Part shown: positions 1 through 64,000 of the stretch, piece after piece
Position numbering within the stretch: the first letter of the stretch is position 1
Layout: every line of letters begins with the position of its first letter
Virus record (IMG/VR): IMGVR_UViG_3300031857_000002
Coordinates: 186,001 to 250,000 of that record
DNA: 64,000 bases
Strand: one strand, 5' to 3'
Position numbers and translations under genes: made by a program
Notes under the pieces: generated by a model
Databases searched by the model: none
What the model was told of the DNA's origin: nothing
Seen by the model: the letters and a program-made list of their open reading frames with translations, nothing else

Positions 1-3000
1 TTGGTAGTTGCCATCAAAGTTGTTTTCTCTTGCCCACAAAGAGGCCAATTCATTGGCTTTTGCTCTAGTGTTCTCTGCAGGGCGGAAACGATATAATTCA
101 CGATTTAATCCGTCAACTATTTTCCACTGTCCAGTTGGGCTTGTGGCAGCACGGCCTTGAGCCATTGGAATGTCTATGTCAACAAGTTCAAGGCCATCGG
201 CAGTGCGCACACTATAAAAATCATCAGGATGATTGCGACGATACTGTTCAAGTCTGGCCAAAGCAGCTTCGTCATTGGGTGCTAGGAAGGCTACCGCTGT
301 ATGTTGGCTACTTGGATCAAATATTTGATATTCTCTACCAGAGCTGGTGGCACGGCCTGCTGGTTCTTGCCTGCGCACAGGCCTAATGCTAAACATACGT
401 GCGGCTTGAGTGGGTTGTAATCCGTGCGGCCCATGTTGGAAATAATCTTCAAGATGAGCAATTGCTTCTGCTTCATTGGTAACTCTGTCAGGTGCATTTT
501 CTACTGAGTTACCAGTTTGTCTGTTGTAAATTTCATATTTGGTAGTTTGTTCAGTAGGTACGTCGCCAACACGTTCTGCTGACCAACCATTGGTGCTGAA
601 AAATTCTTCCTCAGTGCGCCCACCTACGTTTAGATTCCATTTTTGTCTGGCTTTTTGCATTGCTTCGAATTCATCGGTAGCAACAACTTCTACACCCAGT
701 CTTTGATAGGGAGAACTATTACTACCATAAACTTTCCAAATGGAGGGTTTAGATTTTTCATAATAAGGACTCAATGGTTTGGCACGTAGACTGCCACGGA
801 ACTGTATAGCCTGCGGTGTGTTGGGTTCATCTGGCGCCCAATAGCTTTCGTTAAATGCTTTGTCAATGGCTTCTTCTTTGGTTGTGGCCACAACTTCCAC
901 ACGACCATTACCCCAGGACACATTCCACCAGTAGCGTTGTCCACCAGTGTCGCCCTTCTTAAGTTTGTTAGCTAGATTCTTCTGCTGGAGTTCTTGAGCA
1001 GCTACTTTTCTAAAATCTTTAATGGCCTGTTGTGTTTCTTTGCTGAGTTTGCCGCCAGCCTCTTTCCCATCGCCCTGCAACGACGTCATGTACTTGGCAA
1101 ACTCTTCGATCATATCACCGTACTCGTCTTTGATGCCATCAGGGTTCAACAACTTATACAGTTTCTTCAAGTATTCTTCACGATACATTTCAGGATTTAT
1201 GGCCGCACTCATGGCCACTGTAAAGCGCAACAAGGTGTTTTCAATCTTGTCAAAGTTTTCATCCAGCCAATCGCCACCAGGTGAACGGAATTCAATGTGT
1301 CCGTCTTTGACGTTGATACTAGTGTACTTTGTGGTCACACCTGAGTGGATGGCCTTGCTGGCTGCTGTATCCAAGTGTGTTTTCATTTTTTCTAATGCTT
1401 GTTCTACTGCTTCAGGACGACTGCGAATGTTATCACGAATCATGCCCATGGCACTTTTGGCGTAGAAAGCACCAAGTCGACCAAAGCTGTCAGACACATA
1501 CTCGTCACCCATTAAGATAGCCAACTTAACAAAGTCCAAGTTTTCTCTGCTGTAGTCAGGCACTGAAACATTGATGTGCAATCCTGTTGAATCATTGGTG
1601 TAACACCCATATGATTTGGCCCATCGCTTGACCTTGTTTAGATCATTAAGAATCACATCAATGGGCAGGGGCGGGCTCACAAACTCCAGGCCTCTGTCTC
1701 CGTAGTCGTCGCCTTCTAAACTGCCATCAGGTTCAACCACATAGTGATGCGAACTTGTACTGGGTCTATCCACACTTCCTGCGTGATAATTGGTGCTGGC
1801 TTGAACATCTGTTCCTATAGCATCTTGGAAATCGTTAGCCACATCTTCTATGCTTCTATCACCACCACCCTGTGAATACCAGTGAGGCCAATTAATATCA
1901 TAATTGCTTTCAACGTCCTGCATGGTATTGATATTATTATCTTCCAGCCATTCTGATTCTAAATCTGCATTTTGATTAAAATCTTCTTGAGCGGATTCAC
2001 GTGCCGCATCATACCAGTAGTTGCCGTAGCTTGCTTCTATGACTTTTTCTGTAGCATCGCGATATGTTTGTTGATCAACGGTGTCTGGATAATTGTCTGC
2101 GTCAAGTTCAATGCCCAATATTTCTGCAATTTCTTCTGTGCTGGCGTTTTCTTTAAGGTAGTTGTAGACAAATTCTGATTCGTCGCTGTCCCAACTGCTG
2201 TCAAACTGTTCGCTTAGCCATTCGTAGTAATCATTTTGCATCCGTTCACGCAGTCTAGTGACATCGCCACGGCTGTTGTAATCGCCATCGTAGAAGAAGT
2301 CATAAGCCTCCTGTATGCTACTAACACCTTCATCGTAACTGTAATCTGCTTCCATTTGACCGTCGTCGTCGTCGCCGCCTTCAACATTGGGCACAATCAT
2401 TTCAAATTCCATACCAGCAATGGCGCCTGTCTTGGCAGCTTCGGCTCGTAGGTTCTTGCCGGTCATTTTGATTTCAAACAGTGCAACGCCTTCGTCAAAC
2501 TGCGCAAATTCTTCGTGCAGTTGGTTGGCAAATTCTTTCATCAACAGAGCAGGACGACCTTGTGCATCTGTTTGCAGACCCATCTTGTTGGCTTCTTTGC
2601 CTGTTTGCCCGGGATGCACATCCACTGTGAGTGCTGTGCTAAAACGTTTGTCCTTGGCCTGTGCCCGAGTGGGAATGTATCCTGAGCTTTCCTCTAGCGA
2701 TACATCTTTAAACATTTCGGGATGTTCATCAGACCAATGGCGCATGATTCTACCAGCCATGGCATTAGCTTCGTCTTCCCACCAACTGCCAGTTTCGCCT
2801 GCATTATCTGGCAATCGATCTTTTTCATTCTGTTTGCAATGGGTAAGCTCATGCGCCATTGTTCTTAGGATGTCTAACACATGACGTCCACTTGTGGCAA
2901 GATGCAACACGTTGTTATCTGGATTAAATTGGCCAAAACTACCTGTGGACTCGCTCCAGTCTGTGTTGTGATGCAACACCATTTCGGGAGCATTTTCAAT

Positions 3001-3951
3001 TTCTAAAAAGTCTATGCAATTATCAAAAAATCTTGCTAGAACACTATCAATATCAGCTTCATTCAAGAACATCTGTGTTGTTGGACTCACACCGTAAGGA
3101 GATATTGTAGCATCTTCTCTCATGCTCTCGCCGCCACCCCCGTCACCTCCACCTTCGCCGGCTTCTCCACCAAACGAGAATCCTGGTGTGTAGTATCCAC
3201 CAAACCCGTATCTCACACGAGATTTTTTCTTTTTCTTGCGTTCTTGCAAACTCAACTGTTGATCTTTGGCAGCAGTGCGAGCAGTGTATAACTTTTCAAT
3301 CAGACCCTGTGTGCGTAACATTTTGTAGGCTAGATTTTCAGGACCTAGTTCACCGTTCTTGTCCAAACCTGCTTGACGCATCTGTTTGATACGTGCGGCT
3401 GTTCGAGTAAGGCGATTGATATCATTGCTGTCAATGGCAGAGTCAATACGATGCTTCATCAGTTCGTACTTGCTTTTTACAGCACCGTCATTCACTGTGC
3501 TTTCTCTCTTGCGAGGAATAGCAGTCCAGTCGTTGTTTACTACTGAATAGATGCCTTGTGAGTGATGTGTTTGATTGGCGGGCTGAACATACAACTCCAC
3601 AGGATAGCCGCCAATTGATAAGTTGTGCTCATCATTATATTGGTACTTTTTGGCATTGAACAACTCACGATAAACTTCGTCGGTTTCATTTCGTGGAACG
3701 TCTACCACAAGGTGTAGGTCAATGTCCGAGTGTGGAGTATATGTATAACCAGCGTTGCTTCCGCTGAGTGTGATGTCTTTGACTTCCAGGTCAGACAGTC
3801 CTAGACTTTGTTTGAAATCTTTGGCAATGGCCAACAGTTTTCTGCGCACTTCTGGGCGCATGCGAGAACCTTGCCAAATGCGTGGGTTAAGTTCGTCATT
3901 AAACTTAACAGCATCGGCAAGGTTATAGGAATCTAGTTCGTTGATGTTCAT
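1..3951 (-). CDS. Giant multidomain protein (>=1317 aa, 3'-partial): Pol-beta-type nucleotidyltransferase + HExxH metallopeptidase-like + Amidoligase_2-like + C-terminal repeats
   Basis: I translated it by hand: ATG at 3951 and no in-frame stop down to base 1. It is missing from the track because it runs off the edge. Motifs: GSNAGY (3745-3762), SDIDLH (3712-3729), HELTH (2839-2853), EFE (2401-2409), GLEFVSPPL, GLHINVSV (1561-1584), IEFRSPGG (1273-1296). Confidence 0.85.
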   Translation of the reverse strand, partial: MNINELDSYNLADAVKFNDELNPRIWQGSRMRPEVRRKLLAIAKDFKQSLGLSDLEVKDITLSGSNAGYTYTPHSDIDLHLVVDVPRNETDEVYRELFNAKKYQYNDEHNLSIGGYPVELYVQPANQTHHSQGIYSVVNNDWTAIPRKRESTVNDGAVKSKYELMKHRIDSAIDSNDINRLTRTAARIKQMRQAGLDKNGELGPENLAYKMLRTQGLIEKLYTARTAAKDQQLSLQERKKKKKSRVRYGFGGYYTPGFSFGGEAGEGGGDGGGGESMREDATISPYGVSPTTQMFLNEADIDSVLARFFDNCIDFLEIENAPEMVLHHNTDWSESTGSFGQFNPDNNVLHLATSGRHVLDILRTMAHELTHCKQNEKDRLPDNAGETGSWWEDEANAMAGRIMRHWSDEHPEMFKDVSLEESSGYIPTRAQAKDKRFSTALTVDVHPGQTGKEANKMGLQTDAQGRPALLMKEFANQLHEEFAQFDEGVALFEIKMTGKNLRAEAAKTGAIAGMEFEMIVPNVEGGDDDDGQMEADYSYDEGVSSIQEAYDFFYDGDYNSRGDVTRLRERMQNDYYEWLSEQFDSSWDSDESEFVYNYLKENASTEEIAEILGIELDADNYPDTVDQQTYRDATEKVIEASYGNYWYDAARESAQEDFNQNADLESEWLEDNNINTMQDVESNYDINWPHWYSQGGGDRSIEDVANDFQDAIGTDVQASTNYHAGSVDRPSTSSHHYVVEPDGSLEGDDYGDRGLEFVSPPLPIDVILNDLNKVKRWAKSYGCYTNDSTGLHINVSVPDYSRENLDFVKLAILMGDEYVSDSFGRLGAFYAKSAMGMIRDNIRSRPEAVEQALEKMKTHLDTAASKAIHSGVTTKYTSINVKDGHIEFRSPGGDWLDENFDKIENTLLRFTVAMSAAINPEMYREEYLKKLYKLLNPDGIKDEYGDMIEEFAKYMTSLQGDGKEAGGKLSKETQQAIKDFRKVAAQELQQKNLANKLKKGDTGGQRYWWNVSWGNGRVEVVATTKEEAIDKAFNESYWAPDEPNTPQAIQFRGSLRAKPLSPYYEKSKPSIWKVYGSNSSPYQRLGVEVVATDEFEAMQKARQKWNLNVGGRTEEEFFSTNGWSAERVGDVPTEQTTKYEIYNRQTGNSVENAPDRVTNEAEAIAHLEDYFQHGPHGLQPTQAARMFSIRPVRRQEPAGRATSSGREYQIFDPSSQHTAVAFLAPNDEAALARLEQYRRNHPDDFYSVRTADGLELVDIDIPMAQGRAATSPTGQWKIVDGLNRELYRFRPAENTRAKANELASLWARENNFDGNYQ

Positions 3952-3968
3952 ACGAACTATATTTACCG

Positions 3969-4850
3969 TCAGTCTGCGTTAGCTACTTTCTTGCTAGACG
4001 CCAACACAGTGGCTTCTACAGGCGGTGCAGGTTCAGCAGCCAGTTGATGTGGTGTTGCTGGCACAGGGTTTACAGGCACAGGCATGGACTTGGGCAAGCC
4101 GCCTGCCAAGTGCATTTCATGCAGATCTTGATAGAGTTTTTCGTGTGTGCCAAAGTCAAACACATAGGTACCTGTGTGCTTGAGCAACACACGTTTGTCC
4201 ACAAAAATCTGTCCACCTAGATCACGCCAGTTTTCACAGAATGTCCAGTCTTCTGAATAGTAGCGGCCTTCACGCACAGCAGTATCAAAGTAGGTTTTCA
4301 TGTGTACGTTGAGTGCAGGATCAAGTCCAATGTCATTGGTAAATGGCTTCACAGCAGGGTGTGCAGTGAGTTTGTCAAACACATGACGCTTCATGAGCAA
4401 GAAACCTGTGCCTGTTTTGGTAACTTCTACTAGACCACTTGGATCGTTTTCTTCTGCACCAGGAATGCCGTTCACACACCACTTGACCGGCAGGCTTTTC
4501 ATTGGATACAAACCACCAATAACGTCTTTGTCAGCATTGAGCAAGGCCAACAGGTGCCATGGCTCCCAGCCAATGTCTGCGTCAATAAACATCAGGTGTG
4601 TGCTACCTTCTGTGCAAAGGAACTTGGCAGTAAGGGTATTACGTGCTCGGCTGATCAGTGATTCATTGGTCATTGTTTCCACAGTCCAATCAATGCCCAA
4701 TTGGCGGCATGTATTGGCCCATTTAATAAAGCTCATGAATGTGGACTCAGTGAGTTGTCCGCCATAACAGGGCATGCAGATATGCACTCGTGTAGTCTTT
4801 AGATAATCAAGATTAACTTGAATTTGCTGTTCAGCCATTGGGTTCTCCAT
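3969..4850 (-). CDS. Glycosyltransferase (GT-A fold, GT2-like)
   Basis: ESLISRARN, FIDADIGW (DxD), GTGFLLMKRHVF and SEDWTFC motifs. Confidence 0.7.
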   Translation of the reverse strand: MENPMAEQQIQVNLDYLKTTRVHICMPCYGGQLTESTFMSFIKWANTCRQLGIDWTVETMTNESLISRARNTLTAKFLCTEGSTHLMFIDADIGWEPWHLLALLNADKDVIGGLYPMKSLPVKWCVNGIPGAEENDPSGLVEVTKTGTGFLLMKRHVFDKLTAHPAVKPFTNDIGLDPALNVHMKTYFDTAVREGRYYSEDWTFCENWRDLGGQIFVDKRVLLKHTGTYVFDFGTHEKLYQDLHEMHLAGGLPKSMPVPVNPVPATPHQLAAEPAPPVEATVLASSKKVANAD

Positions 4851-4894
4851 AAAATTGTGTAATATTTACATTGTAGCACAGCACTGGCAAAATT

Positions 4895-6013
4895 TCAAGC
4901 TCTTGTGATAAAATTGTAGAATTCTGGGTGAGTGTGTTGATAACTCTGATTGGTAATAGCATCGTAGTCTTGAATGTACTGTAAGAATGGACCATAAGGA
5001 TCGTCTACCACTGTGATATAACTACTGATATGCGCCAATTCAGGCACACAGGCAATGCGAGTTAACACAGCATCACGCACATCTGCAGTCATTGCAGTGG
5101 CCGAGCAATGTGCCCGTAATCCTGGGAACCAAGTGAACGCATTGTAATTTTTCTTTAACCAAGGAAATGTTCTATTCAGAAAGGCATCTAATTCAGCAAG
5201 ATAAAAAATGTTCAACATGCTGTAGGTAGTTTGTGCAAAGTAGTCAAAGTCTGGGCATTGTTTGCGGAACCAGTGCATGTTGTCCACAACACGAGCCCAG
5301 TCAGCACCATGGCGTTGATATTCAAATCGTTGGTCCATGTCATCAATGCTGAAGTACATGGTCACATGTTCACACTTGTTTAGAATATCCAAAAACTTTT
5401 TGTTTGGTCGTTGGGTGCCATTGGTCACAACAACAACTTCTAAATCATTGTAGTCTCGATACTTGCCCATGTTGGCAAAGAACTCTAGGTAGTTGGATTC
5501 CATAAACGGCTCGCCGCCCTGCATCTGCACAGTTTTTAGTGAGAGAAACAATTCAGGATCATCAATCACAGGTTGATTTCTAGCTTGGTATCTAGTGGCA
5601 GGATCAAAGTAATTCCATTCTGGCGGTGCAATAGCCTGCCACTTTGAACTACTCCACGGACCGCATATGGCACAGGCAAGGTTGCACAAGTTTCCCAGAT
5701 TCAAATCAATCTTGCCATTGCGAGAGCCACGTGGACGAAGGTTAGCAGTTTGCCTTGAACTTTGCAAGCCCATGCTTTCTGTGTGATAGCAAGTGTTGCA
5801 TCCTGCTACAGGACGTCCTGCCTCAGTCTCATCTCTAAGATGCTGTATCCAAGGCGCAGAGTTATGGCCATGATAGATTTGATCAAACCCTGTATTCAAC
5901 ACAGCAGTTTCTGCGCTTTGATAAAGGCAGCATGGTTTATGTGTTAACTGATCGTTGGTTTGGCTGAGATACATGCGGTCCTTAAGTTCCGCACAACGGG
6001 TATCTTGATTCAT
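4895..6013 (-). CDS. Radical SAM protein with additional N-terminal Cys motif
   Basis: CNLACAIC (CxxxCxxC), GGEPF, N-terminal KPCC...CNTC. Confidence 0.85.
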   Translation of the reverse strand: MNQDTRCAELKDRMYLSQTNDQLTHKPCCLYQSAETAVLNTGFDQIYHGHNSAPWIQHLRDETEAGRPVAGCNTCYHTESMGLQSSRQTANLRPRGSRNGKIDLNLGNLCNLACAICGPWSSSKWQAIAPPEWNYFDPATRYQARNQPVIDDPELFLSLKTVQMQGGEPFMESNYLEFFANMGKYRDYNDLEVVVVTNGTQRPNKKFLDILNKCEHVTMYFSIDDMDQRFEYQRHGADWARVVDNMHWFRKQCPDFDYFAQTTYSMLNIFYLAELDAFLNRTFPWLKKNYNAFTWFPGLRAHCSATAMTADVRDAVLTRIACVPELAHISSYITVVDDPYGPFLQYIQDYDAITNQSYQHTHPEFYNFITRA

Positions 6014-6016
6014 TGT

Positions 6017-7453
6017 TTATTGTTTTTTGGCTTCGTCAATATAGTCGGCATTTTCTTTAAATGCTAACTTGTTGGTTCTCAAACGGTTGATGGCAATTTC
6101 CAGAGCACGATCCAGTTTTAGATTCAGTGCTTGATAGTTGTCAGCGGCCGCGCCACGCACCAGCAAGCGAGTGTCAAAGTCCTGTTGCATTGCTGGCGTT
6201 AACAGTCCTTTGTATTCTAGTTTTTGTGACAGAGCATCCAACTGCTGTTGCTTTTTGATAGCCTGATCCAACTGTGCAATTCTGTTTTTTAGTACAGAAT
6301 GTTTTTCGCCAGGCTGTGCCACAGGCACAGCCGGTGGATTGAATCGTTGCTTGGGTTGTTGTCCTGCTAGTTTTGTACTGTTAGCACGGAAATCCTGTTC
6401 CCATTGGTCAACTTCTTGTTGACGTTGTTGTTCAATGTTTTGCTTGGCTTGCTGTAATGCGTTGAATGCATCAGGCTTGAGTCCTTCATACGTAGCAGCC
6501 CAGCCTTGATTTTCACTAACCTTGTCCGAAGATTCAAATGAGAAATCACTTGGTTTAAACTGTGGATACTTGGCAATAACTTTGGCAATGTACCGGTCCA
6601 GGATTTCATAGGGTATATCTGTAGCAACCAATTTAGGGATCTTGCCTGATCTCACATAGATGCTGACCTTGCCTGGATGCATGATTCTTTGAACAAATGG
6701 CCCTTCTGCTACTGGCTGGTTCTCGCGACGTTGGTAACCAGCAGTCATTCCGCCTACAAAGTTTTGTGCATCCACTTCGTCCAACCCACGTTGTTTTCTT
6801 TGTTTGTGTATGCTCTTGAATTGATTACGTTTGTTCGGGCGTGGAAGGTTATCCAACGCACTCTCATCTACTACACCCATTGCTGTGTCCAACAGTTTGA
6901 CCACAGTGGCAGCTAGTTTAGGATTGGTTTGTGTCTTGGGGTACAAGCTCATTACCAGAGCTGTTTTGCGTTTTTCGTTTAGCCGGGGCCATGCACCGCG
7001 AATCTCTGTTGCTGATGTCATGCCAGGACCAAACTCCACAGTAGGCAAGTAGGTCATGTAAGCACGTTGGCTTAAAGGCTGATCGCTAGCGTCATTGTAT
7101 GGTTGTAGATAACTGGGTGTGCCATCTTTCTTAGTGCCTCCAGGACGAGGCTGTGATCCTGCGTCTTTTTCACTGCGCACAAAGATCAACTGTGTGTTGT
7201 TGGGATCGTACTTGTGTACAATTTCTTCAGCACGAAAAGGTGATTTAACCTGTGTAAATCTACCTTTTGGGACACCTGCTAGTTGTGCAAGTTTTTCTTT
7301 GACCGGGAATGGAAACGGTCGTGTGCTGGTATCATTGGTAGCAGCCACATATACATCAGCACCAGGAAATGCTTCTACGGCAGATTGATAAAGTGCGGCG
7401 TGCCCCGCATGAAAAGGGTGAAATCCCCCGGGCATGATTACTAACTGTTTCAT
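6017..7453 (-). CDS. HxGH (cytidylyltransferase-like) nucleotidyltransferase with long modular C-terminal extension
   Basis: PGGFHPFHAGH at the N-terminus and TSATEIR (KMSKS-like); the extension is punctuated by VDE/LDE/VAE/VSE/IDE. Confidence 0.7.
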   Translation of the reverse strand: MKQLVIMPGGFHPFHAGHAALYQSAVEAFPGADVYVAATNDTSTRPFPFPVKEKLAQLAGVPKGRFTQVKSPFRAEEIVHKYDPNNTQLIFVRSEKDAGSQPRPGGTKKDGTPSYLQPYNDASDQPLSQRAYMTYLPTVEFGPGMTSATEIRGAWPRLNEKRKTALVMSLYPKTQTNPKLAATVVKLLDTAMGVVDESALDNLPRPNKRNQFKSIHKQRKQRGLDEVDAQNFVGGMTAGYQRRENQPVAEGPFVQRIMHPGKVSIYVRSGKIPKLVATDIPYEILDRYIAKVIAKYPQFKPSDFSFESSDKVSENQGWAATYEGLKPDAFNALQQAKQNIEQQRQQEVDQWEQDFRANSTKLAGQQPKQRFNPPAVPVAQPGEKHSVLKNRIAQLDQAIKKQQQLDALSQKLEYKGLLTPAMQQDFDTRLLVRGAAADNYQALNLKLDRALEIAINRLRTNKLAFKENADYIDEAKKQ

Positions 7454-7468
7454 AGCTAGTATTTAGCG

Positions 7469-7906
7469 TTACATGTTTTCCAGCAACCAAAGATATAAAG
7501 GTGTAGTGAATTTCAAGCTAACCGTGCCGTTACAGCCCATGCTTCCAAAAAATTTATCTTCTACACTGGATTGACTGCCGTTAAAATCGTGTGTGTAAAC
7601 TGTTTTGTTAAAAAACAATTGCCCCAGATCAATTTCGTCAAATGTTATGTCACTGATAGTCAATATTACATCACGAACAATATTACCTGTGTCATCAAGT
7701 TCCGTATGTTCTGGAATCTTGTGTTTCATTACAATACGTAATTCATGATTGCCATCGTCGTCATCGAGTGTATGAGAAAAATGCACAATACGATCCACAT
7801 GTTCGACGTTAACCACGCAGATATTGTCAATCCAAACTTCGGTGCCGATGGGTATTTTTTTATCACTGGAGTCAACGAATCCAGAAATTGTAGTGGTATT
7901 TGTCAT
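7469..7906 (-). CDS. Hypothetical protein
   Basis: 145-aa ORF in co-directional operon, abuts upstream gene. Confidence 0.6.
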   Translation of the reverse strand: MTNTTTISGFVDSSDKKIPIGTEVWIDNICVVNVEHVDRIVHFSHTLDDDDGNHELRIVMKHKIPEHTELDDTGNIVRDVILTISDITFDEIDLGQLFFNKTVYTHDFNGSQSSVEDKFFGSMGCNGTVSLKFTTPLYLWLLENM

Positions 7907-8274
7907 TAATAAGATATGTTAACAGAATTTATTGTACCGCCACTGAATGCTTCTACCCGCACACGCATCCAGGTAAAATTGCCGGTAATTGTGAATACTT
8001 GGTAGGATGTAAGTGGTGATGTTGAACCGTCGCCATACGTTTGGGTAGTAAACCAAGTGGCAGTTTGTGCATCTGCATCCAGTGTTGCTTCCAAAATTAT
8101 GTCGCCTTCAAACGCACTTGTACTAACCGCCAAGGTTTGTATGTTGCCCTGTCCGCGATAGTAATTGGCAGCTTTGACTCCATCACTTGCCCAGTCTTGA
8201 CTGCTGCCGTCATAGTTGCCCGAAGGCACACCATAAACAACATTAGTTAGAATAGCCTGTGTAGAGATGGTCAT
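7906..8274 (-). CDS. Hypothetical beta-rich protein, possibly virion-associated
   Basis: 122-aa T/S/G-rich ORF ending in TWMRVRVEAFSGGTINSVNISY. Confidence 0.6.
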   Translation of the reverse strand: MTISTQAILTNVVYGVPSGNYDGSSQDWASDGVKAANYYRGQGNIQTLAVSTSAFEGDIILEATLDADAQTATWFTTQTYGDGSTSPLTSYQVFTITGNFTWMRVRVEAFSGGTINSVNISY

Positions 8275-8444
8275 TGATTAAGTTCAACTTCCACAATAAC
8301 TGAGTCGCCAACAAGTTCTTCAGTTACTGATGTTAGTGCTTGAACCACATCAGGAGTAGCAATGTCGCCAATCCCAATAACTTCAGTTTCTTTGATCAAC
8401 TTGTACAGTTTAATAACAATGATTTCTTCGTGTATTTTTGCCAT
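8271..8444 (-). CDS. Small hypothetical protein (57 aa, not in track)
   Basis: Manual translation MAKIHEEIIVIKLYKL...VIVEVELNQ; TAAATA 7 nt upstream; ATGA overlap with next gene. Confidence 0.65.
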   Translation of the reverse strand: MAKIHEEIIVIKLYKLIKETEVIGIGDIATPDVVQALTSVTEELVGDSVIVEVELNQ

Positions 8445-8454
8445 AGTGTTGTAT

Positions 8455-9117
8455 TTAGTTACGAGCCTGTATAGGCAGGGTCTTTCGAACCAGTTGTGGG
8501 CATGCTAGATTTATAAACAGCGCATCTTTTTCGTTGTCATGATCCACAAAGTAATTTGAAGGGATCCACATTCGTTGGCCGTTTAGTAACATTTTAAATC
8601 CTGGGCTGGGACGAAATTGATCTGCTCGTGTGAAAAAGTATTTCTTTATGAGTTCTCTTTGCGACTCATCTAGATAGCGTTCACGAAAATAGGTTCTAAA
8701 CTTGTGTTGGGGATTGTTTAGCACAACACAATCTGCGGGCAAACACACATCAGCTTGCTTGTGCTCAACTAACTTTGTGCCCGGATGTGCTACAACCGCC
8801 GCAAAATCTTCTGGAGTGTTGGTGTAGAACCACATGGTGTTGTTGCACACCACTTTCTTAAAGGGATTCTTGATGGCCAGCAAGAGATCACATACTTCGT
8901 GCAATCGTTCTTGATCACGATCTGATATAACTGTTCTAGTGCCACTGCTACGCCAATTCTGCAGATAGGTGTTACGCCAATAGATAGTGTTGTCAATACT
9001 TTTGTGGCTTAACTGGCGCATCATATTGCCTTCGGGAATCCACCATATCAAGCAGTGATAATACTGCTTGTAATATGGTTCGCTACGTTGCTCAATGTTT
9101 ACGTCAATATCAAACAT
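8455..9117 (-). CDS. Hypothetical protein
   Basis: Long ORF; start reassigned to MFDIDVN at 9117, which overlaps the clpA stop. Confidence 0.6.
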   Translation of the reverse strand: MFDIDVNIEQRSEPYYKQYYHCLIWWIPEGNMMRQLSHKSIDNTIYWRNTYLQNWRSSGTRTVISDRDQERLHEVCDLLLAIKNPFKKVVCNNTMWFYTNTPEDFAAVVAHPGTKLVEHKQADVCLPADCVVLNNPQHKFRTYFRERYLDESQRELIKKYFFTRADQFRPSPGFKMLLNGQRMWIPSNYFVDHDNEKDALFINLACPQLVRKTLPIQARN

Positions 9118-11371
9118 CTGGGAATCGGATAATACCGTCATCGTCCACCACAGGAATGATCTGTGCCACAGATTCAAAATGTACTGCGTCGTCTTGCATT
9201 GTGACAAACACATCACAGTCACTCAGTCGATCAAACAAGATCTTTTTAGATAGTGGTACCTTGATCAGCTCGTCAATCTTACGTGCCAAGGGTCTAGCAC
9301 CCATCTTGGGATCGTAGCCCTTGTCGGCCAACATGTCTATGACCTCTTCGCTGAGTACAAGTTTGATGTGTTTTTCATCCAAACTGGCCTTGAGCTGATC
9401 TGCAAACTTGATCACAATCTTCTTGATGGCCAATCGGTCCAGCTTGTTGAATCTGCAGATTTGATCAATACGATTACGCAGTTCTGGCTTGAAGAACTCT
9501 TTCATAGCTTTGTCTTCGTTACCAGTTTTTTCCTGACTTCCAAAACCAATAGCATTGCTTTCGTTGTCTCTAGCACCCAAGTTTGAAGTCAGGATAATAA
9601 TGGTGTTCTTAACATCCACACGCTTGCCTGCTGAACTAGTGATGTGCCCTTCGTCCAGCATCTGTAGCAAGATGTTGCTGACATCAGGGTGTGCTTTTTC
9701 AATTTCATCAAACAAGATGATTGAAAAAGGGTTCTTGGTAAGATCACTGATCAGCTTGCCGCCGCCAACGTTGCCATCTTCAAAGCCCACATAGCCTGGG
9801 GGTGCACCAATCAAACTTGATACTGTGTGTTTTTCCTGGTACTCACTCATGTCGTACTTCAACAGTTTCATGTCTAGGTTATCACTCAGCAGTTTGGCCA
9901 GTTCTGTTTTGCCTGTGCCTGTTGGACCCAAGAACAAGAAACTCGCCATAGGGCGAGTTGTTGCACCAATGCCTGCAAAGTTGATGTACACACGTTCCAG
10001 CACAGCATCCACTGCTTGATCCTGTCCGTAGAGCTTTTGCTTGATGTTGCTTTCAAGATCTATAATATTTGCTGAGCGTTCGTTCTGCAGTCGGTCCATT
10101 GGAATGCCTGCTACCTTGCTGACCTGTGCCATGATCATGTCTCGAGTGACAGTTACCAGGCCAGCATCCTTCACACGCTGTCGGGCACAAGCACCATCCA
10201 ACAAGTCAATACTCTTGTCAGGATTCTTCTTGTCATGAATATAACGTCCACTCAGTTCCACAGCCGCGGCCATTGCTTCTGTGTCGATCATCACATTGTG
10301 AAACTTCTCCAGTCGCGGACTCAGGCCAATAAGGATCTGTTCTGTGGTTGACGCATTGGGCTCGTCAATGCTCAAGCGATGGAATCTGCGCATCAACGCA
10401 CGATCTTTTTCAAATGACTCGTAGTATTCTTCCCATGTTGTGCTTGCAATAACTTTGAGGTTGCCCTTGGTGATTGCAGGTTTGAGCATGTTGGCAAAGT
10501 CCAGATTGCTTGACCCCGATGATCCTGCACCCTTCATGGTGTGTGCTTCGTCCACAAACAAGATACAGTTCTTCTTGGCTTCTAGTGCGGCAATAACTTG
10601 CTTGAACTTTTCTTCAAACTCACCGCGATACTTAGATCCTGCCAGTAATGAACCAATCTCCAGTCCCCACACTTCGTGACCTTTCAAGAACTCGGGCACG
10701 TTGTTAGCATGTATTTCTTGTGCAAGTCCGTCAATGATGGCAGTTTTGCCCACGCCTGGATCACCTACCATGAGCACATTGGCCTTGAATCGACGTGCCA
10801 ACACAGTGATCATGTCTTCTAGTTCTGCATTACGACCAATCAAGGGCTCCAGTTGATTCTTTGCGGCCATTGCTGAGATGTTGGTGCAATGCTCTTCCAA
10901 GATGTCTGTGGCCTGTTGTACATTCATTTTCACACTCTCGGGCTGGTGATTGCTTTGATAGAACTCAATAAACTCGGCCTTGCGGATACCATACTTGAGC
11001 AAGAAGTAGTGTGCATGACTGTTGTTTTCGGCCATGATGCTCAAGTACACATCAATCAGGCTCATGCTTCTGCGACCTGTAAACATGACCTGTACATTGG
11101 CACGATTAAATATGCGTTCCAGAGCTTGTGTTTTACGAGGTTGTAAATTTTCTGAAGCACTGATCAAATTGATCTGGCTGTCCAAGTAAGCATTGAGCTC
11201 TGTGTCCAGCAGATCTGCATCTGCACCAAATTTGTCTACCACACGTCTGAACGGCAAGTGGCGTAGCATGCCCAACAACAAGTGTTCTGTGACCACATAT
11301 TCGTGACACTTTTCTCTGGCCAATTTAACGGCTGCTTCGACCACTTGTTCAATTTCGGGATTGTTCTGCAT
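9110..11371 (-). CDS. clpA: ATP-dependent Clp protease ATP-binding subunit, ClpA-type
   Basis: Clp N-domain; Walker A GDPGVGKT and GPTGTGKT; pore loops KYRGEFE and GYVG; IGF loop; no ClpB M-domain. Start MQNNPE follows an AGGA RBS. Confidence 0.93.
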   Translation of the reverse strand: MQNNPEIEQVVEAAVKLAREKCHEYVVTEHLLLGMLRHLPFRRVVDKFGADADLLDTELNAYLDSQINLISASENLQPRKTQALERIFNRANVQVMFTGRRSMSLIDVYLSIMAENNSHAHYFLLKYGIRKAEFIEFYQSNHQPESVKMNVQQATDILEEHCTNISAMAAKNQLEPLIGRNAELEDMITVLARRFKANVLMVGDPGVGKTAIIDGLAQEIHANNVPEFLKGHEVWGLEIGSLLAGSKYRGEFEEKFKQVIAALEAKKNCILFVDEAHTMKGAGSSGSSNLDFANMLKPAITKGNLKVIASTTWEEYYESFEKDRALMRRFHRLSIDEPNASTTEQILIGLSPRLEKFHNVMIDTEAMAAAVELSGRYIHDKKNPDKSIDLLDGACARQRVKDAGLVTVTRDMIMAQVSKVAGIPMDRLQNERSANIIDLESNIKQKLYGQDQAVDAVLERVYINFAGIGATTRPMASFLFLGPTGTGKTELAKLLSDNLDMKLLKYDMSEYQEKHTVSSLIGAPPGYVGFEDGNVGGGKLISDLTKNPFSIILFDEIEKAHPDVSNILLQMLDEGHITSSAGKRVDVKNTIIILTSNLGARDNESNAIGFGSQEKTGNEDKAMKEFFKPELRNRIDQICRFNKLDRLAIKKIVIKFADQLKASLDEKHIKLVLSEEVIDMLADKGYDPKMGARPLARKIDELIKVPLSKKILFDRLSDCDVFVTMQDDAVHFESVAQIIPVVDDDGIIRFPDV

Positions 11372-11401
11372 GGGGTTCCTTTGTAAAACTATTATTGTGT
11401 T

Positions 11402-11430
11402 ATTATACTTGATGTTTTGATCACAAGCAA
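11402..11430 (-). promoter_or_regulatory. sigma70-type promoter upstream of clpA
   Basis: TTGCTT-N17-TATAAT on minus strand. Confidence 0.55.
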
Positions 11431-11444
11431 CCAATACGAAATAT

Positions 11445-12227
11445 TTATTCGCGGTATTTTTCGATTGCTTCTACCAATTCAGGTGCTAGTGTGGCAGGAA
11501 TTCGAGCATTTAATTTCACAAACATGTCACCTTGTGCGCCTCTACGATCTCTGAGTCCTTGACTGCGTAGTCTCAGCACAGCATTGGCTTGACAACGCGG
11601 TGGAACCTTGACTGTGAGACTGTGCCCCAAAATGTTGTTCACTGTGATGTCTGTACCCAAAATCAAATCCCACACTGAGATGCTGTGGTCCACAGTTAGG
11701 TTAAGCCCATCACGATGCCAAGCAGGATCTGGACGTATTCTAAATGTGATCACAAGATCCTGACCTCCTGGTGCAAGTCCGCCGTATTGGATATTGTCCC
11801 CGTCATTGAGCCCTAGAGGCACATCCAGTTCTACTGTGCTTTGTCCCTGTGATGTGGCCACTGCTACTGCTTTCTTTCCACCTTGGGCCACGTCTAGTAG
11901 GGAGATGTACAAGGTCATGCGCACATGATTCCTGCGTGGGTGCTGTTGCCCAAACCCGCCGCCGCCAAACATTTGGCTAAAAATATCATTGAACTGTGGT
12001 CCACCACCAAATCCTCCAAAGCCCCCAAACTGGGGTTGTGGGTTGTCGTACTCGGCACGTTTTTGTTCGTCACCTAGCACAGCATAGGCAGCTTGGATGG
12101 CCTGGAACTTGGCAGTATCACCACCCTTGTCCGGATGATGCTGACTGGCCAGTTTTCTAAAGGCCTGTTTGATTTCAGCGGCTGTGGCAGTTCGTGGGAC
12201 GCCTAGTGCGGCGTAGTGATCGGTCAT
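11445..12227 (-). CDS. dnaJ: DnaJ-class co-chaperone (CbpA-like, no Zn finger)
   Basis: J-domain with HPD (HHPDKGG), G/F-rich linker and DnaJ C-terminal domain. Confidence 0.92.
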
Positions 12228-12229
12228 AA

Positions 12230-12263
12230 AAAAATCCTGTACACATAATTATACAGGATTTTT
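12230..12263 (-). terminator. Hairpin/intrinsic terminator overlapping the dnaJ promoter and RBS
   Basis: Perfect 12-bp inverted repeat AAAAATCCTGTA (12230-12241) / TACAGGATTTTT (12252-12263); the U-tract runs into the dnaJ ATG. Confidence 0.7.
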
Positions 12264-12276
12264 GGGGTGGTGTCAA
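12248..12276 (-). promoter_or_regulatory. Consensus sigma70 promoter for dnaJ
   Basis: TTGACA-N17-TATAAT. Confidence 0.8.
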
Positions 12277-12495
12277 TTACTTCTTCACAGGCACATCTGT
12301 ACCTTCTAGTTTTTTGTGTTGTTTGACTTCTTTGCAGTTCTGCTTGACTTTTTTGGTTTTGGGGTCTATGACTTCTCGGCCTTCTTTGTCTTTGACATCA
12401 ACACAGATTCGTTTGGTTTCTTTTGGTGGCTCTGTGGCCACTACTGGCTGTGCCAGTGTCAAACATAGTCCTGCTACAAATATAATGTTTTTCAT
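12277..12495 (-). CDS. Small exported protein
   Basis: Signal peptide MKNIIFVAGLCLTLAQPVVA, Cys pair, Lys-rich. Confidence 0.65.
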   Translation of the reverse strand: MKNIIFVAGLCLTLAQPVVATEPPKETKRICVDVKDKEGREVIDPKTKKVKQNCKEVKQHKKLEGTDVPVKK

Positions 12496-12497
12496 AG

Positions 12498-13061
12498 TTA
12501 TCTTTCTGGATAGAAGTCAGGCAAAGGCGGCGCCAGTTTGCCCCCAAAGCCTGCGGTTACTTGGCCTGTGGAGCCAAAGTTGTTGCCCATTGGCGGTGTA
12601 GCACCATATCCGGGTTGATATCCGCCAGCGGCTGAAACAGGGGAGGTGCCCCAACTGGGTGCTGGTGTATAACCGGTACCGGGCTGGTTGAGGTTTGGCG
12701 AAGGTTGGCCAAATGTTGTAGTGACGCTTTGTGATACGGGTTGTAGTCCTGTGTTGGCATTGCTTGCTCCATTGAGTTTCTCTTGTGTGCGCCCATACGC
12801 ACTAACACCTAGAACAGCACCCATGGCCACATGGAACAGGCCACCGCCTTGTAGTGTAATAGGTACCCATTGACGGAATGCGTCATTGGCTGCTTGTGTT
12901 TCCCAGAACTGTACCACTGTAAACATGATGGGGAATATAAAGAAGTCGGCTAGACAACAGAACATGTACATGATGGCCATCATGGGGCGCCATTTTCTAG
13001 TCATCCAATCATCGTCGGGCTTTTTCTTTTCTACTTTTGCTTCTTTTGTTTTTGTAATCAT
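12498..13061 (-). CDS. Putative holin-like membrane protein
   Basis: KWRPMMAIMYM...GGLFHVAMGAVLG hydrophobic segments; lies in the lysis operon. Confidence 0.5.
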   Translation of the reverse strand: MITKTKEAKVEKKKPDDDWMTRKWRPMMAIMYMFCCLADFFIFPIMFTVVQFWETQAANDAFRQWVPITLQGGGLFHVAMGAVLGVSAYGRTQEKLNGASNANTGLQPVSQSVTTTFGQPSPNLNQPGTGYTPAPSWGTSPVSAAGGYQPGYGATPPMGNNFGSTGQVTAGFGGKLAPPLPDFYPER

Positions 13062-13079
13062 TACAGGCTCCTTGTTATT

Positions 13080-13631
13080 TTATAGTGGTGCCCAGAGCCA
13101 AATGGCCTGACTCATCAGCACGACAGCAAATCCGCCCACTCCCAAGCTAGTGGTAAACAAGCTGTTTTTAACAGCAAGAATGCTAGCTGTCAATAACACA
13201 ATAGCGATCTGTAACAAACTGCCTGCGTATGTGTACCAGGGTGATCGTTGCTTGGCCACAGCACGTTCTGCTTCCAGTGCTCGGGCCTTGGCCAGCAGTT
13301 CTTTCTTGCCTTCGCCTGTGGCAGGTTCGCTTTCGTAACGTGCAATTTTCTTTTCTAGTGCTTCAATTTTCTTGGTATCTTTTTTGGCCACAGCATCATC
13401 CAAGGCCATTTCTGCTAGTGTGCCTTTGATGCTCTTGGCTTGATAAAAGGCATAGGTATTGTTGGCTTCAATGGTGTTGTTTAGTACTTTGCCAGAGTTG
13501 CCACTGGCCATGTATGTGTTGATGGCCAACAAGGCAGCAAACACAACAATGACCAGGCCAGCCTTGTCTTTGATTTGTGCTTCACGCTCTGACCGTGATA
13601 GGGGTTTTGTTTCTTGTTTTTGTTCTGTCAT
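13080..13631 (-). CDS. DUF4337-like membrane protein
   Basis: N-terminal TM, AFYQAKSIK motif, coiled coil and two C-terminal TMs. Confidence 0.65.
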   Translation of the reverse strand: MTEQKQETKPLSRSEREAQIKDKAGLVIVVFAALLAINTYMASGNSGKVLNNTIEANNTYAFYQAKSIKGTLAEMALDDAVAKKDTKKIEALEKKIARYESEPATGEGKKELLAKARALEAERAVAKQRSPWYTYAGSLLQIAIVLLTASILAVKNSLFTTSLGVGGFAVVLMSQAIWLWAPL

Positions 13632-13650
13632 AATTGACTCCTTTTAATTT

Positions 13651-14397
13651 CTAGAACGGATTTAGTGCTGAACTGACTACACTGCCTGTGTTTACAATTG
13701 TAAGATTATTAGTTGAACTATCTTTTAAGAAATTCTCGTCGTTGGGAGTATTCAACAACAACTGTGTATTTGTAATAGCGGTGAGGTTAGTAGTAGGCGG
13801 AGTAAAGTATGTAGTACCCACAGATGTACCAAAAGCGTAAACTAATGATCCTTTTACAATTCTTATATTAGAGATATTACCATTAAATCTGTTGCTGCCG
13901 CTGTCTGAGCCAATGGTCCAAGGTAATGCACTTGACCCCATTTGTGCAGTTCCTACACCTGCACCTGTGGTGCTGGCCCTGCACACTCCATTAATAAACA
14001 AACTATAGCTAGTACCACTTCTCATAGTACAAATATGTTGCCAAGAATTTTGTGCCAGTGTTCCAGCAACTGACGTAATGCTGTTGAAAGGACTGCCTGT
14101 AGTAGGAGTATCGTTCCAGTTGGCTCGCACACGCCCGTCAGTGTTAGCTTGTCCTACAATCATGTAAGCGTTACCGTTTTGCATTACTAGCATATCGCTG
14201 GTACCACTAGCTAAGTTAGTTGGATACGCCCATAATTCTAGTGTAAAATCATTGGTGCCAAAGTTAAATCCAACGTCAGCAGGTGCTGTTAGATATTTTG
14301 CCGACGCACTACTGAATACTGCACTTCCAACTGGCACGAAGCTTTGTATTGTAATTCCTGCGCCTACTGAGATTCCTGGTCCTACTATGATTGCCAT
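13651..14397 (-). CDS. LamG/concanavalin A-like lectin-domain virion protein
   Basis: FTLELWAY, WQHICTMR, FNGNISNIRIVKG. Confidence 0.75.
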   Translation of the reverse strand: MAIIVGPGISVGAGITIQSFVPVGSAVFSSASAKYLTAPADVGFNFGTNDFTLELWAYPTNLASGTSDMLVMQNGNAYMIVGQANTDGRVRANWNDTPTTGSPFNSITSVAGTLAQNSWQHICTMRSGTSYSLFINGVCRASTTGAGVGTAQMGSSALPWTIGSDSGSNRFNGNISNIRIVKGSLVYAFGTSVGTTYFTPPTTNLTAITNTQLLLNTPNDENFLKDSSTNNLTIVNTGSVVSSALNPF

Positions 14398-14400
14398 ATT

Positions 14401-15120
14401 TTAATATCCAAATCTTGATTTATATTGTGTGTACAAGCCTTGTACATCTGACAAGGTCAATACACCGTTGTAAACTTTGACAAATCCTATGTCACCAGTT
14501 TGCGCTTCTGAACCCGATGATCTGCTGAACAATCTCAAGTTGTTGAAGCCACCGCCACTGGCATTGGTCACAGCAAATGATGTGCCCACTGGCTGTGAGC
14601 TTGTTGCTGTGTACAGTTGTCCCAGACTGGTTGAAGTGTTCCAAGTAGCCCAGCCAAAGTGCCAGGCAAGGTCCGCACCCGATGCTGGCAAGTTAACTGC
14701 GTAGTTGGGAAAGAATGTATCTGGGTTGCCGTTGTAAAGTCCCATGAGCCAGTCTTTTTGTGCTTCAACCTGTGTGTTCAGCAATCTGCCTGAGGCCGCA
14801 GTTGAACGCTTGTAGGCCATAAACACTGTGTAACTTTGCCCTGTGGTCCAGTTAGGCCCACCATAGATGTAGTCTGCACTTGTGGCACCTGAACCAGTCA
14901 TTCTAAAAACGCCACCATTGTCTGAGGCCCAGGCTATCCTACTGGTAGTATTGGCCACTGACAGTGTGTAGGTGCCAGTGGCATCCTTTGTGCCGTTTAC
15001 AGGCACAGCAGAGTAGTTGGCAGCGTCTAAGTCATATACCAACGTTGCTGATGGTGAGAATCCTTGAGTGATAGTTATACCACCACCTACCTGGACTCCT
15101 GCTCCGATTACTATTGGCAT
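14401..15120 (-). CDS. LamG-like lectin-domain virion protein
   Basis: Shares the N-terminal IxxGxGVxVGxGITI pattern with 13651-14397; LDAANY and IGFVKVYNGVLT. Confidence 0.65.
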   Translation of the reverse strand: MPIVIGAGVQVGGGITITQGFSPSATLVYDLDAANYSAVPVNGTKDATGTYTLSVANTTSRIAWASDNGGVFRMTGSGATSADYIYGGPNWTTGQSYTVFMAYKRSTAASGRLLNTQVEAQKDWLMGLYNGNPDTFFPNYAVNLPASGADLAWHFGWATWNTSTSLGQLYTATSSQPVGTSFAVTNASGGGFNNLRLFSRSSGSEAQTGDIGFVKVYNGVLTLSDVQGLYTQYKSRFGY

Positions 15121-15738
15121 TTAAACTCCCATTACATGCAGTGCATGTTCATAATGATGAATACGATCTTCTAGGCCAATGTATCCACCGTTGATGGCTC
15201 GAGTGAGTCCACGAATATCGCCTGCGTCAGCAAAGCGATTTAAATTGTTTTGTTCCCAGAACCAGCAGGCACTTTGTGCGGCGCCTTCAAATGTAGCAAG
15301 ATACTCAGCGGCTTCTTCTTCTGAAATGCCTAGACTGCCTGCAAAGAATGTGTAGTTGTCTTTGCCTGTTAACTGTATCAAGCCACGACCGCAGTAGCGC
15401 CAGCCATCTCCGGACTCTTCTGGACCGTTGCCCATGCGACTGGCATACACTCTGTTGGCAATCTTTTCTGGCTTGTTGGCATACTGTGCAGCCAAGGCAT
15501 CTGTGGGGAAATACTTGGGAAATACCTTTCGCAAACTAGCGGCTTTGTAGTTCAAGTTCTCTTTGATGAACACAAAGTTGCCTGACTCATGTGCGCACTG
15601 TGCAATAAAAGCTGCCACCCGCTGTGGTGTGTTGATTTCGTAGTCATCCAACAATTGTTCTAGTGCATCATACCAGTGATCAATGTGTGGATTTTTAACC
15701 ATTTGTTTTAGTTGTTCTCGTGTGAGTATCGTGCTCAT
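15121..15738 (-). CDS. Glycoside hydrolase family 19 endolysin
   Basis: AAFIAQCAHES, YCGRGLIQLTGKDNY, RAINGGYIGLEDR. Confidence 0.9.
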   Translation of the reverse strand: MSTILTREQLKQMVKNPHIDHWYDALEQLLDDYEINTPQRVAAFIAQCAHESGNFVFIKENLNYKAASLRKVFPKYFPTDALAAQYANKPEKIANRVYASRMGNGPEESGDGWRYCGRGLIQLTGKDNYTFFAGSLGISEEEAAEYLATFEGAAQSACWFWEQNNLNRFADAGDIRGLTRAINGGYIGLEDRIHHYEHALHVMGV

Positions 15739-15770
15739 TTAACGGCTCCTTGTTTGTATTTAATCTTTTG

Positions 15771-16412
15771 TTATCTACCCATTACCCAGGGATCATTGAT
15801 AACTGGGGTACCATCTGCCCTGCGCATGAAATTACCACCATGCATATCCCAACGATATCCACGAGCTTTGCCAATTTTCATCAAGTCATCCAGAGTGGCA
15901 ACCATCTGTACCACTCCTTTGGCACCCAGTGCTTTCTCCAGTAGTGCATAATCCCCTTGTCTAAAATTTTTCAAGTATCTCACAAACGCACTCACGCTGA
16001 TACCCTTGTGTTCAATATAACTCCTAGACATCCAGCCTAGATCATCCAAGGCACGTCTCATTGGGCCTTGAGTTTTTTTTAAAGGTTCAGTACGAATCAT
16101 TAGATAGCGATTGTCATTCCACATAAAACTGTCATGACCATAAAACCTTGGCAACAAAGGATTGTCACTGTGCTTGCTACAATAATCGTACCAGGCAAAA
16201 AACATTTTTTGATCAGCACTGAAGTTTTGACGATTGCCTTGAGTGCCAAATACCTTTAGCACCAGGCCAGTACTAGGCTCCAAGTACGCAGTTTGATCCA
16301 CTCCTTTACCCAGGAATTGATAACCCTTGGCTTCTAGCTCAGATCTGATGCCTTTGTCTGTGGTTGAAAATTCTTCTAGATTTTGCTCGTCAATGAACTC
16401 CTGTGCTCTCAT
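15771..16412 (-). CDS. Protein kinase-like fold protein with capsid-targeting-like N-terminus
   Basis: LGKGVDQTAY (Gly loop), VLKV (catalytic Lys), DMHGGNFM (catalytic loop), INDP (DFG equivalent); starts MRAQEFIDE. Confidence 0.7.
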   Translation of the reverse strand: MRAQEFIDEQNLEEFSTTDKGIRSELEAKGYQFLGKGVDQTAYLEPSTGLVLKVFGTQGNRQNFSADQKMFFAWYDYCSKHSDNPLLPRFYGHDSFMWNDNRYLMIRTEPLKKTQGPMRRALDDLGWMSRSYIEHKGISVSAFVRYLKNFRQGDYALLEKALGAKGVVQMVATLDDLMKIGKARGYRWDMHGGNFMRRADGTPVINDPWVMGR

Positions 16413-17032
16413 TTGGCAACACTTTCAAATATTTGTTTTTGTGCTCGATACCATTCCTGCCAGGCTTTTAGTTTTTCTGCGTTTTCGTGGCAGGCGCCGT
16501 AGTTGTCGACGACTGTTTCAAGGAGTTGACTGGCTTTAATGTCGCTGGGGGTTCCATCAACTGACTCGGCACCTCGGGCCACTTCATTACGACTGGCACT
16601 GTCGTGGAGCACGATGCTAGACTTAGGCAAAGAGCACTGGCTATCAAGCTGTGCGCCAGCAACTTCTCTAATGATTTCTCGGTTTGCATATACAGTTTCC
16701 TTTACAACTTTGATCTTGGTAACAAATTTGGTTTCAATTACGGTGTTGACTTCACGACTTCGAGCTTCGGCAATCTGAACTTTTTCTTCTAGTTCTTTGA
16801 TTTTGGCCAGCCATTTTTCTTCATTGCCGCGCCAGCCAAAAAAGTAAGCACCCACGCACAGCAGTAACACACCCACTAGTTCAGCAGGCATGCGGTACTG
16901 CATCATTATAGGAATCCAACGCACCAGCTTAGAAGCAATGTACAACAGCAAGCCTGCCGCAAATATCGCATAGGTCAACATGACAAAAATGCTGTCAGGC
17001 AACAAGCTAAACATCCACACCAACTGGTCCAT
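16409..17032 (-). CDS. i-spanin (Rz-like)
   Basis: N-terminal TMs, coiled coil, C-terminal LHDSAS...VVDNYGACHENAEKL; embedded lipoprotein gene. Confidence 0.75.
   Translation of the reverse strand: MDQLVWMFSLLPDSIFVMLTYAIFAAGLLLYIASKLVRWIPIMMQYRMPAELVGVLLLCVGAYFFGWRGNEEKWLAKIKELEEKVQIAEARSREVNTVIETKFVTKIKVVKETVYANREIIREVAGAQLDSQCSLPKSSIVLHDSASRNEVARGAESVDGTPSDIKASQLLETVVDNYGACHENAEKLKAWQEWYRAQKQIFESVAK
16468..16689 (-). CDS. o-spanin (Rz1-like lipoprotein) embedded in the +1 frame of the i-spanin
   Basis: Lipobox LASC followed by a Pro-rich segment, STTVPVVMKWPEVPSQLMEPP. Confidence 0.7.
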   Translation of the reverse strand: MQTEKSLEKLLAHSLIASALCLSLASCSTTVPVVMKWPEVPSQLMEPPATLKPVNSLKQSSTTTAPATKTQKN

Positions 17033-17084
17033 ATCAGTCCTTTATATAGATGTATTTATTGGATCTGTAGGTTTGATGTAGCAG

Positions 17085-17666
17085 TTAAAAGTCCATGTTA
17101 CATTGAGCTACAAGCTGCCAGTTTTTTAAATATCTGTACGCATCTGACAATCGATTGTGTTCCAGCTGATCCCGCATGAACACACTGAATTCATCAGGAT
17201 CCAAATCAATGTTGATCAGTTGATCAGCGTACCAGTCAACCCCGGTAGTAAAGTAATATTGCCAATGAAAATGCATTACCTTAATAAACACTGTGTTAAG
17301 TCCAAGATTTTCAATATCTTGCTGATGGTGCTGTACGCCGTCCACATTCCAATAACGTGCTAATGCGTCCACTAGATTGCTTTTTATCTTGATGATTTTG
17401 CGGTTGGGATATGTTTTTCTTATCAAATCTGAATTCACAGCGTGAGTATAAGCAATGGGAATACTGTCGTTGATCTCACCGTGATCACTCAGTGTTGGAT
17501 ACCGATATTGATTGGCCGGATTGTGATGTATCAAATGATCATGGCCAATCAATGGAACATTGTGATAATTGCCCTGAAGATTCAGATCAAAAGATTTGCC
17601 CAGCAAATGATGTATAAATCTAAAGCCGCCTGCTCCAGGAAAGTAACTTACAACAACAGGATCCAT
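17085..17666 (-). CDS. Hypothetical, sulfotransferase-like N-terminal loop (PGAGG-F family)
   Basis: VVVSYFPGAGGFRF start, similar to 24470-25357 and 33026-33655. Confidence 0.45.
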   Translation of the reverse strand: MDPVVVSYFPGAGGFRFIHHLLGKSFDLNLQGNYHNVPLIGHDHLIHHNPANQYRYPTLSDHGEINDSIPIAYTHAVNSDLIRKTYPNRKIIKIKSNLVDALARYWNVDGVQHHQQDIENLGLNTVFIKVMHFHWQYYFTTGVDWYADQLINIDLDPDEFSVFMRDQLEHNRLSDAYRYLKNWQLVAQCNMDF

Positions 17667-18724
17667 TAGTATACAAATAAATTCTGGTCACCCCGCTCGG
17701 GAAATAAATCAACTCTACTGTCATTGCGACGTATGTCCAAGGTTAGACAGTGCAGTCCACCGTCCCAGAATGTTCTTGTTCTAAATGGCATGGGGTGTGC
17801 GGTAATGCCATGCTGTTCTAGCGCACGAAATACACCTTCATTTTCCCCTACCATTAGCACGTTCTTTTCATCAATCACAAGACAGTTTAGTTCAAAGTAG
17901 GTTTCTGTGTAGTCGCCTACCCAGTCTTGTGCGTGTTTTATCACATGATCGTTAAATTTTGCCGAATTTGATACTCCGGGCAGCCACCATTTGCCGTTGT
18001 GCCATGGCCCTGTTCTACTGGATTTTTTTTTGTGGCGTAGAAATTCTGGTTGGTTTATGTTTATTTTTTCCCAGCCAGGGAATGTACGATCGTAATCGTC
18101 AAAGTACTCGCTGGTCAGTAATAATCCAGGCTTGAGCACAGCAAAACATCCATCCACATGTCCGCCATTGTTTAACATATGCAACCGATAATCTTTAAAA
18201 GTTTTTTGTATATATTCAACGTCTACATGCTCGTTGTGCCAATAACTGTCTAGGTAAAAGTCGCGACCCACACGTACAGTATTGGCACCGTTGATATGCC
18301 CGGCTCCAGGAATGTTTGGTCGATCAACTATGCGGCTGCCAAGGTCCTTGACATAGTCAGCAACAGCATCAGCCCAGGCTCTGTGATCCCAGGTTGCTCC
18401 AAACAATGTGTTGCCAAACACCAGGAAATGATCACGTGGTGTAATCATGGGCTTGCATAGTTGCCCTGCACTAGTGGGATGACCTTGCGGCATCAAAAAA
18501 TCTTCAATACGATCGTAACGGGGTCTGCGAACTTGCACACCGTGTTCTTCTAGTTTGCGTTGTATTACTGCAAGATCCTCTTGAGTCTTTTGAGTAATTT
18601 CATAAAAGATATCCTGTACTTCTGACTCTAGATGATCATAAAAATGTGCTGGATAACAGTTGCCCAACCATACTTCTTCAAGTCGGCCCCAGTTGGTGAA
18701 ACTGTTTATCTTTGGCAGCGTCAT
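17666..18724 (-). CDS. Amidinotransferase (glycine/inosamine-phosphate amidinotransferase family)
   Basis: NSFTNWGRLEEVWLG, ITPRD, GHVDG, FWDGGLHCLTLDIRR (catalytic Cys). Confidence 0.88.
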   Translation of the reverse strand: MTLPKINSFTNWGRLEEVWLGNCYPAHFYDHLESEVQDIFYEITQKTQEDLAVIQRKLEEHGVQVRRPRYDRIEDFLMPQGHPTSAGQLCKPMITPRDHFLVFGNTLFGATWDHRAWADAVADYVKDLGSRIVDRPNIPGAGHINGANTVRVGRDFYLDSYWHNEHVDVEYIQKTFKDYRLHMLNNGGHVDGCFAVLKPGLLLTSEYFDDYDRTFPGWEKININQPEFLRHKKKSSRTGPWHNGKWWLPGVSNSAKFNDHVIKHAQDWVGDYTETYFELNCLVIDEKNVLMVGENEGVFRALEQHGITAHPMPFRTRTFWDGGLHCLTLDIRRNDSRVDLFPERGDQNLFVY

Positions 18725-19515
18725 TCTAATCCCAGTTCTTTTCTAATAGCAGTGGCCGAAATTGAATGAGTTGCAGAATCAAATGATTCTTGTTCTATCT
18801 TGTAGCCCACGTCTCGACCGTAGGTGATATTTACTATGTTGGGCACAACTTGTATTTCGTATTGACCTTGATATAACATGTCTAGATCTCTACGTATATA
18901 ATTCCTCACCTGTTCTATAGCAAAGGGATTTGATCCTTGCCAGCCTTGACAATCTCTAATTTGAATTACCACTTGACCTGTTTTTGCAATGGCACGTTCA
19001 AACAACTTGCGATGTCCTGCATGCCATGGTTGCCAACGACCTAGCATTTGCACAGTTTCTTTCTGCCAATCGAATACAGGGCGTCTGCGATTATCTAAGA
19101 TATGTGCGGCCACAAACTCGCCCCACTTCTCACCATGCTGTTCAGTGATGCGGAAATCATATTGCTCAGGCGGAACGAATGCTTTATTAGTATCTTCGTA
19201 GCGGCCCTGATCAATGGTGTCAACCCATATGGTCCAGTCTGCTTTGAAATTGTTGCGCATGTCAACCAAGGGAGCCACAAAGTCACAGATCACATAGTCT
19301 ACATCTGTCATTGCATCTGCCAGTTCGCGCATACGTAAACTCTGACGTATACGGCCTGCTTCACTGAAATCCCAGTCGTTGTATTTTTTACGTACATCGT
19401 CGGCATTTAACCAACCCACACGTTTCTTTTCTGCTTGCAAGTGGTCTACAATGTGTTGTGCCAGGTATGTTTTGCCGGCCCCTGGCAGGCCCATGATTAA
19501 AATACGTTGTGTCAT
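18721..19515 (-). CDS. cysC: Adenylylsulfate kinase (CysC-like) fused to a C-terminal HxGH nucleotidyltransferase domain
   Basis: GLPGAGKT P-loop, LNADDVRK, DFSEAGRIRQ, ICDFVAP; then GRWQPWHAGH. Confidence 0.8.
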   Translation of the reverse strand: MTQRILIMGLPGAGKTYLAQHIVDHLQAEKKRVGWLNADDVRKKYNDWDFSEAGRIRQSLRMRELADAMTDVDYVICDFVAPLVDMRNNFKADWTIWVDTIDQGRYEDTNKAFVPPEQYDFRITEQHGEKWGEFVAAHILDNRRRPVFDWQKETVQMLGRWQPWHAGHRKLFERAIAKTGQVVIQIRDCQGWQGSNPFAIEQVRNYIRRDLDMLYQGQYEIQVVPNIVNITYGRDVGYKIEQESFDSATHSISATAIRKELGLE

Positions 19516-19520
19516 GCTAT

Positions 19521-19533
19521 TATTTACTAAGTA
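19521..19533. promoter_or_regulatory. Back-to-back TAAATA (minus) / TAAGTA (plus) late-type promoter pair
   Basis: Sequence CAT-gctat-TATTTA-c-TAAGTA-atttt-ATG; each motif is 5 nt from a divergent start codon. Confidence 0.55.
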
Positions 19534-19538
19534 ATTTT

Positions 19539-20666
19539 ATGAATGTATTAATTTTAACTCCGGACCGCGTTGGCAGCACTTTATTACAACGTGTGATCAC
19601 TGTGTACATGCAATCGCACACTTACAATCGCCCTGTGATTAACTTACACGAACTCACAAACGGATTAATGAAATACTACAGTCCTGTGTTCAATCAAGAA
19701 GTGCTGGGCAAACCAACTGACCGTCCTTGGGGATATTACCAGTCACTCGACGAAATACTGGAGCATTTAAACAGCACAGATCACTACAAGACCGCACGAT
19801 TGGCACATTATCATATTTTAAATCGTCAAGATCCATTGGCTAATCAGGTGCCTTTTTATCAATACCTAAATGATAACTTTTTTATAATCAGCGCCCAAAG
19901 GAAAAATCTACTAGAACATGCACTAAGTTGGTGTATTCAAGGACATTCAAAAAAGTTAAATGTTTACACACATCAAGAAAAGATTGATACATTTGCTGAC
20001 ATATATCAAAATAGAATCACAGTTGATGTGAATGTAATGATAACGTATCTCAACAAGTATGTGAACTACTTGAACTGGGTTGACAATCATTTTACAGTGA
20101 ATTCATACTTTGAATATGAAACACACATGCCTAAAATTGAAGAATATATACTGGGTTTGGATATATTTGGTGGACAACAAAAAAAATCATGGCATGACAC
20201 GTTTGGCATTGAGTTTCAAGACTGGAATCGATATCATTATCTTGCCAGTGACATGAGCGGCATAAGCAAACAGTTACCAAGTCCAGACAACTTAAAAATC
20301 ACGTTTGATTCTCAAGACCAGTTGGACAGTGTAGATCTAGTACCTGTGTTTAATAAAAATGCAATTCATAATAGTCTAAGCATTGGCGACAAACAGTTTT
20401 TAAAACAACATACTAGCAAATACATCAGCAGTTACAAAGCAATTGATGAGTTGGTTCAGCATAAGATAATGGTCACAGGCATTCCCATTAAACTGCAAAC
20501 CATGATGGAAAAAAGCCGACTGATACGCAATTTTGATCAATGCGCAGAAGCATACAATGACTGGGTCAAGCAACGTGGAATAGGCGATCCTTATACCAAT
20601 ACTGATATCAAGAAAATTGCACTAGATGAAATTAGCACCTGGCATTCGATGCCAAGGCTGGAATAA
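19539..20666 (+). CDS. Sulfotransferase-like protein
   Basis: TPDRVGSTLLQR (5'-PSB-like loop) and RKNLLEHALSW (3'-PB-like); start reassigned to MNVLIL. Confidence 0.55.
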   Translation: MNVLILTPDRVGSTLLQRVITVYMQSHTYNRPVINLHELTNGLMKYYSPVFNQEVLGKPTDRPWGYYQSLDEILEHLNSTDHYKTARLAHYHILNRQDPLANQVPFYQYLNDNFFIISAQRKNLLEHALSWCIQGHSKKLNVYTHQEKIDTFADIYQNRITVDVNVMITYLNKYVNYLNWVDNHFTVNSYFEYETHMPKIEEYILGLDIFGGQQKKSWHDTFGIEFQDWNRYHYLASDMSGISKQLPSPDNLKITFDSQDQLDSVDLVPVFNKNAIHNSLSIGDKQFLKQHTSKYISSYKAIDELVQHKIMVTGIPIKLQTMMEKSRLIRNFDQCAEAYNDWVKQRGIGDPYTNTDIKKIALDEISTWHSMPRLE

Positions 20667-21480
20667 TTTCGCATACTAACGCATTGCTAGTAAGAATATC
20701 ATAATGAAATCCATCACGAGCATAATCCAATTGCTCTGTCTGGATCACATTATCAAAATCTAGATTGTCCCCAGCTGGTGCCCAGGACGGAATAGCTGAA
20801 TGTACAATATTTCCCTGTAGTTGTTGCATGCACAATCGAGTATTAATAATGTCCTCGTCAGTGGTAGAATTAATGTGTTCTAACCTTAGTTCTTCACTAG
20901 ATGGGTCGATGCTTGACCAATCATGCAACTGCTTTATTTCTGTCTTTATCCAGGCCGGCAAATTATCAAAATCCTGAATACTTTTACAATCCGGCCAACT
21001 TACATCTTGTACAGATTTATAAAAATTTAAAAATCTTTCATTTAAAATGATGCTTGTGTCAAACTCTCGACGATGCATATAACTCCATTGGACTACTATA
21101 TTAGCCTGAGGAAACTGCGTTAAAATTGCAACTGCAATCCTGGCAATCCAGTTATTACTTGCTCCATCCATGCTGACATTTATTACACGACGCCTTAGGC
21201 GTTGCTGTAGCATATAAGGCCAGGTATGTTCAAGTGGGCTGCCTAGTCCCACAGTAAAACTATCTCCAACGCACCATATCACATCAGACAAATCATCAGG
21301 CCACTCTGCATCTCTAAATCCGCGACTGTTATAATGATATTCAACCTTGTGCGGGTACGACAAAAAATGTTCACGATTCAAGCACAACTCAAGACTATCC
21401 ATGCCTGACTCTAGCCAATGCTGGTTGACTCTTGACGGCAAATATAATTCAGGTAATAGACTTGGTTTTGTTATCGCCAT
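20632..21480 (-). CDS. SGNH/GDSL-like hydrolase-fold protein
   Basis: YNSRGFR, CVGDSFTVG, NVSMDGASN, C-terminal DGFH. Confidence 0.6.
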   Translation of the reverse strand: MAITKPSLLPELYLPSRVNQHWLESGMDSLELCLNREHFLSYPHKVEYHYNSRGFRDAEWPDDLSDVIWCVGDSFTVGLGSPLEHTWPYMLQQRLRRRVINVSMDGASNNWIARIAVAILTQFPQANIVVQWSYMHRREFDTSIILNERFLNFYKSVQDVSWPDCKSIQDFDNLPAWIKTEIKQLHDWSSIDPSSEELRLEHINSTTDEDIINTRLCMQQLQGNIVHSAIPSWAPAGDNLDFDNVIQTEQLDYARDGFHYDILTSNALVCEIIPALASNARC

Positions 21481-21482
21481 TT

Positions 21483-22127
21483 TTATAATGTGCTTAAAAA
21501 TAGTTTTGTCTTGTCAGTAATAATTCCAGTGATCTGCAGAGTGGCTCGGGGCACATGTCCTGCATTGGCGGTGGCGTGCGGTACGTTGATCCAGTCAAAA
21601 GTGCTGACATCCCCGGCCTGCCACCCTGTCCATGCATAGTTGCCATAACTCCAGAAATGTCCCTGCTGCCAGTCTGTGAGCTGTACAAAATAACGCACAA
21701 CCTGAGAAGGGTCAGTAGGCATCCATTTTTCCAGCTTGTCTAAGTGTAGATTCCATACTTGCCCAGGATGTTGCACATGTATTCTAGCCATGCTTTTTTC
21801 CAGGCCAAATTGATCAGCAATGTGTTGAAACACAGGATCAAGATTGTAGTTCAAGTTAGTGACCACATAGTCACGTCCGTAACCTTGTTGCTCTAGATCG
21901 TAGTCTTCTTGATCGTATTCTTCTGTGGCACGTTTTAATGGGTCCGAGTCGCGACCACGAGTGCGCCAGGTCACAGGTGCAGATGCAGTTATAGCCGCAG
22001 ATAATTCTTCTGCCCATGTAGGTTGAATGTGTCCTAGGTGTTGTACTGTGTCCCATCGTGGATCTATTACGCTATTATCAAAATGATATTGACTTCTTTG
22101 TTGAGTTATTGCCCAAGCTGATTTCAT
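21483..22127 (-). CDS. 2OG-Fe(II) oxygenase-like (cupin) protein
   Basis: PGQVWNLHLD (HxD) and distal PHATANAG His; start MKSAWA at 22127. Confidence 0.65.
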   Translation of the reverse strand: MKSAWAITQQRSQYHFDNSVIDPRWDTVQHLGHIQPTWAEELSAAITASAPVTWRTRGRDSDPLKRATEEYDQEDYDLEQQGYGRDYVVTNLNYNLDPVFQHIADQFGLEKSMARIHVQHPGQVWNLHLDKLEKWMPTDPSQVVRYFVQLTDWQQGHFWSYGNYAWTGWQAGDVSTFDWINVPHATANAGHVPRATLQITGIITDKTKLFLSTL

Positions 22128-22744
22128 ATTACTGTTACCTTTATGTCTGACGCTGTGTAGTCTTGATAGTATTCTGTTGCTGGAACTTGAATACCAACAG
22201 TTCTGGCCAGTTGTCTGTTGGTTTCCACAACTGTGGCAGGCCATTCACGGGCCGCACGACGATTGCCCTCATTTTCTCTGCGTATGCATTCGGCCATTTG
22301 ACGCAGGTCTCGGTAATAGTCCCGGTACAATGGATATGTTATTTTAAACTCCCCACATTTGACCCACCATCCTAGGCAAGCATCATCTGTGCGATCAATC
22401 AGCACAATAGGACAATCAGGCCAGGTTTTTTTGATATAATCGATATGATATCCAAACACATGGCTTTTGATAATACGTACACCTGTGCCACTAAATGGTG
22501 CATCAAACTCTGCTTCGTTCTGTTCTCGAGTGTATTGATCCAGGTGTTCAAAATGATCACCAAATTCCATGGCTGGTCCCCAGTACACTCCCATGTGTAA
22601 CAATTCCATTGTGCCCGAAGCGTCATGACGATATGTTCTGGCTTCTGAGTAATCAGTTGAGTCTACGTCGGCGCTGTAGTAAATGTTTTTTACTACGGAA
22701 CTCCATTTAGAGCCCGGGGCTCCACTTACAAAAATATATTTCAT
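22124..22744 (-). CDS. Sulfotransferase/P-loop-like hypothetical protein
   Basis: IFVSGAPGSKWSSV, IIKSH, IVLIDR pattern; start MKYIFV at 22744. Confidence 0.5.
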   Translation of the reverse strand: MKYIFVSGAPGSKWSSVVKNIYYSADVDSTDYSEARTYRHDASGTMELLHMGVYWGPAMEFGDHFEHLDQYTREQNEAEFDAPFSGTGVRIIKSHVFGYHIDYIKKTWPDCPIVLIDRTDDACLGWWVKCGEFKITYPLYRDYYRDLRQMAECIRRENEGNRRAAREWPATVVETNRQLARTVGIQVPATEYYQDYTASDIKVTVI

Positions 22745-23700
22745 TCTGGTCGGATCCTTCTGGCAATGGGTTGCCACGTTTGTTGTAGTCGGGCCATGCT
22801 AGCACGTACACCTGCTGGCGAGTGTTCTTCAGTGGTGATGTACATCATGTTTTCTCGAAACCTTGCTCCTGCTGCTGTTGAGCGTATGGCAGGTACAAAC
22901 TGTTCAGCATACCATTTCTGTATGTCTTGTGGAGTACCTGGTGGTAGTACCATGTTCCAGCAGCCGTGTATGCTGAGTCCTGGTGCTGCCTTGCTCATTA
23001 ACGGCGCAGATTCTAATCCTGGCAAGGGTCGTGTGTCAGCGATACCAATCAACTTGAGCTTGCCTGCAATCACATGCGGATATCCCACTGCCACAGGAGT
23101 AACGCCAAATTCCACATGCCCGCCCATGACATCTAATAGTGCCTGAGCAGGACCTTTGTACATGGCTGTTTCAACTCGATCACCGCCAGCAACATTTAGC
23201 TTGTCTTTAAGATATTCCACTGCTAATTTATGACCCCCTCCGCCAATGGCTATAGTAATGGGCCTTTCTTTCTTTCTAATGGCTGCCACCAGTTCTTCGG
23301 GCGTGTTGATACGACTGCTGGGGTGTGCCCAGAATGCTAGTGGACTACGTGCAATATTAGCAATGGGTTCTAGATCCATGGGATTATATTTAATTACCTT
23401 AGGATACCATACTTCAGGAGTGACCCAATTTGACTGACACGCAGGCACCGCAATAGTGTGTCCGTCTGCAGGTGTAGTCACAAAGTGATTGATAGCAATG
23501 TTGCCATCAGCACCCGGTCTGTGTTCAGACACAAATTTGGCACCGGTTGACTTTTCTACAATATCTGCTACAATACGAAATGATATTTCATTTCCGGCAC
23601 CTGGTCCATTGGGGAATATAACAGTGACAGGTTTGGTGGGTTGCCAGGCCCAGGCTGATGAGGCAAACAAGGCCACGGCAAGAAATTTTAGTGTACGCAT
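22741..23700 (-). CDS. Bug/TctC tripartite tricarboxylate transporter substrate-binding protein
   Basis: Signal peptide, KPVTVIFPNGPG, EHRPGADGNIA, MYKGPAQALLDVMGGHVE, LPPGTP. Confidence 0.88.
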   Translation of the reverse strand: MRTLKFLAVALFASSAWAWQPTKPVTVIFPNGPGAGNEISFRIVADIVEKSTGAKFVSEHRPGADGNIAINHFVTTPADGHTIAVPACQSNWVTPEVWYPKVIKYNPMDLEPIANIARSPLAFWAHPSSRINTPEELVAAIRKKERPITIAIGGGGHKLAVEYLKDKLNVAGGDRVETAMYKGPAQALLDVMGGHVEFGVTPVAVGYPHVIAGKLKLIGIADTRPLPGLESAPLMSKAAPGLSIHGCWNMVLPPGTPQDIQKWYAEQFVPAIRSTAAGARFRENMMYITTEEHSPAGVRASMARLQQTWQPIARRIRPE

Positions 23701-23751
23701 AAGACTCCTTTAAATACATTATAAATTCTAAGTTATATATCAAAATTTACT

Positions 23752-24480
23752 ATGAACACAAAAATTTTCAACCTTTTACAAAAAAATCTACAACTTGCGT
23801 TTAATTTACCCAAGTACGCCGCAATCACAATTGACGCAGATACCAATGTACACAGCCTGCCCTGGACTCCTGCTCGCTACAGCAAGTTCAAAGACGCTGT
23901 GGAAGCAGAACTCAGTCTGCCTTGTGAGTATCGTGGCACCTTGCGAGAGATTGCGGATGACCTTAGTGAACGCTACACACATAGATTCTTTGCGGAAATA
24001 TGGAAGCCAAGAACAGGCGACTATGAACACACAGGCTGGGAACTAGCTGAAGAAATCAACAAACTGAACCCGGAACGTGTGCTTGATGTGGGCTGTGGCT
24101 ATCATCCTTTTAAAGGGCGCATTCACAATCTTGTAGGAATTGATCCTTACAATAACTGCGCAGATTATGAAGTAGACATCTTAGACTACAAGGTAAAACC
24201 ACAATCGCACGATGTGATCATTGCCCTGGGATCAATTAACTTTAATTCACGAGACGAAATCGAATCACGTTTTGCACACTGTGTTTCATTACTAAAGCCT
24301 GGCGGTAAATTCTTTTTGCGAGCCAATCCTGGCATTACCCACAAGACAGGACCTTATGTGGAGATCTTTTCGTGGACTTTTGAAGTTGTGAATGAATTTG
24401 CAGAAACATACAATTTAAATCTAGACACCTTTAAGAAAGATGCCAATGACCGATTGTATTTTGTGTATACTAAACGCTAG
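23752..24480 (+). CDS. Class I SAM-dependent methyltransferase with extra N-terminal domain
   Basis: VLDVGCG motif I, VGIDP, LKPGGKFF. Confidence 0.8.
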   Translation: MNTKIFNLLQKNLQLAFNLPKYAAITIDADTNVHSLPWTPARYSKFKDAVEAELSLPCEYRGTLREIADDLSERYTHRFFAEIWKPRTGDYEHTGWELAEEINKLNPERVLDVGCGYHPFKGRIHNLVGIDPYNNCADYEVDILDYKVKPQSHDVIIALGSINFNSRDEIESRFAHCVSLLKPGGKFFLRANPGITHKTGPYVEIFSWTFEVVNEFAETYNLNLDTFKKDANDRLYFVYTKR

Positions 24481-25357
24481 GAACCCAAGGTTCAGAATCA
24501 CAGCGTAGCAGTGCTTGTTGTATCACGGGCTGTGCATCCACTGTGCTCAAGGCAATGAATTCATCAATGGGCATTTTGAGATAGCGTTCGGCCATGGACA
24601 CATTGCGGTCATGATACTGTTGCATCATACTCACAAGATGCTGGGACGAGTCATAATCAATACCAAAGTGCTGGCACACACGAGCATGCTCTGATTCGCT
24701 GTCTCCAAACATCAATTCAGACAGATCAATGTTGAATAGTGATTGGTAGTCCAGTGGCAAAAACCAGTGCTGATACTCGTTCTGTATCCTGTTGATTACC
24801 GGGATATTTTCCTTGTGGTCACGCCAGGAGTCAACCTCAAATTGATAAAACCATTCTCGTCCGTTGATGTAGTGTTTAAAATTTTCCACGGTGTCATGGT
24901 CTTGATCAAATTGACTTGACAAGTGCTGTGCCCATCCTGATTCTGGGGCAGATGGCAAGTATCTTTCCACGGTAAATCTAAAAAGACGCATTTTGAGCCA
25001 CATCAGTACAAAAAAGAATTTCTTATGTTCGTCAGCACAGGTTATAAAGGCTTTTTGTGCTGGGTCGGCAAACACAATGCCCGAAAATGATCTATTGTCA
25101 GACTGTAAATTGCGTTGGCAGTAAGGGTGAGTGATCAGAAACAACTTGCGGTCTGTGCCCTTGGGAGAAAATTCAAATGTGTTGTTTAGTATATGAACGT
25201 ATCTGTTGTTCTTTAGTTGTTTCACAGTAGAAGGTATGCAGCCAGGATGTTGACTCAGCCAGTAGGCCATGAACTCTCCGCCAAACCCTCCAGGATAAAT
25301 CAACAAATATGCCGATTCAGGACGCACCAGTTGCGTGGTCAATTTCTGATCTAACAT
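24470..25357 (-). CDS. Hypothetical (PGGFGG-F family)
   Basis: LLIYPGGFGGEFMAYWL near the N-terminus. Confidence 0.5.
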   Translation of the reverse strand: MLDQKLTTQLVRPESAYLLIYPGGFGGEFMAYWLSQHPGCIPSTVKQLKNNRYVHILNNTFEFSPKGTDRKLFLITHPYCQRNLQSDNRSFSGIVFADPAQKAFITCADEHKKFFFVLMWLKMRLFRFTVERYLPSAPESGWAQHLSSQFDQDHDTVENFKHYINGREWFYQFEVDSWRDHKENIPVINRIQNEYQHWFLPLDYQSLFNIDLSELMFGDSESEHARVCQHFGIDYDSSQHLVSMMQQYHDRNVSMAERYLKMPIDEFIALSTVDAQPVIQQALLRCDSEPWVPSV

Positions 25358-25360
25358 GTA

Positions 25361-25708
25361 TCATTTGCCAGCGGCCCGTAAATTAGCGCCGTTGTTGAAG
25401 CTGGGGCTGTAAGGACTGTTGCCCTGTATGTTGCCTTTACGTGCTGACCATTCATAGCCTGCACGATGCCCTGAACAGTCCTTGGTACAGGGCGAGCCCA
25501 GGAAGCTGAGTTCATCCAGCTGTTCTTCCTGTAGCTTGGGACGTATTTCTACTATGGTGGCATTGTGATAGTCAGCCCAGGCACGTGCGGCTGTTTCACT
25601 AGGAAACGTTCTACGCCACTGTTCACGCTGATCTCTGCGGTTGTACGCATACCCCCAGGCTTCTACAGGCGTGCCGGCAATTTCTTCAAACAGCATCAGC
25701 AGTTCCAT
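25361..25708 (-). CDS. Hypothetical, probable internal head protein
   Basis: LQE/LDE sites and CTKDCSGHRAGYEW module. Confidence 0.55.
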   Translation of the reverse strand: MELLMLFEEIAGTPVEAWGYAYNRRDQREQWRRTFPSETAARAWADYHNATIVEIRPKLQEEQLDELSFLGSPCTKDCSGHRAGYEWSARKGNIQGNSPYSPSFNNGANLRAAGK

Positions 25709-27153
25709 TTGCGCAGAGCCAGAGCCTTGCGTGTGGGTTTGCCATTGGGCTTTTTCATTGGACCTTTAACACCGCCCATTCTTGCGCAGAAACTCTTGCG
25801 ACGCTTGGCAGCTTTGGATCCAGGCTTGAGTTTTGAAGGCTTGGTTGTGACTGCTGTTTGTAGTTTAGAACCAGGATTCTCTCTACGATAGCTGGCCACA
25901 CCCTTGGCGTTGAGTCCGCCCTTGGCGCTCTTGCCTTCTTTACGACGCCAGGCTGCTGTTTCGTACAGCATGTGGTCATCCATGGCTTCAAATGTTTCCC
26001 ACACAAGATCAACACTTACGCCTTTCTTTCGAGCCATTTCCTCGGCTAACTGATCCATGGCTTCAAACATCTCATCCACTTCAGGATCTACTTCGTCTGA
26101 TGCTTCCTCTGAGTACATGTAATCCCACACACTAACCAACATTGACTTGGCCACTGCAATCTTTTCTTGACACCATTCAGGCAAGTTATCACCTGAGTTG
26201 ATTAGATCATCCAAGCCGTCAACTGCGCGATCAAGAGTTTCTAGGTTGTTTTCTACCATGCCTGCTTCGTCATCGTACTCGGGATTGTAGTCTTCTGCCA
26301 TGCCTTGTTGACCCGACATATCCATCAGTTGTCGAACATAGAAATTGTAATAACCACGACGGCTGTTGTATTCTCTATCGCCTAGCACAGTCTTTAATGC
26401 AGCCACAGCATCACTTGCTTCTGAACCCTGCATTATTTTTAATGCGTCAGTCACAAGTGAATCAACTCTTTGTGAACTTTCTGTCACACCTTTGTTGTGT
26501 GCTTTCCAGGCTGTGGCATAGGCAATTGATTTTTCTTTATCAGACAACTTGCCATCTTTGGCATAGCCTTTTTTGATATGCTTGACCATGCGTTCTGCTT
26601 TGGCACCTGGAGGTGCGGCTTCGTCTACACCGGCCTTTTTCTTTTTGGCAATGGCAATAGCAGCCTGTTGTGCAGGATTTGCGGCTTCCGCTACACTTTG
26701 CTTGGATTTAATAATATTTCTAATGTCTGTAGCATTTACCCAACGTTTGACTTCACTGCGTGGGTAATATGTCTTTGATCCATTGTTAGACGTAACACCT
26801 TCTAACTTTTTGGGGAAATTACCTATATGCAACACAAGTGTTCGTAATTCATTTGAAGTAATACCTAGTTTTTCTGCAATCTCTTGAAAGCTCCAGGTAG
26901 GCTCTCTCCAGTCTGGGTGTTTCATATTTCCTGGAATATGGATTCCTCTGAGCTCGGGGGTAGAATTAGTACTAGATGTAGATGGGGAATATGTACTATC
27001 AAAACCTTCTTCTACTGACTCAGCAGGCACACAGTTGTTCACACGCACACCACCCTTGACCTTGGTTTTAGGGTTGCCAATCTTTTTGCCTGTCCAACAT
27101 TTGGGATCCAAGCGGACTTTTTCTTCAGAAACAATAAAGTCATTAAATTTCAT
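25696..27153 (-). CDS. Modular probable internal head polyprotein (HTH-like module; C-terminal DUF6321-like module)
   Basis: Starts MKFNDFIVSE; modules bounded by VEE/VAE/VDE/VTE/MAE/LYE; SFQEIAEKLGITSNEL HTH; basic C-terminus RRKSFCARM...ALRKWNC. Confidence 0.65.
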   Translation of the reverse strand: MKFNDFIVSEEKVRLDPKCWTGKKIGNPKTKVKGGVRVNNCVPAESVEEGFDSTYSPSTSSTNSTPELRGIHIPGNMKHPDWREPTWSFQEIAEKLGITSNELRTLVLHIGNFPKKLEGVTSNNGSKTYYPRSEVKRWVNATDIRNIIKSKQSVAEAANPAQQAAIAIAKKKKAGVDEAAPPGAKAERMVKHIKKGYAKDGKLSDKEKSIAYATAWKAHNKGVTESSQRVDSLVTDALKIMQGSEASDAVAALKTVLGDREYNSRRGYYNFYVRQLMDMSGQQGMAEDYNPEYDDEAGMVENNLETLDRAVDGLDDLINSGDNLPEWCQEKIAVAKSMLVSVWDYMYSEEASDEVDPEVDEMFEAMDQLAEEMARKKGVSVDLVWETFEAMDDHMLYETAAWRRKEGKSAKGGLNAKGVASYRRENPGSKLQTAVTTKPSKLKPGSKAAKRRKSFCARMGGVKGPMKKPNGKPTRKALALRKWNC

Positions 27154-27671
27154 TATCTTGCCTTTTTGGGTTGTTGTGCAGGTTGCACAGCATGCGGTAC
27201 ATTTTTGTACACACGTCGAGCAGGATCGTACACAGTCCGTAACGGACCGGCTCCTGCTAGTTTTTTCATACGTGACAAGGCAGCATCAAATGCATCAGCA
27301 TCCATGTTGCCTACTTTTTCCTTGGACTCGTCAAACCAGTCGTCAGATTCATCGTCAGTCATGTCATCTGCTGGGTCTGAATCCGTCATGTCATCGGCAT
27401 CGCGATCATTGTAGTAGTCCCAGTCACTGTCGTAGTTTTGTGGATCGGGTGCAATGGGTGGTCGAGCGTCTTCTGGCATCATGCCGTGAGTTTTAACATG
27501 TGTATCTAGGTCATCACGCTGTTTAGACAGTTGTTGAATCAGTTGTTTGTTGCCAGTTTGTATTGCTTGTCTAAGTTTTTCTTGAATAGCATCTGCTTGA
27601 TCATGATAGTCATTCATTCGCATTGGCCCAGGAACTTTGACATCTTCGTCTATAATGTGATTGATTTTCAT
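27153..27671 (-). CDS. Probable internal head protein
   Basis: Starts MKINHIIDE; acidic middle; LSRMKKLAG motif. Confidence 0.6.
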   Translation of the reverse strand: MKINHIIDEDVKVPGPMRMNDYHDQADAIQEKLRQAIQTGNKQLIQQLSKQRDDLDTHVKTHGMMPEDARPPIAPDPQNYDSDWDYYNDRDADDMTDSDPADDMTDDESDDWFDESKEKVGNMDADAFDAALSRMKKLAGAGPLRTVYDPARRVYKNVPHAVQPAQQPKKAR

Positions 27672-29008
27672 TGTGGTAGTCCTGCTAGTTCACGCATGCG
27701 GCGTAGTTGTTGTGATTCATATGTACCAGTTCTAATTGCATCACCTTTTTGTTGAGCAGTGGCCTGACGCAGTTGATCTCTAGTGCGTCGAGCTTGGTCC
27801 AAGTCACTTACATTGGCAGGTAACGGAGGTTCTTCTTCAGCATCCACTGCACTCAGCTTGGTTGGTATGGGACTATCTGTCTTGGGCGGTGCAGGCTCAC
27901 CAAACAAGTCTGCCTGACTTTGATCCACATCAGGTTCAACAGGTTCCCCAAACTTGGCAGGCAATTCCGTGTCCTGTTGTGACACAGGCGGATTTGTAAG
28001 TGGTTGTGCCACAGGCGGATTTGTGAGTTGCTGTGTCATTTGACTCATGGCAGCACTTGTGCTAGGTTTGTCAAGTATGTCTATCGTGGGCATGGGTGCT
28101 GGTGCAGGTTTGACCATGGGTACGGTGGCGCCTAATGGTTTAAATGTACTGGAACCTGACTTGAGCTTTGCTGGCTCAGGGGCAGGTTTGCGCTGTTCAG
28201 CATCTGCGGCACGTTGTTGAGTCTTTTCTGCACGACCAGTTGATCCAACAGTTCCACTGCCATAACTTCTGGTATCTGTATCTGTGTCAGATTTTTTACT
28301 GCTGTCTGAGTCTTTCTTACGCTCAGGCTCTGCGCCTGTTTGACGATGCATGGCATCAAGCTCTCGACTGAGCTTGTCTAGTTCATCACTTAGGGCGTCG
28401 TTTTCGTCATCCAAGCTGCCTATCTTTTTGCTCTGCTGACGGTTAACATCACGCATTTGCACATCAATGTCGTCTTGGCGTTGATTGATTTTTGCTTGTG
28501 CTTGTAGTTCTTGCCCTGTGTTTTTTTGCACATCCATGTCGTACATGAGCAAGGCCTCCATGTCGCTCTGTGCCTGTGGGTACTTGGCATAGGCCTGACG
28601 TAGTGCTGTGCTCAATGCGGCACTGCGCACCGATCCACGGTCTAGATCAGAGTTTTTTTTAGAATCGCGTTCTAACAAGTTGGGCTGTTGTGCTGTGCCT
28701 GTTCTGCGACCTAGTTTTTGTAGCAATGAGTTAAACTTGTCCCCACGACTCATGACATCGTACACAAATGCATAACGATCCTGGTCTGCAGGCAAGGTAT
28801 CATAGTAGTTGGCCACTGCTTCAATATCAGCATCATCTAGTTCAATCACTTGATTGTTGCCAAAGTCCAACTGTAGGTTTCTGCTGAGTCTTGGGCGTTT
28901 GTTTACATAGGCTCTGTGTAGCAGGGCAAAGTTGCCTGTGCCCATGGCTCTACTGCCTGGTGGCCCAAACCCAAATTCCATCAGAGTGACAACGTCTGTT
29001 ATTTTCAT
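27668..29008 (-). CDS. Probable internal head/core protein, coiled-coil and low-complexity
   Basis: Starts MKITDVVTLME; ends LRRMRELAGLPQ; TAAATA 7 nt upstream. Confidence 0.6.
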   Translation of the reverse strand: MKITDVVTLMEFGFGPPGSRAMGTGNFALLHRAYVNKRPRLSRNLQLDFGNNQVIELDDADIEAVANYYDTLPADQDRYAFVYDVMSRGDKFNSLLQKLGRRTGTAQQPNLLERDSKKNSDLDRGSVRSAALSTALRQAYAKYPQAQSDMEALLMYDMDVQKNTGQELQAQAKINQRQDDIDVQMRDVNRQQSKKIGSLDDENDALSDELDKLSRELDAMHRQTGAEPERKKDSDSSKKSDTDTDTRSYGSGTVGSTGRAEKTQQRAADAEQRKPAPEPAKLKSGSSTFKPLGATVPMVKPAPAPMPTIDILDKPSTSAAMSQMTQQLTNPPVAQPLTNPPVSQQDTELPAKFGEPVEPDVDQSQADLFGEPAPPKTDSPIPTKLSAVDAEEEPPLPANVSDLDQARRTRDQLRQATAQQKGDAIRTGTYESQQLRRMRELAGLPQ

Positions 29009-29018
29009 GATATGTTAT

Positions 29019-29456
29019 TTATTTGCTTTTAATTCCAGCCAGTTGACTTAGTCTTGCAAGCTCTTGATCAGTTAAGGGTTTGTCTAGCTTGGGAACTTTT
29101 GGCTTGACATTGGTGGGATAGTATGCTGACTTTGCACGATTTTTTGTGCCTAGAATCTGCTGTGCTGGCACTCGAACGCCTTCGTCTAGATTCAATTCAC
29201 TGTGCGGGAAAGCAATATAACTGTTGCCATTTTCGTCACCTGTGCGTATTACAAACACACCTGCATCGTCGTCACCAGACTCGTCTTGACCTATTTCCCA
29301 GCCCATTGCGGCCAGGGTTTGTTGTGCTCGGGCCATTTGTTGTTCTGTGCCATTCCACCATTGTGCAGCCAACTGCCGTAGAATGTGTTCTTCGTCAGGC
29401 TCACGATCGTCGCCACCAGGTGGGGCAAATTCTTTTAAAATTTGGTCAATATTCAT
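29019..29456 (-). CDS. Probable internal head protein
   Basis: Starts MNIDQILKE; ends ELARLSQLAGIKSK. Confidence 0.6.
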   Translation of the reverse strand: MNIDQILKEFAPPGGDDREPDEEHILRQLAAQWWNGTEQQMARAQQTLAAMGWEIGQDESGDDDAGVFVIRTGDENGNSYIAFPHSELNLDEGVRVPAQQILGTKNRAKSAYYPTNVKPKVPKLDKPLTDQELARLSQLAGIKSK

Positions 29457-29995
29457 TATCGTATCCCCGCTGCCGACTGCAGAGCCAAAGTTTCGGGTGT
29501 GGGCTTGTGAACTTTCTTAGGCTCAATGCCTGCGGCTGTGCGTACTGAATTTAGATCATCTTCGTGAGTGGCACGATAATCAGCTGGGGTTAACGGCACA
29601 GTTTCGGTCATGGCTTCCACTGACCAAGGCTGTGTCTTGCCGTCATAACGCATGGTCCAGTCTTTGGCATCAAACTCTGTGAGTGTGCCTAGGTCTTCAA
29701 TCAGTGTGCCTACCTGCTTGGCCACATTGGGTCTGCGACGCAGTTCTGCGTACACTAGATATCGACTGGGTTTGATTTCGCCCGGGCTACGGTCCGCGTC
29801 CAGCACAAAATCATAGCCCTTTTCAAACCATGAAACTAGATCTTTTGCTGCCTGTAGATCACGCACAAAAAAGCTCACTACCACAATGTCATCATCGTCG
29901 CCCATTTTTGATGCAAATTCATCAATATGAACGGTGCTTTTCATTATGCCTTCTAGGTCTTTGTACTGTAGGCCTTCTAACAAGTGTCTAAACAT
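29456..29995 (-). CDS. Hypothetical phage protein
   Basis: Starts MFRHLLE; ends with two AAGI motifs. Confidence 0.6.
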   Translation of the reverse strand: MFRHLLEGLQYKDLEGIMKSTVHIDEFASKMGDDDDIVVVSFFVRDLQAAKDLVSWFEKGYDFVLDADRSPGEIKPSRYLVYAELRRRPNVAKQVGTLIEDLGTLTEFDAKDWTMRYDGKTQPWSVEAMTETVPLTPADYRATHEDDLNSVRTAAGIEPKKVHKPTPETLALQSAAGIR

Positions 29996-30594
29996 TATAC
30001 TACTCCTGGTGCTGGTGCTTGTGGCTGGCCGGGCACAGCAGCCAAGTCTTGTTGTGCGTTTTCTGCCTTGGCATCGCTTTGCGTTTCTTGTTTGTCAAGA
30101 TCCTGCTCATAGGCATTGTCCAATTCTTCTAGATCAATGTCTTGATCTTCCATTTCGATTGATCCTGTTTTGATGTCGCTCATTAGGCTTTTGGGCATAA
30201 CAATCTCCACCAGCCACACAGGCTTTTTCACAATCTTGGCCTTGTGTGTGCCAGGAATATAATCCGACGGATCTGTAATCTTTATTGGGATTTTCATTTC
30301 TACTCTGCGATAATTAACTTCGCAATCAAATGGCAATAATCTTTTTCCGCCTCTGGGATCAGGCATGAGTTTTTCGGGCCACATAAATGTACAGCCCACA
30401 CGATATTTTGTTATTTCTGGACCGGCAACCAATTCACCAATCTCCCAGTTTTTAAATGCGTAGATGTCTACTTCGTCCAGCACACGCTCAAAGTCCAACA
30501 GCGTGGTGATTGAACCATCGCTCATGTAGATATCGCGGATGTTGTCGGCTACTTGCCAGTAGTCTGAGTGGTCTTTAAAGAGTTCTTTGTCCAT
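29995..30594 (-). CDS. Hypothetical phage protein
   Basis: 199-aa ORF with acidic tail; TAAATA 7 nt upstream. Confidence 0.65.
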   Translation of the reverse strand: MDKELFKDHSDYWQVADNIRDIYMSDGSITTLLDFERVLDEVDIYAFKNWEIGELVAGPEITKYRVGCTFMWPEKLMPDPRGGKRLLPFDCEVNYRRVEMKIPIKITDPSDYIPGTHKAKIVKKPVWLVEIVMPKSLMSDIKTGSIEMEDQDIDLEELDNAYEQDLDKQETQSDAKAENAQQDLAAVPGQPQAPAPGVV

Positions 30595-30758
30595 GGTTGT
30601 ATATTTAGCACAACGGGACTCAAGGTGTATTTTGCTTTCACGTTCAACAAAGCCTAATACTTATACCAATAATCCACGGAAATCTGTCCACATATCTTGA
30701 AATTTCTACACCCGTAAATAACAGGTCCGAGAGGACTAACCCCATAGGAGAATTACAC

Positions 30759-31499
30759 TTGAGTAGAAATCGCGCTGCGAAAGCACAAAACAAACGTATG
30801 ATACAATCTGTAGAAAACACCATCAGCTTTACCCAACAAGCACCTAGAGTGGCTAATCGCCGCATAGACCTGATCCCTCGCACACGAAATCAGGAGAAGT
30901 TGGTGTTGGCTCTACAAGATGAAAGTCAGCACATTGTGGTCACAGTAGGACCTGCAGGTACTGGTAAGACTTATCTTGCTATGCAGGCCGCTGTCAAAGC
31001 CTTGAAAGAGGGGCAATGCGATAGGATAGTAATGACACGTCCGGCCGTGGGCGTAGAAGGAGAACAACACGGATTTTTACCAGGTAACTTAGTGGCCAAA
31101 ATGGAGCCATGGACTCGTCCCTTGTTGGATGTCATGCGAGAATATTATCGCCCTCAGGACATCGTAACCATGATAGAAGATCAGGTAGTGGAGATTGCGC
31201 CTCTGGCATTCATGCGCGGCCGCACCTTTAAAAACAGTTGGATTATAGCCGATGAAATGCAAAACGCAACTCCGGCCCAGGCCAAGATGTTAATGACCCG
31301 CATAGGAACGAACAGTAAGATAGTGATCACAGGAGACGTTGAACAAGCAGACCGTTCAAACGGCGACAACGGCCTGTTGGATCTATGTGAACGATTGGCA
31401 GCTACTTCAGTAGCAGGGATTGCTGTTTGTGCTCTAGAAGCACGTGATGTACAGCGTCATAAGATAATTGGATCAGTGTTGAAATTGTACGCAGATTAG
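30759..31499 (+). CDS. phoH: PhoH-like ATPase
   Basis: GPAGTGKT, MRGRT, IIADEMQN, ITGDVEQAD. Confidence 0.92.
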   Translation: MSRNRAAKAQNKRMIQSVENTISFTQQAPRVANRRIDLIPRTRNQEKLVLALQDESQHIVVTVGPAGTGKTYLAMQAAVKALKEGQCDRIVMTRPAVGVEGEQHGFLPGNLVAKMEPWTRPLLDVMREYYRPQDIVTMIEDQVVEIAPLAFMRGRTFKNSWIIADEMQNATPAQAKMLMTRIGTNSKIVITGDVEQADRSNGDNGLLDLCERLAATSVAGIAVCALEARDVQRHKIIGSVLKLYAD

Positions 31500-32110
31500 G
31501 AGGTGATTATCGCGTAAATTTCCCGCCAATTTTTTACAACCGGAATTTGCTTGTTGGCATGCGACATATTATGCCCATGCTCCATAAGGATGCTACGTAG
31601 ACCCAATGCGTGACCAACTTCAGCATTTTCCGGCTTGTCTTCTACCCACCAGCAACCTGAGTCACGATACTCAGCCAGTGCTTCATGCTTGTCTGCTCCG
31701 GTGTCCAAACAAACAACCCGCTCAAACGCAGTAGGACCAAACAACTTGTTCAGGTTCATTTCGCGCAGTTTGCCTGCTGATGGGTCTAGACTCAGACTAG
31801 TGACGCAGTGGAACACATAGCCGTGTTCTTCGTGCAGGCGTTTGACCCAGTACATGGCATCACGCAAGGGAGGTAAGAACCCAATTGCAGCCGACTCATT
31901 AAAGATCTTGATCAGTTTGCGACCTTGAGGGTGGTCTATGTTGTAGCGACGTCCAATGTCGTATTCAAACTCGCTACCGGCTTGTTTTACAAATCCGTGT
32001 GTTTCCATCCAGATACTAAATGCATACTCCCAGTTAAGCAGTACGCCATCAGCATCAACTAGGATCACTTGCTGACTCAACAGCGGGTTTGGGTTCTTCA
32101 GGTTTGACAA
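31496..32110 (-). CDS. HAD-superfamily 5'(3')-deoxyribonucleotidase-like protein
   Basis: DADGVL (DxDGV) and VEDKPENA. Confidence 0.75.
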   Translation of the reverse strand: MSNLKNPNPLLSQQVILVDADGVLLNWEYAFSIWMETHGFVKQAGSEFEYDIGRRYNIDHPQGRKLIKIFNESAAIGFLPPLRDAMYWVKRLHEEHGYVFHCVTSLSLDPSAGKLREMNLNKLFGPTAFERVVCLDTGADKHEALAEYRDSGCWWVEDKPENAEVGHALGLRSILMEHGHNMSHANKQIPVVKNWREIYAIITS

Positions 32111-32363
32111 TTTCGTATCCGTTTTCGTTGAACAAGCGTTCTATGGTACTTGCGTAGTGTTGATGATAATAACCGACTACTCGATCCCAGTCACGGGGAA
32201 CAACAGTACCATTCATTGTGCATTTTACTACAGAAAGCTTCTTGAAGTCAAGTATAACGTTACAGGTTTGGAGGTCTGAATTTTTAATTTTCTTGGCCAC
32301 AGCCATTACTTCATCAATCTTGCCGCCCGGACGTGTAACATAGGTAAGTATAAGGTATCTCAT
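32055..32363 (-). CDS. Hypothetical protein
   Basis: Start reassigned to MRYLILTY; TAAATA 5 nt upstream. Confidence 0.6.
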   Translation of the reverse strand: MRYLILTYVTRPGGKIDEVMAVAKKIKNSDLQTCNVILDFKKLSVVKCTMNGTVVPRDWDRVVGYYHQHYASTIERLFNENGYEIVKPEEPKPAVESASDPS

Positions 32364-32377
32364 AGGAATATTTACAC

Positions 32378-33046
32378 ATGTCGTTGCCTCTGCCATTTTT
32401 TTCTCAATATGAATGCCGAAATGAAACACTAGAAGTTTTTGCATCGGACCGTCGAGGAATAGTAGAATACAAGATAAACAATCTTGGATATCGCAACAAT
32501 ATTGATTATTTAGAATCTGACACTGAAGTAGGAGCATATTTTGGATCAAGTATTACAACTGCAATTGGTGTGCCCTTGAATCATGGATTTCCTCACATTA
32601 GTGCAACCAATTTGAATTCAAAGTGTTATCAATTTGGGCAAGGTTGTATGATGGTAGACAATCAAGAAAGTCTGCGGCTTCTGAAAGAAGTGTTGTCTAG
32701 TAGCTTGAATCCTCGATATTTTGTAATACAATTTATAAATCTTGGTCGCAGATACAATTACGAAAACGGTAGAGCAACCATGGAAGACAATGCTGACGAC
32801 AATATTAAATTATTTCATCAAACATTTAAAGAAATTGAAGAACTATTGAAAAATCAACCCTGGTGTTTTATAGGCACAGACAATGCAGGAGTTGATGTTG
32901 GCGACTATATAACAAAACACGCACACTGCGTGAAGTGGAATCTAAAATTTGTTGATCTTGCTGGGGTCGGAGAACACCCAGGATTCAAATGGCATCAAAT
33001 GATTGCCGCTGGTATTGTAAATAATTTACAAAAACAATTGTCTTAA
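32378..33046 (+). CDS. SGNH-like hypothetical
   Basis: YKINNLGYR...YFGSSITTAIGV; C-terminal GEHPG. Confidence 0.5.
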   Translation: MSLPLPFFSQYECRNETLEVFASDRRGIVEYKINNLGYRNNIDYLESDTEVGAYFGSSITTAIGVPLNHGFPHISATNLNSKCYQFGQGCMMVDNQESLRLLKEVLSSSLNPRYFVIQFINLGRRYNYENGRATMEDNADDNIKLFHQTFKEIEELLKNQPWCFIGTDNAGVDVGDYITKHAHCVKWNLKFVDLAGVGEHPGFKWHQMIAAGIVNNLQKQLS

Positions 33047-33655
33047 TCGATCATTCTTGCTGATCCATAGGTCGTAACCTGCTGCCAGTTTCTCATAATC
33101 TTTAACTTTACACTGACACACAGTTTCAACTATGTTGTAAAAAATTGATCGGTCAAACAGATCTTGTAGGTATAGTGGTTCTAGCAGAGTATTATTCCTC
33201 CAAGACCTTATATTTTTTGTCCAGTTTATTTCACAAGCATCAACTATGTTACTTGCATTTAACTTAGATTGTATAGGTTCTGTGTACGATGATTTCATAA
33301 AGTCTGCCATTCGCACCCGATCATTGGCAAATCTTTTAAACAAAAAAATATCCACGATGTCACGTGACATCGCATCTGGATAATCTATATAATATAGTTT
33401 ATGTGCAATCTTTGGGTAATAATCTAAATAATAATGCGTATTTTCAACCGGCAAGGTGTTAGATGAATCAACTGAGGCATTGCTGTTAAAGTAGTCTGCC
33501 TTGGTAATATGTTTAAATGTACTTGATAACTCTACCACTCCGTTGTTGCGTATTGTATAAGCAGACGACCCTGATAGTTGGTCCGAGCAAATGCCTGCTA
33601 AAAAATCGCCGGCACTTCCGCCATTGAAACAAATTATTGCTTGAATAGTTTGCAT
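33026..33655 (-). CDS. Hypothetical (GGSAG-F family)
   Basis: IICFNGGSAGDFLAGI near the N-terminus. Confidence 0.5.
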   Translation of the reverse strand: MQTIQAIICFNGGSAGDFLAGICSDQLSGSSAYTIRNNGVVELSSTFKHITKADYFNSNASVDSSNTLPVENTHYYLDYYPKIAHKLYYIDYPDAMSRDIVDIFLFKRFANDRVRMADFMKSSYTEPIQSKLNASNIVDACEINWTKNIRSWRNNTLLEPLYLQDLFDRSIFYNIVETVCQCKVKDYEKLAAGYDLWISKNDRLRQLFL

Positions 33656-34185
33656 AACAACTTGTATGTAATTAGATGTGTACTAATACCCATGTGTGTG
33701 TTGCTAACGTCGGTATCAACATTAGGAACACCCGAAAAACAATTTTTATAAGACATTTTGTCTCCGCAAAATGCCTGTATAAATCCCAACTTGCTTAGTT
33801 GTCTGCTATAAAGATCTAGAGATTCGGTATTTCTGTTAACCCAGTATACAAATTTTTTTGTTGCCTTGTTAAAAGCAGAAGAGTGCAGATAATTGTCAAC
33901 GATTAAAAACACATCATCGTTATTGTAAATCCCAGCTAACCCATAATTGTGGGACAAAGGAAACATGGACGGAAATATATAATTGTGTGCTACTCCAATG
34001 CCAAATACTGAACTACACCCAAAAAACGCATGATCGGGCACAAAGTCAAAATCCACCAACGAGCGAAACCCTTGTTGGTTAAATTGATAATCAATTATTC
34101 CAGTCTGATCCAAACCAAATTGATTAACAGTTTGGCCTTGACAGCGAATCATTCCCGGAACATGGTTGGTTACCCAAGTTGACAT
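33634..34185 (-). CDS. SGNH-like hypothetical
   Basis: YQFNQQGFRS...FFGCSSVFGIGV; C-terminal DVSNTH. Confidence 0.5.
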   Translation of the reverse strand: MSTWVTNHVPGMIRCQGQTVNQFGLDQTGIIDYQFNQQGFRSLVDFDFVPDHAFFGCSSVFGIGVAHNYIFPSMFPLSHNYGLAGIYNNDDVFLIVDNYLHSSAFNKATKKFVYWVNRNTESLDLYSRQLSKLGFIQAFCGDKMSYKNCFSGVPNVDTDVSNTHMGISTHLITYKLLCKLFKQ

Positions 34186-35093
34186 AGTTCAATCAAGGTA
34201 GCACTCAAGTTGATTTCTGTATCTGCTACAGAGTTGTTGTTTACTAGCCCATTGCGAATAATCACAATAGCTTGGTCTTGGCGTTCAGGAGTGTCTCCCC
34301 ACAATTCCAAATTGTCATACATCCAGCGAAACACATCTTCTGCTTCTTCAGGATTGGAGTTCTGACACAGCACCGTTCGGGCTTCACGTACCTTGCCACG
34401 CTTGAACAAATCCACACATTCCAGTCGCCAGTCTCTAGCACTCTTGTCTGCGGCACTGGGTTGTTTGAGCTCACCTGTCTGACTGTTCAACTGCACAAGA
34501 TTCAAACACTTGCGAAGGTCAGGGTATGTGGCCTTGATGTAACTGTCTAGAACATCTGCAGAAAATGTAACTTTTTCATTGTCAAGTACATGGACCACCC
34601 TACCAAAAAAATCTATATGATCTGTCTTTACAATGTGGAATCCTTGGCATCTGCTGTGGATTGGGGCAATGATTTTGTGTGGGTAGTTACAAGTAAGAAT
34701 AAAGCGCACAGTCTGCGAATAGTCTTCCATCAAGTTACGCAAGGCAGGCTGCACTGAATCTTTGTTCATGTAGTCTGCTTCATCAATCAGCACGACCTTG
34801 AACTTGCCAAACGGCATGGTCTGACAAAAGCCAATCAGCTTGTCTACCCATTCAATCTTGCGAGCTTCTTTAGAACCATTGGCCCACATAACGTCATATT
34901 CATCCACGCCTAGCTCGTTGATCAACAGCTTGGCCAATGTGGTCTTGCCTGTGCCTGCTGAGCCACTCAACATCAAATGCGGAATTGATCCGTCTTTGAT
35001 CCACTGTTGTACTTGCTCACGCTGTGATTGGTCTACAAACACATAACCGTCCACTGTGTTGGGACGGTACTTCTCTACCCATAACTCTTTCAT
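34170..35093 (-). CDS. Clamp loader AAA+ subunit (RFC small / T4 gp44-like)
   Basis: WVEKYRP, GSAGTGKT, LIDEAD, SRC motif, DLRKCLN. Confidence 0.93.
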   Translation of the reverse strand: MKELWVEKYRPNTVDGYVFVDQSQREQVQQWIKDGSIPHLMLSGSAGTGKTTLAKLLINELGVDEYDVMWANGSKEARKIEWVDKLIGFCQTMPFGKFKVVLIDEADYMNKDSVQPALRNLMEDYSQTVRFILTCNYPHKIIAPIHSRCQGFHIVKTDHIDFFGRVVHVLDNEKVTFSADVLDSYIKATYPDLRKCLNLVQLNSQTGELKQPSAADKSARDWRLECVDLFKRGKVREARTVLCQNSNPEEAEDVFRWMYDNLELWGDTPERQDQAIVIIRNGLVNNNSVADTEINLSATLIELCQLG

Positions 35094-35281
35094 GTTCTTC
35101 CTTGTGGAATGTTTTTGCCTAGGTGTCGTTCAAAAGAGCTCTCAATGTTTTGCATGTCCTCCGGAAGTGGTGGCGGAACATAACGAGGCTTGGGCTCTTT
35201 CTTGCCAAAGATCTCACTATGTCTAGCTGCCAATTCTTCTTGACTAACAATTGATGGACGTGGTCTTGAACCTTTACTCAT
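35090..35281 (-). CDS. Small hypothetical protein
   Basis: 63-aa ORF with ATGA overlap onto the clamp loader gene. Confidence 0.55.
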   Translation of the reverse strand: MSKGSRPRPSIVSQEELAARHSEIFGKKEPKPRYVPPPLPEDMQNIESSFERHLGKNIPQGRT

Positions 35282-35282
35282 T

Positions 35283-35534
35283 TTACACTAACTCCTCAAC
35301 AATTCCAAGTATTTCGGCAAGAATCAAAAATGTTCCTGCCATCCATAAATTTCCTAGCACTAAATTGCCGCCGGCAACGATGCGTAATGCGCTTTTGGCC
35401 AGGCTCACATAAAAGTGACCCCGACTGGTATCTTTTGGTTGTATTTCTATCATAGGTGGGTGGTGCGGGCAACGGCCCTGTTTATAGTCACAGTCAGGAG
35501 TGTATTCCTTCCTGCAGATGTTACACTTTGTCAT
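35283..35534 (-). CDS. Small hypothetical protein (CxxC + TM)
   Basis: MTKCNICR...RCPHH followed by a hydrophobic C-terminus. Confidence 0.5.
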   Translation of the reverse strand: MTKCNICRKEYTPDCDYKQGRCPHHPPMIEIQPKDTSRGHFYVSLAKSALRIVAGGNLVLGNLWMAGTFLILAEILGIVEELV

Positions 35535-35769
35535 TGAGCGTTCTCCAGACTTGTGCTTTGTCACGCTCTAGTTGCTGTTCCTCTAGCCACTGATCTTCAG
35601 GAGCATAAGTTGGGCAATTCTTTAACATGCGTTCTAGTGCAAATTGTACACGATACAAGTCTTGTTTGCAAGCCCAAGTGGTGTAACCGTCCATCCTGGG
35701 ATCTGTTGTGGCAAAGTAAATTTTTTGTAATTCGCTGATGATTTCACCAGCATTCCAATTGCGTATCAA
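35521..35769 (-). CDS. Hypothetical protein
   Basis: 82-aa ORF in operon with overlapping start/stop codons. Confidence 0.55.
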   Translation of the reverse strand: MIRNWNAGEIISELQKIYFATTDPRMDGYTTWACKQDLYRVQFALERMLKNCPTYAPEDQWLEEQQLERDKAQVWRTLNDKV

Positions 35770-36170
35770 TTGTGTTGCATCCAGTCGGGTTTGGCCTCCA
35801 CATGGATAGCATCCGAGAATGTGGTATCCTGCGGTTCGTCATCTGATTCCATCATGATGTCTTTGGGATCAACTCTGCGTAGAGTTTGTTTTCCACTTTC
35901 ATCTTCGATATCAATACCACGAGTCCAGCGTCCGTGTTCAACACAGATCCATGTGCCCACTTTGATATCTTTCTGATCAGGCCCCACAGCATACACCCGC
36001 CCCCACCGAGGACGAATGCCTGAACTTTTGCCGTTGTCGGTGGGCAGGATAAGACCCCCACGACTGATACGTTCTTTAAAATTCATATCGCTCACAATCA
36101 CAGCGTCCCGTAAGGGCTTTAGTTGTTCGCGATCAATGCGGTGGGGTTCAAATGCTGCTTTTGCCGTCAT
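35766..36170 (-). CDS. groES: GroES-like co-chaperonin
   Basis: LKPLRDAVIV, RGGLILP, GRVYAVGP, IKVG. Confidence 0.8.
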   Translation of the reverse strand: MTAKAAFEPHRIDREQLKPLRDAVIVSDMNFKERISRGGLILPTDNGKSSGIRPRWGRVYAVGPDQKDIKVGTWICVEHGRWTRGIDIEDESGKQTLRRVDPKDIMMESDDEPQDTTFSDAIHVEAKPDWMQHN

Positions 36171-36173
36171 AGA

Positions 36174-36377
36174 TTACTTTCTGGGTGCGGTTTGTTTGTT
36201 GTATTGTTTGTTGACTTGATCGTTTTTGCTACTGATCACACGATTCATATCGTCAACCATGTCGCCACGTGCATTGACTTTCATGTTGCCTACTGCACGA
36301 ACTTTTTCGTGTTGTAACATAAGTTTGCCCATGTCAACTGGTTTGCCCAGTGCGGTTTTGTAAATTTTTCCTGCCAT
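36174..36377 (-). CDS. Small hypothetical protein
   Basis: 67-aa ORF with AGGAG RBS and TAAATA 18 nt upstream. Confidence 0.65.
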   Translation of the reverse strand: MAGKIYKTALGKPVDMGKLMLQHEKVRAVGNMKVNARGDMVDDMNRVISSKNDQVNKQYNKQTAPRK

Positions 36378-36398
36378 GATATTCTCCTAAACTAATAT

Positions 36399-36911
36399 TT
36401 AACGTAAAAATTCTTCCACGTCTAAATCATAGAACATTGAGTCAATTCTATGTATACCCAGTTTATACAGCACATAACTGCTGACACTTGATCCTCGACC
36501 CACACCCCATATCACATGATTCTCACGCATGACATCCACTAGATATGTCAGGAATCGCAACAGATCAAACAAGCCACGTTCTTGATACAGCATGAGTTCA
36601 TGCCCACAGCGTTGTAGTTCTGCGTCTGTGGTACACAGCGTCAACACATGTTCTGCAATGTCCAATTGTTTGTACTGGTCGGGCATGTGCCATTGCTGTT
36701 GCTGTATGGCATCAAATGATTCCTGATTTAATGGTTCCGTCCAATAGGTAAACGCTGGTACATATTCCAACCAAAAGGCTGCCGCTTCTAGATCCACAGA
36801 GCCATCAACAATCATGGTTTCGCTGATGCTTTCAAGATCGCGATCACACATGATCATACTGATCAAGTCGTTTTCGTCTAGTACAATTTGTCCTACTGTG
36901 TCAGTTTTCAT
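36399..36911 (-). CDS. Stand-alone fragment of DNA polymerase III alpha (DnaE), non-catalytic
   Basis: WGVGRGSSVSSYVLYKLGIHRID...EEFLR matches the DnaE GRGSAAGSLVAY.LGIT.D region; it stops before the PDID catalytic motif. Confidence 0.7.
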   Translation of the reverse strand: MKTDTVGQIVLDENDLISMIMCDRDLESISETMIVDGSVDLEAAAFWLEYVPAFTYWTEPLNQESFDAIQQQQWHMPDQYKQLDIAEHVLTLCTTDAELQRCGHELMLYQERGLFDLLRFLTYLVDVMRENHVIWGVGRGSSVSSYVLYKLGIHRIDSMFYDLDVEEFLR

Positions 36912-37498
36912 TTTTTAGGAAAGTTTCCAAATACCACTGTGTTGCCTGTTTCGGTTGCTTCGCCAGGCCAGGCCAGGCCATATTCTGTCCAGGCGTCGGG
37001 TACAACTTTGACTATGTTGGCGTCAACATTGTTGACGTCCACAGTATTGTGCTTTACGCCCGAATCATGCCACCATCCATCTTGTGCAAAAGGTCCTGCT
37101 GAATCTTCGTCATCATGTTGATACCACACTGAGTCTCCGAGACTAGAACTGATATCCAAACTGCGAACAATCATACGACCTTCCATGATAGAATTTAGCT
37201 TGTAGTATAGCATCATACCTATGATCTGGTCAACAGGTTCTTCGGGCAAGGTGGTAACATTTATGCCCATTAGGTGCATGAGTTCAGCACGTTCTCTTTG
37301 TGCAACATTTATAAACACTGAATGTTCTAGCTCACCAAACACAAATGCCTTTATTCGATCCATAGCAATGTTGGTATCTGTGGGGTCGGCTGTGCCAGTG
37401 ACCAAATTCAAACTCACGGAATAGTGATTCATTTGCATTTGCTCTTCAAAATAAATGCCGCCTAAAAACTCTAGGTCGTATTGTAGTCTAACGTTCAT
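36908..37498 (-). CDS. Hypothetical protein
   Basis: 196-aa ORF overlapping both neighbours by 4 nt. Confidence 0.6.
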   Translation of the reverse strand: MNVRLQYDLEFLGGIYFEEQMQMNHYSVSLNLVTGTADPTDTNIAMDRIKAFVFGELEHSVFINVAQRERAELMHLMGINVTTLPEEPVDQIIGMMLYYKLNSIMEGRMIVRSLDISSSLGDSVWYQHDDEDSAGPFAQDGWWHDSGVKHNTVDVNNVDANIVKVVPDAWTEYGLAWPGEATETGNTVVFGNFPKK

Positions 37499-37725
37499 TG
37501 GATGTCAATCTTATCTTCAAAGGTGGATCCGCTGCCTTTGCGGGCGTCAGTGAGTTTTTGTTGGTATTTGCTTTGAAAACTTTCCAGAGCCATGCGTATC
37601 TGATTGCACATGTGTCCGTTGCCAGAGCGGATGGCCATGTTTAGTTTTCGGTTGAGTTCGTTGATTTTCTCACTGAGTTGGTCCTCAGTGAGATGATCGA
37701 TGTTGCCTATTAGTGGGTGCTCCAT
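37495..37725 (-). CDS. Small hypothetical protein
   Basis: 76-aa ORF directly after a sigma70 promoter. Confidence 0.6.
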   Translation of the reverse strand: MEHPLIGNIDHLTEDQLSEKINELNRKLNMAIRSGNGHMCNQIRMALESFQSKYQQKLTDARKGSGSTFEDKIDIQ

Positions 37726-37731
37726 ACTGTA

Positions 37732-37760
37732 ATTATAATACAGTTAATCAGCAAAGTCAA
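37732..37760 (-). promoter_or_regulatory. sigma70 promoter (ATG 6 nt after -10)
   Basis: TTGACT-N17-TATAAT. Confidence 0.7.
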
Positions 37761-37769
37761 ACGGTTTGG

Positions 37770-39290
37770 TTAATTCCAATTTCCAACTGAAGTTACTGCG
37801 CTGGTGCCAACCGGTGTAAATTTGATATAACTGTTGGTCAACACAGTTGAAACGCCGCCAGGTGCCGCGGCGTTGTATTGAATAAGTGGAGCAACATTAC
37901 CAGCAGAATTGGTTCGTATAGTTCCTCTTAGTGCCACAGAAATATACTCATTGGCAGTAGTTGTGCCTGTGGGAGTAATCTGTGTGGCAGTAACTGATGA
38001 AGATGCTGATCTTGAAAGTGTAGTTGCTCCAGCATTGGGAGCACCTGAGGATGTGGTAACATCAGCCACATAGGCAATATTGGTCACAGGATTTTCAGGA
38101 GTAAACAATATGCTCACGCTGTGTGCTGTTGATGGCGATGCTGTGTTGTTGATCAAGTATAAGCCTTCAAAAAAGTATGTGGTACTGGCGCTGAGTCTTA
38201 TCTGGCCATTGGCTACCACATTGTCAAACACTGGTTGTGCAGATGTGCTTTGTGTGAGTGTGTTAGTAGAGCCAGTGACTATGAACTGTGTTGCCGGAAC
38301 AACACCGCGTTGGTTGGCCAAAGGAGTAAAATACAACGATGTTGTGTCAAACTCGACTGTACCAGCTGTGGCAGTGGTCAGTAAATCACCTGCTACAAAT
38401 TGTAATCCTGGTAACGAACTTGTGCCAATGGTGGGACGTATTCTGGAATTGACATATTGACTGTTAACGCTGTCGTTGCTGATTACGTTGCCCACAGCAC
38501 TCAATACAGTGGCACTGAGTACCGCGCCAGATGCGCTTACAGTTCCAGTGGTTCGTAGATTGCCGCCTGACACATTTCCTGTGGCAATCACTTGTTGTCC
38601 AGCAACCACATTGCCTGTGGCTTGAACATAGCCAGTTCCGCCAAATCCTGCAATTAAATTACCTGTGGCAGTTACGTCGTCAACTTCTAGATCGGCTGCA
38701 GTGAAGTTTGTGAGCGCACGATTCAAGTCAAATATGGTGATTGTGGTGCCACCATCATAGGTGCCAAACGCAAACTCAAATGTTCCTGTGGCACCAAACG
38801 TGATTGTGCCTGCATTGTAGCCTTGCAAGCCACTGGTTCCCAGGGTAACACTTGCTGGCAGTGTAACTGTGTGTGCAATATTGGTGATGTTAAGTTGCAG
38901 TTTGATATAACCGTATGTGGTAGATGTAGGAAAGTTGGTAAAACTCAGTGTAATACTAGCAGTGGTGCTGAGACTCTGATAATGCCCGTTGGCGTAGTTA
39001 ACAGAAACTGCTCCGCCGACACTGCCAATGGTGACCTTGGACGCACTGAAATCTCTAATTAATGCGGCATACAACAAGGTATCATTCATGTTGTTGTTGG
39101 GCGTACCATCAACCCCGGGCAAGGCGCCTTTTAAAATCACCTGGTCTTGTAGGTCTGTAATCTCTTGCTCGGCATATTGAAAGTTAACTTTAGTGTTGGT
39201 GAAGTTGTCACGAAAACCTTGTGAGTTATTGTCTTGTCCGGCAACTGGATAGCCGCCATCGATATTGTTAGGGTTAATTAAACTGGTCAT
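37770..39290 (-). CDS. Tail fibre/baseplate-associated structural protein
   Basis: N-terminal YPVAGQDNNSQGFRDNF shared with 39306-40211; TGN repeats; T/S/G-rich. Confidence 0.7.
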   Translation of the reverse strand: MTSLINPNNIDGGYPVAGQDNNSQGFRDNFTNTKVNFQYAEQEITDLQDQVILKGALPGVDGTPNNNMNDTLLYAALIRDFSASKVTIGSVGGAVSVNYANGHYQSLSTTASITLSFTNFPTSTTYGYIKLQLNITNIAHTVTLPASVTLGTSGLQGYNAGTITFGATGTFEFAFGTYDGGTTITIFDLNRALTNFTAADLEVDDVTATGNLIAGFGGTGYVQATGNVVAGQQVIATGNVSGGNLRTTGTVSASGAVLSATVLSAVGNVISNDSVNSQYVNSRIRPTIGTSSLPGLQFVAGDLLTTATAGTVEFDTTSLYFTPLANQRGVVPATQFIVTGSTNTLTQSTSAQPVFDNVVANGQIRLSASTTYFFEGLYLINNTASPSTAHSVSILFTPENPVTNIAYVADVTTSSGAPNAGATTLSRSASSSVTATQITPTGTTTANEYISVALRGTIRTNSAGNVAPLIQYNAAAPGGVSTVLTNSYIKFTPVGTSAVTSVGNWN

Positions 39291-39305
39291 TTGTTGTCCT
39301 TGTGA

Positions 39306-40211
39306 TTATGCAAACACGCAACCGTTGTTGCCAATGCAGAACCATTTTGAGTTGATGTATTTCAATGTGCAGGCATCACCAATGGTATCAAACGTAATAG
39401 AACCTGTGCCAGAGGATTTCCAACCTGCATTTGTGACTGTGATAACCATATCGCCCCCGTCTGCTAACATAGCCAAAACTTTCACTTGTCCGTTGACTCC
39501 TGCTGGTAATGTAGCAGTTTCTGCGGTACTTGTGCTGAAGTAGCTGTCGCTTACTCCCAGATTAACTACTGCAACATTGGCTACATCTTCAGACGATGCA
39601 TTAAACGGCTGAGTGTTTGTGCTCAATGGAGTAACTGTAAAAGTACCGCCTTGATCTGATGTTATTAATTGATAGGTATGAACGCCTGCAATATTGCTAT
39701 TGGTTCTTGGAAAGCTAAATGTGTTTCCAGACAATCCTATTATGCCTGTGTTGGTATTACCTGCGTTGACATTTGCAATACTTACTGAATATGGTGTTGC
39801 AGTTGTGTTGGCAGCAGTGGCGTTGATACTTAGTGTAAGTACCGCAGTATTATTAGCAATTGGTAGTCCTACCAAATTAATAGCAGTGTTGGCTGTAGGA
39901 TTTAATGTTTGATATGTTGCCACTGTGTAATTAACGTTTGCAGTATTAGCAACATTACCTAGTGGAATATGTGAATATGATTGGTTTTGTAACTTGGCTT
40001 CATAGAGCACAGCACCATTAAGGTCGTTAAACACGTTTCCGCCTGCCTGCACAGTATTTGTTTGCAGGGCAGTGATTTCGTCTTTGGCATATTGTAAATT
40101 TTGCTGGATAGATGCAAAGTTTTGGCGGAAGCCAATGGTGTTGTTGTCCTGTCCTGCTACAGGATACTCGGCATCATAGTTGTTTGATTCTGGATTGATC
40201 TGGCTTGTCAT
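39306..40211 (-). CDS. Structural protein, paralog of 37770-39290 N-domain
   Basis: YPVAGQDNNTIGFRQNF N-terminus; N/T-rich beta composition. Confidence 0.7.
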   Translation of the reverse strand: MTSQINPESNNYDAEYPVAGQDNNTIGFRQNFASIQQNLQYAKDEITALQTNTVQAGGNVFNDLNGAVLYEAKLQNQSYSHIPLGNVANTANVNYTVATYQTLNPTANTAINLVGLPIANNTAVLTLSINATAANTTATPYSVSIANVNAGNTNTGIIGLSGNTFSFPRTNSNIAGVHTYQLITSDQGGTFTVTPLSTNTQPFNASSEDVANVAVVNLGVSDSYFSTSTAETATLPAGVNGQVKVLAMLADGGDMVITVTNAGWKSSGTGSITFDTIGDACTLKYINSKWFCIGNNGCVFA

Positions 40212-40222
40212 TTTTGTCCTTG

Positions 40223-43200
40223 TTACACCAAAATGTTGGTCTTGGGAAATACCAGATATTTATCGTTAGAATCGCCCGGGTTGTACATATCAACTGGTTC
40301 AATGAACTCAACACTGCCGCCATCAAACAAAGTTTCAATAGAATTAGCTGTACCGTTGCCTGTACCTGCACCTGTGGCTGTGAAAATTACACCAACCACA
40401 TTTGCACTGGCTCCAATTGCTACCCAGTTTGTTGTCCCCACTGTAACAATTTGATATCTAGTTCCGATAGTATAAGGAGGAGTGGCTCCAGTTGTGATTA
40501 ATGGCAACCAGCTTATTCTAGTTAATCCTTCGCCAGCAATTGTTGGTCGATATAACTGCGCACTTCTATATTGAGTGCCGCGACTTATTTGCACATATTC
40601 ATTGCTGGCAGTTTGATCAACCAAGGTCAGCGCAACAAGCTCTGTTACAGGGTCCACATTGATTTGATATATTGCCATGCGTTCATTATAGGTGGTTGCA
40701 GTCATGGAACCTGAAGATACAGTAGTTAGATCTATGGTGGTACCGTACATGAGACACGATCCTGAACCTGTGGTCAACGTTTGTGTTACCCCACTAGGAG
40801 CAAGTGATACTGTGATCTGAGCTGTGGTACCCGATATTATGGACACGGTCAAGATGTAGTAAGTGGTGCCTTCAACCAAGCTGCCAAATGTGGTTTGATA
40901 GAACTGTACCGCATCTCCTACATTAAATCCAGTGATGTTAGTCACCGTGATCAAGTTAGTGCTGGCTTCTGTAGCAGTCATCGGTGTGGCCTTGGCCACA
41001 GTGAATGTGGTATTATTTGGCGCAGTAAGAGCCACATACAATCCTGCGGTTATACCGCCAAACACTGATCCGCTGAATGTTACTGGCAATCCAGGGTATA
41101 TCTTGGGCGATCCTGATGTATTTGTATAGGTTATTGTGTTGGTAACGCCATCAGATGCAGTACACGTTAATATGTCGCCACCAGATATTGTGAAACTTTC
41201 GTCAAATGCTGCGCCATCTGCAGAATAAGGACTTTCTCCGTAGAGCACTTCATAGTCCTGAAAGGCAGCATCAGCAGTAGGATAGTTGCTGCCTGGCGGG
41301 CCGTTGAATTCTTCTTGCTTGACAAATATCAGAGTATTGCCATCAATATTCAAAATTTGCCCATCTAGTCCGCCCAGCTCGCTAATGTAAGTTAGAGTTT
41401 TTTGGTTCACATCACTGTAGGCCAAGTTGGTGGCAATACTAACGTTGCCAATGAATGTATTAACTCCAGTGTCAAATCGATCAAATGTGGTGAGATTAGG
41501 TTGCGGTGTCCAGTCCTGTGTGGTTGTGTCCCAGTTTATAGTTAAACTACGATCTAGGATGTAACGATCAACCTTGAAGTCAACTTTGTTCAGTTGCTCG
41601 CCAAACTGATTGTTGAGATAGTAGGCAACTTGTGCACCACGCCCAGGGTTCACATATGAAATTACCCAAGCAGGGGTGAATCCCAACACACGACCATTGG
41701 CTTGTTTGGACGTCATCCACAAGGGTAATCCAGTTGATATCTGACCCACTGTGTCAATAACTTGATCACGCATGTTGTCCAAGCTGTTGGGATACACTTG
41801 AGTTACTACTGTGCTGCCGTCAGCAGGATCAATGATTTCATAAGGTAAATTTACAATTTTGCTCACACTCTCGCCTGCGTTGTTAACCAGGTTGTCAACA
41901 ATACGGCTGTATACCACTTCGTAAATGATGTTGTCGTTGGCATCACGAGCCACGGCAGTTTCTACCTGCCCTAACACTAGATTTTTCCAGTAGTGATTGA
42001 GATACAAACTTTCTACATAAACATCCAGGGCATCAGGGGCTAATCCAAATGCATGCTGATATACCACCTGTGTGCTCTTGCCAAAATTGGGATCTGTGGG
42101 ACGGAAAATGTATTCAGGTACAAAGATGTTGTCGTTGCTGAGCAAGCTGTCAATCAGCTCGCGGTCGTTCTGTGGCGGCATGGCCTGCACATATAAATTC
42201 TGATACGGTGCATTGTACTCGCGGACCACACGCACAGTAAATGTCTTGAACACGCTGACCACGTCTCGTGTGCCAGTGGCTTCCATTACAACCTCAAATA
42301 CAGCATCTGTGGTTGGGGAAGGGCCGGAGACCTTAACCAGTGTAGGAGCATTGGCTGATCCAGTATCACCAGTATATCCTGCACCTCGGTTGGCCACAGC
42401 AACGTTTGTAATTGCACCGCCAACAATAGTTATTGCACCCACCGTGGCCTGTACTGCACTGGCGCCAATGGGAACCGGTAAGAATTGTAACACTGGCGGA
42501 TTGCCGCTGTCATATCCACTTCCGCCATTGATAATGTTTATTTCGCTAACATTGTACAAGATTTGGCGTGTATCTGGGGCAAAGGCGTTGGCAGTAAAGG
42601 TAAACTCGCTGTCCCAAGTGGTGGTGTTATCATCAATAGTAGTAGCACCAAGGTCAATAGCAAAAGTGTTAAAAGTCACACGTCCTGCAATGTCACCTGA
42701 TAGCAATAATTCAAGTCCTTGCGGCAAACTGTTGTACTCACCAGATGCCAGTTGATACTGTAGTTCTCTGCCGCCTCGATTCACAGCTTCAACTCTTAGC
42801 AAACTGGTTTCACCATTGATCAAGGTGCCAAGGTCGGCGTCCGTAAGCCAGGTAATTTCTGTGTCCACAGCACCCACAATGGTCATGGTAAACGGATACG
42901 GTTCGCTGGCCACTATAATTGTACCAGTCATTGATCCTGCACTGGTGGTCAACTCTACCGCAGCGGTTGTGGTAGGATTGGCTGCCACTGTAAATTGTGT
43001 GCCGTTGATTACCGCCAGAACATAATACAAAGTATTGGCATCAGTACTGAGTCCACCTAGCCCTGTGCCAGAAAATTTGATTGGTTGACCAACTCCTAGT
43101 TCAGATGTGCTAGCACAGGTAATTATGTTTGTGGTTGTGGTAGTTGCTGTGCATGTCACAGGAGTACCAATGCCTATGGTCTGGTACACACTGATGTTGA

Positions 43201-44167
43201 AGCTGTACTCTACTTCTGTGGTGCCTTGATCTGGAATATTGCCATAGAACCAGCCTGTGGTTGCATCTAACACCAATCCAGGAGGTAATCCATTACCTTC
43301 ATTTACAGAGATAGCATAGGATATATTTGTAGTGTCATAATCGTTGCCCAGAAATTCATAGGCAAAATAATTGCTACTGCGAATTCTACCAAGATCGCTG
43401 GGACTAGCATTGGTCAAGAATGGTGCGCGGTTGTTGGTTTCGTCTGCTGTTACTTGAGTGTTGTCTGTTGTGATCTGTGTGGTGTCTGCAGTCATTTCAT
43501 TTCGTGCATACACAAACATAGTAAATGTTCTTAGGTCGTTGCTCTTGCCATCTGTAACTTCCAAGGTAAACTGATAAGTTCTGCTTTGGTATTGAGTCAC
43601 AAAGTCGTATGGCTCGGCACTGACGGCTGTTTCGTCATACCCAGGAGTTTGATCAATGGGATTGGCTGGCTCAATATAACCTGTTATAAGACCAGTAGCA
43701 CTGAGTGTAAGCCCGCCAGGTAATGCGCCTGCGGCCAGCGATACTACTGTTACATCAGTTGGGTCCGCATCACTGTATTGTATTTGTATGTTGACTTCGC
43801 CGCCATCGTAAAATGTTCCAATACTGCCAGCTGGAGTAATAAACTGTGGTACATCATTGCCAGTTACTGTGAGCTCAAATGTTCTGTCAGCAATGCGTCC
43901 TGTGGCTGTGGCACGAATAACAAACTTGCTGATCACGTCCTGATTTACAGAAACTGGAACACCTTGAATGCTGGCTGCTGCCTGCGGCACTCCAACAATT
44001 TGTCCTGTTGTGGTACATTGTATACCAGCAGGCAAAGTACCAGCAATCACAGCATAAGTCACAGGGCCTAGATCAGGATCCGTAGCCACAAGATTTTGCT
44101 GATAAAACACGCCTTCGGGTATGACCCCTAGACTCCCAGCCGCAGTTTGCCAAATAGGTTGTGCCAT
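40223..44167 (-). CDS. Large baseplate/tail protein with Ig-like (He_PIG-type) repeats
   Basis: Repeated G.LP.GL.L...G.I.G motifs and repeated CTA...N.IT...F.G modules; 1314 aa. Confidence 0.7.
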   Translation of the reverse strand: MAQPIWQTAAGSLGVIPEGVFYQQNLVATDPDLGPVTYAVIAGTLPAGIQCTTTGQIVGVPQAAASIQGVPVSVNQDVISKFVIRATATGRIADRTFELTVTGNDVPQFITPAGSIGTFYDGGEVNIQIQYSDADPTDVTVVSLAAGALPGGLTLSATGLITGYIEPANPIDQTPGYDETAVSAEPYDFVTQYQSRTYQFTLEVTDGKSNDLRTFTMFVYARNEMTADTTQITTDNTQVTADETNNRAPFLTNASPSDLGRIRSSNYFAYEFLGNDYDTTNISYAISVNEGNGLPPGLVLDATTGWFYGNIPDQGTTEVEYSFNISVYQTIGIGTPVTCTATTTTTNIITCASTSELGVGQPIKFSGTGLGGLSTDANTLYYVLAVINGTQFTVAANPTTTAAVELTTSAGSMTGTIIVASEPYPFTMTIVGAVDTEITWLTDADLGTLINGETSLLRVEAVNRGGRELQYQLASGEYNSLPQGLELLLSGDIAGRVTFNTFAIDLGATTIDDNTTTWDSEFTFTANAFAPDTRQILYNVSEINIINGGSGYDSGNPPVLQFLPVPIGASAVQATVGAITIVGGAITNVAVANRGAGYTGDTGSANAPTLVKVSGPSPTTDAVFEVVMEATGTRDVVSVFKTFTVRVVREYNAPYQNLYVQAMPPQNDRELIDSLLSNDNIFVPEYIFRPTDPNFGKSTQVVYQHAFGLAPDALDVYVESLYLNHYWKNLVLGQVETAVARDANDNIIYEVVYSRIVDNLVNNAGESVSKIVNLPYEIIDPADGSTVVTQVYPNSLDNMRDQVIDTVGQISTGLPLWMTSKQANGRVLGFTPAWVISYVNPGRGAQVAYYLNNQFGEQLNKVDFKVDRYILDRSLTINWDTTTQDWTPQPNLTTFDRFDTGVNTFIGNVSIATNLAYSDVNQKTLTYISELGGLDGQILNIDGNTLIFVKQEEFNGPPGSNYPTADAAFQDYEVLYGESPYSADGAAFDESFTISGGDILTCTASDGVTNTITYTNTSGSPKIYPGLPVTFSGSVFGGITAGLYVALTAPNNTTFTVAKATPMTATEASTNLITVTNITGFNVGDAVQFYQTTFGSLVEGTTYYILTVSIISGTTAQITVSLAPSGVTQTLTTGSGSCLMYGTTIDLTTVSSGSMTATTYNERMAIYQINVDPVTELVALTLVDQTASNEYVQISRGTQYRSAQLYRPTIAGEGLTRISWLPLITTGATPPYTIGTRYQIVTVGTTNWVAIGASANVVGVIFTATGAGTGNGTANSIETLFDGGSVEFIEPVDMYNPGDSNDKYLVFPKTNILV

Positions 44168-44177
44168 GGTTTAAAAA

Positions 44178-46790
44178 TTAATTGAGAGCTAACCAGCTAG
44201 TACCTGTGCTAACATATACTCTGCTGTTGAATTGACTGAATACCAGTGCTCCTTGTATTGCTGACCCTGGAGTAGCTGGATTTGTTGGAATACCAGCCAC
44301 CACAGGAATACTCAATATGTTGACACCAGTAATGTTTGCCCCTGTGATATTACCCGTGACATTCAATGCACTAATCACGTTGCCACTTAAACTCAGCCCA
44401 ACAGCGTTAACGTTACCACTGGTGATATTACCTCCAGCACTAATCAAACCTGTGGTAGTAACATTGCCAGCTATGACATTGCCAACCGCTGTGATATTAC
44501 CTCCAGCAGTCACAGTCAGAGATGCATTGAGTGCAGATATAATGTTGCCTGTTAAACTCAATATTCCTGTGTTAACATTGCCTGCAACAACATTGCCTGT
44601 GGCACTCACAATGCCTGGGGTATTGATATTGCCACCAGTTACGTTGCTTGTGACGTTGAGCAAGGACAACACATTTCCGCTTAGACTCAATCCAGCAGTG
44701 TTAACGTTGCCACTTGTGACATTCCCTGTAACACTTACTGTAGTACCTGTGTGTGTTGTGGCATTGACATTGGCACCTCCTAAGATATTACCACCTGTAA
44801 TGTTGCCAGTAGCCGTGATCAATCCTGCAGTAATATAATTTGCACCTGTGATGTTGCCTGCGGCGCTGATGGTGCTTGGAGTAGTAATGCTTCCGCCAGC
44901 AATAGCACCAGTGACATTTAGGTTGCCTATCACATTACCAATCAAGCTCAAACTAGTGGTAATAATGTTGCCACCTGTGATGTTGCCCCCAGCTGACACT
45001 ATGCCGGTGGTCCGTATGTTGCCACCTGCTACATTGGCAGCTGACGTAATATTGCCTGTGGCACTGATGTTTACGTTTGCAGTGAGATATTCTGATTCAA
45101 TGTTGCCTAGAACAATGTTGCCTAGTAAGGTAGTAGTAACAACTTCACCTACAACACTTACTTGTGTAGCAGCCATTAGTTTTCCAACATTGGCAATATA
45201 CCCAATAAATGAAGATTTTTCAAAAGAGTCAAAATACCATAATTGCTCTCCACGGGATTTGCCGTCGTTGGTAGTGAGTGGAGTGTTGTTGGGGCCACGA
45301 CCAAGACCAATAATTGGATCTTCAACTTCTAGTGTGTCTACGTTGACATAACTCAAGTTGCCATTAACAGTTAAGTTACCGCCAATCACAGCATCGCCAG
45401 TTGCGTTGATTGACCCAATGCTGATGTTGCCACCAGCAATGTTGCCAGCCGCTGTGATGTTACCTGCTGATGATATTGCACCAGTAGAACTAATAATACC
45501 ACCAGTGATCAAGTTACCGCCTGTGATGTTGGCAGTTACTGAAACTGTGGTACCTGTATGTGTTGTGGCATTGACATTGGCACCGCCTAGTACATTACCC
45601 CCAGAAATATTACCAGTAACGTTGACATTACCAGCAGTGTTAACATTGCCACCAACAACGTTGCCTGTGGCGCTGACTAGTCCAGCCGTGTTAATGTTTC
45701 CGCCATCAACGTTGCCTGTAGCTGATACTGCGGTACCTTGCACCAGGGACAATGATATAACATTGCCGCCTGTGATGTTGCCACTAGCACTGACCACTGC
45801 TCCAGATATGGCGCTAACAACAGCAATATTGCCACCACCAATGTTGCCTGTTCCTACACTTAAACTAGCACCAGTAACTGCACCAGCAGCACTGATAGTA
45901 CCGCCTACATTGGCATAGCCCACTGTGATCAAGTTACCGCCAGTTACGTTACCCAGGGCACTGACAATGCCGCCTGTGGTCATGTTACTGGCTTCTACAT
46001 TGCCATTTCCTCCAGAAGCATTGGCCACCACAAGATAGTTTAGTGTGCCAACTGTGGTCAATGAACTGTTTAATACGGTGGCAGCAAGAGTAGCACCGGT
46101 CAATGCGTTAGCAGAAGTTGTTGCAGTTACTCCAGTTAGTGCGCTGCCGTTGCCATTGAAGAATAGTGCAGAGACGTTGCCTGATGATGTGATTGAGCCA
46201 AATGCACTAACGGCTCCAGCTGTGGTTAAATTACCACCAACTACGTTGCCTGTTGCAGTTACTAACCCAACTGTGCCTAGATTCTGTGCAGTAATATTAC
46301 CCGAAGCTGATAATATCCCTGGCGTAATTAAATTGCCGCCAGTGATGTTTCCTGACGCAGATAAGTTGGCCAACACACCAACTTTTGTTAAACTGCTCAA
46401 AGTCACATTGGCGCTGAGTGTATTTCCTATTAAGTCTGCGGCATTTGTAGTTCCTGGCACGTTGGTTAACAATGCACCATTTCCAATAAACAACCCGCCC
46501 GAAACAATATTACCCACAGCACTGATCACGTTGGCCACTGTGGTCCCTACTATTGTAACTCCTGTACCTGTTACAGTTACAACGTTGGCCACGTTAGCAC
46601 TGCTCATGCGGATCGGGCCACTAAGTGCAATTTGAATGTTGCTGGTGCCGTTAGCAATACCCGAAACCCCAGCTTGGTTTTCAAGTAATCCAAAATTGCT
46701 GTTGATAATTTGGAAAGCTGTTCGTAAGGGATCACCGGTGCCGTCGTTAGCAGTGTTTCCTACGTTGATTTGCTCAAGTGTAATTGCCAT
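44178..46790 (-). CDS. Tail fibre/spike with GN(I/V)TGGN beta-helix repeats
   Basis: N-terminal INVGNTANDGTGDPLRTAF (T4 gp9/gp10-like anchor); dozens of GNxxG repeats. Confidence 0.78.
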   Translation of the reverse strand: MAITLEQINVGNTANDGTGDPLRTAFQIINSNFGLLENQAGVSGIANGTSNIQIALSGPIRMSSANVANVVTVTGTGVTIVGTTVANVISAVGNIVSGGLFIGNGALLTNVPGTTNAADLIGNTLSANVTLSSLTKVGVLANLSASGNITGGNLITPGILSASGNITAQNLGTVGLVTATGNVVGGNLTTAGAVSAFGSITSSGNVSALFFNGNGSALTGVTATTSANALTGATLAATVLNSSLTTVGTLNYLVVANASGGNGNVEASNMTTGGIVSALGNVTGGNLITVGYANVGGTISAAGAVTGASLSVGTGNIGGGNIAVVSAISGAVVSASGNITGGNVISLSLVQGTAVSATGNVDGGNINTAGLVSATGNVVGGNVNTAGNVNVTGNISGGNVLGGANVNATTHTGTTVSVTANITGGNLITGGIISSTGAISSAGNITAAGNIAGGNISIGSINATGDAVIGGNLTVNGNLSYVNVDTLEVEDPIIGLGRGPNNTPLTTNDGKSRGEQLWYFDSFEKSSFIGYIANVGKLMAATQVSVVGEVVTTTLLGNIVLGNIESEYLTANVNISATGNITSAANVAGGNIRTTGIVSAGGNITGGNIITTSLSLIGNVIGNLNVTGAIAGGSITTPSTISAAGNITGANYITAGLITATGNITGGNILGGANVNATTHTGTTVSVTGNVTSGNVNTAGLSLSGNVLSLLNVTSNVTGGNINTPGIVSATGNVVAGNVNTGILSLTGNIISALNASLTVTAGGNITAVGNVIAGNVTTTGLISAGGNITSGNVNAVGLSLSGNVISALNVTGNITGANITGVNILSIPVVAGIPTNPATPGSAIQGALVFSQFNSRVYVSTGTSWLALN

Positions 46791-46808
46791 AATCTAATCC
46801 TGTTGGAG

Positions 46809-46859
46809 TATTTACCAAAAACTTTGTACCTGGCTACACAGTTTGGTTTGTGCTAAATA
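46809..46859. promoter_or_regulatory. Divergent TAAATA late-type promoters for two fibre genes
   Basis: TATTTA 46809-46814 (18 nt from the 46790 start, AGGA RBS) and TAAATA 46854-46859 (19 nt from the 46879 start, GGAG RBS). Confidence 0.6.
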
Positions 46860-46878
46860 TGAACAGTTGGAGTGATCA

Positions 46879-49557
46879 ATGTCATATATTATCAATAATA
46901 GTCGTGGAAACATCGTAGCAGTAATACCTGATGGTTCAGTAAACACCAGTACAAGTTTGACCCTGATTGGGCAAGGTGTAACCAATTACGGTACTGACCA
47001 AAATGAAAACTTGGTATATTTACTGGAAAACTTTGCTAGTCCTACTGCACCTAGCACACCTATTTTAGGGCAATTATGGTACAATTCTAGTTCAGATTCC
47101 CTGTACTCATATAGCAGTGCAAATGTCTGGGTGGTGTTGGCCAATGACACTTATGTGCAAGCTCAAAAGGTTAGTCCGGTATTTACTGGTATACCCACAG
47201 CACCCACAGCCACATCAGGCACAGCCAACACACAGATTGCTACCACAGCCTTTGTAACCAACAGCCCTGCGCTAAGTGGCGTGCCTACAGCACCCACAGC
47301 AGCCAATGGCACTAGCACCACGCAGATTGCTACCACTGCTTTTGTAAGAAATGCCACTCTTGGACTAGGCACAATGAGCCAACAAAATGCCAGTGCAGTC
47401 ACAATCACTGGTGGCACCATTACCGGGCTGAGTTCTGCACTACCTGTAGCAAGCGGAGGCACTGGAGGCAATACTGCTGCCACAGCAAGAACAAATCTTG
47501 GATTAGGCGACATTGCTACACAAAACGCCAATGCAGTAGCATTCACTAGCGGGACTATTAGTGGACTGACTTCATTGGCAGTTGCTAATACCACATCTGG
47601 GCCTGTGGTTAGTACCAGCGGGGTGTTGTCTGCTATAGCGGCGCTGCCAGTAAATCAAGGTGGAACTGGTGCAACCGATGCTGCCACAGCAAGAACTAAT
47701 CTAGGACTAGGGTCAGGTGCCACTGCTAATGTAGGTACTATTGCCACTCAAGACGCCAATGCAGTCACAATCACTGGTGGAACCATAACTGGACTCTCGT
47801 CAGCGTTGCCTGTAGCATCGGGCGGTACTGGGGGCAACACTGCCGCTACCGCAAGATCGGCACTGTCAGCAGCCGCTTCAGGCAACAACTCTGATATCAC
47901 ACAGATTTCAGGATTGACCACCGCACTGAGCCCAGTGTTTGGTGGCACAGGACAAACAACATTCACAGCAGGCGCAGTACTATTGGGTGCTGGCAATGGA
48001 CCGATTGCCACAGTAGCACCAGGCACATCAGGCAACATTCTTCGCAGTAATGGATCAGCTTGGGTAAGTGAAAACGTACCCGACGGCGGAGGCACAGTGA
48101 CCAGCGTGGCACTTGCAGGAGGTACAGGCATCAGTGTTAGTGGTAGTCCTATTCTAAGTTCAGGCACTATCACTGTGACCAACACAGGTATTACATCTAT
48201 TACAGGCCCCACAGATGGTCCACAAACTGGCGCTATTACATTTACCGGTTCAGGCGTGACCAAAAATGGAAACGTTTATACATTCAGTAGCATAGGTGCT
48301 ACTGGACCACAAGGGCCTGCCGGTCCTGCCGGTACTAACGGCACAAATGGTACCAATGGTACCAATGGTATCAACGGAGCAACAGGTCCTGCTGGCCCAC
48401 AAGGCCCACAAGGTATTCAAGGCACCCCCGGGGCTGGCGGCGATGTATATCTAGCTAACAATCAGGTGTTTACTGGTACTAATGGATTCAGTGCAACCGT
48501 TACGCTATCTAATGTTGTCCGAGTAAACAACGACAACACAGGTGGTGCTGCCAATTCAGGTTTTATAAATTTTGGCAACCCTGGAGGTTGGACCGTGGGC
48601 AAGAGCGTGTATTCAGGTGTTACTGCTTTGGCCTTGCGAGCAGGTACTTCGGGCGCATTATATATTTCTGGCACTCAAACAGATTTGATCACTAACCGAT
48701 TTATTTGTTCGGGATTAGGAGGATTCAGCTCGTCTACAGAATCTGCCTTGTACGGATCATGTTCTTCATTAGGTGCCGCTGGTGCCATTGGTTTATACAC
48801 TCTGGCCACGCCGGGACTGGGCATTGGTGTACGTGGCGAAGGAACTTCATCAGGGTTTGGAGGAGATCTATTACAAGCTGTCACTGCAAGAAGTTCAAGC
48901 ACAGCATTTGACTTTATTGAAGGTTGGGCAGCTGATGCGTCCGTTTGGAAAGTTACAGGACAAGGAAAATTTATTACTGCCTACTCTGGCGCTGACTATG
49001 CTGAATACTTTGAGAGCGCCACAGGTGTTGCGTTAGAAGTAGGTGCCACTGTGGTTTTAGATAACGGGCTAGTTCGTGTTGCTACTGATACTGATGCTGT
49101 AGGAGATATCATTGGTGTAGTTCGTCCCAAAGAAGAAGGCAGAACCACTGCCATGATTGGCAATGAATCTGAACTGCATTGGAATCAACGCTGGATCACT
49201 GATGACTTTGGTAGATTTATCAAAGATACACACGAAATCATTGAATGGCAAACAGTAGATGACACAGGGCAAACTAAGTATCACTCTTATGAAAGTCATG
49301 CTATACCTGCTGATATAGTGATACCCAATCATGCGGTACGTCAATCGCACGACACAGACGGTAATGCCTATCATCACTATCGTGAAAATCCTTCATACGA
49401 TGCTGATGCGACGTATGTACCACGCAGTCAGCGTGATGAGTGGGTGATTGTTGGTATGGTAGGACAGGTTCCTGTACTAAAGGGCCAACCTGTAAATCCT
49501 TCCTGGCGCAAGATGAAAGCGATCAGTTCCGCAGTTGAACTGTGGTTTATACGCTAA
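46879..49557 (+). CDS. Long tail fibre with collagen-like segment and C-terminal Peptidase_G2-like chaperone domain
   Basis: PTAPTA...TQIATTAFV repeats, [14 protein letters not shown] repeats, GxY collagen, ADYAEYFES and [12 protein letters not shown]. Confidence 0.8.
48295..48436 (+). repeat. Collagen-like Gly-X-Y and GTN tandem repeats
   Basis: [46 protein letters not shown]. Confidence 0.85.
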
Positions 49558-49867
49558 AACTTGAACCACATCCGCAAGTGGTTTGAGCTTGCGGATTATT
49601 GATTACAAAACTAGATCCCATATCTGAATCGTTATATTTGATCTCTGCGTTTTGTAAGTATTGCATGCTCATGGCATCCACTAACACTGTGACATCTTCA
49701 TAAACAAAATCAAAGTCGTCTTCGTTCTTTGTTTCTTCCAATGTAAATCCATATTGCATACCTGAGCAACCTCCACCTTGCACAAACACACGGAGTTTGG
49801 CATTGGGGTTGTTCTCTTCTGCTAAGATGTCTCTTAACTTGGTAACTGCGCTTGTGTCTAATTTCAT
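49547..49867 (-). CDS. erpA: A-type Fe-S cluster carrier (ErpA/IscA family)
   Basis: [17 protein letters not shown] and CGCGSSF. Confidence 0.9.
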
Positions 49868-50415
49868 TATAGTCTTTCGTTGCAAACGTCCCAGTCAATG
49901 ATCTTCCAGATATTGTCTAGGTAACGTTCTTTGTCTGCTTGGTAATCCAAGGCCCAGGCGTGTTCCCACCAGTCCACTAACACACAGATGTCTGTGCGAA
50001 CAGCATGGTTAGCAATGGTTTTAATGTCACCACCAGTGCTCAAATAAACCCAACCAGATCCTTGAATCTTCATTGCGGCTTGTTTGAATTCTTCTTTGAA
50101 ATCTTCCCAGGTTTCAAAGTGTTCTTCTATCAGCGCAAGTACTGCACCTCGGGGCCGGTTGGCGCCTTTGGGAGGCCTAAGCTGAGGGAAAAACTTGTTG
50201 TGTAAAAAACTGCCAGCACGATTAAAATCCGCATTGCCTTCTCCTGCATTGTAGCGTTTGGCATAGCCTTTGGCCAAATGCTCAAAATGATAGTCTATAG
50301 TTTCCTTGCTCATTATGGGTTCAAGGTCTTTGATACCATAAGGTAAAGGCGTGGTTTCCAGTTTTGCCGGACGGGTGCTTGCTTCTACAAGATTGATGTG
50401 GTCGCGTAGTTCCAT
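49867..50415 (-). CDS. sod: Fe/Mn superoxide dismutase with capsid-targeting-like N-terminal extension
   Basis: LPY...LEP.MS.ETIDYH, LHNKFF, GSGWVYL, DWWEHA (four metal ligands); starts [11 protein letters not shown]. Confidence 0.88.
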
Positions 50416-50422
50416 GTTGTAT

Positions 50423-50641
50423 TTATTTGCGACGAGTGATACGTCCCTTGGAGAGATCGTAAGGACTAAACTCTAGTTCAACCCTGTCTCCTAGCAACAC
50501 CTTGATGTTGTTCTTGCGCATACGTCCAGATAAGTGTGCTACAACCAAGTTTGGTAAATTGTCTAATTTAATGCGGAACATGGCAGCGGGTAAAACTTCT
50601 TCTACTCGACCTTCCATGTTGATAATATCTTCTTTTGCCAT
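50423..50641 (-). CDS. infA: Translation initiation factor IF-1
   Basis: MAKED...[12 protein letters not shown]...[32 protein letters not shown]. Confidence 0.93.
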
Positions 50642-50651
50642 AAGCAATTAC

Positions 50652-51113
50652 TTATTCGAACGTCAATTCCGCAGTGATCTTCTTTAATCGATCCATTCGG
50701 AAACTGCGCCAGGCTTGAGCTTCTAGATCAAACACCTTGATCACAGCAGGATCTGATTCCTTCCGGGGTTTTTTGGATTCGGTTACCAGCCCGTCCACAC
50801 GTCCCACAATGGAAGCACTGTATGACATAACCGCCATTGGGGGGTTTTCAGGAATCAAGTCCCAGTTTAAGGTACACTTCATGTCACGTTCGGTGCCGTC
50901 TGCTTTGGTAAAGCGTATGGTGATTTCTTGTTTGTTCAACAAGCTCTTGACCCAGTCACGCATGATGGTCTTGTTGACATCATCTGCTTCTTGGTACATT
51001 GTGCCTGGAGCTCCTTTGAGAAGTCGTACAACTTCTTGTTTTTCCCACATATCGGTACTCATAATTCCATCCATAATAATTTCTCTATTGGTTAACAAAC
51101 GTTTCTTAATCAC
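50652..51113 (-). CDS. WYL/SH3-like beta-barrel phage protein
   Basis: FTKADGTERDMKCTL...VFDLEAQAWRSFR; start position uncertain. Confidence 0.65.
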   Translation of the reverse strand: MIKKRLLTNREIIMDGIMSTDMWEKQEVVRLLKGAPGTMYQEADDVNKTIMRDWVKSLLNKQEITIRFTKADGTERDMKCTLNWDLIPENPPMAVMSYSASIVGRVDGLVTESKKPRKESDPAVIKVFDLEAQAWRSFRMDRLKKITAELTFE

Positions 51114-51388
51114 GGCCAGACTGACTTAAACACCAGCATGTCTTGCTCATCCCCAAAGCAAACTTTGTATTTTTTAGATTTGGTAAGTTTCTCATTGATC
51201 AGGGTTTGAGTATCTTCGTCATGTCCTCCCCAGATCATGGTCCAACGTCCTTCGCGATTGTTGAATGGTTCCCAGGGATGGCCAAACTGTTGTTCACACC
51301 ATTTGTGAACCTGCAGTCGTTTGGGCATGTCAATAAAGGTTTCATGCACCAGGCCATTAAATGATGCTGAATGAACAAGATGTTTCAT
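51110..51388 (-). CDS. Hypothetical protein
   Basis: 92-aa ORF with overlapping codons in operon. Confidence 0.55.
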   Translation of the reverse strand: MKHLVHSASFNGLVHETFIDMPKRLQVHKWCEQQFGHPWEPFNNREGRWTMIWGGHDEDTQTLINEKLTKSKKYKVCFGDEQDMLVFKSVWP

Positions 51389-51783
51389 TATCCTCTCCTC
51401 ATTGTGGCAATGTCATGTGCCTCTTCATCCGAGAACACAGGCACAGCGTTGGATTTATGCATGGTACCAATGCCCAAGATCTTGGTGCCTGTGTACCGCG
51501 GAATATCTTTTGTGCGTACGGCACCTGCGTGTCCTGTGTCGCGACTGGGGATGTGAGCAGTCTCGCGGCCCACAGGTGTGGTCAAGTTGTAGGTCAGCGG
51601 TTCGGCACTCATGGCCCGACGACGGCGACGTTCATCTTGTTCAATGCCTTGAGTTTTCAACAGCTCTTTCCAACTGGTGTCCAGATCGCGGGCACGTTGT
51701 GCTTCTGCGGCATTACGAAATTTGACCTTGCCACGCTTTTTGCCGTTGAGGCTCAAGCTAGGGTGATGTAGGTGCATGCTCAT
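51388..51783 (-). CDS. Hypothetical phage protein
   Basis: C-terminal GIGTMHKSNAVPVF; GGAG RBS. Confidence 0.65.
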   Translation of the reverse strand: MSMHLHHPSLSLNGKKRGKVKFRNAAEAQRARDLDTSWKELLKTQGIEQDERRRRRAMSAEPLTYNLTTPVGRETAHIPSRDTGHAGAVRTKDIPRYTGTKILGIGTMHKSNAVPVFSDEEAHDIATMRRG

Positions 51784-51807
51784 TCAGTATCTCCAAAGTA
51801 TGTGTGT

Positions 51808-51836
51808 ATTATAACATGCCCAAATTTATTTGTCAA
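51808..51836 (-). promoter_or_regulatory. Consensus sigma70 promoter
   Basis: TTGACA-N17-TATAAT. Confidence 0.8.
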
Positions 51837-51981
51837 CTACTGGCCGTTCTGGACGATTGATACAGTATTCACAAGTGGGATCATCACACTTGGATTCGGT
51901 CCACTCGTTGGTTGTTTGGTTGTAGTAGGCATCATGCTCTTCAGAGTACTTGAGGTCAACAGGGTCTTGATACGTAATCAT
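51826..51981 (-). CDS. Small Cys-containing hypothetical protein
   Basis: MITYQDP...CDDPTCEYC; ATGA overlap with upstream gene. Confidence 0.5.
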   Translation of the reverse strand: MITYQDPVDLKYSEEHDAYYNQTTNEWTESKCDDPTCEYCINRPERPVVDK

Positions 51982-52208
51982 TTTCGTAATAACTCCATGG
52001 TATATTCGGTGTCTCTCATGTAGGCCACAGGTTTTAGCCACCCTGCGGTGATCGCAGTGACCAAAATACTCTTGTATTCAGCAGGACAGTTGTTGCTAAT
52101 TTCAAATGCCGCACGTGACACCAGTTGAATGCCATCGGGAGAAAACGTGAAATCTGGATCTCCGGGACGCAGAGTTTTAACAGATCGACTTGTAGTAATC
52201 TTAAACAT
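51978..52208 (-). CDS. Small hypothetical protein
   Basis: MFKITTS start 6 nt after TATAAT. Confidence 0.55.
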   Translation of the reverse strand: MFKITTSRSVKTLRPGDPDFTFSPDGIQLVSRAAFEISNNCPAEYKSILVTAITAGWLKPVAYMRDTEYTMELLRK

Positions 52209-52214
52209 GCTAGT

Positions 52215-52243
52215 ATTATAGCATAACAAGATTTAGTGGTCAA
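52215..52243 (-). promoter_or_regulatory. sigma70 promoter
   Basis: TTGACC-N17-TATAAT. Confidence 0.75.
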
Positions 52244-52246
52244 CTG

Positions 52247-52543
52247 TTACTTGAACAAGATCAAGGCCATTAGCACAGCCTGCACAATAAAGCCCATGCC
52301 AATGGTCACAATGTTTAGGATGTCTTTGAGCACCACAGCACGGAAGAACATGAGCACCAGGCCTGCCCAGGCAAACAGCACAATGTCCAAATTTGGTGTG
52401 CGATCACTCAGTCCGGTCATCAAGGCCAGCAAGGTGGGAACAGTTGCGGCATGAATCACAATGGCTGCCAACCAACCCAGGGTTTCTGCAGAGATTTTGG
52501 TAAGGGTAGTTGAAAGAAAGTTGCGTACTGCTTCGATGTTCAT
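52247..52543 (-). CDS. Small 3-TM membrane protein
   Basis: Three hydrophobic segments; ATGA-coupled to the SleB gene. Confidence 0.6.
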   Translation of the reverse strand: MNIEAVRNFLSTTLTKISAETLGWLAAIVIHAATVPTLLALMTGLSDRTPNLDIVLFAWAGLVLMFFRAVVLKDILNIVTIGMGFIVQAVLMALILFK

Positions 52544-53118
52544 TTGCGTTCTCCGTAAAAAATGTGACGTCCAATTTTTTCAATTTTGGGATGATTCCAT
52601 CCTGGGTTTACATAGTCTGCATGATAGTAAAGTGCTTTCTGCAAACTGGGCAATCTAAAGCCTTCCAGCAGGACCTTCTTGGCCACTTCTTCTGATTCAC
52701 GCCACATGGGTTTGTGTACTGGTTTGACTTTGTGATTGTTTTCGCAGTACCATGAGAATTGGCATACTACTTTTTCGTAGAACACATTTTTCTGATGCAC
52801 CACACCGCAAACTGAATTGGCAAACTTGCCCGATTGCATGCGATTCATTGTGACCTGGGCCACTGCTACTTTGCCTTCAAACGGCTCACTTGCGGCTTCC
52901 CAGTAGATGTTGCGTGTTAGACATTCCAGCTGACGTGTTTGTTCTGCGGCAGTGACATATCCCTCAGGCATGCCCAAGCGAACATTGCGTAGACTATCAA
53001 GGCGAGCATCACAAACTGCTACCACTGCTATTGCCACTGCCACAAATCCCACAGTCTTGAGAACACGCGAGATCCAAGGTACGAAGTCAATATTTTTTAA
53101 AGTTAGGTTTGTTTCCAT
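52540..53118 (-). CDS. SleB-like cell wall hydrolase (Hydrolase_2)
   Basis: CLTRNIYWEA.SEP..GKVAVAQVTMNR, CQFSWYC, ALYYHADYV.P.W, IGRHIFY; N-terminal TM. Confidence 0.9.
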   Translation of the reverse strand: METNLTLKNIDFVPWISRVLKTVGFVAVAIAVVAVCDARLDSLRNVRLGMPEGYVTAAEQTRQLECLTRNIYWEAASEPFEGKVAVAQVTMNRMQSGKFANSVCGVVHQKNVFYEKVVCQFSWYCENNHKVKPVHKPMWRESEEVAKKVLLEGFRLPSLQKALYYHADYVNPGWNHPKIEKIGRHIFYGERK

Positions 53119-53213
53119 AGGCTTTTACTTACTCAGATGGGTTGATATTCCGGAAAGACCGGGCCAAAATGAAGCATTATTACCATTAAGTAGGTAGTTA
53201 TCCTACTCAATGT

Positions 53214-53242
53214 ATTATACAACAGATGCAGTTATTTGTCAA
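53214..53242 (-). promoter_or_regulatory. Consensus sigma70 promoter
   Basis: TTGACA-N17-TATAAT. Confidence 0.7.
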
Positions 53243-54047
53243 CTCTGCACACAGGAATTGGTTCCATTTTGTGCAAGTTACGGGTACGAATAGCACGATA
53301 AGTTTTGAGTTGTGCTCGTTCTTCTTTGCTCATTTGGATTGGCAATGTATTGTACACACACTCTCGATCCAGTCGATCATTGGTCATGGCACGTTCCAAA
53401 TCTGGATAGCTCATGCCCAGTTGATCTTCATCTGTGCGGTCATCTGTCCATAAGCCATCGGTTGGTGCAGCGTCAATGATCTCTTGCGGCAAGCCAAATT
53501 CTCTGCCCATATCCCAGACCTCGGTTTTCAAGCAGTCGCCAACGGGGCTGATGTCCACGCCACCATCCCCGTATTTGGTAAAGAAACCCACACCAAAGTC
53601 TTCTACCTTGTTTCCTGTACCTACCACAATACCACCATGACTTTGTGCAATTTGGTACAAGGTCATCATGCGTAAACGAGCACGTGAGTTGGCAAATGCC
53701 AGTTGCTCTTGGGCATCGGGTTCTTGCTCTGTGGAGCAGAATGGTCCAACTTTCTTTTCAAACGCTGTGAAAACTGGAGTCAAATCCATGCTCATATGGG
53801 TAACATTATCCTTATATCGTTCCAACAACCACCCTGCCTGCATACTACTGCGATTGTCCAGTTTTTTGTTCTGGCGGATTGGCATTTGAACCACAATGGT
53901 TTTCAGTCCAGTTTCGGCACACAAGGCACTCACAACCGAGCTGTCAATCCCGCCTGATATGCCCACCACAAGAGTTGAGATCTTGTGTTTGGTGGCATAT
54001 GATCGAATCCATTTGGTGATGTGTTTGATTCTTTGTTTAGATGTCAT
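53232..54047 (-). CDS. nadE: NH3-dependent NAD+ synthetase
   Basis: GISGGIDSSVV, NSRARLRM, GTGNKVE, GFFTKYGDGG, APTDGLW, TDEDQLGMSY; no glutaminase domain. Confidence 0.92.
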   Translation of the reverse strand: MTSKQRIKHITKWIRSYATKHKISTLVVGISGGIDSSVVSALCAETGLKTIVVQMPIRQNKKLDNRSSMQAGWLLERYKDNVTHMSMDLTPVFTAFEKKVGPFCSTEQEPDAQEQLAFANSRARLRMMTLYQIAQSHGGIVVGTGNKVEDFGVGFFTKYGDGGVDISPVGDCLKTEVWDMGREFGLPQEIIDAAPTDGLWTDDRTDEDQLGMSYPDLERAMTNDRLDRECVYNTLPIQMSKEERAQLKTYRAIRTRNLHKMEPIPVCRVDK

Positions 54048-54568
54048 AAGTTTATGTTTGGTTTGGGCATGGACTTGAGTTTGTTCCACATTTCTGCTTT
54101 TTCTTTGCACTTGGCTTCTAGCTTGCGATAGCGATTGCCTAATCGGCGCAAGTCGTCCCATTCTTTTTCAAGTTCAGGATTTGGTACCAGCATGTTGAGT
54201 CGTTCTTCTAGTGCTTCAAGAGTTTTCATCAAGCTCTTGCCATTGATGTCAATGTCAGCGTTGGTACCTTGTAAACTGAGTTTACCAGATTGATTTAGAT
54301 CCATAGCACTTGTGCCATTGAAACCTGATGTGCCTGTGGTCCACATGGTGTTGGCGTATGTCCCACTAGAACCACCAGCACCGCCACCACCAATTGTTAT
54401 TGTTGGTGCACTTATTGTCGGTGCACTTGATATAGTAAACACTGGACTGGCCATTGTGATACTACTACTAAGATCTATTGTACTGAGATCTACTGTTTGA
54501 AAATCGTAGTCTTGTGAGGAAATTGTGTCTTCTAGGTTTGAGAAGGAGATATCTTTCGAATCAGCCAT
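54044..54568 (-). CDS. Hypothetical protein (S/T/G-rich, C-terminal coiled coil)
   Basis: 174-aa ORF with ATGA overlap onto nadE. Confidence 0.6.
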   Translation of the reverse strand: MADSKDISFSNLEDTISSQDYDFQTVDLSTIDLSSSITMASPVFTISSAPTISAPTITIGGGGAGGSSGTYANTMWTTGTSGFNGTSAMDLNQSGKLSLQGTNADIDINGKSLMKTLEALEERLNMLVPNPELEKEWDDLRRLGNRYRKLEAKCKEKAEMWNKLKSMPKPNINL

Positions 54569-54705
54569 GAGCCGTCCTTGTTGTCTTGCCAGTCAAGTGT
54601 GTCGCCTTCTTGCCAGCCAAGCTCGGCGCACAACTCGATACCCAGATCCAGCATTAACTCGCCGGTGTCTGGGTCTTCAACTACGTTCACAATCTTTGTG
54701 GTCAT
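54532..54705 (-). CDS. Small AbrB/MazE-like protein (57 aa, not in track)
   Basis: Manual translation: MTTKIVNVVEDPDTGELMLDLGIELCAELGWQEGDTLDWQDNKDGSWLIRK... Confidence 0.55.
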   Translation of the reverse strand: MTTKIVNVVEDPDTGELMLDLGIELCAELGWQEGDTLDWQDNKDGSWLIRKISPSQT

Positions 54706-54832
54706 TGGTTTTTAAATGCTGGTACCAGGCAGCAAGTCTTGCAACCTTTTCTTTAAGCAGTTGCTCTCTCTGTTCTGGTGTAAGCACAATGGGCCAGTCA
54801 GTTTGATGTAGTTGACTATCTTTTACAATCAT
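54677..54832 (-). CDS. Small hypothetical protein (51 aa, not in track)
   Basis: Manual translation MIVKDSQL...; ATGA overlap with upstream gene. Confidence 0.4.
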   Translation of the reverse strand: MIVKDSQLHQTDWPIVLTPEQREQLLKEKVARLAAWYQHLKTNDHKDCERS

Positions 54833-55020
54833 TTTGCGGCTGTGGCCAATGCTTCTTTTTCTGCTGTGATTTCCTTGCGGCGTTCCTTGATGCCCTTGCT
54901 CATTTCTTGCAATGCCTTACGAGCACGAGCTGCCGCTGCCTTCACACCCTTGGCTGTGAATTTTTCATTTTCCGCGATATATGATTCGTATGCGGCCACG
55001 ATTTGTTCATGTTGTGTCAT
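54829..55020 (-). CDS. Histone H1-like (Hc1-type) basic protein
   Basis: ENEKFTAKGVKAAAARARKALQEMSKGIKERRKEI; AAAGGA RBS. Confidence 0.65.
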   Translation of the reverse strand: MTQHEQIVAAYESYIAENEKFTAKGVKAAAARARKALQEMSKGIKERRKEITAEKEALATAAK

Positions 55021-55048
55021 GTTGTTTCCTTTGTTAATAACAATAGTA

Positions 55049-55077
55049 ATTATACACGCCTGTAGAGGCGATGTCAA
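55049..55077 (-). promoter_or_regulatory. Consensus sigma70 promoter
   Basis: TTGACA-N17-TATAAT. Confidence 0.8.
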
Positions 55078-55107
55078 TAAAAAGCCTGGATTTTAGCACT
55101 CCAGGTT
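55078..55107 (-). terminator. Rho-independent terminator
   Basis: Minus strand: CCTGGA-gtgctaaaa-TCCAGG followed by CTTTTT. Confidence 0.55.
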
Positions 55108-55354
55108 AGTCTAAATATATGTGTCTACGATTCCAAGTGTCCCAGATTGTGATGCTGTCCACATCATGTTTCCAGGTAACTCTAAACTGCTCAAATCCAC
55201 GTTGATCGTGCAACATCATTCGGTTACCAGTTATGTTGGCATGCTCAACACGATTGCTTTTGACCCAGGCCTTGAGCAGGGTTTCAGCTTGATTGTTGTT
55301 TCGTATGGTAACAATGTACAGTGGTTCTACTGCACGATATGAGGTTATGGACAT
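55106..55354 (-). CDS. Hypothetical protein
   Basis: 82-aa ORF, TAATG-coupled to upstream gene. Confidence 0.55.
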   Translation of the reverse strand: MSITSYRAVEPLYIVTIRNNNQAETLLKAWVKSNRVEHANITGNRMMLHDQRGFEQFRVTWKHDVDSITIWDTWNRRHIYLD

Positions 55355-55602
55355 TAATGGAAAGTGGTGCCCGATGGGATATTAATTGGCACTGGTCTAT
55401 TTAATTTGGTAATCAACTCACCAAATTTTTCATCCAACACCACACTCTCATCATCGTGTTTTGCGGCACTGTCCTCATCCACCCCCAACAACCTCATCAT
55501 GGCACCCATGTGCGCTTCTTTGATACCGTGTTCATATAACACAATCATGATGTCAATCATGATCTCTTTGATGCGTTTTTGTAGTTGGTCTTCATCTGAC
55601 AT
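55354..55602 (-). CDS. Hypothetical protein
   Basis: MSDEDQ...; ends PSGTTFH. Confidence 0.55.
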   Translation of the reverse strand: MSDEDQLQKRIKEIMIDIMIVLYEHGIKEAHMGAMMRLLGVDEDSAAKHDDESVVLDEKFGELITKLNRPVPINIPSGTTFH

Positions 55603-55621
55603 ATTATTAGTTATCTCGGTC

Positions 55622-55652
55622 AAAAGAAAAGCGGCCCAAAAGAGCCGCTTTG
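55622..55652 (-). terminator. Rho-independent terminator
   Basis: Minus strand: AAAGCGGC-tcttttgg-GCCGCTTT followed by TCTTTT. Confidence 0.75.
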
Positions 55653-55671
55653 TTGGGAGGTTGGTTTTTTA

Positions 55672-56031
55672 TTACAGAGGTGCATCCTCTGCGGCTGCCA
55701 ACAAGTCCTCAGCAGTTACCTTGGACTTGGAAACTTTGGCACCCTTGGCAGAGACCTTGACTTCGCTTTTCTTAGCGACCTTGGTCTTCTCTGCCAGTTT
55801 GTTTGCTACAGCATAACTGGCGTCACCAGTGTAGCCTTGCGTGTCTTGCAAGAACTGCAGGGCTTGCAGTTTGGTCATGGGCGAGGGAAGCTCTACCAAA
55901 TTAATGGCTGTGCATCCTGCCTTGTTGAGGATCTTAATGCGAGCGACGAGGTCGTTTGCAAAGCGAGCTTTAGTGGTACCGTCTGCGTTAGTTGCGGTGC
56001 CTGCTACTGTAAAGAGTTTAGATTCTGACAT
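55672..56031 (-). CDS. Hypothetical protein with Lys/Ala-rich tail
   Basis: 119 aa; has its own promoter and terminator. Confidence 0.7.
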   Translation of the reverse strand: MSESKLFTVAGTATNADGTTKARFANDLVARIKILNKAGCTAINLVELPSPMTKLQALQFLQDTQGYTGDASYAVANKLAEKTKVAKKSEVKVSAKGAKVSKSKVTAEDLLAAAEDAPL

Positions 56032-56102
56032 TGTGTTGCCTTTCGGTGTTGCCTGTTAAGTTAAAGTTAAAATACATGTTGCTTGTCACACAACATATCA
56101 AT

Positions 56103-56131
56103 ATTATAGCAAAAGAACAGTTTATGGTCAA
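56103..56131 (-). promoter_or_regulatory. sigma70 promoter
   Basis: TTGACC-N17-TATAAT. Confidence 0.75.
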
Positions 56132-56167
56132 GTCTTTTTGCAATAATTTTGATTGGGTTTGCCCGTT

Positions 56168-56296
56168 TCACTGGGCCAATTCTTTGCTGTGGTTTTGGAT
56201 GGTTTGGACGCCCTTGTCAAACATTCGAGCAATGCCCGAGAATCCAACCGAACTGACCACCAGACCCAAAACGAATCCGATTACTATGTTGCGCAT
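56168..56296 (-). CDS. Small membrane peptide (42 aa, not in track)
   Basis: MRNIVIGFVLGLVVSSVGFSGIARMFDKG...; TAATG overlap with upstream gene. Confidence 0.55.
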   Translation of the reverse strand: MRNIVIGFVLGLVVSSVGFSGIARMFDKGVQTIQNHSKELAQ

Positions 56297-56445
56297 TATT
56301 TCTTCTCCCGGAGATTGATGTTGGACTTGGGTTCGACCCATTTGCCCACGTCTTGCAAATCTTGCCCGGCACCTTTGAGGGTACCAGCCACGGTGCCACA
56401 GGCACTTAGTGTTATAGCAGTTAAAATAACCATTAATGTTTTCAT
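56296..56445 (-). CDS. Entericidin-like small lipoprotein (49 aa, not in track)
   Basis: MKTLMVILTAITLSAC-GTVAGTLKGAGQDLQDVG; lipobox LSAC; AAGGA RBS. Confidence 0.65.
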   Translation of the reverse strand: MKTLMVILTAITLSACGTVAGTLKGAGQDLQDVGKWVEPKSNINLREKK

Positions 56446-56454
56446 GCTGTTTCC

Positions 56455-57225
56455 TTAAACAATTTTAACACGGTTAAGTTGAGTCTTACCATCGCGGTGT
56501 GCCTTGACGGTGCCTCGGATTGTGATCCATGATCCTGTTGTCAATTTAGATCTGTAGCTGAAGAACACAGCTTGGTTGTCTGATGTGATTGCAGTGACCC
56601 AAAAGATACCATAAGATTGACTGTAATTGGCACTGACAACTTCTACGTCCAAATCAATCTTGGCATCTGGTGCACCCACATAGCCGCCTGCGGTCTGGCG
56701 TACACGGCTGTCAACTTCTTGACGATCCAAGCTACGTTGATGGCTTGCAGGTAAACTAGCAACCACTGCCAGTTCGTATTTGTGCGTGACTGTGTCGAAT
56801 TCTTCTGACACAGCAACGGTCTTGCTGATGGCAGTATCAAACTCTGTGAGCCGGCCTTTGAGACCACGCAAGGTAATGTCTTGTTCTAAGAACTTTCGGC
56901 ACGCCTGACCCAGTGCAATATCTTCCACTGTGAGTACAGCAGGGTTGGCAAGGATGTCTGTCATGATGTCGCGATTGCGTTGTTTCACAACCACCGTGGT
57001 GTTGGTGTCCTCATCAAAACGATGCTGAGTTTCTTTTACGTAGGAGCCATTGATGCGTTGAGCCGCACATGCCGCACCCCAGACATTGTCCACAGAGTGC
57101 TTGACACCTGCGGGCTTGGCCCGGGGCTTCCACGTTTGGCGTGGAGTCTCATAGTCGTCATCCATTTGGCCCATGCGTTTGATTTCCTGGGCTGTCATGT
57201 TGCTTACGTCTACAAATCCTGGCAT
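56455..57225 (-). CDS. Hypothetical protein with C-terminal OB-fold-like domain
   Basis: C-terminal IRGTVKAHRDGKTQLNRVK. Confidence 0.6.
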   Translation of the reverse strand: MPGFVDVSNMTAQEIKRMGQMDDDYETPRQTWKPRAKPAGVKHSVDNVWGAACAAQRINGSYVKETQHRFDEDTNTTVVVKQRNRDIMTDILANPAVLTVEDIALGQACRKFLEQDITLRGLKGRLTEFDTAISKTVAVSEEFDTVTHKYELAVVASLPASHQRSLDRQEVDSRVRQTAGGYVGAPDAKIDLDVEVVSANYSQSYGIFWVTAITSDNQAVFFSYRSKLTTGSWITIRGTVKAHRDGKTQLNRVKIV

Positions 57226-57256
57226 GTTGGTCTCCTAATTAATTTACAATACAAGT

Positions 57257-57285
57257 ATTATAGCAAATCGGCAATTAAAGGTCAA
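57257..57285 (-). promoter_or_regulatory. sigma70 early promoter cassette 1
   Basis: TTGACC-N17-TATAATACTTGTAT; AGGAG RBS. Confidence 0.85.
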
Positions 57286-57772
57286 CCGTTTCCCATGTCT
57301 TTGCAACAGGTGCCAGGGCAGTTGCCAAGGGCACAAGAGCATCTCCTTCGCCGGGGCAACCTGTGTACCATACGCCATCCTTCATGATGTAGTAGTACTC
57401 TGCGCCACAGTTCTCAACCTGTACCATGAAGTCTGCAAAGGTCATAGCTGACTTAAACTCTGTACCTTGCTCACCACGGTCACGACCGTAGAATGTGGTC
57501 CAACCTTCTTTTTCTGCTTGCTCGTGCGTTGCCATGAGCTTGGCAAAATCTGGCGACTCATTGCTGATCTCAAACTTTGAGAAAGGATGTGCGTCACCAA
57601 TCTTTACACCCAGTGAACTGATGTCGCCTAGTGCCACAAGATGGTTGGCTCGAGCCGAGTCATAGTGCTCTTGCAAGATGCGACCATTGTGGTCCAGATA
57701 GCCATCCCAGTGGCAGTAAACTGATTTGCAGACATCACCGTGCATGACACCAATTCTTGAACGTGTACCCAT
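57275..57772 (-). CDS. Phage hypothetical protein
   Basis: MGTRSRIG...SVYCHWDGY...AEYYY. Confidence 0.7.
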   Translation of the reverse strand: MGTRSRIGVMHGDVCKSVYCHWDGYLDHNGRILQEHYDSARANHLVALGDISSLGVKIGDAHPFSKFEISNESPDFAKLMATHEQAEKEGWTTFYGRDRGEQGTEFKSAMTFADFMVQVENCGAEYYYIMKDGVWYTGCPGEGDALVPLATALAPVAKTWETVDL

Positions 57773-57780
57773 TTTGAGCT

Positions 57781-57831
57781 CCTTTTTAATTACTATACAA
57801 GTATTATAACAGTTTGGGATTTATTGGTCAA
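57781..57831 (-). promoter_or_regulatory. sigma70 early promoter cassette 2 (28-nt repeat copy)
   Basis: TTGACC-N17-TATAATACTTGTATAGTAATTAAAAAGG. Confidence 0.88.
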
Positions 57832-58181
57832 TCTAAACGTGAACCTGCGTAAACGCGATCCAGGCCCAGTTTATCTTTCAGGACCTGAGCGTAGGCTTCT
57901 GCACCTGCTTCCAAGATGCTGATGCTTTGTGTAGGGAAACCACTGGGGTTCCAGATGCATAACGAGCCGGTGTAGTCTTTGCGGAAGCCTTGAGCTTGCA
58001 GGGCTTTGCCGATCTTGCTGTTGGAGCGAACACCCCAGACATTGACCCAGGCAAATCCGCAGGCATCGCGATCACCATGCTTTTCAAAAAAGTCCCTGGC
58101 TGCCGCACGGGCTTCTAGGCCAGCTTCTTGACAAGCCAATTGAACTGCTTCTGGGGTCACTACTGTTGCGATTGCTTTCAT
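57828..58181 (-). CDS. Hypothetical protein
   Basis: Start reassigned to MKAIATV; ACGFAWV...QS..ILEAGAEAYA. Confidence 0.65.
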   Translation of the reverse strand: MKAIATVVTPEAVQLACQEAGLEARAAARDFFEKHGDRDACGFAWVNVWGVRSNSKIGKALQAQGFRKDYTGSLCIWNPSGFPTQSISILEAGAEAYAQVLKDKLGLDRVYAGSRLD

Positions 58182-58189
58182 TTCGGAAT

Positions 58190-58240
58190 CCTTTTTAATT
58201 ACTATACAAGTATTATAACAAATTGGGAATTTCTGGTCAA
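58190..58240 (-). promoter_or_regulatory. sigma70 early promoter cassette 3 (28-nt repeat copy)
   Basis: TTGACC-N17-TATAATACTTGTATAGTAATTAAAAAGG. Confidence 0.88.
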
Positions 58241-58524
58241 CCGTTTTCGCGGTCCATGATGTACTCAAAAAGCACAAATTTTGCACGATTTAACAGTTGA
58301 CGCTGGGCTTCAATGGTTACAAAACCGGGCTGTTCGTAGGCCATCATCTCTTGTGCATCACTCATCATGCTGGCCACAATCATTGCAGGACCCGAGGTTC
58401 TGAATGTGATTGAAGATTCAACGCTGTCACGAAGATCTGCTTCGGTGCAACCGTACATGTTGATCTGACGTTGACGTTGCATGTCGTTGCCGACTGCGGT
58501 GCGGATTGATGCTGTTGCTGTCAT
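58237..58524 (-). CDS. Hypothetical protein
   Basis: MTATASIR...; follows cassette 4. Confidence 0.65.
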   Translation of the reverse strand: MTATASIRTAVGNDMQRQRQINMYGCTEADLRDSVESSITFRTSGPAMIVASMMSDAQEMMAYEQPGFVTIEAQRQLLNRAKFVLFEYIMDRENG

Positions 58525-58532
58525 TTCCAAGT

Positions 58533-58583
58533 CCTTTTTAATTACTATACAAGTATTATAGCAAATTGGGAATATTGGGTCAA
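58533..58583 (-). promoter_or_regulatory. sigma70 early promoter cassette 4 (28-nt repeat copy)
   Basis: TTGACC-N17-TATAATACTTGTATAGTAATTAAAAAGG. Confidence 0.88.
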
Positions 58584-58626
58584 CCGTTTTGTTCTGCTTA
58601 AAAAACAGGCAAATTTAGTGTTGTTT

Positions 58627-58860
58627 TTATACAACAAGGTATTTGTACGCAAGACCCGCAAGTCCTGTGGCCAGCATAACCCCATTGGTCACAATCAAGC
58701 TGGCTTCACGCCAACGGATGCTGACAACAAGCCAAATTAACCCGCCAACGGCCAGGGTTATTGGTCCTTCGGGATAGTAGCCCAGAGAGTTGATTGCAGT
58801 TCCTGCAATAAGGATCACTGTGGCGATCCACTTCAGATACCAGTTTAGATCTTTTTTCAT
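58627..58860 (-). CDS. Small 3-TM membrane protein
   Basis: LKWIATVILIAG...GGLIWLVVSIRWRE.SLIVTN. Confidence 0.65.
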   Translation of the reverse strand: MKKDLNWYLKWIATVILIAGTAINSLGYYPEGPITLAVGGLIWLVVSIRWREASLIVTNGVMLATGLAGLAYKYLVV

Positions 58861-58866
58861 ACCCTA

Positions 58867-58895
58867 ATTATAGCAGTTTAGGAATATTCGGTCAA
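58867..58895 (-). promoter_or_regulatory. sigma70 promoter (ATG 6 nt after -10)
   Basis: TTGACC-N17-TATAAT. Confidence 0.75.
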
Positions 58896-60854
58896 CCGGC
58901 ACCAGTTGCCTTGTTTTTCCCAGTTGAGTTTGAATCCGTAATGAAACCCATCCATGGTGGGGTTGCCATTGGGTCCGTTGCCTTTAAGGTCATAGTCAAA
59001 AACTGCATGCCAGTCACCTTGAGCATCAATTTTAAACTGGTGTCTAGCTCGGTATTCTGTGTACTGATCGTTGGGACACTTGTCAGGACCAAACTCGGCC
59101 ATGTCCAAGTCAGGATCAAACCGCAGATCAATTTCAAATGCACCCACGGCCAAGTGCAACACTCTCAACAAAGGCCATATCTCGTTGATCAAACTGTCAG
59201 CTACAGGATTGATAGATGTTTTGATAATATCATAATCAAAATTGTCATCGTAAGGGATCATGTCTTGAATGCTGTCAGGCTGGTAGGTCAGTGTGTAGTG
59301 ATTTTCTACCCCAGCTCTTTCTTGGGCATAGTAAATATGCTCAGACACACTACCATTGTATCCAGGCATATGTCGGCGAAGATGATTCAGCAGGATGTTT
59401 ACTGTTTTGTATCTTACCAGGCGATGTATGATTGTGTTGGTGTAGTCTTCTGTGACCCAGTGTGCGGCATAGTGCCCATGACTCATACCAAACTTTTCAC
59501 GCTCGTTGTGCAAGGGCGTATCAAGGTTTACGTTGCATACTGTAAAACTCCAGCCGTTGAGACTGGTTTTTCTTGTGCGCCACAGCAGAGTCATTGTGTG
59601 TGCCATGTCTACTGGCTGTTCACCAGGAAACCCCACAAACCAGTTGGAATGTGCCTGTATGCCCACCTTGGTCATGTCAAACAAGTTTTGCTCTATGTGT
59701 TCAATTTTGACATTTTTCTTCATGAGATCCAGCACTTTTTGTGAACCAGATTCAATGCCCAAATTTAACACATTGCACCCACCATCTTTGAGGTCTTGTA
59801 AATATTCAATGTCCATGCGTCCGTCACATCGGGCATAGCCTAGCCAGGCTATTTTGATATCACGCTCTACTAGACCCCGGGAAAATGCACGTAGTTCTTT
59901 GAGATTGCCATTGACCAAGCTGTCAATAAACCACACCGCTTCTATGCCATAGGTACGATACTGATATTCAATCTCGTCCACAATGTTGCCTGCAAGACGT
60001 CCACGATAACGCCAGAATGTGGTTTCACTGCAGAACTGGCACTTGGCCACACACCCGCGACTGATCTCAGAACTAACGCCTGTGCCCATGCTGTACAGGC
60101 TCAAGTCAAAGTCCGAATAGTCAGGCCAGGGCATACTGTCAAGATCTACTCGCACAGCCTTGTCATGGTACAACACACGTTCAGGAATCTCAATACCTGC
60201 TTCGTGCTTTTCCAGAATGTCTAAGAAGATCAACTCACCTTCACCTACCACAAGATGATTGTATAGTTCGGGCTCTTTGACTTTTTCCTGGATGGCTTGC
60301 GGGCCACCGCCAATGATTTTTACCGCGGGCAGGAGTTGTTTAATTTCACGTATGATCCAGTTGGTGCAGTCATTGTTGGTGTAGTATAGAGTAAAGCCTA
60401 TGATATCTGGGGCAAATGCCACAATCTTGTCCACCCATTCGCGTAGGCAAGGCTCAATGATGTGATGCACCTGCTCGTGATAACACATGCTCCACTTCCA
60501 ATCAAGATATCCATCCCACAAGGTTTTGTCTGTGGCTTGGTAGGCAGCAATGTTGATATCGAACGCTCGAGTAGCAAATCCACTGCCTTTGGCAAGAGCT
60601 GTTAATCTAGCCACATTATACGGAGCAATGTATGCACCCCACTCAGGTGCAATCACCATGGCCACTCGTGTGCGACGTGTGACTTCAGGTTGATTCAGCA
60701 CCACTGCTGTGACGTTCTTTTGTGAGACAGGCCTGCTCAACTCTTTCATGACTTCAAGCATCACAAGATGCTTGTCGTCGGTTACAGATATTTCTTGTTC
60801 TGCAGGAGCAGGAGTATTGCTACTTTGTATAGCAATAATTTTTGGTATGGTCAT
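58878..60854 (-). CDS. B12-binding-domain radical SAM protein
   Basis: N-terminal cobalamin-binding-like domain (DIIGFTLY, IIGGGPQA); SRGCVAKCQFC; GIESGSQKVLDLMKK. Confidence 0.88.
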   Translation of the reverse strand: MTIPKIIAIQSSNTPAPAEQEISVTDDKHLVMLEVMKELSRPVSQKNVTAVVLNQPEVTRRTRVAMVIAPEWGAYIAPYNVARLTALAKGSGFATRAFDINIAAYQATDKTLWDGYLDWKWSMCYHEQVHHIIEPCLREWVDKIVAFAPDIIGFTLYYTNNDCTNWIIREIKQLLPAVKIIGGGPQAIQEKVKEPELYNHLVVGEGELIFLDILEKHEAGIEIPERVLYHDKAVRVDLDSMPWPDYSDFDLSLYSMGTGVSSEISRGCVAKCQFCSETTFWRYRGRLAGNIVDEIEYQYRTYGIEAVWFIDSLVNGNLKELRAFSRGLVERDIKIAWLGYARCDGRMDIEYLQDLKDGGCNVLNLGIESGSQKVLDLMKKNVKIEHIEQNLFDMTKVGIQAHSNWFVGFPGEQPVDMAHTMTLLWRTRKTSLNGWSFTVCNVNLDTPLHNEREKFGMSHGHYAAHWVTEDYTNTIIHRLVRYKTVNILLNHLRRHMPGYNGSVSEHIYYAQERAGVENHYTLTYQPDSIQDMIPYDDNFDYDIIKTSINPVADSLINEIWPLLRVLHLAVGAFEIDLRFDPDLDMAEFGPDKCPNDQYTEYRARHQFKIDAQGDWHAVFDYDLKGNGPNGNPTMDGFHYGFKLNWEKQGNWCRLTEYS

Positions 60855-60862
60855 ACCAATAC

Positions 60863-61087
60863 TTATTCACGGAACTTTTTATTCCCGAATTCTTTGTTCA
60901 CATAGTACTGAATCAGTCTGCGCTGGATCATGGTCACCAAGTCACCATTGTCATCTTCTATGAGAAATCTCACAGGGCAGTTGCCCCATTTGGCACTGGC
61001 GTTGAATTCAGCAAACCAAGTGCGGTGGTCCTTGTTGGCAGGATCAAACACCACGAAGGGGCGACTGTGTAATGCTAAACGGCTCAT
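60863..61087 (-). CDS. Small hypothetical protein
   Basis: 74-aa ORF, ATGA-coupled to upstream gene. Confidence 0.6.
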   Translation of the reverse strand: MSRLALHSRPFVVFDPANKDHRTWFAEFNASAKWGNCPVRFLIEDDNGDLVTMIQRRLIQYYVNKEFGNKKFRE

Positions 61088-61659
61088 TTATTAACTCCAA
61101 AAAATTCATAATGTTTACCCAAGGTCCACGTGTGTGGATCTGCGATTGCTTGCCCATTAAACGTTTCATACTGGGCACTAAACACTCCGGTGTAGCGATC
61201 AAAAAAGTTCCAATAACTCGGAGTCTTGTTATTGAACCCACTCTTGCTCAATTGAGCATCGTGTTCTTTGCTGATCAAACAGGTTGGGGGATTCATGGCC
61301 TGTTTGATACTGATGCGGTCTTGTATTAGTAAATCTCGTATGCGACTCTGCGGAATCATGTGCTCAAATATACAATTGGCAAGATCCACGCCAACTTCGC
61401 GATAGTGAGATCCTATGCTGCCTTCAATGGTATAACCATGTCCTCTACGTAGATACAAGTCAATGCCGTCACGAATTAGTCGAGCACGTTGATCCAGCAC
61501 AGTTAAATTCTTGTACATTTCTACCAGTCTCGACACTTCGCCACGAACAAACTCTTCGGTAATGCGATAAGCATCCTGGTTGCGTTCCACCATGACCTGT
61601 CGATAATTGATTTCTTCAAAGCCTTCGACTGACTCTTTAAGTTGGTCAATCTTGTTCAT
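61084..61659 (-). CDS. Hypothetical with HNH/DUF1524-like EHxxP motif
   Basis: CIFEHMIP followed by PTCLISKEHDAQL; ATGA-coupled to the ParB-like gene. Confidence 0.45.
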   Translation of the reverse strand: MNKIDQLKESVEGFEEINYRQVMVERNQDAYRITEEFVRGEVSRLVEMYKNLTVLDQRARLIRDGIDLYLRRGHGYTIEGSIGSHYREVGVDLANCIFEHMIPQSRIRDLLIQDRISIKQAMNPPTCLISKEHDAQLSKSGFNNKTPSYWNFFDRYTGVFSAQYETFNGQAIADPHTWTLGKHYEFFGVNK

Positions 61660-62762
61660 GGTGCGACCTTAGGTGCCTTGTATAACTTAGAATGGTTGGG
61701 AATTAGTGTACCATCAACCCACAGCCCTTTGTCAAGCTCAAAGTCAGCACCGTCGCTGGGAATAGACAGTGCGCCGCCGTTGAGTTTGTACACTTCTCGC
61801 ATGAACTTGAACATACCTTCGGGCACGTTCCAGGTGTTGCTACGACTGATCCATTTGGCATGCCGACTTGCTGATGTTTCCACGTGCTCACTGTTGGCAA
61901 AACTCTGTGACACACCCTTACAAACCTGTAGCATCCAGTCCCGGGGCATTTTCTTGCCCAAGCTGTTGACCACAGTATTCATGTGATACAGGCCAATGTA
62001 AATGCCGTTTTGAATTTTAGATTGCTTGGGCCAAGTTTTGATAATGGCTTCAAGAATCTGTCCGGCTACTTTACCAGTTTTATCTGCGCCCATGGGCTTG
62101 TAAGCATAGTCAAAGTGACTCATGTAAAAGTCTTGACGCTCGGCAGTAGGAATCATTTCTGGTTTTTCTACCAGGTCAATCTTGAGACGATTAAACTGTT
62201 CTTGTAGGTTGTAGGCCGGAATAGTTTCCTCGTCCTGTACACCCAAGGTGTACAAACGAATGTTGTTGCGGTGGAAATCTGGCTTGCCAATTTTCTTGAC
62301 CACACTGTTGCTGGTGCGGAATGCGTAGCTGGGAAATTTAGGATCATCGTCCACAACCACAGTGACATAGATCTCGTCAAAGCCCAGGATGGCCAGGGTC
62401 ACACAACGATGTTGGGCATCGTACACAAACAGTCGTTTGAACTTGTAAATGTGTTTGACAGTATCTACCAGTTCTACCAAATCTGGGTAGGTGTTACAAG
62501 CCGCTGGCTGGCAGATGCGATTGTCCCACTTGGCCAGTAGTGCCAAAATTGTTTTGATAATGACGTCTCGTTGTACTTCGTAGTCAATCCAGATAATTGA
62601 TACGGGTACCCGGATTCCGCCTAATGGGAATCCATATCCTGAGTTAAAAACACGGCTTCGCAGTTGTGCGAGTTGTTGGTCAGTGACGCCATGTTCGTTC
62701 TTGAGCTTGTCAAGAATTTCTACAGCAACATCTGACAGAGAGCGCGAAATTCGCTTTATCAT
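61656..62762 (-). CDS. ParB/Srx-superfamily (DGQHR/DUF262-like) protein
   Basis: IDYEVQRD and VYDAQHRCVTL motifs. Confidence 0.55.
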   Translation of the reverse strand: MIKRISRSLSDVAVEILDKLKNEHGVTDQQLAQLRSRVFNSGYGFPLGGIRVPVSIIWIDYEVQRDVIIKTILALLAKWDNRICQPAACNTYPDLVELVDTVKHIYKFKRLFVYDAQHRCVTLAILGFDEIYVTVVVDDDPKFPSYAFRTSNSVVKKIGKPDFHRNNIRLYTLGVQDEETIPAYNLQEQFNRLKIDLVEKPEMIPTAERQDFYMSHFDYAYKPMGADKTGKVAGQILEAIIKTWPKQSKIQNGIYIGLYHMNTVVNSLGKKMPRDWMLQVCKGVSQSFANSEHVETSASRHAKWISRSNTWNVPEGMFKFMREVYKLNGGALSIPSDGADFELDKGLWVDGTLIPNHSKLYKAPKVAP

Positions 62763-62812
62763 ATGTGAGTTCCAAGTTGGTTAATAATGTGTAGCGTTAG
62801 GCTACATGATGA

Positions 62813-62841
62813 ATTATACTTGAACTAGGAATTGTTGTCAA
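62813..62841 (-). promoter_or_regulatory. Consensus sigma70 promoter for the ParB-like operon
   Basis: TTGACA-N17-TATAAT; the -35 overlaps the MTase stop codon. Confidence 0.8.
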
Positions 62842-63737
62842 GCAGTTTCGTACTCAAATAATCTCTCAGCAGGAGGTGCGTTATCATAGTGATCCTCAAT
62901 GCGACGACGACTGATATCAACATAGTGCTGGCTCATGTCAATTCCAACAAAGTTACAGCCTTCTTTTAAAGAACCAATGCCAGTGGATCCAGATCCCATA
63001 AACGGATCTAGTACTAGGCCGCCTTTTGGGGCATATACCCTGGCCAAGTATCTCATGAGGTCAATGGGTTTGGGAGTGGGATGGTCATTGTATTCGCCTC
63101 GTTCCTTGCGTGTGGCACGTGGCGCATAAAAGTATTTTTGGTGGTCAGGTTCATCAAAGTGGCCAATAATATTACTAGGGTATCTGCCGTTGGGGTTGGC
63201 ATCTTCAGTTTCTTTCACAGCCTGTTCAGATGCCTTGGCTACGTCACCACCAAATGCTCTACGTTTGCTACCGCCCTTGACCCAACCTGTAGGAGGCTTG
63301 CCGTCCCACGGCACCCGTGTTGTAGTTGTATTAATTTGACCACATCCCCATTTCTCAAAGTTGGCTTTGATAGATCCTTCTAGTGGCTTTTGTGCTACAA
63401 AGATAGGTTCGTGTGCGGGTTTGAGTCGATTGGCTTTGGCCATCTTGGTAGTGACCATCCATACCACCATGTCAAGTGGTCGGAAGCCTGCATCCTCAAC
63501 GTTCACTGCCATACGGTGATAGAATTCTGGAGCACAGAATGACAACACAAACGCACCCGGCTTGAGCACTCGGTAAACTTCCTGCCAAGTTTCAACTGGT
63601 GGCACGTCATGATCCCAACCTACACCAGCAATTTCCATTCCGTAAGGTGGATCCGTGATGCAGGCGTCAATAGAATTTTCTGCCATGGTTTGCATGGCTG
63701 TGATGTTGTTGGAGCAGATTAAGTTGTATGTGTTCAT
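62838..63737 (-). CDS. DNA amino-methyltransferase (N6A/N4C), beta class
   Basis: ITDPPY (motif IV) before HPTPKP and DPFMGSGST (motif I). Confidence 0.92.
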   Translation of the reverse strand: MNTYNLICSNNITAMQTMAENSIDACITDPPYGMEIAGVGWDHDVPPVETWQEVYRVLKPGAFVLSFCAPEFYHRMAVNVEDAGFRPLDMVVWMVTTKMAKANRLKPAHEPIFVAQKPLEGSIKANFEKWGCGQINTTTTRVPWDGKPPTGWVKGGSKRRAFGGDVAKASEQAVKETEDANPNGRYPSNIIGHFDEPDHQKYFYAPRATRKERGEYNDHPTPKPIDLMRYLARVYAPKGGLVLDPFMGSGSTGIGSLKEGCNFVGIDMSQHYVDISRRRIEDHYDNAPPAERLFEYETA

Positions 63738-63744
63738 ATGTTAT

Positions 63745-63996
63745 TTACAGATTTTTAAGAATGTTGATTACATTTTGTTCACGGCGGGTACGATCAAGAC
63801 CGTTGCAGGTCTTTCTGTACCAATCATTGTTGCCTTTGCCCCATCCAACGATACCTCGCAAACTAGGTCGGCTGGCACATTCTTGAACATCTTTGTCATA
63901 CCCATCAACGGTGCGAATTTCTTTCACAAACTCGGCGTACTTTGCTAAAACTTTGTTGTAGTAATTGTAGGTTTTGTCATTCATCAGGTCTGCCAT
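63745..63996 (-). CDS. Hypothetical protein
   Basis: 83-aa ORF at the window edge. Confidence 0.5.
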   Translation of the reverse strand: MADLMNDKTYNYYNKVLAKYAEFVKEIRTVDGYDKDVQECASRPSLRGIVGWGKGNNDWYRKTCNGLDRTRREQNVINILKNL

Positions 63997-64000
63997 TTGA

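What the first reader, a model, noticed from the sequence alone, without database searches (positions are those of the whole stretch)
1..3951. Hidden >1317-aa protein combining a nucleotidyltransferase, a metallopeptidase-like motif and an amidoligase
Seen: one open frame from 3951 to the edge, absent from the ORF track. It carries a Pol-beta NTase signature (GS...DxD...VELYV), HELTH, the Amidoligase_2 motif set (EFE, DGSL, GLEFVSP, GLHINVS, IEFR), an acidic insert, and five or so small repeats (e.g. VEVVAT..EA) near the edge. Domain junctions fall at SLQE, FLNE, SLEE, LHEE and LFE. Knowledge: the T4 prohead protease gp21 cuts after (L/I)xE, and COOH-NH2 ligases can peptide-tag targets. Inference: a packaged polyprotein cut into separate host-modifying enzymes (nucleotidylation, proteolysis, glutamylation-type tagging) that are injected with the DNA.
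Basis: partly seen in the sequence, partly recalled or inferred. Interest (0 to 1): 0.78.

Follow-up and report, generated by a model that had tools for sequence, protein, structure and literature searches.

The report
Jumbo-phage multi-enzyme polyvalent protein
A freshwater jumbo phage encodes one 1864-residue protein that strings together a nucleotidyltransferase, a small zinc peptidase, an amide ligase and swappable effector cassettes. Every module border carries the motif cut by T4-type head proteases, so it may be a true phage polyprotein, but neither cutting nor packaging has been shown.

Summary
Window 3951→1 (minus strand) is an open frame that runs off the window edge. In the 320-kb genome it is a 1864-aa gene.

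The NTase, the minimal zincin (HExxH…E) and the GS-fold Amidoligase_2 are each supported by Pfam scores, invariant motifs or predicted fold. They are followed by seven small β-β-α repeats and C-terminal cassettes (DUF6886-like, ParB-like).

The fixed order NTase–zincin–conserved disordered peptide–amidoligase–repeats defines a large family (3452 cluster representatives). In the viral contigs sampled it occurs on fragments and on jumbo-phage-sized records. Relatives swap in ART, GNAT, NUDIX, deaminase, M23 and GH19 cassettes. This makes it a new variant of the "polyvalent proteins" of Iyer et al. 2017.

[LI]xE motifs are not enriched overall. However, the ones at module borders are nearly invariant, lie in disordered linkers, flank inserted cassettes and coincide with the ends of free-standing homologs. 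The phage has an S77 prohead protease, and its own head proteins show the T4 L/I-x-E pattern.

Processing into modules is therefore plausible. Packaging and injection remain unproven. The non-structural context, the σ70-type promoter and the lack of a late-promoter box argue mildly against them.

The parts
1..3951 (-). Window part (aa 1-1317) of a 1864-aa gene. The remaining 547 aa lie left of the window, at genome C1:184357-186000. They hold repeats 6-7, a DUF6886-like cassette, a 66-aa module and a ParB-like (DGHHR) cassette, separated by five phi-A-E-G linkers.
3241..3951 (-). Pol-beta-type nucleotidyltransferase module (aa 1-237), ending in LSLQE.
   Evidence: Pfam NTP_transf_2 above cut-off and phrog_36119 5e-42. 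Invariant GS, DxD and E119. Free-standing homologs of about 235-265 aa occur in Molly, cyanophages and Lak phages.
3058..3240 (-). Lys-rich then Gly-rich low-complexity linker (aa 238-298, pI 9.1), ending in FLNE.
2689..3057 (-). Minimal zincin-like metallopeptidase domain (aa 299-421; HELTH at 366-370; third ligand probably E392 or E394 in EDEANA), ending in SLEE.
   Evidence: A1 alignment. AF2 pLDDT 84-96. Foldseek hits to minigluzincins, IrrE, Wss1, SprT and LtrC. Only sub-threshold Pfam zincin hits. A free-standing 132-aa homolog occurs in cyanophage S-SRM01.
2473..2688 (-). Strongly conserved but predicted-disordered 72-aa segment (aa 422-493, from SSGYIPT to ALFE), bounded by phi-x-E on both sides.
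   Evidence: Docking on the amidoligase gave no answer.
1057..2472 (-). Amidoligase_2 (GS-fold carboxylate-amine ligase) domain, aa 494-965, with an inserted acidic helical subdomain (about aa 524-700).
16..936 (-). Five of the seven small (~38-aa) beta-beta-alpha repeats (aa 1006-1312). Copy number varies among relatives.
3241..3249 (-). Junction motif L-Q-E (aa 235-237). The family logo is S-[LI]-x-E followed by R/K.
3058..3066 (-). Junction motif L-N-E (aa 296-298), in a disordered stretch before the zincin domain.
2689..2697 (-). Junction motif L-E-E (aa 419-421). This is a cassette-insertion hot-spot in 18 relatives.
2473..2481 (-). Junction motif L-F-E (aa 491-493; E in 67 of 67 representatives). 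This is a cassette-insertion hot-spot in 26 relatives.
3969..4850 (-). Conserved upstream neighbour (293 aa, phrog_1574, function unknown), 17 nt from the start codon and syntenic in relatives.
4870..4898 (-). sigma70-like promoter match (TTGAAA-17-TACAAT with TG, 10/12), just upstream of the 293-aa gene.
12248..12276 (-). Perfect sigma70 consensus promoter (TTGACA-17-TATAAT) heading the minus-strand gene string that ends with this gene.

Best explanation
This is a 'polyvalent' multi-enzyme protein of an uncultured freshwater jumbo myovirus. The phage has a T4-type head whose major capsid protein (MCP) is closest to PA5oct/Rak2-like phages.

Shown:
- A fixed N-terminal core holds a Pol-beta-type NTase, a minimal zincin peptidase, a conserved disordered 72-aa peptide and a GS-fold amidoligase with 5-7 small repeats.
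- A variable array of effector cassettes follows. Here these are DUF6886-like and ParB-like. In relatives they are ART, GNAT, NUDIX, deaminase, M23 and GH19.
- Every border between the N-terminal modules, and between the C-terminal cassettes, carries a conserved hydrophobic-x-Glu motif in an unstructured linker.

Inferred:
- These motifs are cleavage sites for the phage's own T4-type (S77) prohead protease, which cuts after Glu in L/I-x-E.
- The precursor is therefore taken into the prohead and cut into separate pieces: NTase, zincin, peptide, a 104-kDa amidoligase-plus-repeats piece and the small cassettes.
- The pieces are delivered with the DNA to modify host targets, as T4 Alt is.

The biochemical targets of the NTase and the amidoligase are unknown.
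For: Modules:
- Pfam and PHROG hits and invariant catalytic motifs.
- Zincin fold and GS fold.

Family:
- More than 1100 full-length hits and 3452 cluster representatives, all with the same module order.
- Cassette census: ART, GNAT, NUDIX, deaminase, M23, GH19, ParB. This is the repertoire of polyvalent proteins (PMC5512222). Cell-wall hydrolase cassettes make sense only for a protein delivered from the virion.

Borders:
- Inserts in relatives fall at residues 419 (18 relatives) and 490 (26 relatives). They carry phi-x-E at their ends: 14/18 on the left and 14/18 on the right at site 419, and 26/26 on the right at site 490. The background rate is 0.11.
- Border logos: the NTase end has E in 104/106 and a hydrophobic residue in 106/106; the amidoligase start has E in 67/67. 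Divergent relatives keep them.
- Five phi-A-E-G linkers in the C-terminus against 0.09 expected.
- Linker DNA is not conserved, so selection acts on the peptide.
- The motifs lie in segments with pLDDT below 50.
- Free-standing NTase and zincin homologs end at these positions.
- P1 and P3 are constant while P1' varies, which fits non-primed-side recognition by a serine protease better than a zincin.

Protease:
- S77 scores 81.5 bits, within a T4-type head module.
- The scaffold-like protein, protease and portal are among the most [LI]xE-enriched proteins of the genome.
- All 4 [LI]xE motifs of the MCP lie in its first 43 of 398 residues.
- T4 rule and Alt/internal-protein precedent: PMC9026906.
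- S77 is present in 5 of 6 near-complete genomes that carry the family.
Against: - There are no virion proteomics and no cultured relative carries the protein.
- The gene context is non-structural and syntenic: DnaJ, ClpB-like, radical SAM, cytidylyltransferase-like.
- The gene string is headed by a 12/12 sigma70 promoter in the genome arm that holds nearly all such promoters. No exact TATAAATA late box lies between 175 and 287 kb. In T4 logic this means early expression (PMC2988021).
- Relatives also lack a late box directly upstream.
- No N-terminal capsid-targeting propeptide is evident.
- Overall [LI]xE is not enriched.
- There are no phi-x-E motifs between the repeats.
- Known S77 substrates lose N-terminal propeptides; none is known to be split into several enzymes (PMC10052503).
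- The LFE motif could simply be part of the amidoligase fold.
- The protein's own zincin could be the processing enzyme, as Iyer et al. propose.
Confidence: 0.42

Rival explanations
1. An early-made cytoplasmic polyvalent enzyme (the T4 ModA/ModB route rather than the Alt route). The protein is translated soon after infection from sigma70-type promoters. It is either cut into modules by its own zincin domain, as Iyer et al. propose for MPTase-bearing polyvalent proteins, or works uncut. It acts in host takeover or counter-defence and is never packaged.
For: A perfect sigma70 promoter heads the gene string, and the genome partitions into sigma70 and TATAAATA arms. The context is non-structural and syntenic. 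The free-standing zincin homolog in S-SRM01 sits among replication genes. A zincin is always present in the core. The MPTase autoprocessing model comes from PMC5512222. T4 precedent of early ART enzymes.
Against: The P1-Glu/P3-hydrophobic signature with variable P1' matches S77, not what is known of zincins. GH19, M23 and PG-binding cassettes in relatives have no obvious use in the infected cell's cytoplasm. Promoter calls are consensus matches only, and the strong one lies 8.3 kb upstream. Relatives show no consistent promoter picture.
Confidence: 0.33
2. A single, unprocessed multi-domain enzyme in which the NTase and the amidoligase act in one pathway. For example, they could nucleotidylate and then amidate a nucleic-acid, cell-envelope or protein substrate. 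The repeats would serve as a substrate-binding array, and the phi-x-E motifs would be only structural features of linkers and domain ends.
For: The order of the three enzymes is fixed across 3452 cluster representatives, which suggests functional coupling. L-x-E|[IV]-x-M is invariant and could belong to the ligase fold. Overall [LI]xE is not enriched.
Against: All three enzymes exist as separate genes in other phages, and not together. The same motif recurs at both ends of unrelated inserted cassettes and five times as phi-A-E-G in the variable tail. That is hard to explain by folding constraints.
Confidence: 0.15
3. The repeated linker motifs are seams left by, or used for, cassette shuffling by recombination, and have no proteolytic role.
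For: Cassettes are swapped exactly at the linkers between near-identical strains. For example, P0004 carries a 188-aa cassette flanked by MSESIAEG on both sides.
Against: The DNA at the five linkers shares only about 8 nt and differs at synonymous sites. Selection is therefore on the peptide, and there is no usable homology for recombination.
Confidence: 0.07

Closest known systems
Polyvalent proteins of phages and conjugative elements (Iyer, Burroughs, Anand, de Souza, Aravind 2017; PMC5512222)
   Same: Many unrelated catalytic domains in one giant polypeptide. A zincin-like MPTase is present as a constant module. Pol-beta NTase, ParB-like, ART, GNAT, NUDIX-type and lysozyme-type cassettes occur, and relatives vary widely in architecture. 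That paper also predicts processing into units and delivery with the DNA.
   Different: That paper never mentions an amidoligase (0 occurrences). It lists the Pol-beta NTase among the domains it contrasts with the phage-only set (text truncated). Here a rigid four-part core precedes the variable part. The borders carry a phi-x-E motif that points to the head protease rather than the MPTase. No Pfam LPD or PolyVal model hits. The gene is not in a late or structural context.
T4 Alt and internal proteins IPI-III (packaged, gp21-processed, injected)
   Same: The phage has a T4-type head with an S77 protease. L/I-x-E sites are present. The payloads are host-modifying enzymes; one relative even carries an ADP-ribosyltransferase cassette.
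   Different: The T4 proteins are single enzymes that lose short terminal propeptides. They carry an N-terminal capsid-targeting sequence. Here there would be ten or more internal cuts releasing several enzymes, and no N-terminal targeting signal is evident.
phiKZ / 201phi2-1 / SPN3US ejection and inner-body proteins
   Same: Jumbo phages in which a diverged S77 protease cuts many head-internal proteins after Glu, at several redundant sites.
   Different: Their motif is S/A-x-E. Cleavage removes propeptides (PMC10052503). There is no sequence relationship to this protein.
P1 DdrB / N4 virion RNA polymerase (MPTase-bearing packaged proteins)
   Same: Large virion-delivered proteins that contain a zincin-like MPTase. 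DdrB is processed before packaging.
   Different: Their other domains are different. These are experimentally shown to be virion components, and this protein is not.
PafA/Dop-Pup and other GS-fold carboxylate-amine ligases (Amidoligase_2, PF12224)
   Same: A GS-type ligase fold. The adjacent conserved disordered peptide would end in Glu if it were cut at LFE.
   Different: There is no sequence similarity to Pup or PafA. The docking prediction gave no answer. This is purely a formal analogy.

Membership tests
Polyvalent proteins (Iyer et al. 2017) | 2-15 functionally disparate domains in one polypeptide of a phage or plasmid | tested here: met
   NTase, zincin, amidoligase, DUF6886-like and ParB-like domains in a 1864-aa phage protein
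Polyvalent proteins (Iyer et al. 2017) | Zincin-like MPTase module | tested here: met
   HExxH plus a downstream Glu are conserved. Helix-beta3-helix-helix fold, pLDDT 84-96. Zincin-only fold hits, including LtrC-like proteins.
Polyvalent proteins (Iyer et al. 2017) | Combinatorial variation of effector domains among relatives | tested here: met
   ART, GNAT, NUDIX, deaminase, M23, GH19, ParB, DUF6886 and DUF6934 cassettes. Insert hot-spots.
Polyvalent proteins (Iyer et al. 2017) | Phage-type members sit among late or virion genes | tested here: not met
   The neighbours are DnaJ, ClpB-like, radical SAM and cytidylyltransferase-like genes. There is no late box, and a sigma70-type promoter lies upstream.
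Polyvalent proteins (Iyer et al. 2017) | Delivered into the host together with the DNA | not testable with these tools
   Needs virion proteomics or injection assays.
Pol-beta superfamily nucleotidyltransferase (Pfam NTP_transf_2) | Score above the Pfam gathering cut-off; G-S motif, DxD and a third carboxylate | tested here: met
   22.9 bits against 21. G64, S65, D76, D78 and E119 are invariant.
Amidoligase_2 (PF12224), GS-fold carboxylate-amine ligase | Score above the Pfam gathering cut-off and a conserved motif set | tested here: met
   29.2 bits against 22, covering profile positions 15-140 of 245 because of the insert. The motifs are invariant in 28 relatives.
Amidoligase_2 (PF12224), GS-fold carboxylate-amine ligase | Glutamine-synthetase-like catalytic fold | tested here: met
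Amidoligase_2 (PF12224), GS-fold carboxylate-amine ligase | ATP-dependent amide-bond formation | not testable with these tools
   Biochemical assay needed.
Curated zincin peptidase families (M78/IrrE, SprT, WLM, DUF6782, etc.) | Score above the family cut-off | tested here: not met
   Best hits are DUF6782 at 1.8e-5 and M78 at 3.3e-4, all below their cut-offs. No PDB sequence hit.
Substrates of T4-type (S77) prohead protease (Alt/IP-like packaged proteins) | The phage encodes an S77 protease that uses L/I-x-E | tested here: met
   PF03420 81.5 bits. The head proteins show the T4 motif pattern. The specificity itself is inferred.
Substrates of T4-type (S77) prohead protease (Alt/IP-like packaged proteins) | Accessible, conserved L/I-x-E sites | tested here: met
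Substrates of T4-type (S77) prohead protease (Alt/IP-like packaged proteins) | N-terminal capsid-targeting propeptide | tested here: inconclusive
   INE(3-5) is conserved, but it aligns inside the fold of free-standing NTases that have a longer N-terminus.
Substrates of T4-type (S77) prohead protease (Alt/IP-like packaged proteins) | Found processed in virions | not testable with these tools
   No cultured relative.
ParB-like nuclease (ParBc_2, PF08857) | Score above the cut-off; DGHHR-type motif | tested here: inconclusive
   20.3 bits against 23.6. The DGHHR motif is present. Some relatives carry PF02195. Atlas leads at 0.80.
DUF6886 (PF21820) | Score above the cut-off | tested here: inconclusive
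   26.2 bits against 27. Precomputed hits in relatives.
Pup-like tag plus PafA-like ligase | A disordered tag ending in Glu that docks on the ligase | tested here: inconclusive
   The peptide is disordered and would end in Glu only after a cut. Complex prediction scored 0.00, 'no answer'.

The most novel reading that the evidence does not exclude
This would be a genuine polyprotein in a tailed phage. One precursor would be taken into the prohead and cut by the head-maturation protease at about ten conserved phi-x-E sites. The cuts would release several different enzymes (NTase, zincin, amidoligase, nuclease-like and other cassettes), which are then injected. The excised, highly conserved disordered 72-aa internal peptide would act as the capsid-targeting element. 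A more speculative alternative is that it serves as a Pup-like tag with a C-terminal Glu that the neighbouring amidoligase ligates to host proteins.
Probability: 0.27. Interest if true: 0.82.

Novelty: new variant of a known kind. Interest (0 to 1): 0.6.

Why it matters
Polyvalent proteins are a computational prediction with very little experimental follow-up, and how they are processed is an open question.

This family is large (thousands of sequence clusters) and widespread in lakes. Its N-terminal core is rigid, so it offers an unusually clean, sequence-defined hypothesis: cuts after Glu at named residues by a named protease. That hypothesis can be tested by simple co-expression or by mining viral metaproteomes.

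If it holds, head-maturation proteases of T4-type phages would gain a second role as polyprotein-processing enzymes, a strategy known from RNA viruses. It would also put a GS-fold amidoligase and an NTase among injected phage effectors, a new class of host-modifying activities.

If the early-cytoplasmic reading is right instead, the family is still a new amidoligase-centred branch of polyvalent proteins.

Tried and rejected
- Overall enrichment of [LI]xE in the protein: rejected (16 against 15.3 +/- 3.7).
- N-terminal MNINE as a T4-like capsid-targeting or cleavage signal: rejected as evidence, because it aligns within the NTase fold of free-standing homologs.
- LHEE (478-481) as a junction: poorly conserved (0.12).
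- The phi-A-E-G motif as a general head-protein motif of this phage: rejected. The proteome has 8 copies and 5 of them are in this protein.
- Profile searches of the zincin, amidoligase and NTase segments against PDB sequences: nothing useful.
- NCBIfam: no hit.
- Atlas search of the repeats: only unnamed small viral proteins. The DpnD/PcfM hit at E 0.24 is not significant.
- Docking of the disordered peptide on the amidoligase: no answer.
- Paralogs in the genome: none.
- Transmembrane segments: none.
- Cultured phage with a full-length homolog: none. PA5oct/Rak2-like phages, the closest by MCP, lack the protein.
- Recombination-seam explanation of the linkers: DNA not conserved.
- Co-variation of the junction motif with protease type: could not be tested, because every sampled genome carrying the family is a T4-type-head jumbo phage.
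- Metatranscriptome contigs show that the locus is present in RNA libraries, but they give no timing.
- The 2009 amidoligase paper and the T4 genome review are not held.

Full report
**Observation.**
The minus strand of window 1-3951 is one uninterrupted reading frame of 1317 codons. It is missing from the ORF list only because ORFs that run off a window edge are not listed.

The window belongs to a single 320,175-bp virus record, 44.3% G+C and 92% complete by CheckV. In that record the gene runs from 189951 down to 184357 and encodes 1864 aa. The first ATG follows an in-frame stop, and the upstream gene ends 17 nt before it.

**Modules.**
- Residues 1-237 are a Pol-beta-type nucleotidyltransferase (NTase). 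Pfam NTP_transf_2 scores 22.9 bits against a cut-off of 21, and phrog_36119 gives 5e-42. G64-S65, D76/D78 and E119 are invariant in relatives.
- Residues 299-421 carry HELTH. H, E, H and a downstream Glu in a second helix are at least 95% conserved. Sequence methods give only sub-threshold hits, all to zincin families. An AF2 model is confident (pLDDT 84-96) and has the minimal zincin topology: helix, three strands, HExxH helix, Glu helix.
- Foldseek on that model returns minigluzincins, IrrE, Wss1, SprT-like, DUF4157 and LtrC-like proteins. TM-by-hit reaches 0.75 and rmsd is 3.4 Å.
- The 'acidic insert' is a conserved, confidently folded helical subdomain.
- Seven ~38-aa β-β-α repeats follow, five of them inside the window.
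- Beyond the window edge lie a DUF6886-like cassette (26.2 bits against 27), a 66-aa module and a ParB-like cassette with DGHHR (20.3 bits against 23.6).
- There is no transmembrane segment and no paralog in the genome.

**Family.**
A full-length search found more than 1100 relatives. The best 120 share residues 1-1410 and differ in the C-terminal part. An exhaustive profile search with the zincin-plus-peptide segment found 3452 cluster representatives, 260 of them at E≤1e-30. Among the 150 best, the order NTase–zincin–conserved peptide–amidoligase–repeats is universal, and shorter entries are contig fragments.

Variable cassettes in relatives include ADP-ribosyltransferase, GNAT, NUDIX, cytidine deaminase, M23 peptidase, GH19, PG-binding, ParB, DUF6886 and DUF6934.

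All relatives are metagenomic and unnamed. The larger viral contigs carrying them are 190-364 kb. The phage occurs in many lake and freshwater metagenomes.

By major capsid protein (MCP) the phage is closest to PA5oct, Vibrio 2.275.O and Rak2-like jumbo myoviruses (61-66% identity). None of these has this protein.

Each enzyme also exists as a free-standing gene elsewhere:
- the NTase in Maribacter phages, cyanophages and Lak phages;
- the zincin as a 132-aa protein in cyanophage S-SRM01;
- the amidoligase in RsoM2USA and Atu_ph07.

**The junction motifs.**
The protein has 16 [LI]xE motifs, exactly what shuffling gives (15.3 ± 3.7). The signal lies elsewhere.
1. The best-conserved motifs are the ones at module borders: LQE235-237 (0.93), LNE296-298 (0.73), LEE419-421 (0.77) and LFE491-493 (0.99).
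2. In the more diverse representatives the NTase ends in S-[LI]-x-E, with a hydrophobic residue in 106/106 and Glu in 104/106. The amidoligase begins after [LIV]-x-E, with Glu in 67/67. The conserved peptide begins after φ-x-E(-x). Divergent viral contigs keep this pattern.
3. Relatives insert extra cassettes exactly after residue 419 (18 cases) and residue 490 (26 cases). The inserts bring a φ-x-E at their ends: 14/18 on the left and 14/18 on the right at site 419, and 26/26 on the right side at site 490. The background rate is 0.11.
4. The C-terminal cassettes are separated by five φ-A-E-G linkers against 0.09 expected. The DNA of these linkers differs at synonymous sites, so the peptide is what is conserved.
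5. The motifs lie in segments with pLDDT below 50 that flank folded domains.
6. Free-standing NTase and zincin proteins end at the aligned positions.
7. There are no such motifs between the repeats. The amidoligase and six repeats would therefore stay together as a 104-kDa piece.

**The protease.**
The genome has a T4-type head module: portal, S77 protease (PF03420, 81.5 bits), a scaffold-like protein and a gp23-like MCP. Three observations suggest the protease uses the T4 rule:
- The scaffold-like protein has 15 [LI]xE against 6.6 expected, the second most enriched of all proteins of 150 aa or more.
- The protease and the portal are also enriched.
- All four [LI]xE motifs of the MCP lie in its first 43 of 398 residues.

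This is the pattern expected from the T4 L/I-x-E↓ rule (PMC9026906). P1 Glu and P3 hydrophobic are constant at the borders while P1' varies (R/K, A/S, V/I, G). That fits non-primed-side recognition by such a serine protease better than a zincin; this last point is inference. S77 is present in 5 of 6 near-complete genomes that carry the family.

**What argues against packaging.**
- The gene sits about 140 kb from the head module, in a syntenic block of non-structural genes: DnaJ, a ClpB-like ATPase, radical SAM, a cytidylyltransferase-like gene and a fatty-acid desaturase.
- The genome has 14 exact TATAAATA boxes, nearly all just upstream of ORFs and mostly in the structural arm. None lies between 175 and 287 kb.
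- It has 57 near-consensus σ70 promoters, almost all intergenic on the minus strand between 126 and 311 kb.
- One perfect σ70 promoter (window 12276-12248) heads the gene string that ends with this gene. A 10/12 match lies just before the upstream neighbour.
- In T4, such promoters are early (PMC2988021).
- Relatives show no consistent promoter picture.
- RNA-library contigs cover parts of the gene but say nothing about timing.
- Known S77 substrates lose N-terminal propeptides rather than being split into several enzymes (PMC10052503).

**Interpretation.**
With high confidence, the protein is a new amidoligase-centred branch of the polyvalent proteins of Iyer et al. 2017. That paper does not mention amidoligases.

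That it is cut at the φ-x-E borders is a well-founded inference (about 0.55). That the cutting enzyme is the prohead protease, and that the pieces are packaged and injected, is the best single model (about 0.4). The cell-wall-hydrolase and ART cassettes of relatives support that model. The expression signals weaken it.

The main rival is an early cytoplasmic protein, processed by its own zincin or not at all. T4 shows both routes for one enzyme class: Alt is injected, while ModA and ModB are made early.

The conserved, disordered 72-aa peptide between two border motifs is unexplained. It could be an excisable targeting element or, speculatively, a Pup-like tag. The one docking test gave no answer.

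**Verdict.**
This is a new variant of a known kind, worth a simple cleavage experiment.

Noticed in passing
window 9110-12227 (minus): A phage-encoded DnaJ (260 aa, both Pfam DnaJ domains) sits next to a 774-aa ClpB/ClpA-like double-AAA protein. The pair is syntenic in relatives, upstream of the polyvalent gene.
   Followed up: partly
window 6017-7453 (minus): A 478-aa protein has an N-terminal cytidylyltransferase-like domain (21.2 bits against 21) and a 'PVAEG' motif at residue 248. This is the same linker motif that separates the cassettes of the target protein, so it may be another two-module protein.
   Followed up: no
window 51808-58895 and, more widely, genome 126-311 kb (minus strand): A dense series of near-consensus sigma70 promoters (TTGAC[AC]-17-TATAAT) sits in intergenic gaps before small ORFs: 57 sites at >=11/12 in the genome. 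Exact TATAAATA boxes (14) lie mostly in the structural arm. This is a T4-like early/late partition.
   Followed up: partly
genome C1:172206-174866 (minus), outside the window: An 886-aa ORF lies directly behind an exact TATAAATA box. It has an 'EVAEG' motif at residue 616 and 16 [LI]xE against 10.4 expected. It is a candidate packaged and processed protein.
   Followed up: no
genome C1:40783-41979 (minus), outside the window: The major capsid protein (gp23-like, 398 aa) has all four of its [LI]xE motifs within residues 5-43. This suggests a short N-terminal propeptide with redundant cleavage sites.
   Followed up: partly
genome C1:76833-91160 (plus), outside the window: A giant 4775-aa ORF lies in the structural arm. 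It was not examined.
   Followed up: no
window 4895-6013 (minus); also genome C1:39316-40719 and 53979-55849: Several radical-SAM proteins are encoded by this phage. One lies two genes upstream of the target, and others are near the head module.
   Followed up: no
window 185-499: An RNA-library contig (run X17) replaces 313 nt of the repeat region with 133 other letters. This is consistent with repeat and cassette content differing between co-occurring relatives.
   Followed up: no
L001:3749-4360 (minus) = genome C1:183749-184360: The downstream 203-aa gene overlaps the target's stop codon by 4 nt, which looks like translational coupling. It has a weak GNAT-like hit. In one relative the downstream gene is a 481-aa GNAT-like protein.
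   Followed up: partly

What the first reader, a model, noticed from the sequence alone, without database searches (positions are those of the whole stretch)
3952..63747. TAA(A/G)TA motif 4-8 nt before SD-less start codons: widespread leaderless late mRNAs
Seen: TAAATA lies N8 before 3951, N6 before 7453, N7 before 8444, N5 before 19515, N7 before 29008, N7 before 30594, N5 before 32363, N4 before 50415 and N4 before 63737. TAAGTA lies N5 before 19539, N7 before 50641, N7 before 53118 and N5 before 60854. None of these has an SD. A second class has the motif N18-20 upstream with a clear SD (15738, 17032, 36377, 46790, 46879). Knowledge: T4 gp55 late promoters are a lone TATAAATA with the start site a few nt downstream. 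Inference: a bimodal design in which many late genes are leaderless or nearly so.
Basis: partly seen in the sequence, partly recalled or inferred. Interest (0 to 1): 0.62.

Follow-up and report, generated by a model that had tools for sequence, protein, structure and literature searches.

The report
Late promoter boxes abutting start codons
In this uncultivated 320-kb freshwater jumbo phage, about half of the T4-style late promoters and some host-type early promoters sit so close to the ATG that the mRNAs should have no leader; this layout is conserved in the phage's clade, absent from four cultured relatives, and no transcript start has been mapped.

Summary
All 18 listed sites exist. The window is part of a 320,175-bp IMG/VR jumbo-phage contig. 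Genome-wide, TAAATA lies 4-8 nt before 28 called ATGs, against 1.5 expected from dinucleotide shuffles (maximum 7). It lies 17-28 nt before another 28, and almost never at 9-16 nt. The near class lacks a Shine-Dalgarno (SD) sequence and the far class has one.

The phage encodes a gp55-family late sigma factor. Both classes precede virion and lysis genes. Host-type TTGACC-N17-TATAAT promoters show the same split: the ATG lies either exactly 6 nt downstream, which puts its A at the canonical +1, or about 30 nt downstream behind an SD leader.

Near-class ATGs have a pyrimidine at -1, weakly folded 5' ends, and are usually the first possible start in the ORF. Across 79 related contigs only the box and the ATG are conserved. 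T4, PA5oct, GAP32 and Atu_ph07 have no near class.

Leaderless expression is the best reading, but no 5' end could be mapped. I rate it a new variant of known kinds (T4-type late promoters; phiYS40-type leaderless phage mRNAs).

The parts
3949..3965 (-). Near class: TAAATA (3960-3965), 8 nt, ATG 3951. No SD. Gene for a 1864-aa protein (1317 aa lie in the window).
   Evidence: the ortholog in G001 keeps the box, spacer and ATG
7451..7465 (-). Near class: TAAATA (7460-7465), 6 nt, ATG 7453. 478-aa protein.
8442..8457 (-). Near class: TAAATA (8452-8457), 7 nt, ATG 8444. 57-aa protein.
19513..19526 (-). Near class: TAAATA (19521-19526), 5 nt, ATG 19515. 264-aa kinase-like protein (phrog_10255). 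One of a divergent pair whose start codons lie 23 nt apart.
19528..19541 (+). Near class: TAAGTA (19528-19533), 5 nt, ATG 19539. 375-aa protein. The other member of the divergent pair.
29006..29021 (-). Near class: TAAATA (29016-29021), 7 nt, ATG 29008. 446-aa protein.
   Evidence: in G001 the upstream sequence has diverged while the box, spacer and ATG are identical
30592..30607 (-). Near class: TAAATA (30602-30607), 7 nt, ATG 30594. 199-aa virion structural protein (phrog_12928).
32361..32374 (-). Near class: TAAATA (32369-32374), 5 nt, ATG 32363. 102-aa protein. The G001 ortholog starts at the same Met but has an AGGA in place of the box.
50413..50425 (-). Near class: TAAATA (50420-50425), 4 nt, ATG 50415. 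182-aa protein. The TAA of the box is also the stop codon of the upstream gene.
50639..50654 (-). Near class: TAAGTA (50649-50654), 7 nt, ATG 50641. 72-aa protein.
53116..53131 (-). Near class: TAAGTA (53126-53131), 7 nt, ATG 53118. 192-aa endolysin-like protein (phrog_938).
60852..60865 (-). Near class: TAAGTA (60860-60865), 5 nt, ATG 60854. 658-aa protein. The G001 ortholog has TAAATA at 4 nt.
63735..63747 (-). Near class: TAAATA (63742-63747), 4 nt, ATG 63737. 299-aa DNA methyltransferase (phrog_67).
15736..15762 (-). Far class: TAAATA (15757-15762), 18 nt including an AGGAG SD, ATG 15738. 205-aa endolysin (phrog_181).
17030..17058 (-). Far class: TAAATA (17053-17058), 20 nt with an SD, ATG 17032. 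207-aa protein.
36375..36401 (-). Far class: TAAATA (36396-36401), 18 nt with an SD, ATG 36377. 67-aa protein.
46788..46814 (-). Far class: TAAATA (46809-46814), 18 nt with an SD-like AGGA, ATG 46790. 870-aa protein.
46854..46881 (+). Far class: TAAATA (46854-46859), 19 nt with an SD, ATG 46879. 892-aa tail-fibre-like protein.
32345..32380 (+). Far class: TAAGTA (32345-32350), 27 nt, ATG 32378. 222-aa protein, divergent from the gene that starts at 32363.
37723..37760 (-). Host-type promoter abutting an ATG: -35 TTGACT at 37755-37760, -10 TATAAT ending at 37732, 6 nt, ATG 37725. No SD. 76-aa protein.
52206..52243 (-). Host-type promoter abutting an ATG: -35 TTGACC at 52238-52243, -10 ending at 52215, 6 nt, ATG 52208. 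No SD. 76-aa protein.
58858..58895 (-). Host-type promoter abutting an ATG: -35 TTGACC at 58890-58895, -10 ending at 58867, 6 nt, ATG 58860. No SD. 77-aa protein.
57770..57831 (-). Host-type promoter with the conserved 30-nt SD-bearing early leader, ATG 57772. The same cassette precedes ATG 58181, 58524 and (31 nt) 57225.
4848..4868 (-). Outlier in the gap: TAAATA (4863-4868), 12 nt, ATG 4850. No SD. 293-aa protein.

Best explanation
TAA(A/G)TA is the lone -10-like box of late promoters read by host RNA polymerase carrying the phage's gp55-family sigma factor.

In T4 the 8-bp box occupies -13 to -6, so transcription starts about 6 nt after it. In this phage the box lies in one of two places.
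1. Near class: 4-8 nt before an ATG, peaking at 4-5 nt. The A of the ATG is then at or within 1-3 nt of the start site. The mRNA has no room for an SD and would be translated as a leaderless mRNA, with a 70S ribosome binding the 5'-terminal AUG.
2. Far class: 17-28 nt before the ATG. This leaves a minimal leader of 12-23 nt that is essentially an SD plus its spacer.

The empty interval at 9-16 nt is the range in which a leader is too long to be leaderless and too short to hold a working SD.

Host-type TTGACC-N17-TATAAT promoters follow the same rule: the ATG lies at 6 nt or at about 30 nt. The infected cell must therefore already translate leaderless mRNAs early in infection.

High-copy virion proteins (sheath, tube, major capsid, baseplate) use an SD. 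Lower-copy proteins (portal, endolysin-like protein, methyltransferase, kinase) are often of the near class. This suggests the two modes set dosage.

Shown: the architecture, its enrichment, its conservation, the sigma gene and the gene classes. Inferred: the exact start sites, translation from the 5' AUG, and the dosage role.
For: Enrichment and bimodality
- 28 near boxes against 1.5 in shuffles, 28 far boxes against 3.4, and a gap at 9-16 nt.
- The same histogram appears in G001, a 331,654-bp relative.
- 20 of 23 orthologous near-class genes keep the layout, and 19 of those 20 protein alignments start at residue 1.

SD usage
- 81% of near-class genes have an anti-SD duplex weaker than -3 kcal/mol.
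- 69% of far-class genes have one of -5 kcal/mol or stronger.

Sigma factor and timing
- A gp55-family sigma is present.
- T4's box spans -13 to -6 (PMC2988020).
- Far-class genes include tail sheath, tube, adaptor, baseplate wedge and hub, and an endolysin. Near-class genes include portal, two virion proteins, an endolysin-like protein and a DNA methyltransferase.

Independent calibration
- Full -35/-10 host-type promoters sit exactly 6 nt from SD-less ATGs at 8 genes, which places the A at the canonical +1.

Start-site and start-codon features
- A pyrimidine occupies -1 before the ATG in 89% of near-class genes against 49% of the rest (Fisher p = 4e-6).
- The first 30 nt from the AUG fold more weakly (-0.67 against about -1.8 kcal/mol, p = 6e-4).
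- In 29 of 36 genes the ATG is the first possible start in the ORF, and only 7 of 36 have a downstream SD-led alternative.
- PHROG profiles align from the first residues of several near-class proteins.

Context
- 16 of 36 near-class genes have no same-strand gene ending within 400 nt upstream.
- Divergent gene pairs have start codons only 23-48 nt apart, each with its own box.
- One near-class box directly follows a hairpin plus T-run (G000 gene 39316-40719).

Phylogenetic footprint
- In 30 distinct upstream sequences of one ortholog group, only the box columns (0.9-1.0 conserved) and the ATG plus coding triplets are conserved. The 33 columns upstream score 0.3-0.6.
Against: - No transcript 5' end was mapped. 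The four RNA libraries that hold related sequence are available only as assembled contigs. Some of these run across the predicted start sites: X18 spans 50379-50690 and X17 spans 50236-50651. That fits read-through transcripts or DNA carry-over and cannot decide the question.
- With T4's spacing the start falls on the A only at d=5. The 11 genes at d=4 need initiation one position earlier, and those at d=7-8 would carry a 2-3 nt leader.
- About 40% of genes with no recognisable promoter also lack a good SD, so SD-independent internal initiation clearly exists in this phage and could serve some near-class genes too.
- The host is unknown, so its capacity for leaderless translation is inferred only from the early-promoter layout.
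- My gene starts come from a simple ATG-preferring caller. The start-call-free test mitigates this but does not remove it.
Confidence: 0.7

Rival explanations
1. The near boxes are real late promoters, but the adjacent gene is translated mainly from longer read-through or polycistronic transcripts by SD-independent initiation on an unstructured A/U-rich start region. The short spacing would only reflect genome compaction, with the promoter serving the genes downstream.
For: Many promoter-less genes also lack an SD. RNA-library contigs cross two predicted start sites. In 8 of 36 cases the TAA of the box doubles as the stop codon of the upstream gene, which shows tight packing.
Against: - Compaction does not predict a sharp 4-8 nt peak, an empty 9-16 nt interval, or a pyrimidine at -1.
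- Sixteen of 36 genes have no same-strand gene ending within 400 nt upstream, and several are divergent pairs.
- Host-type promoters sit at exactly 6 nt.
- Spacing is conserved while the flanks drift.
Confidence: 0.17
2. The hexamer acts at the RNA level rather than as a promoter. It could be an A/U-rich translational enhancer or a cleavage site for an endoribonuclease that trims transcripts next to the AUG.
For: The box is A/U-rich and lies where ribosomal protein S1 contacts mRNAs. Cleavage there would also produce near-leaderless mRNAs.
Against: - The same hexamer lies upstream of the SD in the far class, too far from the ATG for an enhancer.
- It matches 6 of the 8 positions of the T4 late box, and the cognate sigma family is encoded.
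- Relatives use the same box only at 13-45 nt.
- Bona fide -35/-10 promoters show the same two spacings.
Confidence: 0.08
3. Artefact: chance matches in AT-rich intergenic DNA, TAA stop codons of upstream genes, or wrongly called start codons.
For: The box contains TAA. 7 of 36 genes have a downstream in-frame start with an SD. Gene calls are my own.
Against: - Shuffles give 1.5 against 28 observed, and the genome is 45% G+C.
- Only 8 of 36 boxes overlap a stop codon.
- The test without gene calls gives 0.21 here against 0.005-0.022 in T4, PA5oct and GAP32.
- Orthologs align from residue 1, and codon periodicity in conservation begins at the ATG.
Confidence: 0.03

Closest known systems
T4 late promoters (gp55 sigma; TATAAATA at -13 to -6)
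   Same: - A lone A/T-rich -10-like box with no conserved -35 element, placed upstream of virion and lysis genes.
- A homologous sigma factor.
- The far class resembles T4's layout. In T4 I find the box 13-29 nt before starts (PMC2988020).
   Different: - The box is a 6-mer, TAA(A/G)TA.
- The sigma has an insertion of about 165 aa and lacks T4 gp55's C-terminal clamp-binding tail.
- No gp45 homolog was found.
- T4 has no boxes 4-8 nt from ATGs.
Predicted ATAAATA late promoters of RaK2-like and related jumbo phages (CBB, GAP32, PA5oct, Atu_ph07)
   Same: - The same sigma subfamily (phrog_12791; 35-41% identity).
- A similar box predicted before structural genes (PMC5259590).
- I find the box 16-45 nt upstream in PA5oct, GAP32 and Atu_ph07.
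   Different: None of these four genomes shows a near-ATG class. The fraction of boxes followed by an ORF-opening ATG at 4-8 nt is 0.005-0.007 for PA5oct and GAP32, against 0.21 here. For Atu_ph07 only the gene-call histogram was run: boxes at 19-34 nt and none at 4-6 nt. The bimodal design is specific to this freshwater clade among the genomes tested.
Thermus phage phiYS40 leaderless middle and late mRNAs; '-10 region adjacent to ORFs' in Deinococcus-Thermus
   Same: A phage that produces most of its middle and late transcripts without a leader (PMC3594737). Host genes with the -10 element directly next to the ORF (PMC12340547).
   Different: - A different phage lineage, host phylum and promoter type: host sigma with a -10 element rather than a gp55-type box.
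- Here only about half of the late promoters are of this kind, alongside an SD-bearing class.
- phiYS40 is reported to shift the IF2/IF3 balance. No IF3 gene was found here.
Lambda cI mRNA from PRM, and other single leaderless phage genes
   Same: The transcript starts at the A of the AUG. There is no SD. (Own knowledge.)
   Different: Those are isolated cases in their genomes. Here about 45 of 343 genes are affected, across two promoter classes.
phiKZ-like and AR9 jumbo phages
   Same: Jumbo phages with mapped transcription start sites.
   Different: They use phage-encoded multisubunit RNA polymerases. No leaderless transcript was detected in phiKZ (PMC8244752), and AR9 5' UTRs are 26-491 nt (PMC5312081). 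No RNA polymerase beta-type gene was found here.

Membership tests
T4-type (gp55-dependent) late transcription | The phage encodes a gp55-family sigma factor | tested here: met
   G000:C1:61984-62883 (-), 299 aa. phrog_12791 E 1e-74 and phrog_234 E 3e-24. BLASTP to T4 gp55 gives 35% identity over 74 aa, E 2e-9. The N-terminal motif and core columns are invariant.
T4-type (gp55-dependent) late transcription | A lone A/T-rich -10-like box related to TATAAATA, with no -35 element | tested here: met
   TAA(A/G)TA corresponds to the last 6 positions of the T4 box. There is no conserved position upstream, either in the position counts or in the 30-sequence footprint.
T4-type (gp55-dependent) late transcription | The box precedes late (virion, lysis) genes | tested here: met
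   Sheath, tube, adaptor, baseplate, portal, virion proteins and endolysins. Timing itself was not measured.
T4-type (gp55-dependent) late transcription | Activation by the gp45 sliding clamp through C-terminal tails of gp55 and gp33 | tested here: not met
   No phrog_223 (gp45) match in the genome. The sigma lacks the C-terminal tail of T4 gp55. gp33 was not searched. CBB was likewise reported to lack gp33 and gp45 (PMC5259590).
T4-type (gp55-dependent) late transcription | Transcription starts about 6 nt downstream of the box | not testable with these tools
   Only assembled RNA contigs were available.
Leaderless mRNA | The primary 5' end lies at, or within a few nt of, the A of the start codon | not testable with these tools
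   Indirect support only: box-to-ATG distance of 4-8 nt, -10-to-ATG distance of exactly 6 nt for host-type promoters, and a pyrimidine at -1.
Leaderless mRNA | No Shine-Dalgarno sequence | tested here: met
   Median duplex energy -0.5 kcal/mol, and 81% weaker than -3.
Leaderless mRNA | AUG start codon and an accessible, weakly folded 5' end | tested here: met
   All near-class starts are ATG. This is weak evidence, because 337 of 343 genes use ATG under my caller. Folding energy of +1..30 is -0.67 against about -1.8 kcal/mol, p = 6e-4.
Leaderless mRNA | Translated from the 5'-terminal AUG (70S initiation) | not testable with these tools
   No proteomic or ribosome data. Support for the start codon comes from ortholog and profile alignments that begin at residues 1-13.
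Host sigma-70-type promoters | -35 TTGACN, a 16-18 nt spacer, and -10 TANAAT | tested here: met
   72 matches in the genome, strongly clustered before genes. 8 lie at d=6 and at least 12 at d=28-31 with a conserved leader.

The most novel reading that the evidence does not exclude
The two modes form a deliberate translation-dosage and timing system that the phage itself tunes. It encodes ribosomal protein bS21 behind a TAAATA box with an SD (G000:C1:287889-288113). Late in infection this bS21 would enter host ribosomes and shift initiation preference between SD-led and leaderless or SD-less phage mRNAs. Promoter-to-ATG distance and a phage ribosomal protein would then jointly set virion stoichiometry.
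Probability: 0.1. Interest if true: 0.8.

Novelty: new variant of a known kind. Interest (0 to 1): 0.55.

Why it matters
Promoter type and translation mode are usually treated separately in phage annotation. If the reading is right, the distance between a 6-nt box and the ATG decides whether a late gene is made from a leaderless mRNA or an SD-led one. That would apply to about one gene in eight in an abundant clade of freshwater jumbo phages: at least 600 IMG/VR stretches carry this sigma factor, and the phage's DNA is held in lake and freshwater runs from 14 studies.

- It gives a simple sequence rule for finding gene starts and late genes in these uncultivated genomes.
- It predicts that the unknown host translates leaderless mRNAs efficiently.
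- It offers a natural set of matched promoters for testing how gp55-type holoenzymes choose start sites.
- It allows a test of whether leaderless initiation is used to set protein stoichiometry.

The precedent, phiYS40, comes from a different phylum and a different promoter system.

Tried and rejected
- Megablast of 6.6 kb against cultured phages found nothing. The genome is an uncultivated IMG/VR record.
- Searches for a phage multisubunit RNA polymerase (PF00562), gp45 (phrog_223) and IF3 (PF00707) found nothing.
- RNA evidence. One run search found four metatranscriptomes holding 5-20% of the sampled words. Laid on window 44700-50690, they give only assembled contigs at 90-99% identity. Contig ends (for example 50649 and 50651, inside a box) most likely mark where strains diverge, and other contigs cross the predicted start sites. 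No conclusion can be drawn about starts.
- Host identification.
  - Relatives cannot be drawn for a virus record.
  - The protein atlas returned only viral bS21 clusters.
  - The genome-contig scan with bS21 gave its best hits (55-60% identity) on short contigs binned as Chitinophagales and Polynucleobacter MAGs, which are probably mis-binned phage fragments.
  - The permuted tmRNA scores best with the alphaproteobacterial model.
  - The host is left open.
- The bS21-encoding lake phages of Chen et al. 2022 (PMC9723584) looked like a match by size and habitat. They have 31-34% G+C and predicted Bacteroidetes hosts, whereas this phage has 45% G+C, canonical TTGAC/TATAAT promoters and SD use. 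I do not equate them.
- Stop-codon overlap as the source of the motif was rejected: it applies to 8 of 36 boxes.
- An extended T4-like 8-mer was rejected: positions -1 and -2 are only weakly biased.
- The phiYS40 primary paper is not held. I cite a review and my own knowledge instead.

Full report
**What the window is.** The 64-kb window is bases 186,001-250,000 of a 320,175-bp linear IMG/VR virus record, estimated 92% complete. It has about 45% G+C. It has no near-identical cultured relative. Its ClpA-like ATPase and its late sigma factor are 35-41% identical to those of PA5oct-like, RaK2-like (GAP32, CBB), Atu_ph07 and Phosso jumbo phages. DNA of this phage is held in lake and freshwater metagenomes from 14 studies. 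I called 343 genes with a simple codon-usage, ATG-preferring caller; 91% of the genome is coding and 284 genes lie on the minus strand.

**Checking the observation.** Genome-wide, the number of TAAATA boxes at each distance d between box and called ATG is as follows.

| d (nt) | TAAATA boxes |
|---|---|
| 4 | 10 |
| 5 | 9 |
| 6 | 2 |
| 7 | 5 |
| 8 | 2 |
| 9-16 | 2 in total |
| 17-28 | 28 |

- TAAGTA adds 7 near and 7 far cases. It is the only one-mismatch variant with clear enrichment.
- Dinucleotide-preserving shuffles of the upstream 60-mers give 1.48 (maximum 7) and 3.40 (maximum 11) for the two intervals.
- TAAATA is 49-fold enriched at d=3-9, where only SD hexamers are as frequent. It is the top hexamer at d=16-26.
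- Without any gene calls, 34 of the 157 genomic TAAATA copies are followed at 4-8 nt by an ATG that opens an ORF of at least 50 aa.
- The near class lacks an SD (median anti-SD duplex -0.5 kcal/mol, below the random median of -2.1). The far class has one (median -5.8).
- Only 8 of 36 near boxes use their TAA as the stop codon of the upstream gene.

**What the box is.**
- The genome encodes a gp55-family sigma factor at G000:C1:61984-62883. It scores phrog_12791 E 1e-74 and phrog_234 E 3e-24, and is 35% identical to T4 gp55 across the core.
- Compared with T4 gp55 it has an insertion of about 165 residues and lacks the C-terminal clamp-binding tail, as do its homologs in PA5oct, GAP32 and Atu_ph07. 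No gp45 was found.
- Far-class boxes precede the genes for tail sheath, tail tube, head-tail adaptor, baseplate wedge and hub, a tape-measure-like protein, virion proteins, an endolysin and SbcD.
- Near-class boxes precede the genes for portal, two virion structural proteins, an endolysin-like protein, a DNA methyltransferase, a kinase-like protein and a radical-SAM protein.
- No position outside the hexamer is conserved.

This is the signature of a T4-type late promoter with a shortened consensus. A similar ATAAATA box and gp55-like sigma were predicted for CBB and GAP32 (PMC5259590).

**Why the near class is best read as leaderless.**
1. *Spacing.* T4's box spans -13 to -6 (PMC2988020), so +1 is the sixth nucleotide after it. 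With d=5 that nucleotide is the A of the ATG, and d=4-8 lies within the usual play of start-site choice.
2. *Independent calibration.* 72 host-type TTGACN-N16-18-TANAAT promoters occur in the genome. Their distance to the next gene start is also bimodal. It is exactly 6 nt at 8 SD-less genes, three of them in the window at ATG 37725, 52208 and 58860. It is 28-31 nt at 12 or more genes that share a nearly identical SD-bearing leader. For such promoters +1 is the seventh nucleotide after the -10 hexamer, which is again the A of the ATG.
3. *Start-site signature.* The base before the ATG is a pyrimidine in 89% of near-class genes against 49% elsewhere (p = 4e-6). In the relative G001 the figures are 70% against about 50% (p = 0.025). 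This matches the pyrimidine(-1)/purine(+1) preference of start sites.
4. *Folding.* The first 30 nt from the AUG fold more weakly than in other genes (-0.67 against about -1.8 kcal/mol, p = 6e-4). An accessible 5' end is the known requirement for leaderless translation (PMC8459731, listed).
5. *Start codons.* The ATG is the first possible start codon of its ORF in 29 of 36 genes. Only 7 of 36 have a downstream in-frame start with an SD. PHROG profiles and orthologs align from the first residues.
6. *Context.* Sixteen near-class genes have no same-strand gene ending within 400 nt upstream. Three divergent pairs have start codons 23-48 nt apart with one box each; in the window these are 19515 and 19539. 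One box directly follows a hairpin and T-run.
7. *The far class sets a limit.* In its shortest members (d=17) the SD begins 6-8 nt after the box, which would be the very 5' end of the predicted transcript. The interval 9-16 nt cannot hold a functional SD. This explains the gap.

**Conservation.**
- G001, a 331,654-bp IMG/VR relative, has a sigma 95% identical and a median protein identity of 87%. It shows the same histogram: 33 TAAATA boxes at d=4-8 and 1 at d=9-16.
- It keeps the near layout in 20 of 23 orthologous pairs and the far layout in 22 of 26.
- The sigma gene retrieves at least 600 stretches from IMG/VR. Among the 79 best loci (79-99% identity) the call-free histogram again peaks at 4-6 and 16-24 nt, and the TATAAT histogram peaks at 6 nt.
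- For one ortholog group with 30 distinct upstream sequences, conservation is 0.3-0.6 across 33 upstream columns, 0.9-1.0 over the box, 0.4-0.7 in the spacer, and then shows codon periodicity from the ATG onward. A second group keeps the box while the spacing shifts between 4 and 5 nt.
- These loci are orthologous, so they show constraint rather than independent origins.

**Specificity to this clade.** I ran the same gene calls and histograms on T4, PA5oct, GAP32 and Atu_ph07, and the call-free test on the first three. All four use the box, but at 13-29, 16-32, 19-45 and 19-34 nt respectively, and none has a near class. The fraction of boxes followed at 4-8 nt by an ORF-opening ATG is 0.21-0.22 in this phage and G001. 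It is 0.022 in T4, 0.007 in PA5oct and 0.005 in GAP32. Published start-site maps of phiKZ and AR9 report no leaderless transcripts. A full-text search for 'leaderless', 'T4-like' and 'late promoter' together returned one unrelated paper.

**Precedents.** phiYS40 of Thermus makes most middle and late mRNAs leaderless (review PMC3594737). Deinococcus-Thermus genomes commonly place the -10 element next to ORFs (PMC12340547). Lambda cI is a single-gene case (own knowledge).

**What remains inferred.**
- No 5' end is mapped. The RNA libraries that hold related sequence are available only as assembled contigs, some of which cross the predicted starts.
- The 11 genes at d=4 need initiation one position closer to the box than in T4.
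- About 40% of promoter-less genes also lack a good SD, so another SD-independent route exists and may contribute.
- The host is unknown. Hints are a permuted tmRNA that scores best with the alphaproteobacterial model, canonical -35/-10 promoters, and G+C near that of some freshwater Proteobacteria. The bS21-based scan was not informative.
- Because early, host-polymerase promoters already use the leaderless layout, I infer that the host's own ribosomes handle such mRNAs.
- High-copy proteins carry an SD: sheath, tube, and the major capsid protein at G000 40783-41979. Portal and enzymes do not. A dosage role is plausible but untested.

**Verdict.** The thing is a new variant of known kinds: a T4-type late promoter system whose box is placed, in about half of the cases, so that transcripts should begin at the start codon. 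Confidence is about 0.9 that the box is the late promoter and about 0.7 that near-class genes are expressed from leaderless or near-leaderless mRNAs.

Noticed in passing
G000:C1:287889-288113 (-), outside the window (locus L081:7889-8110): The phage encodes ribosomal protein bS21 (PF01165, 64.6 bits against a cut-off of 27). The gene lies behind a TAAATA box at 24 nt, with an SD. Its nearest protein-atlas clusters are viral.
   Followed up: partly
G000:C1:136698-148365, outside the window (locus L074): An island of 26 tRNA genes plus a permuted (two-piece) tmRNA with tag ANDEQFALAA. Scores: Rfam tmRNA_permuted 104 bits, alpha_tmRNA 64 bits. G001 has 24 tRNAs, and ARAGORN reports no tmRNA there.
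   Followed up: partly
window 57225-58583 (-), also 55020-55077 and 51783-51836; at least 12 copies genome-wide: A repeated early cassette: TTGACC-N17-TATAAT followed by a nearly identical leader of about 30 nt that ends in an SD, in front of small genes. The conserved leader may be an operator or a translational control element.
   Followed up: partly
window 19516-19538; also G000 152085-152112 and 182776-182823: Divergent gene pairs have start codons only 23, 28 and 48 nt apart, each gene with its own box 4-7 nt upstream. The two promoters are interleaved on opposite strands.
   Followed up: yes
window 32363 (-) and its G001 ortholog (G001 153088-153405): The orthologous proteins start at the same Met. 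This phage has box-N5-ATG without an SD, while the relative has an AGGA and no box. This is a switch of expression mode between close relatives.
   Followed up: yes
window 23379 (-), inside the ORF 22741-23700: TAAATA-N7-ATG lies in frame inside a 319-aa signal-peptide-like protein gene. It could be an internal start giving a shorter isoform, or a chance match.
   Followed up: no
window 44700-45800 (gene 44178-46790, 870 aa): Metatranscriptome contigs show many skips and back-joints of 320-775 nt inside this gene. This suggests internal repeats and strain-level length variation in a large virion-type protein that has no PHROG match.
   Followed up: no
window 9110-11434 (-): A 753-774 aa ClpA/Lon-like AAA+ ATPase (phrog_4871, E 4e-233), shared with PA5oct-like, Atu_ph07-like and Acinetobacter jumbo phages at about 39% identity.
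   Followed up: no
G000:C1:61984-62883 (-) (locus L070:1984-2880): The late sigma gene has both a host-type promoter (TTGACA-N16-TACAAT) and an overlapping TAAGTA box 23 nt before its ATG, with an SD. This suggests early onset followed by autoregulated late expression.
   Followed up: no

What the first reader, a model, noticed from the sequence alone, without database searches (positions are those of the whole stretch)
15771..16412. Kinase-fold gene with a capsid tag inserted inside the lysis cassette
Seen: a minimal kinase (Gly loop, VLKV, DMHGGN, NDP) coupled by an ATGA overlap to the i-spanin and upstream of the GH19 endolysin, starting MRAQEFIDE. Knowledge: T7 gp0.7 is a phage kinase that phosphorylates host proteins early. 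Inference: made late with the lysis genes, packaged, and active on injection, possibly against host defence.
Basis: partly seen in the sequence, partly recalled or inferred. Interest (0 to 1): 0.6.

Follow-up and report, generated by a model that had tools for sequence, protein, structure and literature searches.

The report
Capsid-tagged T7-like kinase in jumbo phage

Summary
Window 15771-16412 (-) is a 213-aa ORF. It overlaps the i-spanin stop by ATGA and lies 32 nt upstream of a GH19 endolysin.

**Kinase.** A confident AF2 model (pLDDT 89.5) matches only kinases. A family profile aligns to T7 gp0.7 (hhalign 94.9%, E 4.7e-8), motif for motif: Gly loop, VLK, D-x-H-G-G-N, and DPW for T7's DPV. 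The T7 shut-off domain is absent.

**Tag.** MRAQEFI(T/D)E heads five otherwise unrelated proteins in this genome and 28 proteins (19 homology groups) across five related genomes. The exact peptide is encoded at 67 IMG/VR sites. It shares QEFIxE with T4's capsid targeting sequence MKTYQEFIAE. The genome has a T4-type head module with a gp21-family protease.

**Timing.** A T4-late-like motif (nTAAATAc), found before portal and baseplate genes, lies 27 nt upstream of the spanin-kinase pair. A gp55-like sigma factor is present.

**Lysis context.** This is incidental. Most relatives lack it, and one contig joins spanin directly to endolysin without the kinase.

Packaging, cleavage, injection and an anti-defence role are inferred, not shown. 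No cultured phage carries this family.

Verdict: a new variant combining two known kinds. Interest 0.62.

The parts
15771..16412 (-). 213-aa T7K-like minimal protein kinase ORF
   Evidence: ORF. AF2 pLDDT 89.5. Kinase-only fold matches. hhalign to T7 gp0.7 94.9%, E 4.7e-8. 118 metagenomic homologue clusters.
16386..16412 (-). Codons 1-9, MRAQEFIDE: capsid-targeting-like N-terminal tag ending in I-x-E
   Evidence: Shared by 5 ORFs in this genome and 28 in five genomes. Only these 27 nt are conserved between the tagged genes, with synonymous differences. Residues 1-15 are disordered in the model. T4 CTS is MKTYQEFIAE.
16371..16379 (-). L12-E13-E14: second hydrophobic-x-Glu motif, a possible additional protease site at the start of the folded domain
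   Evidence: E14 is invariant and L-x-E is kept in all 38 aligned homologues, although the spacing from the tag varies.
16284..16313 (-). Gly-rich loop LGKGVDQTAY (residues 34-43)
   Evidence: G37, D39, Q40 and A42 invariant. Aligned to T7 gp0.7 LGNGHFSAAY.
16254..16256 (-). K53, the beta-3 (VAIK-type) lysine in VLKV
   Evidence: Invariant. Aligned to VIKV of T7 gp0.7. Codon read.
15831..15848 (-). Catalytic loop D189-M-H-G-G-N194
   Evidence: D189 and N194 invariant. Aligned to FDMHSGN of T7 gp0.7.
15786..15794 (-). D207-P208-W209, the DFG-equivalent (T7K family has DPV). The protein ends 4 residues later.
   Evidence: D207 and P208 invariant. Aligned to ITDPV of T7 gp0.7. The DPV motif is described in PMC13645617.
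16409..16412 (-). ATGA overlap: i-spanin stop TGA and kinase start ATG
   Evidence: Read directly.
16409..17032 (-). i-spanin (Rz-like), co-transcribed upstream gene
   Evidence: PHROG 4952 E 4e-28; PHROG 2466 and 5369 Rz-like.
16468..16689 (-). Embedded o-spanin (Rz1-like) with lipobox LASC
   Evidence: PHROG 31473 and 456. Sequence.
17052..17059 (-). Late-like promoter motif ATAAATAC, 27 nt upstream of the i-spanin start
   Evidence: Motif family of 61 sites, 39 of them directly upstream of genes, including portal and baseplate. Sequence read. gp55-like sigma in the genome.
15756..15763 (-). Late-like promoter motif TTAAATAC in the 32-nt gap between kinase stop and endolysin start
15121..15738 (-). 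GH19-type endolysin
   Evidence: PHROG 181 E 3.5e-78; Pfam PF00182, 22.3 bits.
12498..13631 (-). DUF4337 membrane protein (13080-13631) and 3TM holin (12498-13061), the rest of the lysis cassette
   Evidence: Pfam PF14235 E 9e-32; PF11351, 25.1 bits. They lie adjacent to the endolysin in relatives L007 and L008.

Best explanation
The gene encodes a stand-alone, catalytically competent protein kinase of the T7 gp0.7 (T7K) type, without T7K's C-terminal shut-off domain.

Its first nine residues, MRAQEFIDE, are a capsid-targeting propeptide of the T4 kind. The proposed mechanism has five steps:
1. The gene is transcribed late with the spanin gene, from a T4-late-like promoter.
2. The tag takes the protein into the scaffolding core of the prohead.
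3. The gp21-family prohead protease removes the tag after Glu9 (I-D-E), and possibly also after Glu14 (L-E-E).
4. The basic mature enzyme (pI about 9.3) stays in the head with the DNA.
5. It is ejected with the DNA into the next host. There it can phosphorylate host proteins before any phage gene is expressed. This would give the same early burst that T7 obtains by expressing gene 0.7 first, probably for take-over or to disarm defences.

Shown here: the fold, the homology to T7K, the conserved catalytic residues, the portable tag, the T4-type head module and protease, and the late-type promoter motif.

Inferred: packaging, cleavage, ejection, kinase activity and substrates.
For: **Kinase**
- AF2 pLDDT 89.5, pTM 0.84.
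- Foldseek PDB hits are all kinases.
- BFVD hits are T7-like phage kinases, TM 0.55-0.65.
- The VIA-align wide search gives Z 8.8 and its top rows are almost all protein kinases.
- PHROG 15752, E 6.9e-4.
- hhalign to T7 gp0.7: 94.9%, E 4.7e-8, with all four motifs aligned.
- Catalytic residues are invariant in 38 homologues.

**Tag**
- 5 ORFs in the genome against 0 in shuffles.
- Only the 27 coding nt are conserved, with synonymous changes.
- 28 tagged proteins in 5 genomes have the consensus M-R-A-x-E-F-I-T-E and fall into 19 homology groups.
- The exact tag is encoded at 67 IMG/VR sites on 13 cargo groups.
- The cargo includes other modifying-enzyme types: a Zeta-toxin/AAA_33 P-loop kinase and weak GNAT matches.
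- T4 CTS is MKTYQEFIAE. Targeting depends on residues 4 and 7, processing on residues 8 and 10.
- Residues 1-15 are disordered in the model.

**Machinery**
- Peptidase_S77 and Gp23 family matches.
- Gene order is that of T4 genes 20-67-68-21-22-23.
- 4 of 5 related records hit S77, 3 of them above the cut-off.

**Timing**
- The late-like motif stands before portal, baseplate and virion genes, and before the spanin-kinase pair.
- The same motif lies within 100 nt upstream of the kinase in 8 of 42 related loci, against about 1.3 expected.
- A gp55-like sigma factor is present.
- No early-type promoter is nearby.
Against: - No experimental datum exists for any member. The family is purely metagenomic.
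- The nearest cultured jumbo phages (PA5oct, Phosso, Vibrio 2.275.O, XaC1, Turkey5) have neither the kinase nor the tag above background. No virion proteome can therefore be consulted.
- The T4 late consensus TATAAATA itself is absent from the window. The late class of the variant motif is inferred from the genes it precedes.
- Early-motif genes show no Ser/Thr/Tyr depletion of the kind reported for T7-like phages. This is a weak test.
- The PHROG match is weak, and PDB TM-scores are modest at 0.35-0.44.
Confidence: 0.55

Rival explanations
1. It is a late cytoplasmic kinase that is not packaged. It is made with the lysis genes and acts in the producing cell, for example on lysis timing, superinfection or late abortive-infection systems. 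The shared N-terminal peptide would serve another purpose, such as translation initiation, stability or binding to some other phage factor.
For: ATGA coupling to the i-spanin and a late-like promoter. The spanin-kinase linkage is kept down to 47% identity in L010. There is no direct evidence of packaging.
Against: - The tag matches the T4 CTS in its functional positions (F, I-x-E) and sits on 19 unrelated protein groups.
- The linkage to lysis genes is absent in most of the 70 related loci.
- A relative lacks the kinase between spanin and endolysin.
- Upstream nucleotides are not conserved, so the tag is not a shared translation-initiation region.
Confidence: 0.2
2. It is a small-molecule kinase of the aminoglycoside/choline-kinase type. 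It would phosphorylate a metabolite, antibiotic, lipid or nucleotide rather than proteins, whether or not it is packaged.
For: The D-x-H-x-x-N catalytic loop and the lack of an activation segment are also features of APH-like kinases. APH(2'')-Ia appears among the Foldseek hits at E 2.6e-4.
Against: The best sequence-profile relative is the T7 protein kinase, with its DP(V/W) motif. The closest predicted structures are T7-like phage protein kinases. Top PDB rows are protein kinases.
Confidence: 0.08
3. It is a packaged internal protein whose kinase fold is only a scaffold (a pseudokinase). It would act by binding DNA or a host factor, like the basic T4 internal proteins.
For: The mature part is basic, pI 9.3. 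T4 IPs act by binding, not catalysis.
Against: All catalytic residues (K53, D189, N194, D207) and the Gly loop are invariant across 38 homologues down to 37% identity. This argues for retained catalysis.
Confidence: 0.07

Closest known systems
Phage T7 gp0.7 protein kinase (T7K; PHROG 15752)
   Same: Same minimal kinase architecture and motifs: Gly loop, V-[LI]-K, D-M-H-x-G-N, and DP[VW] in place of DFG, with no activation segment. Like the jumbophage T7K homologues mentioned in PMC13645617, it lacks the shut-off domain.
   Different: Only remote similarity (PHROG E 6.9e-4; 13-19% identity to T7-like kinases in fold matches). It has no C-terminal DNA-binding shut-off domain. It carries an N-terminal capsid-type tag. 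It sits behind a late-type promoter, whereas T7 gene 0.7 is among the first genes expressed. The early-gene S/T/Y depletion reported for T7-like phages is not seen here.
T4 internal proteins IPI/IPII/IPIII and their capsid targeting sequence (CTS)
   Same: A 9-10 residue N-terminal peptide shared by otherwise unrelated proteins. The core QEFIxE is identical to T4 MKTYQEFIAE. It ends in a hydrophobic-x-Glu site suited to a gp21-type protease. The genome has the T4 head module. The cargo genes are variable and partly clustered, like T4 IP genes (PMC9026906, PMC3012670).
   Different: The tag is one residue shorter and begins MRA rather than MKTY. The cargo here is an enzyme of 23 kDa rather than a small binding protein. 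Nothing has been shown biochemically. The tag is not found above background in the cultured relatives examined.
T4 Alt ADP-ribosyltransferase
   Same: A host-modifying enzyme made late, built into the prohead core, trimmed by gp21 and injected with the DNA to act before phage transcription (PMC9026906, PMC5512222). It is the best functional analogue of the proposed mechanism.
   Different: Different chemistry (ADP-ribosylation rather than phosphorylation) and a different fold. Alt's propeptide is not the IP-type CTS.
Kinase domains of phage 'polyvalent proteins' (Iyer et al. 2017, PMC5512222)
   Same: Protein-kinase-superfamily domains with a truncated C-terminal part, predicted to be packaged in the virion and injected.
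   Different: Those are domains inside giant multidomain proteins of Verrucomicrobia/Bacteroidetes phages, a separate monophyletic group. Their delivery is inferred from fusion to or linkage with head proteins, not from a cleavable CTS.

Membership tests
T7K-like phage protein kinases (T7 gp0.7, PHROG 15752) | Protein-kinase-like fold with Gly-rich loop and beta-3 lysine | tested here: met
   AF2 model. Only kinases among the best fold matches. G35/G37 and K53 conserved.
T7K-like phage protein kinases (T7 gp0.7, PHROG 15752) | Catalytic loop D-M-H-x-G-N and DP(V) motif replacing DFG | tested here: met
   WDMHGGN and NDPW align to FDMHSGN and TDPV of T7 gp0.7. The DPV motif is described in PMC13645617, with the valine less conserved in jumbophage homologues.
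T7K-like phage protein kinases (T7 gp0.7, PHROG 15752) | Significant sequence-profile match to the family | tested here: met
   PHROG 15752 E 6.9e-4 over residues 22-208. hhalign of the family profile against T7 gp0.7: probability 94.9%, E 4.7e-8. No Pfam match.
T7K-like phage protein kinases (T7 gp0.7, PHROG 15752) | C-terminal shut-off (DNA-binding) domain | tested here: not met
   The protein ends 4 residues after DPW. The paper reports the same loss in jumbophage and prophage homologues.
T7K-like phage protein kinases (T7 gp0.7, PHROG 15752) | Early expression | tested here: not met
   A late-like promoter motif lies upstream and no early-type TGnTATAAT motif is present. This is motif-based inference only.
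T7K-like phage protein kinases (T7 gp0.7, PHROG 15752) | Ser/Thr/Tyr phosphotransfer to many proteins | not testable with these tools
   Needs a kinase assay or phosphoproteomics.
T4-type CTS-bearing internal (ejected) head proteins | N-terminal peptide of about 10 aa shared by otherwise unrelated proteins of one phage | tested here: met
   5 ORFs in G000, 15 in G002, 5 in G001. 19 homology groups after removal of the tag.
T4-type CTS-bearing internal (ejected) head proteins | Similarity to the T4 CTS at the targeting (aromatic) and processing (I-x-E) positions | tested here: met
   MRAQEFI(T/D)E against MKTYQEFIAE. Roles of residues 4, 7, 8 and 10 come from PMC9026906.
T4-type CTS-bearing internal (ejected) head proteins | Genome encodes a gp21-family prohead protease and a T4-type core/scaffold/MCP module | tested here: met
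   PF03420, 81.5 bits. PF07068 E 8e-98. Gene order portal, 72-aa, acidic 280-aa, protease, scaffold, MCP.
T4-type CTS-bearing internal (ejected) head proteins | Late expression | tested here: inconclusive
   The variant late motif lies 27 nt upstream of the operon. The same motif stands before structural genes, and a gp55-like sigma is present. There are no transcript time-course data.
T4-type CTS-bearing internal (ejected) head proteins | Present in virions with the tag cleaved off; ejected with the DNA | not testable with these tools
   No cultured relative carries the family.
Lysis cassette component | Conserved linkage to holin, endolysin or spanin genes, or a lysis-type domain | tested here: not met
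   Linkage is seen only in L007/L008 and partly in L010, out of 70 loci. A kinase-less spanin-endolysin junction exists in a related contig. The protein has no membrane or muralytic domain.

The most novel reading that the evidence does not exclude
A clade of uncultured freshwater T4-related jumbo phages uses a portable nine-residue capsid-targeting peptide (M-R-A-x-E-F-I-T-E) to load a changeable arsenal of at least 19 unrelated protein families into the head. The cargo includes a T7K-like protein kinase, a Zeta-toxin-like P-loop kinase and GNAT-like proteins. The kinase would be the first case of a T7K-type kinase delivered pre-made with the DNA. Host defence and transcription proteins would then be phosphorylated before any phage gene is expressed.
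Probability: 0.45. Interest if true: 0.75.

Novelty: new variant of a known kind. Interest (0 to 1): 0.62.

Why it matters
T7's kinase was recently shown to disarm many bacterial defences by a burst of promiscuous phosphorylation at the very start of infection (PMC13645617). If a T4-type jumbo phage ships such a kinase inside its head, the enzyme acts even earlier and does not depend on transcription. That would be a new route of counter-defence.

It would also add protein phosphorylation to the chemistries known for injected head enzymes, such as T4 Alt's ADP-ribosylation.

The tag itself is useful. It gives a simple sequence rule for listing candidate ejected effectors in hundreds of uncultured phage genomes: 67 exact sites in IMG/VR, and 13-19 cargo families already. 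It also suggests that the T4 capsid-targeting mechanism is much older and more widespread than the T-even phages.

Tried and rejected
- **Pfam on the kinase:** no family.
- **Profile against PDB sequences:** nothing meaningful.
- **tblastn against 50,697 phage records:** only a partial 28.6% match, to a gene of a T4-like Rhizobium phage that lies next to an annotated 'putative protein kinase'.
- **megablast of the region:** no match.
- **T4 late consensus TATAAATA:** absent from the window. It was replaced by a de novo motif search.
- **Generic sigma-70 and terminator scan:** not above shuffles.
- **Search for experimental support in cultured relatives:** PA5oct annotates the proteins detected in its virion by ESI-MS/MS. 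Its single pattern match is internal to a gene. Phosso, XaC1 and Turkey5 have 1-3 pattern matches, near background. Vibrio 2.275.O and RHph_I1_18 have none. The Turkey5 match is not a gene start. The kinase profile finds nothing in these five genomes.
- **Ser/Thr/Tyr depletion of early-motif genes**, the footprint reported for T7-like phages: not seen, p = 0.79.
- **Tag co-variation within 20-kb loci:** only three loci (L026, L059, L060) had a second tagged ORF, because tagged genes are dispersed. This was solved by fetching whole records.
- **RNA runs:** they hold only contigs of relatives. They show no transcript ends or timing.
- **Considered and rejected:** that the tag is a duplicated 5' gene end or promoter (upstream is not conserved, and codons differ synonymously), and that the tagged proteins are paralogues (19 groups).
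- **Not run:** the large representative protein search (not needed) and complex prediction (the receptor of the tag is unknown).

Full report
**What is there**

The window is bases 186001-250000 of a 320,175-bp IMG/VR virus record, 92% complete by CheckV. The finding's coordinates hold a 213-aa ORF on the minus strand, 15771..16412.

Its ATG overlaps the TGA of the upstream gene as ATGA at 16409-16412. That upstream gene (16409-17032) matches Rz-like i-spanin families. It contains, in another frame, a 73-aa ORF with a lipobox (16468-16689) that matches Rz1-like families.

Thirty-two bases downstream of the kinase stop starts a GH19-type endolysin (15121-15738; PHROG 181, E 3.5e-78). Further downstream lie two LamG-like genes, a DUF4337 membrane protein and a 3TM holin.

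**The kinase**

Pfam finds nothing. PHROGs gives a weak match to the T7 gp0.7 kinase family over residues 22-208 (E 6.9e-4).

The word search found 118 homologue clusters. All are metagenomic and unnamed, many on contigs of 140-355 kb.

In an alignment of 38 of them, down to 37% identity, these positions are invariant: G37, D39, Q40, A42, K53, E109, D189, N194, D207 and P208.

The AlphaFold2 model built on this alignment is confident (pLDDT 89.5, pTM 0.84), except for residues 1-15, which score below 50. Fold searches gave:
- Foldseek against the PDB: only kinases (GCN2, WNK1, PknB, APH(2'')), E about 1e-4, TM 0.35-0.44.
- Foldseek against BFVD: protein kinases of T7-like phages (IME278, SK1, Q19, NahiliMali, fPS-53), TM 0.55-0.65, plus an uncharacterised RaK2 protein.
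- The Foldseek-independent search: Z 8.8 at best, with the top rows almost all protein kinases.

A profile of the family aligned to T7 gp0.7 itself gives probability 94.9% and E 4.7e-8, with the motifs in register:
- KGYxxLGxGVDQxAY with AGFKMLGNGHFSAAY
- VLKV with VIKV
- WDMHGGNFM with FDMHSGNIM
- PVINDPW with PYITDPV

The last motif is the DPV motif. A 2026 study describes it as the T7K family's replacement for DFG, with the valine less conserved in jumbophage homologues, which have also lost the shut-off domain (PMC13645617).

The protein here ends four residues after DPW. It has no activation segment and no shut-off domain. I conclude that it is a distant, stand-alone member of the T7K-like kinases, with its catalytic residues under purifying selection.

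**The tag**

I scanned all candidate starts of the genome. Five ORFs begin with MRAQEFITE or a one- or two-residue variant:
- genome 320-703
- genome 703-1068
- genome 183749-184360
- genome 201771-202412, the kinase
- genome 311030-311389

All are at true ORF N-termini. Five shuffled genomes gave no start with 6 or more of 9 matches.

At the DNA level only the 27 coding bases are alike. The codons differ synonymously and the upstream sequences are unrelated. Selection is therefore on the peptide, not on a repeated DNA element.

I fetched four related records of 160-318 kb that also encode the kinase. The same kind of N-terminus heads 15 ORFs in G002, eight of them in one tandem cluster. It heads 5 in G001, three of them adjacent and including the kinase. 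It heads 1-2 in each of the two fragments.

The 28 tagged proteins give the consensus M-R-A-x-E-F-I-T-E, followed by unrelated sequence. With the tag removed they fall into 19 homology groups. The kinase is the only group present in all five genomes.

A back-translated pattern for the exact peptide matches 67 sites in IMG/VR. My rough estimate of the number expected by chance is below one. All sites lie at or near ORF starts, on 13 cargo groups.

The cargo with recognisable domains includes an AAA_33/Zeta-toxin-type P-loop kinase, DUF6267 and weak GNAT matches.

**Why this is probably a capsid-targeting signal**

The T4 capsid targeting sequence is the first ten residues of IPIII, MKTYQEFIAE. 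Residues 4 and 7 matter for targeting, and residues 8 and 10 for cleavage by the gp21 prohead protease. Fused to foreign proteins, it carries them into the head, from which they are delivered into the infected cell (PMC9026906, PMC10229621). The tag here shares QEFIxE with it and ends in the same hydrophobic-x-Glu site.

The genome has the matching machinery:
- a Peptidase_S77 (gp21-family) protease
- a Gp23-family capsid protein
- a head gene order of portal, 72-aa protein, acidic 280-aa protein, protease, scaffold, capsid protein, as in T4 genes 20-67-68-21-22-23

Four of the five related records also hit the protease family, three of them above the curated cut-off.

The disordered N-terminus of the model and an invariant L-x-E at residues 12-14 fit a propeptide that is cut off. 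The mature protein is basic, pI 9.3.

**Timing**

The T4 late consensus TATAAATA is absent from the window. A de novo k-mer search of intergenic regions found two motif families:
- An extended -10 type, TTTGCTATAATACTTGTATAGT, stands before clusters of small genes.
- A second motif, [ATG]TAAATA[CA], occurs 61 times. Of these, 39 are within 120 nt upstream of a same-strand start.

The genes preceded by the second motif include the portal, baseplate wedge proteins and virion structural proteins. This motif lies 27 nt upstream of the i-spanin start (17052-17059) and 25 nt upstream of the endolysin start (15756-15763).

The genome encodes a gp55-like sigma factor. In 8 of 42 related loci the same motif lies within 100 nt upstream of the kinase, against about 1.3 expected. 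Late expression is thus a reasonable inference, but it is not shown.

**The lysis context**

The order spanin-kinase-endolysin is kept only in the closest relatives (L007 and L008, 73% identity). The spanin-kinase pair is also kept in L010. Most of the 70 related loci show no such neighbours.

The phage occurs in lake and freshwater metagenomes from a dozen or more studies. A 300-nt contig of one run aligns to the spanin end (16584-16424) and to the endolysin start (15740-15611), with only nine other letters between. A relative therefore lacks the 683 bases that hold the kinase gene. DNA runs X4 and X8 carry the gene.

The kinase is thus an accessory cassette that sits in the lysis cluster of this lineage. 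I see no reason to give it a role in lysis.

**What is known and what is new**

T7K-type kinases and the T4 CTS are both well known. Injected host-modifying enzymes are also known (T4 Alt), and injected kinase domains have been predicted in polyvalent proteins (PMC5512222).

I found no open-text report of this tag or of a CTS-tagged or virion-borne T7K-like kinase.

The nearest cultured jumbo phages have 64-71% identical capsid proteins: Phosso, PA5oct, Vibrio 2.275.O, XaC1 and Turkey5. They have neither the kinase nor the tag above background. No virion proteome can therefore be used as a check.

A footprint reported for T7-like phages, depletion of Ser/Thr/Tyr in early proteins, is not seen here.

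**Verdict**

Fold, family, tag, machinery and a late-type promoter are shown by computation. Packaging, cleavage, injection, activity and an anti-defence role are inferred.
- I rate it a new variant of known kinds, with interest 0.62.
Only genetic code 11 was used.

Noticed in passing
window 9110-12276: A perfect sigma-70 consensus promoter (TTGACA-17-TATAAT, 12276-12248, minus strand) precedes a phage-encoded DnaJ-like gene (11445-12227). A ClpB-like AAA+ chaperone gene (9110-11434) follows.
   Followed up: partly
window 51978-64794 (and genome 125-132 kb, 295 kb): A highly conserved early-type promoter, TTTGCTATAATACTTGTATAGT, recurs 15-40 nt upstream of many small genes. It probably marks the early gene clusters.
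   Followed up: partly
window 13651-15120: Two LamG/concanavalin-like genes lie between the endolysin and the DUF4337/holin genes. In the relatives L007 and L008 the endolysin is followed directly by the DUF4337 and holin homologues, so these two genes look like another insertion in the lysis cluster.
   Followed up: partly
window 15740/16424 junction (run X19): A related contig joins the spanin end to the endolysin start with 9 other letters and no kinase gene. This is natural presence/absence variation of the kinase cassette. Whether it arose by insertion or deletion is not resolved.
   Followed up: partly
G002 (IMGVR_UViG_3300025015_000009) 58761-69214 and 17096-17773: A tandem cluster of eight genes all start with the tag (MRVNEVVTE and the like), reminiscent of T4 internal-protein gene clusters. 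There is also a second, distant tagged kinase paralogue. The closer kinase orthologue in that genome has a degenerate N-terminus.
   Followed up: partly
genome 183749-184360 (L005:1250-1861) and G001 134543-135760: Another tagged protein family shows weak GNAT acetyltransferase matches (E 0.009 and 6e-4). In G001 it lies next to the kinase. A BFVD structural neighbour of the kinase is a 412-aa protein named as NAT_SF domain-containing.
   Followed up: no
window 16409-17032: The i-spanin ORF is 207 aa, but the family matches start at residue 50. The first 45 residues form an extra hydrophobic segment of unknown role.
   Followed up: no
window 17085-20666: Upstream of the lysis cluster lie an APS-kinase-like P-loop protein (18721-19515) and three proteins without family matches. 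They may form a modification pathway.
   Followed up: no
genome 43748-44590 (L131:10748-11590): The acidic 280-aa protein between portal and protease starts MNRFEQLIEYV. This resembles the tag (E-Q-L-I-E) and may mark a core protein that uses the same targeting and cleavage logic.
   Followed up: no
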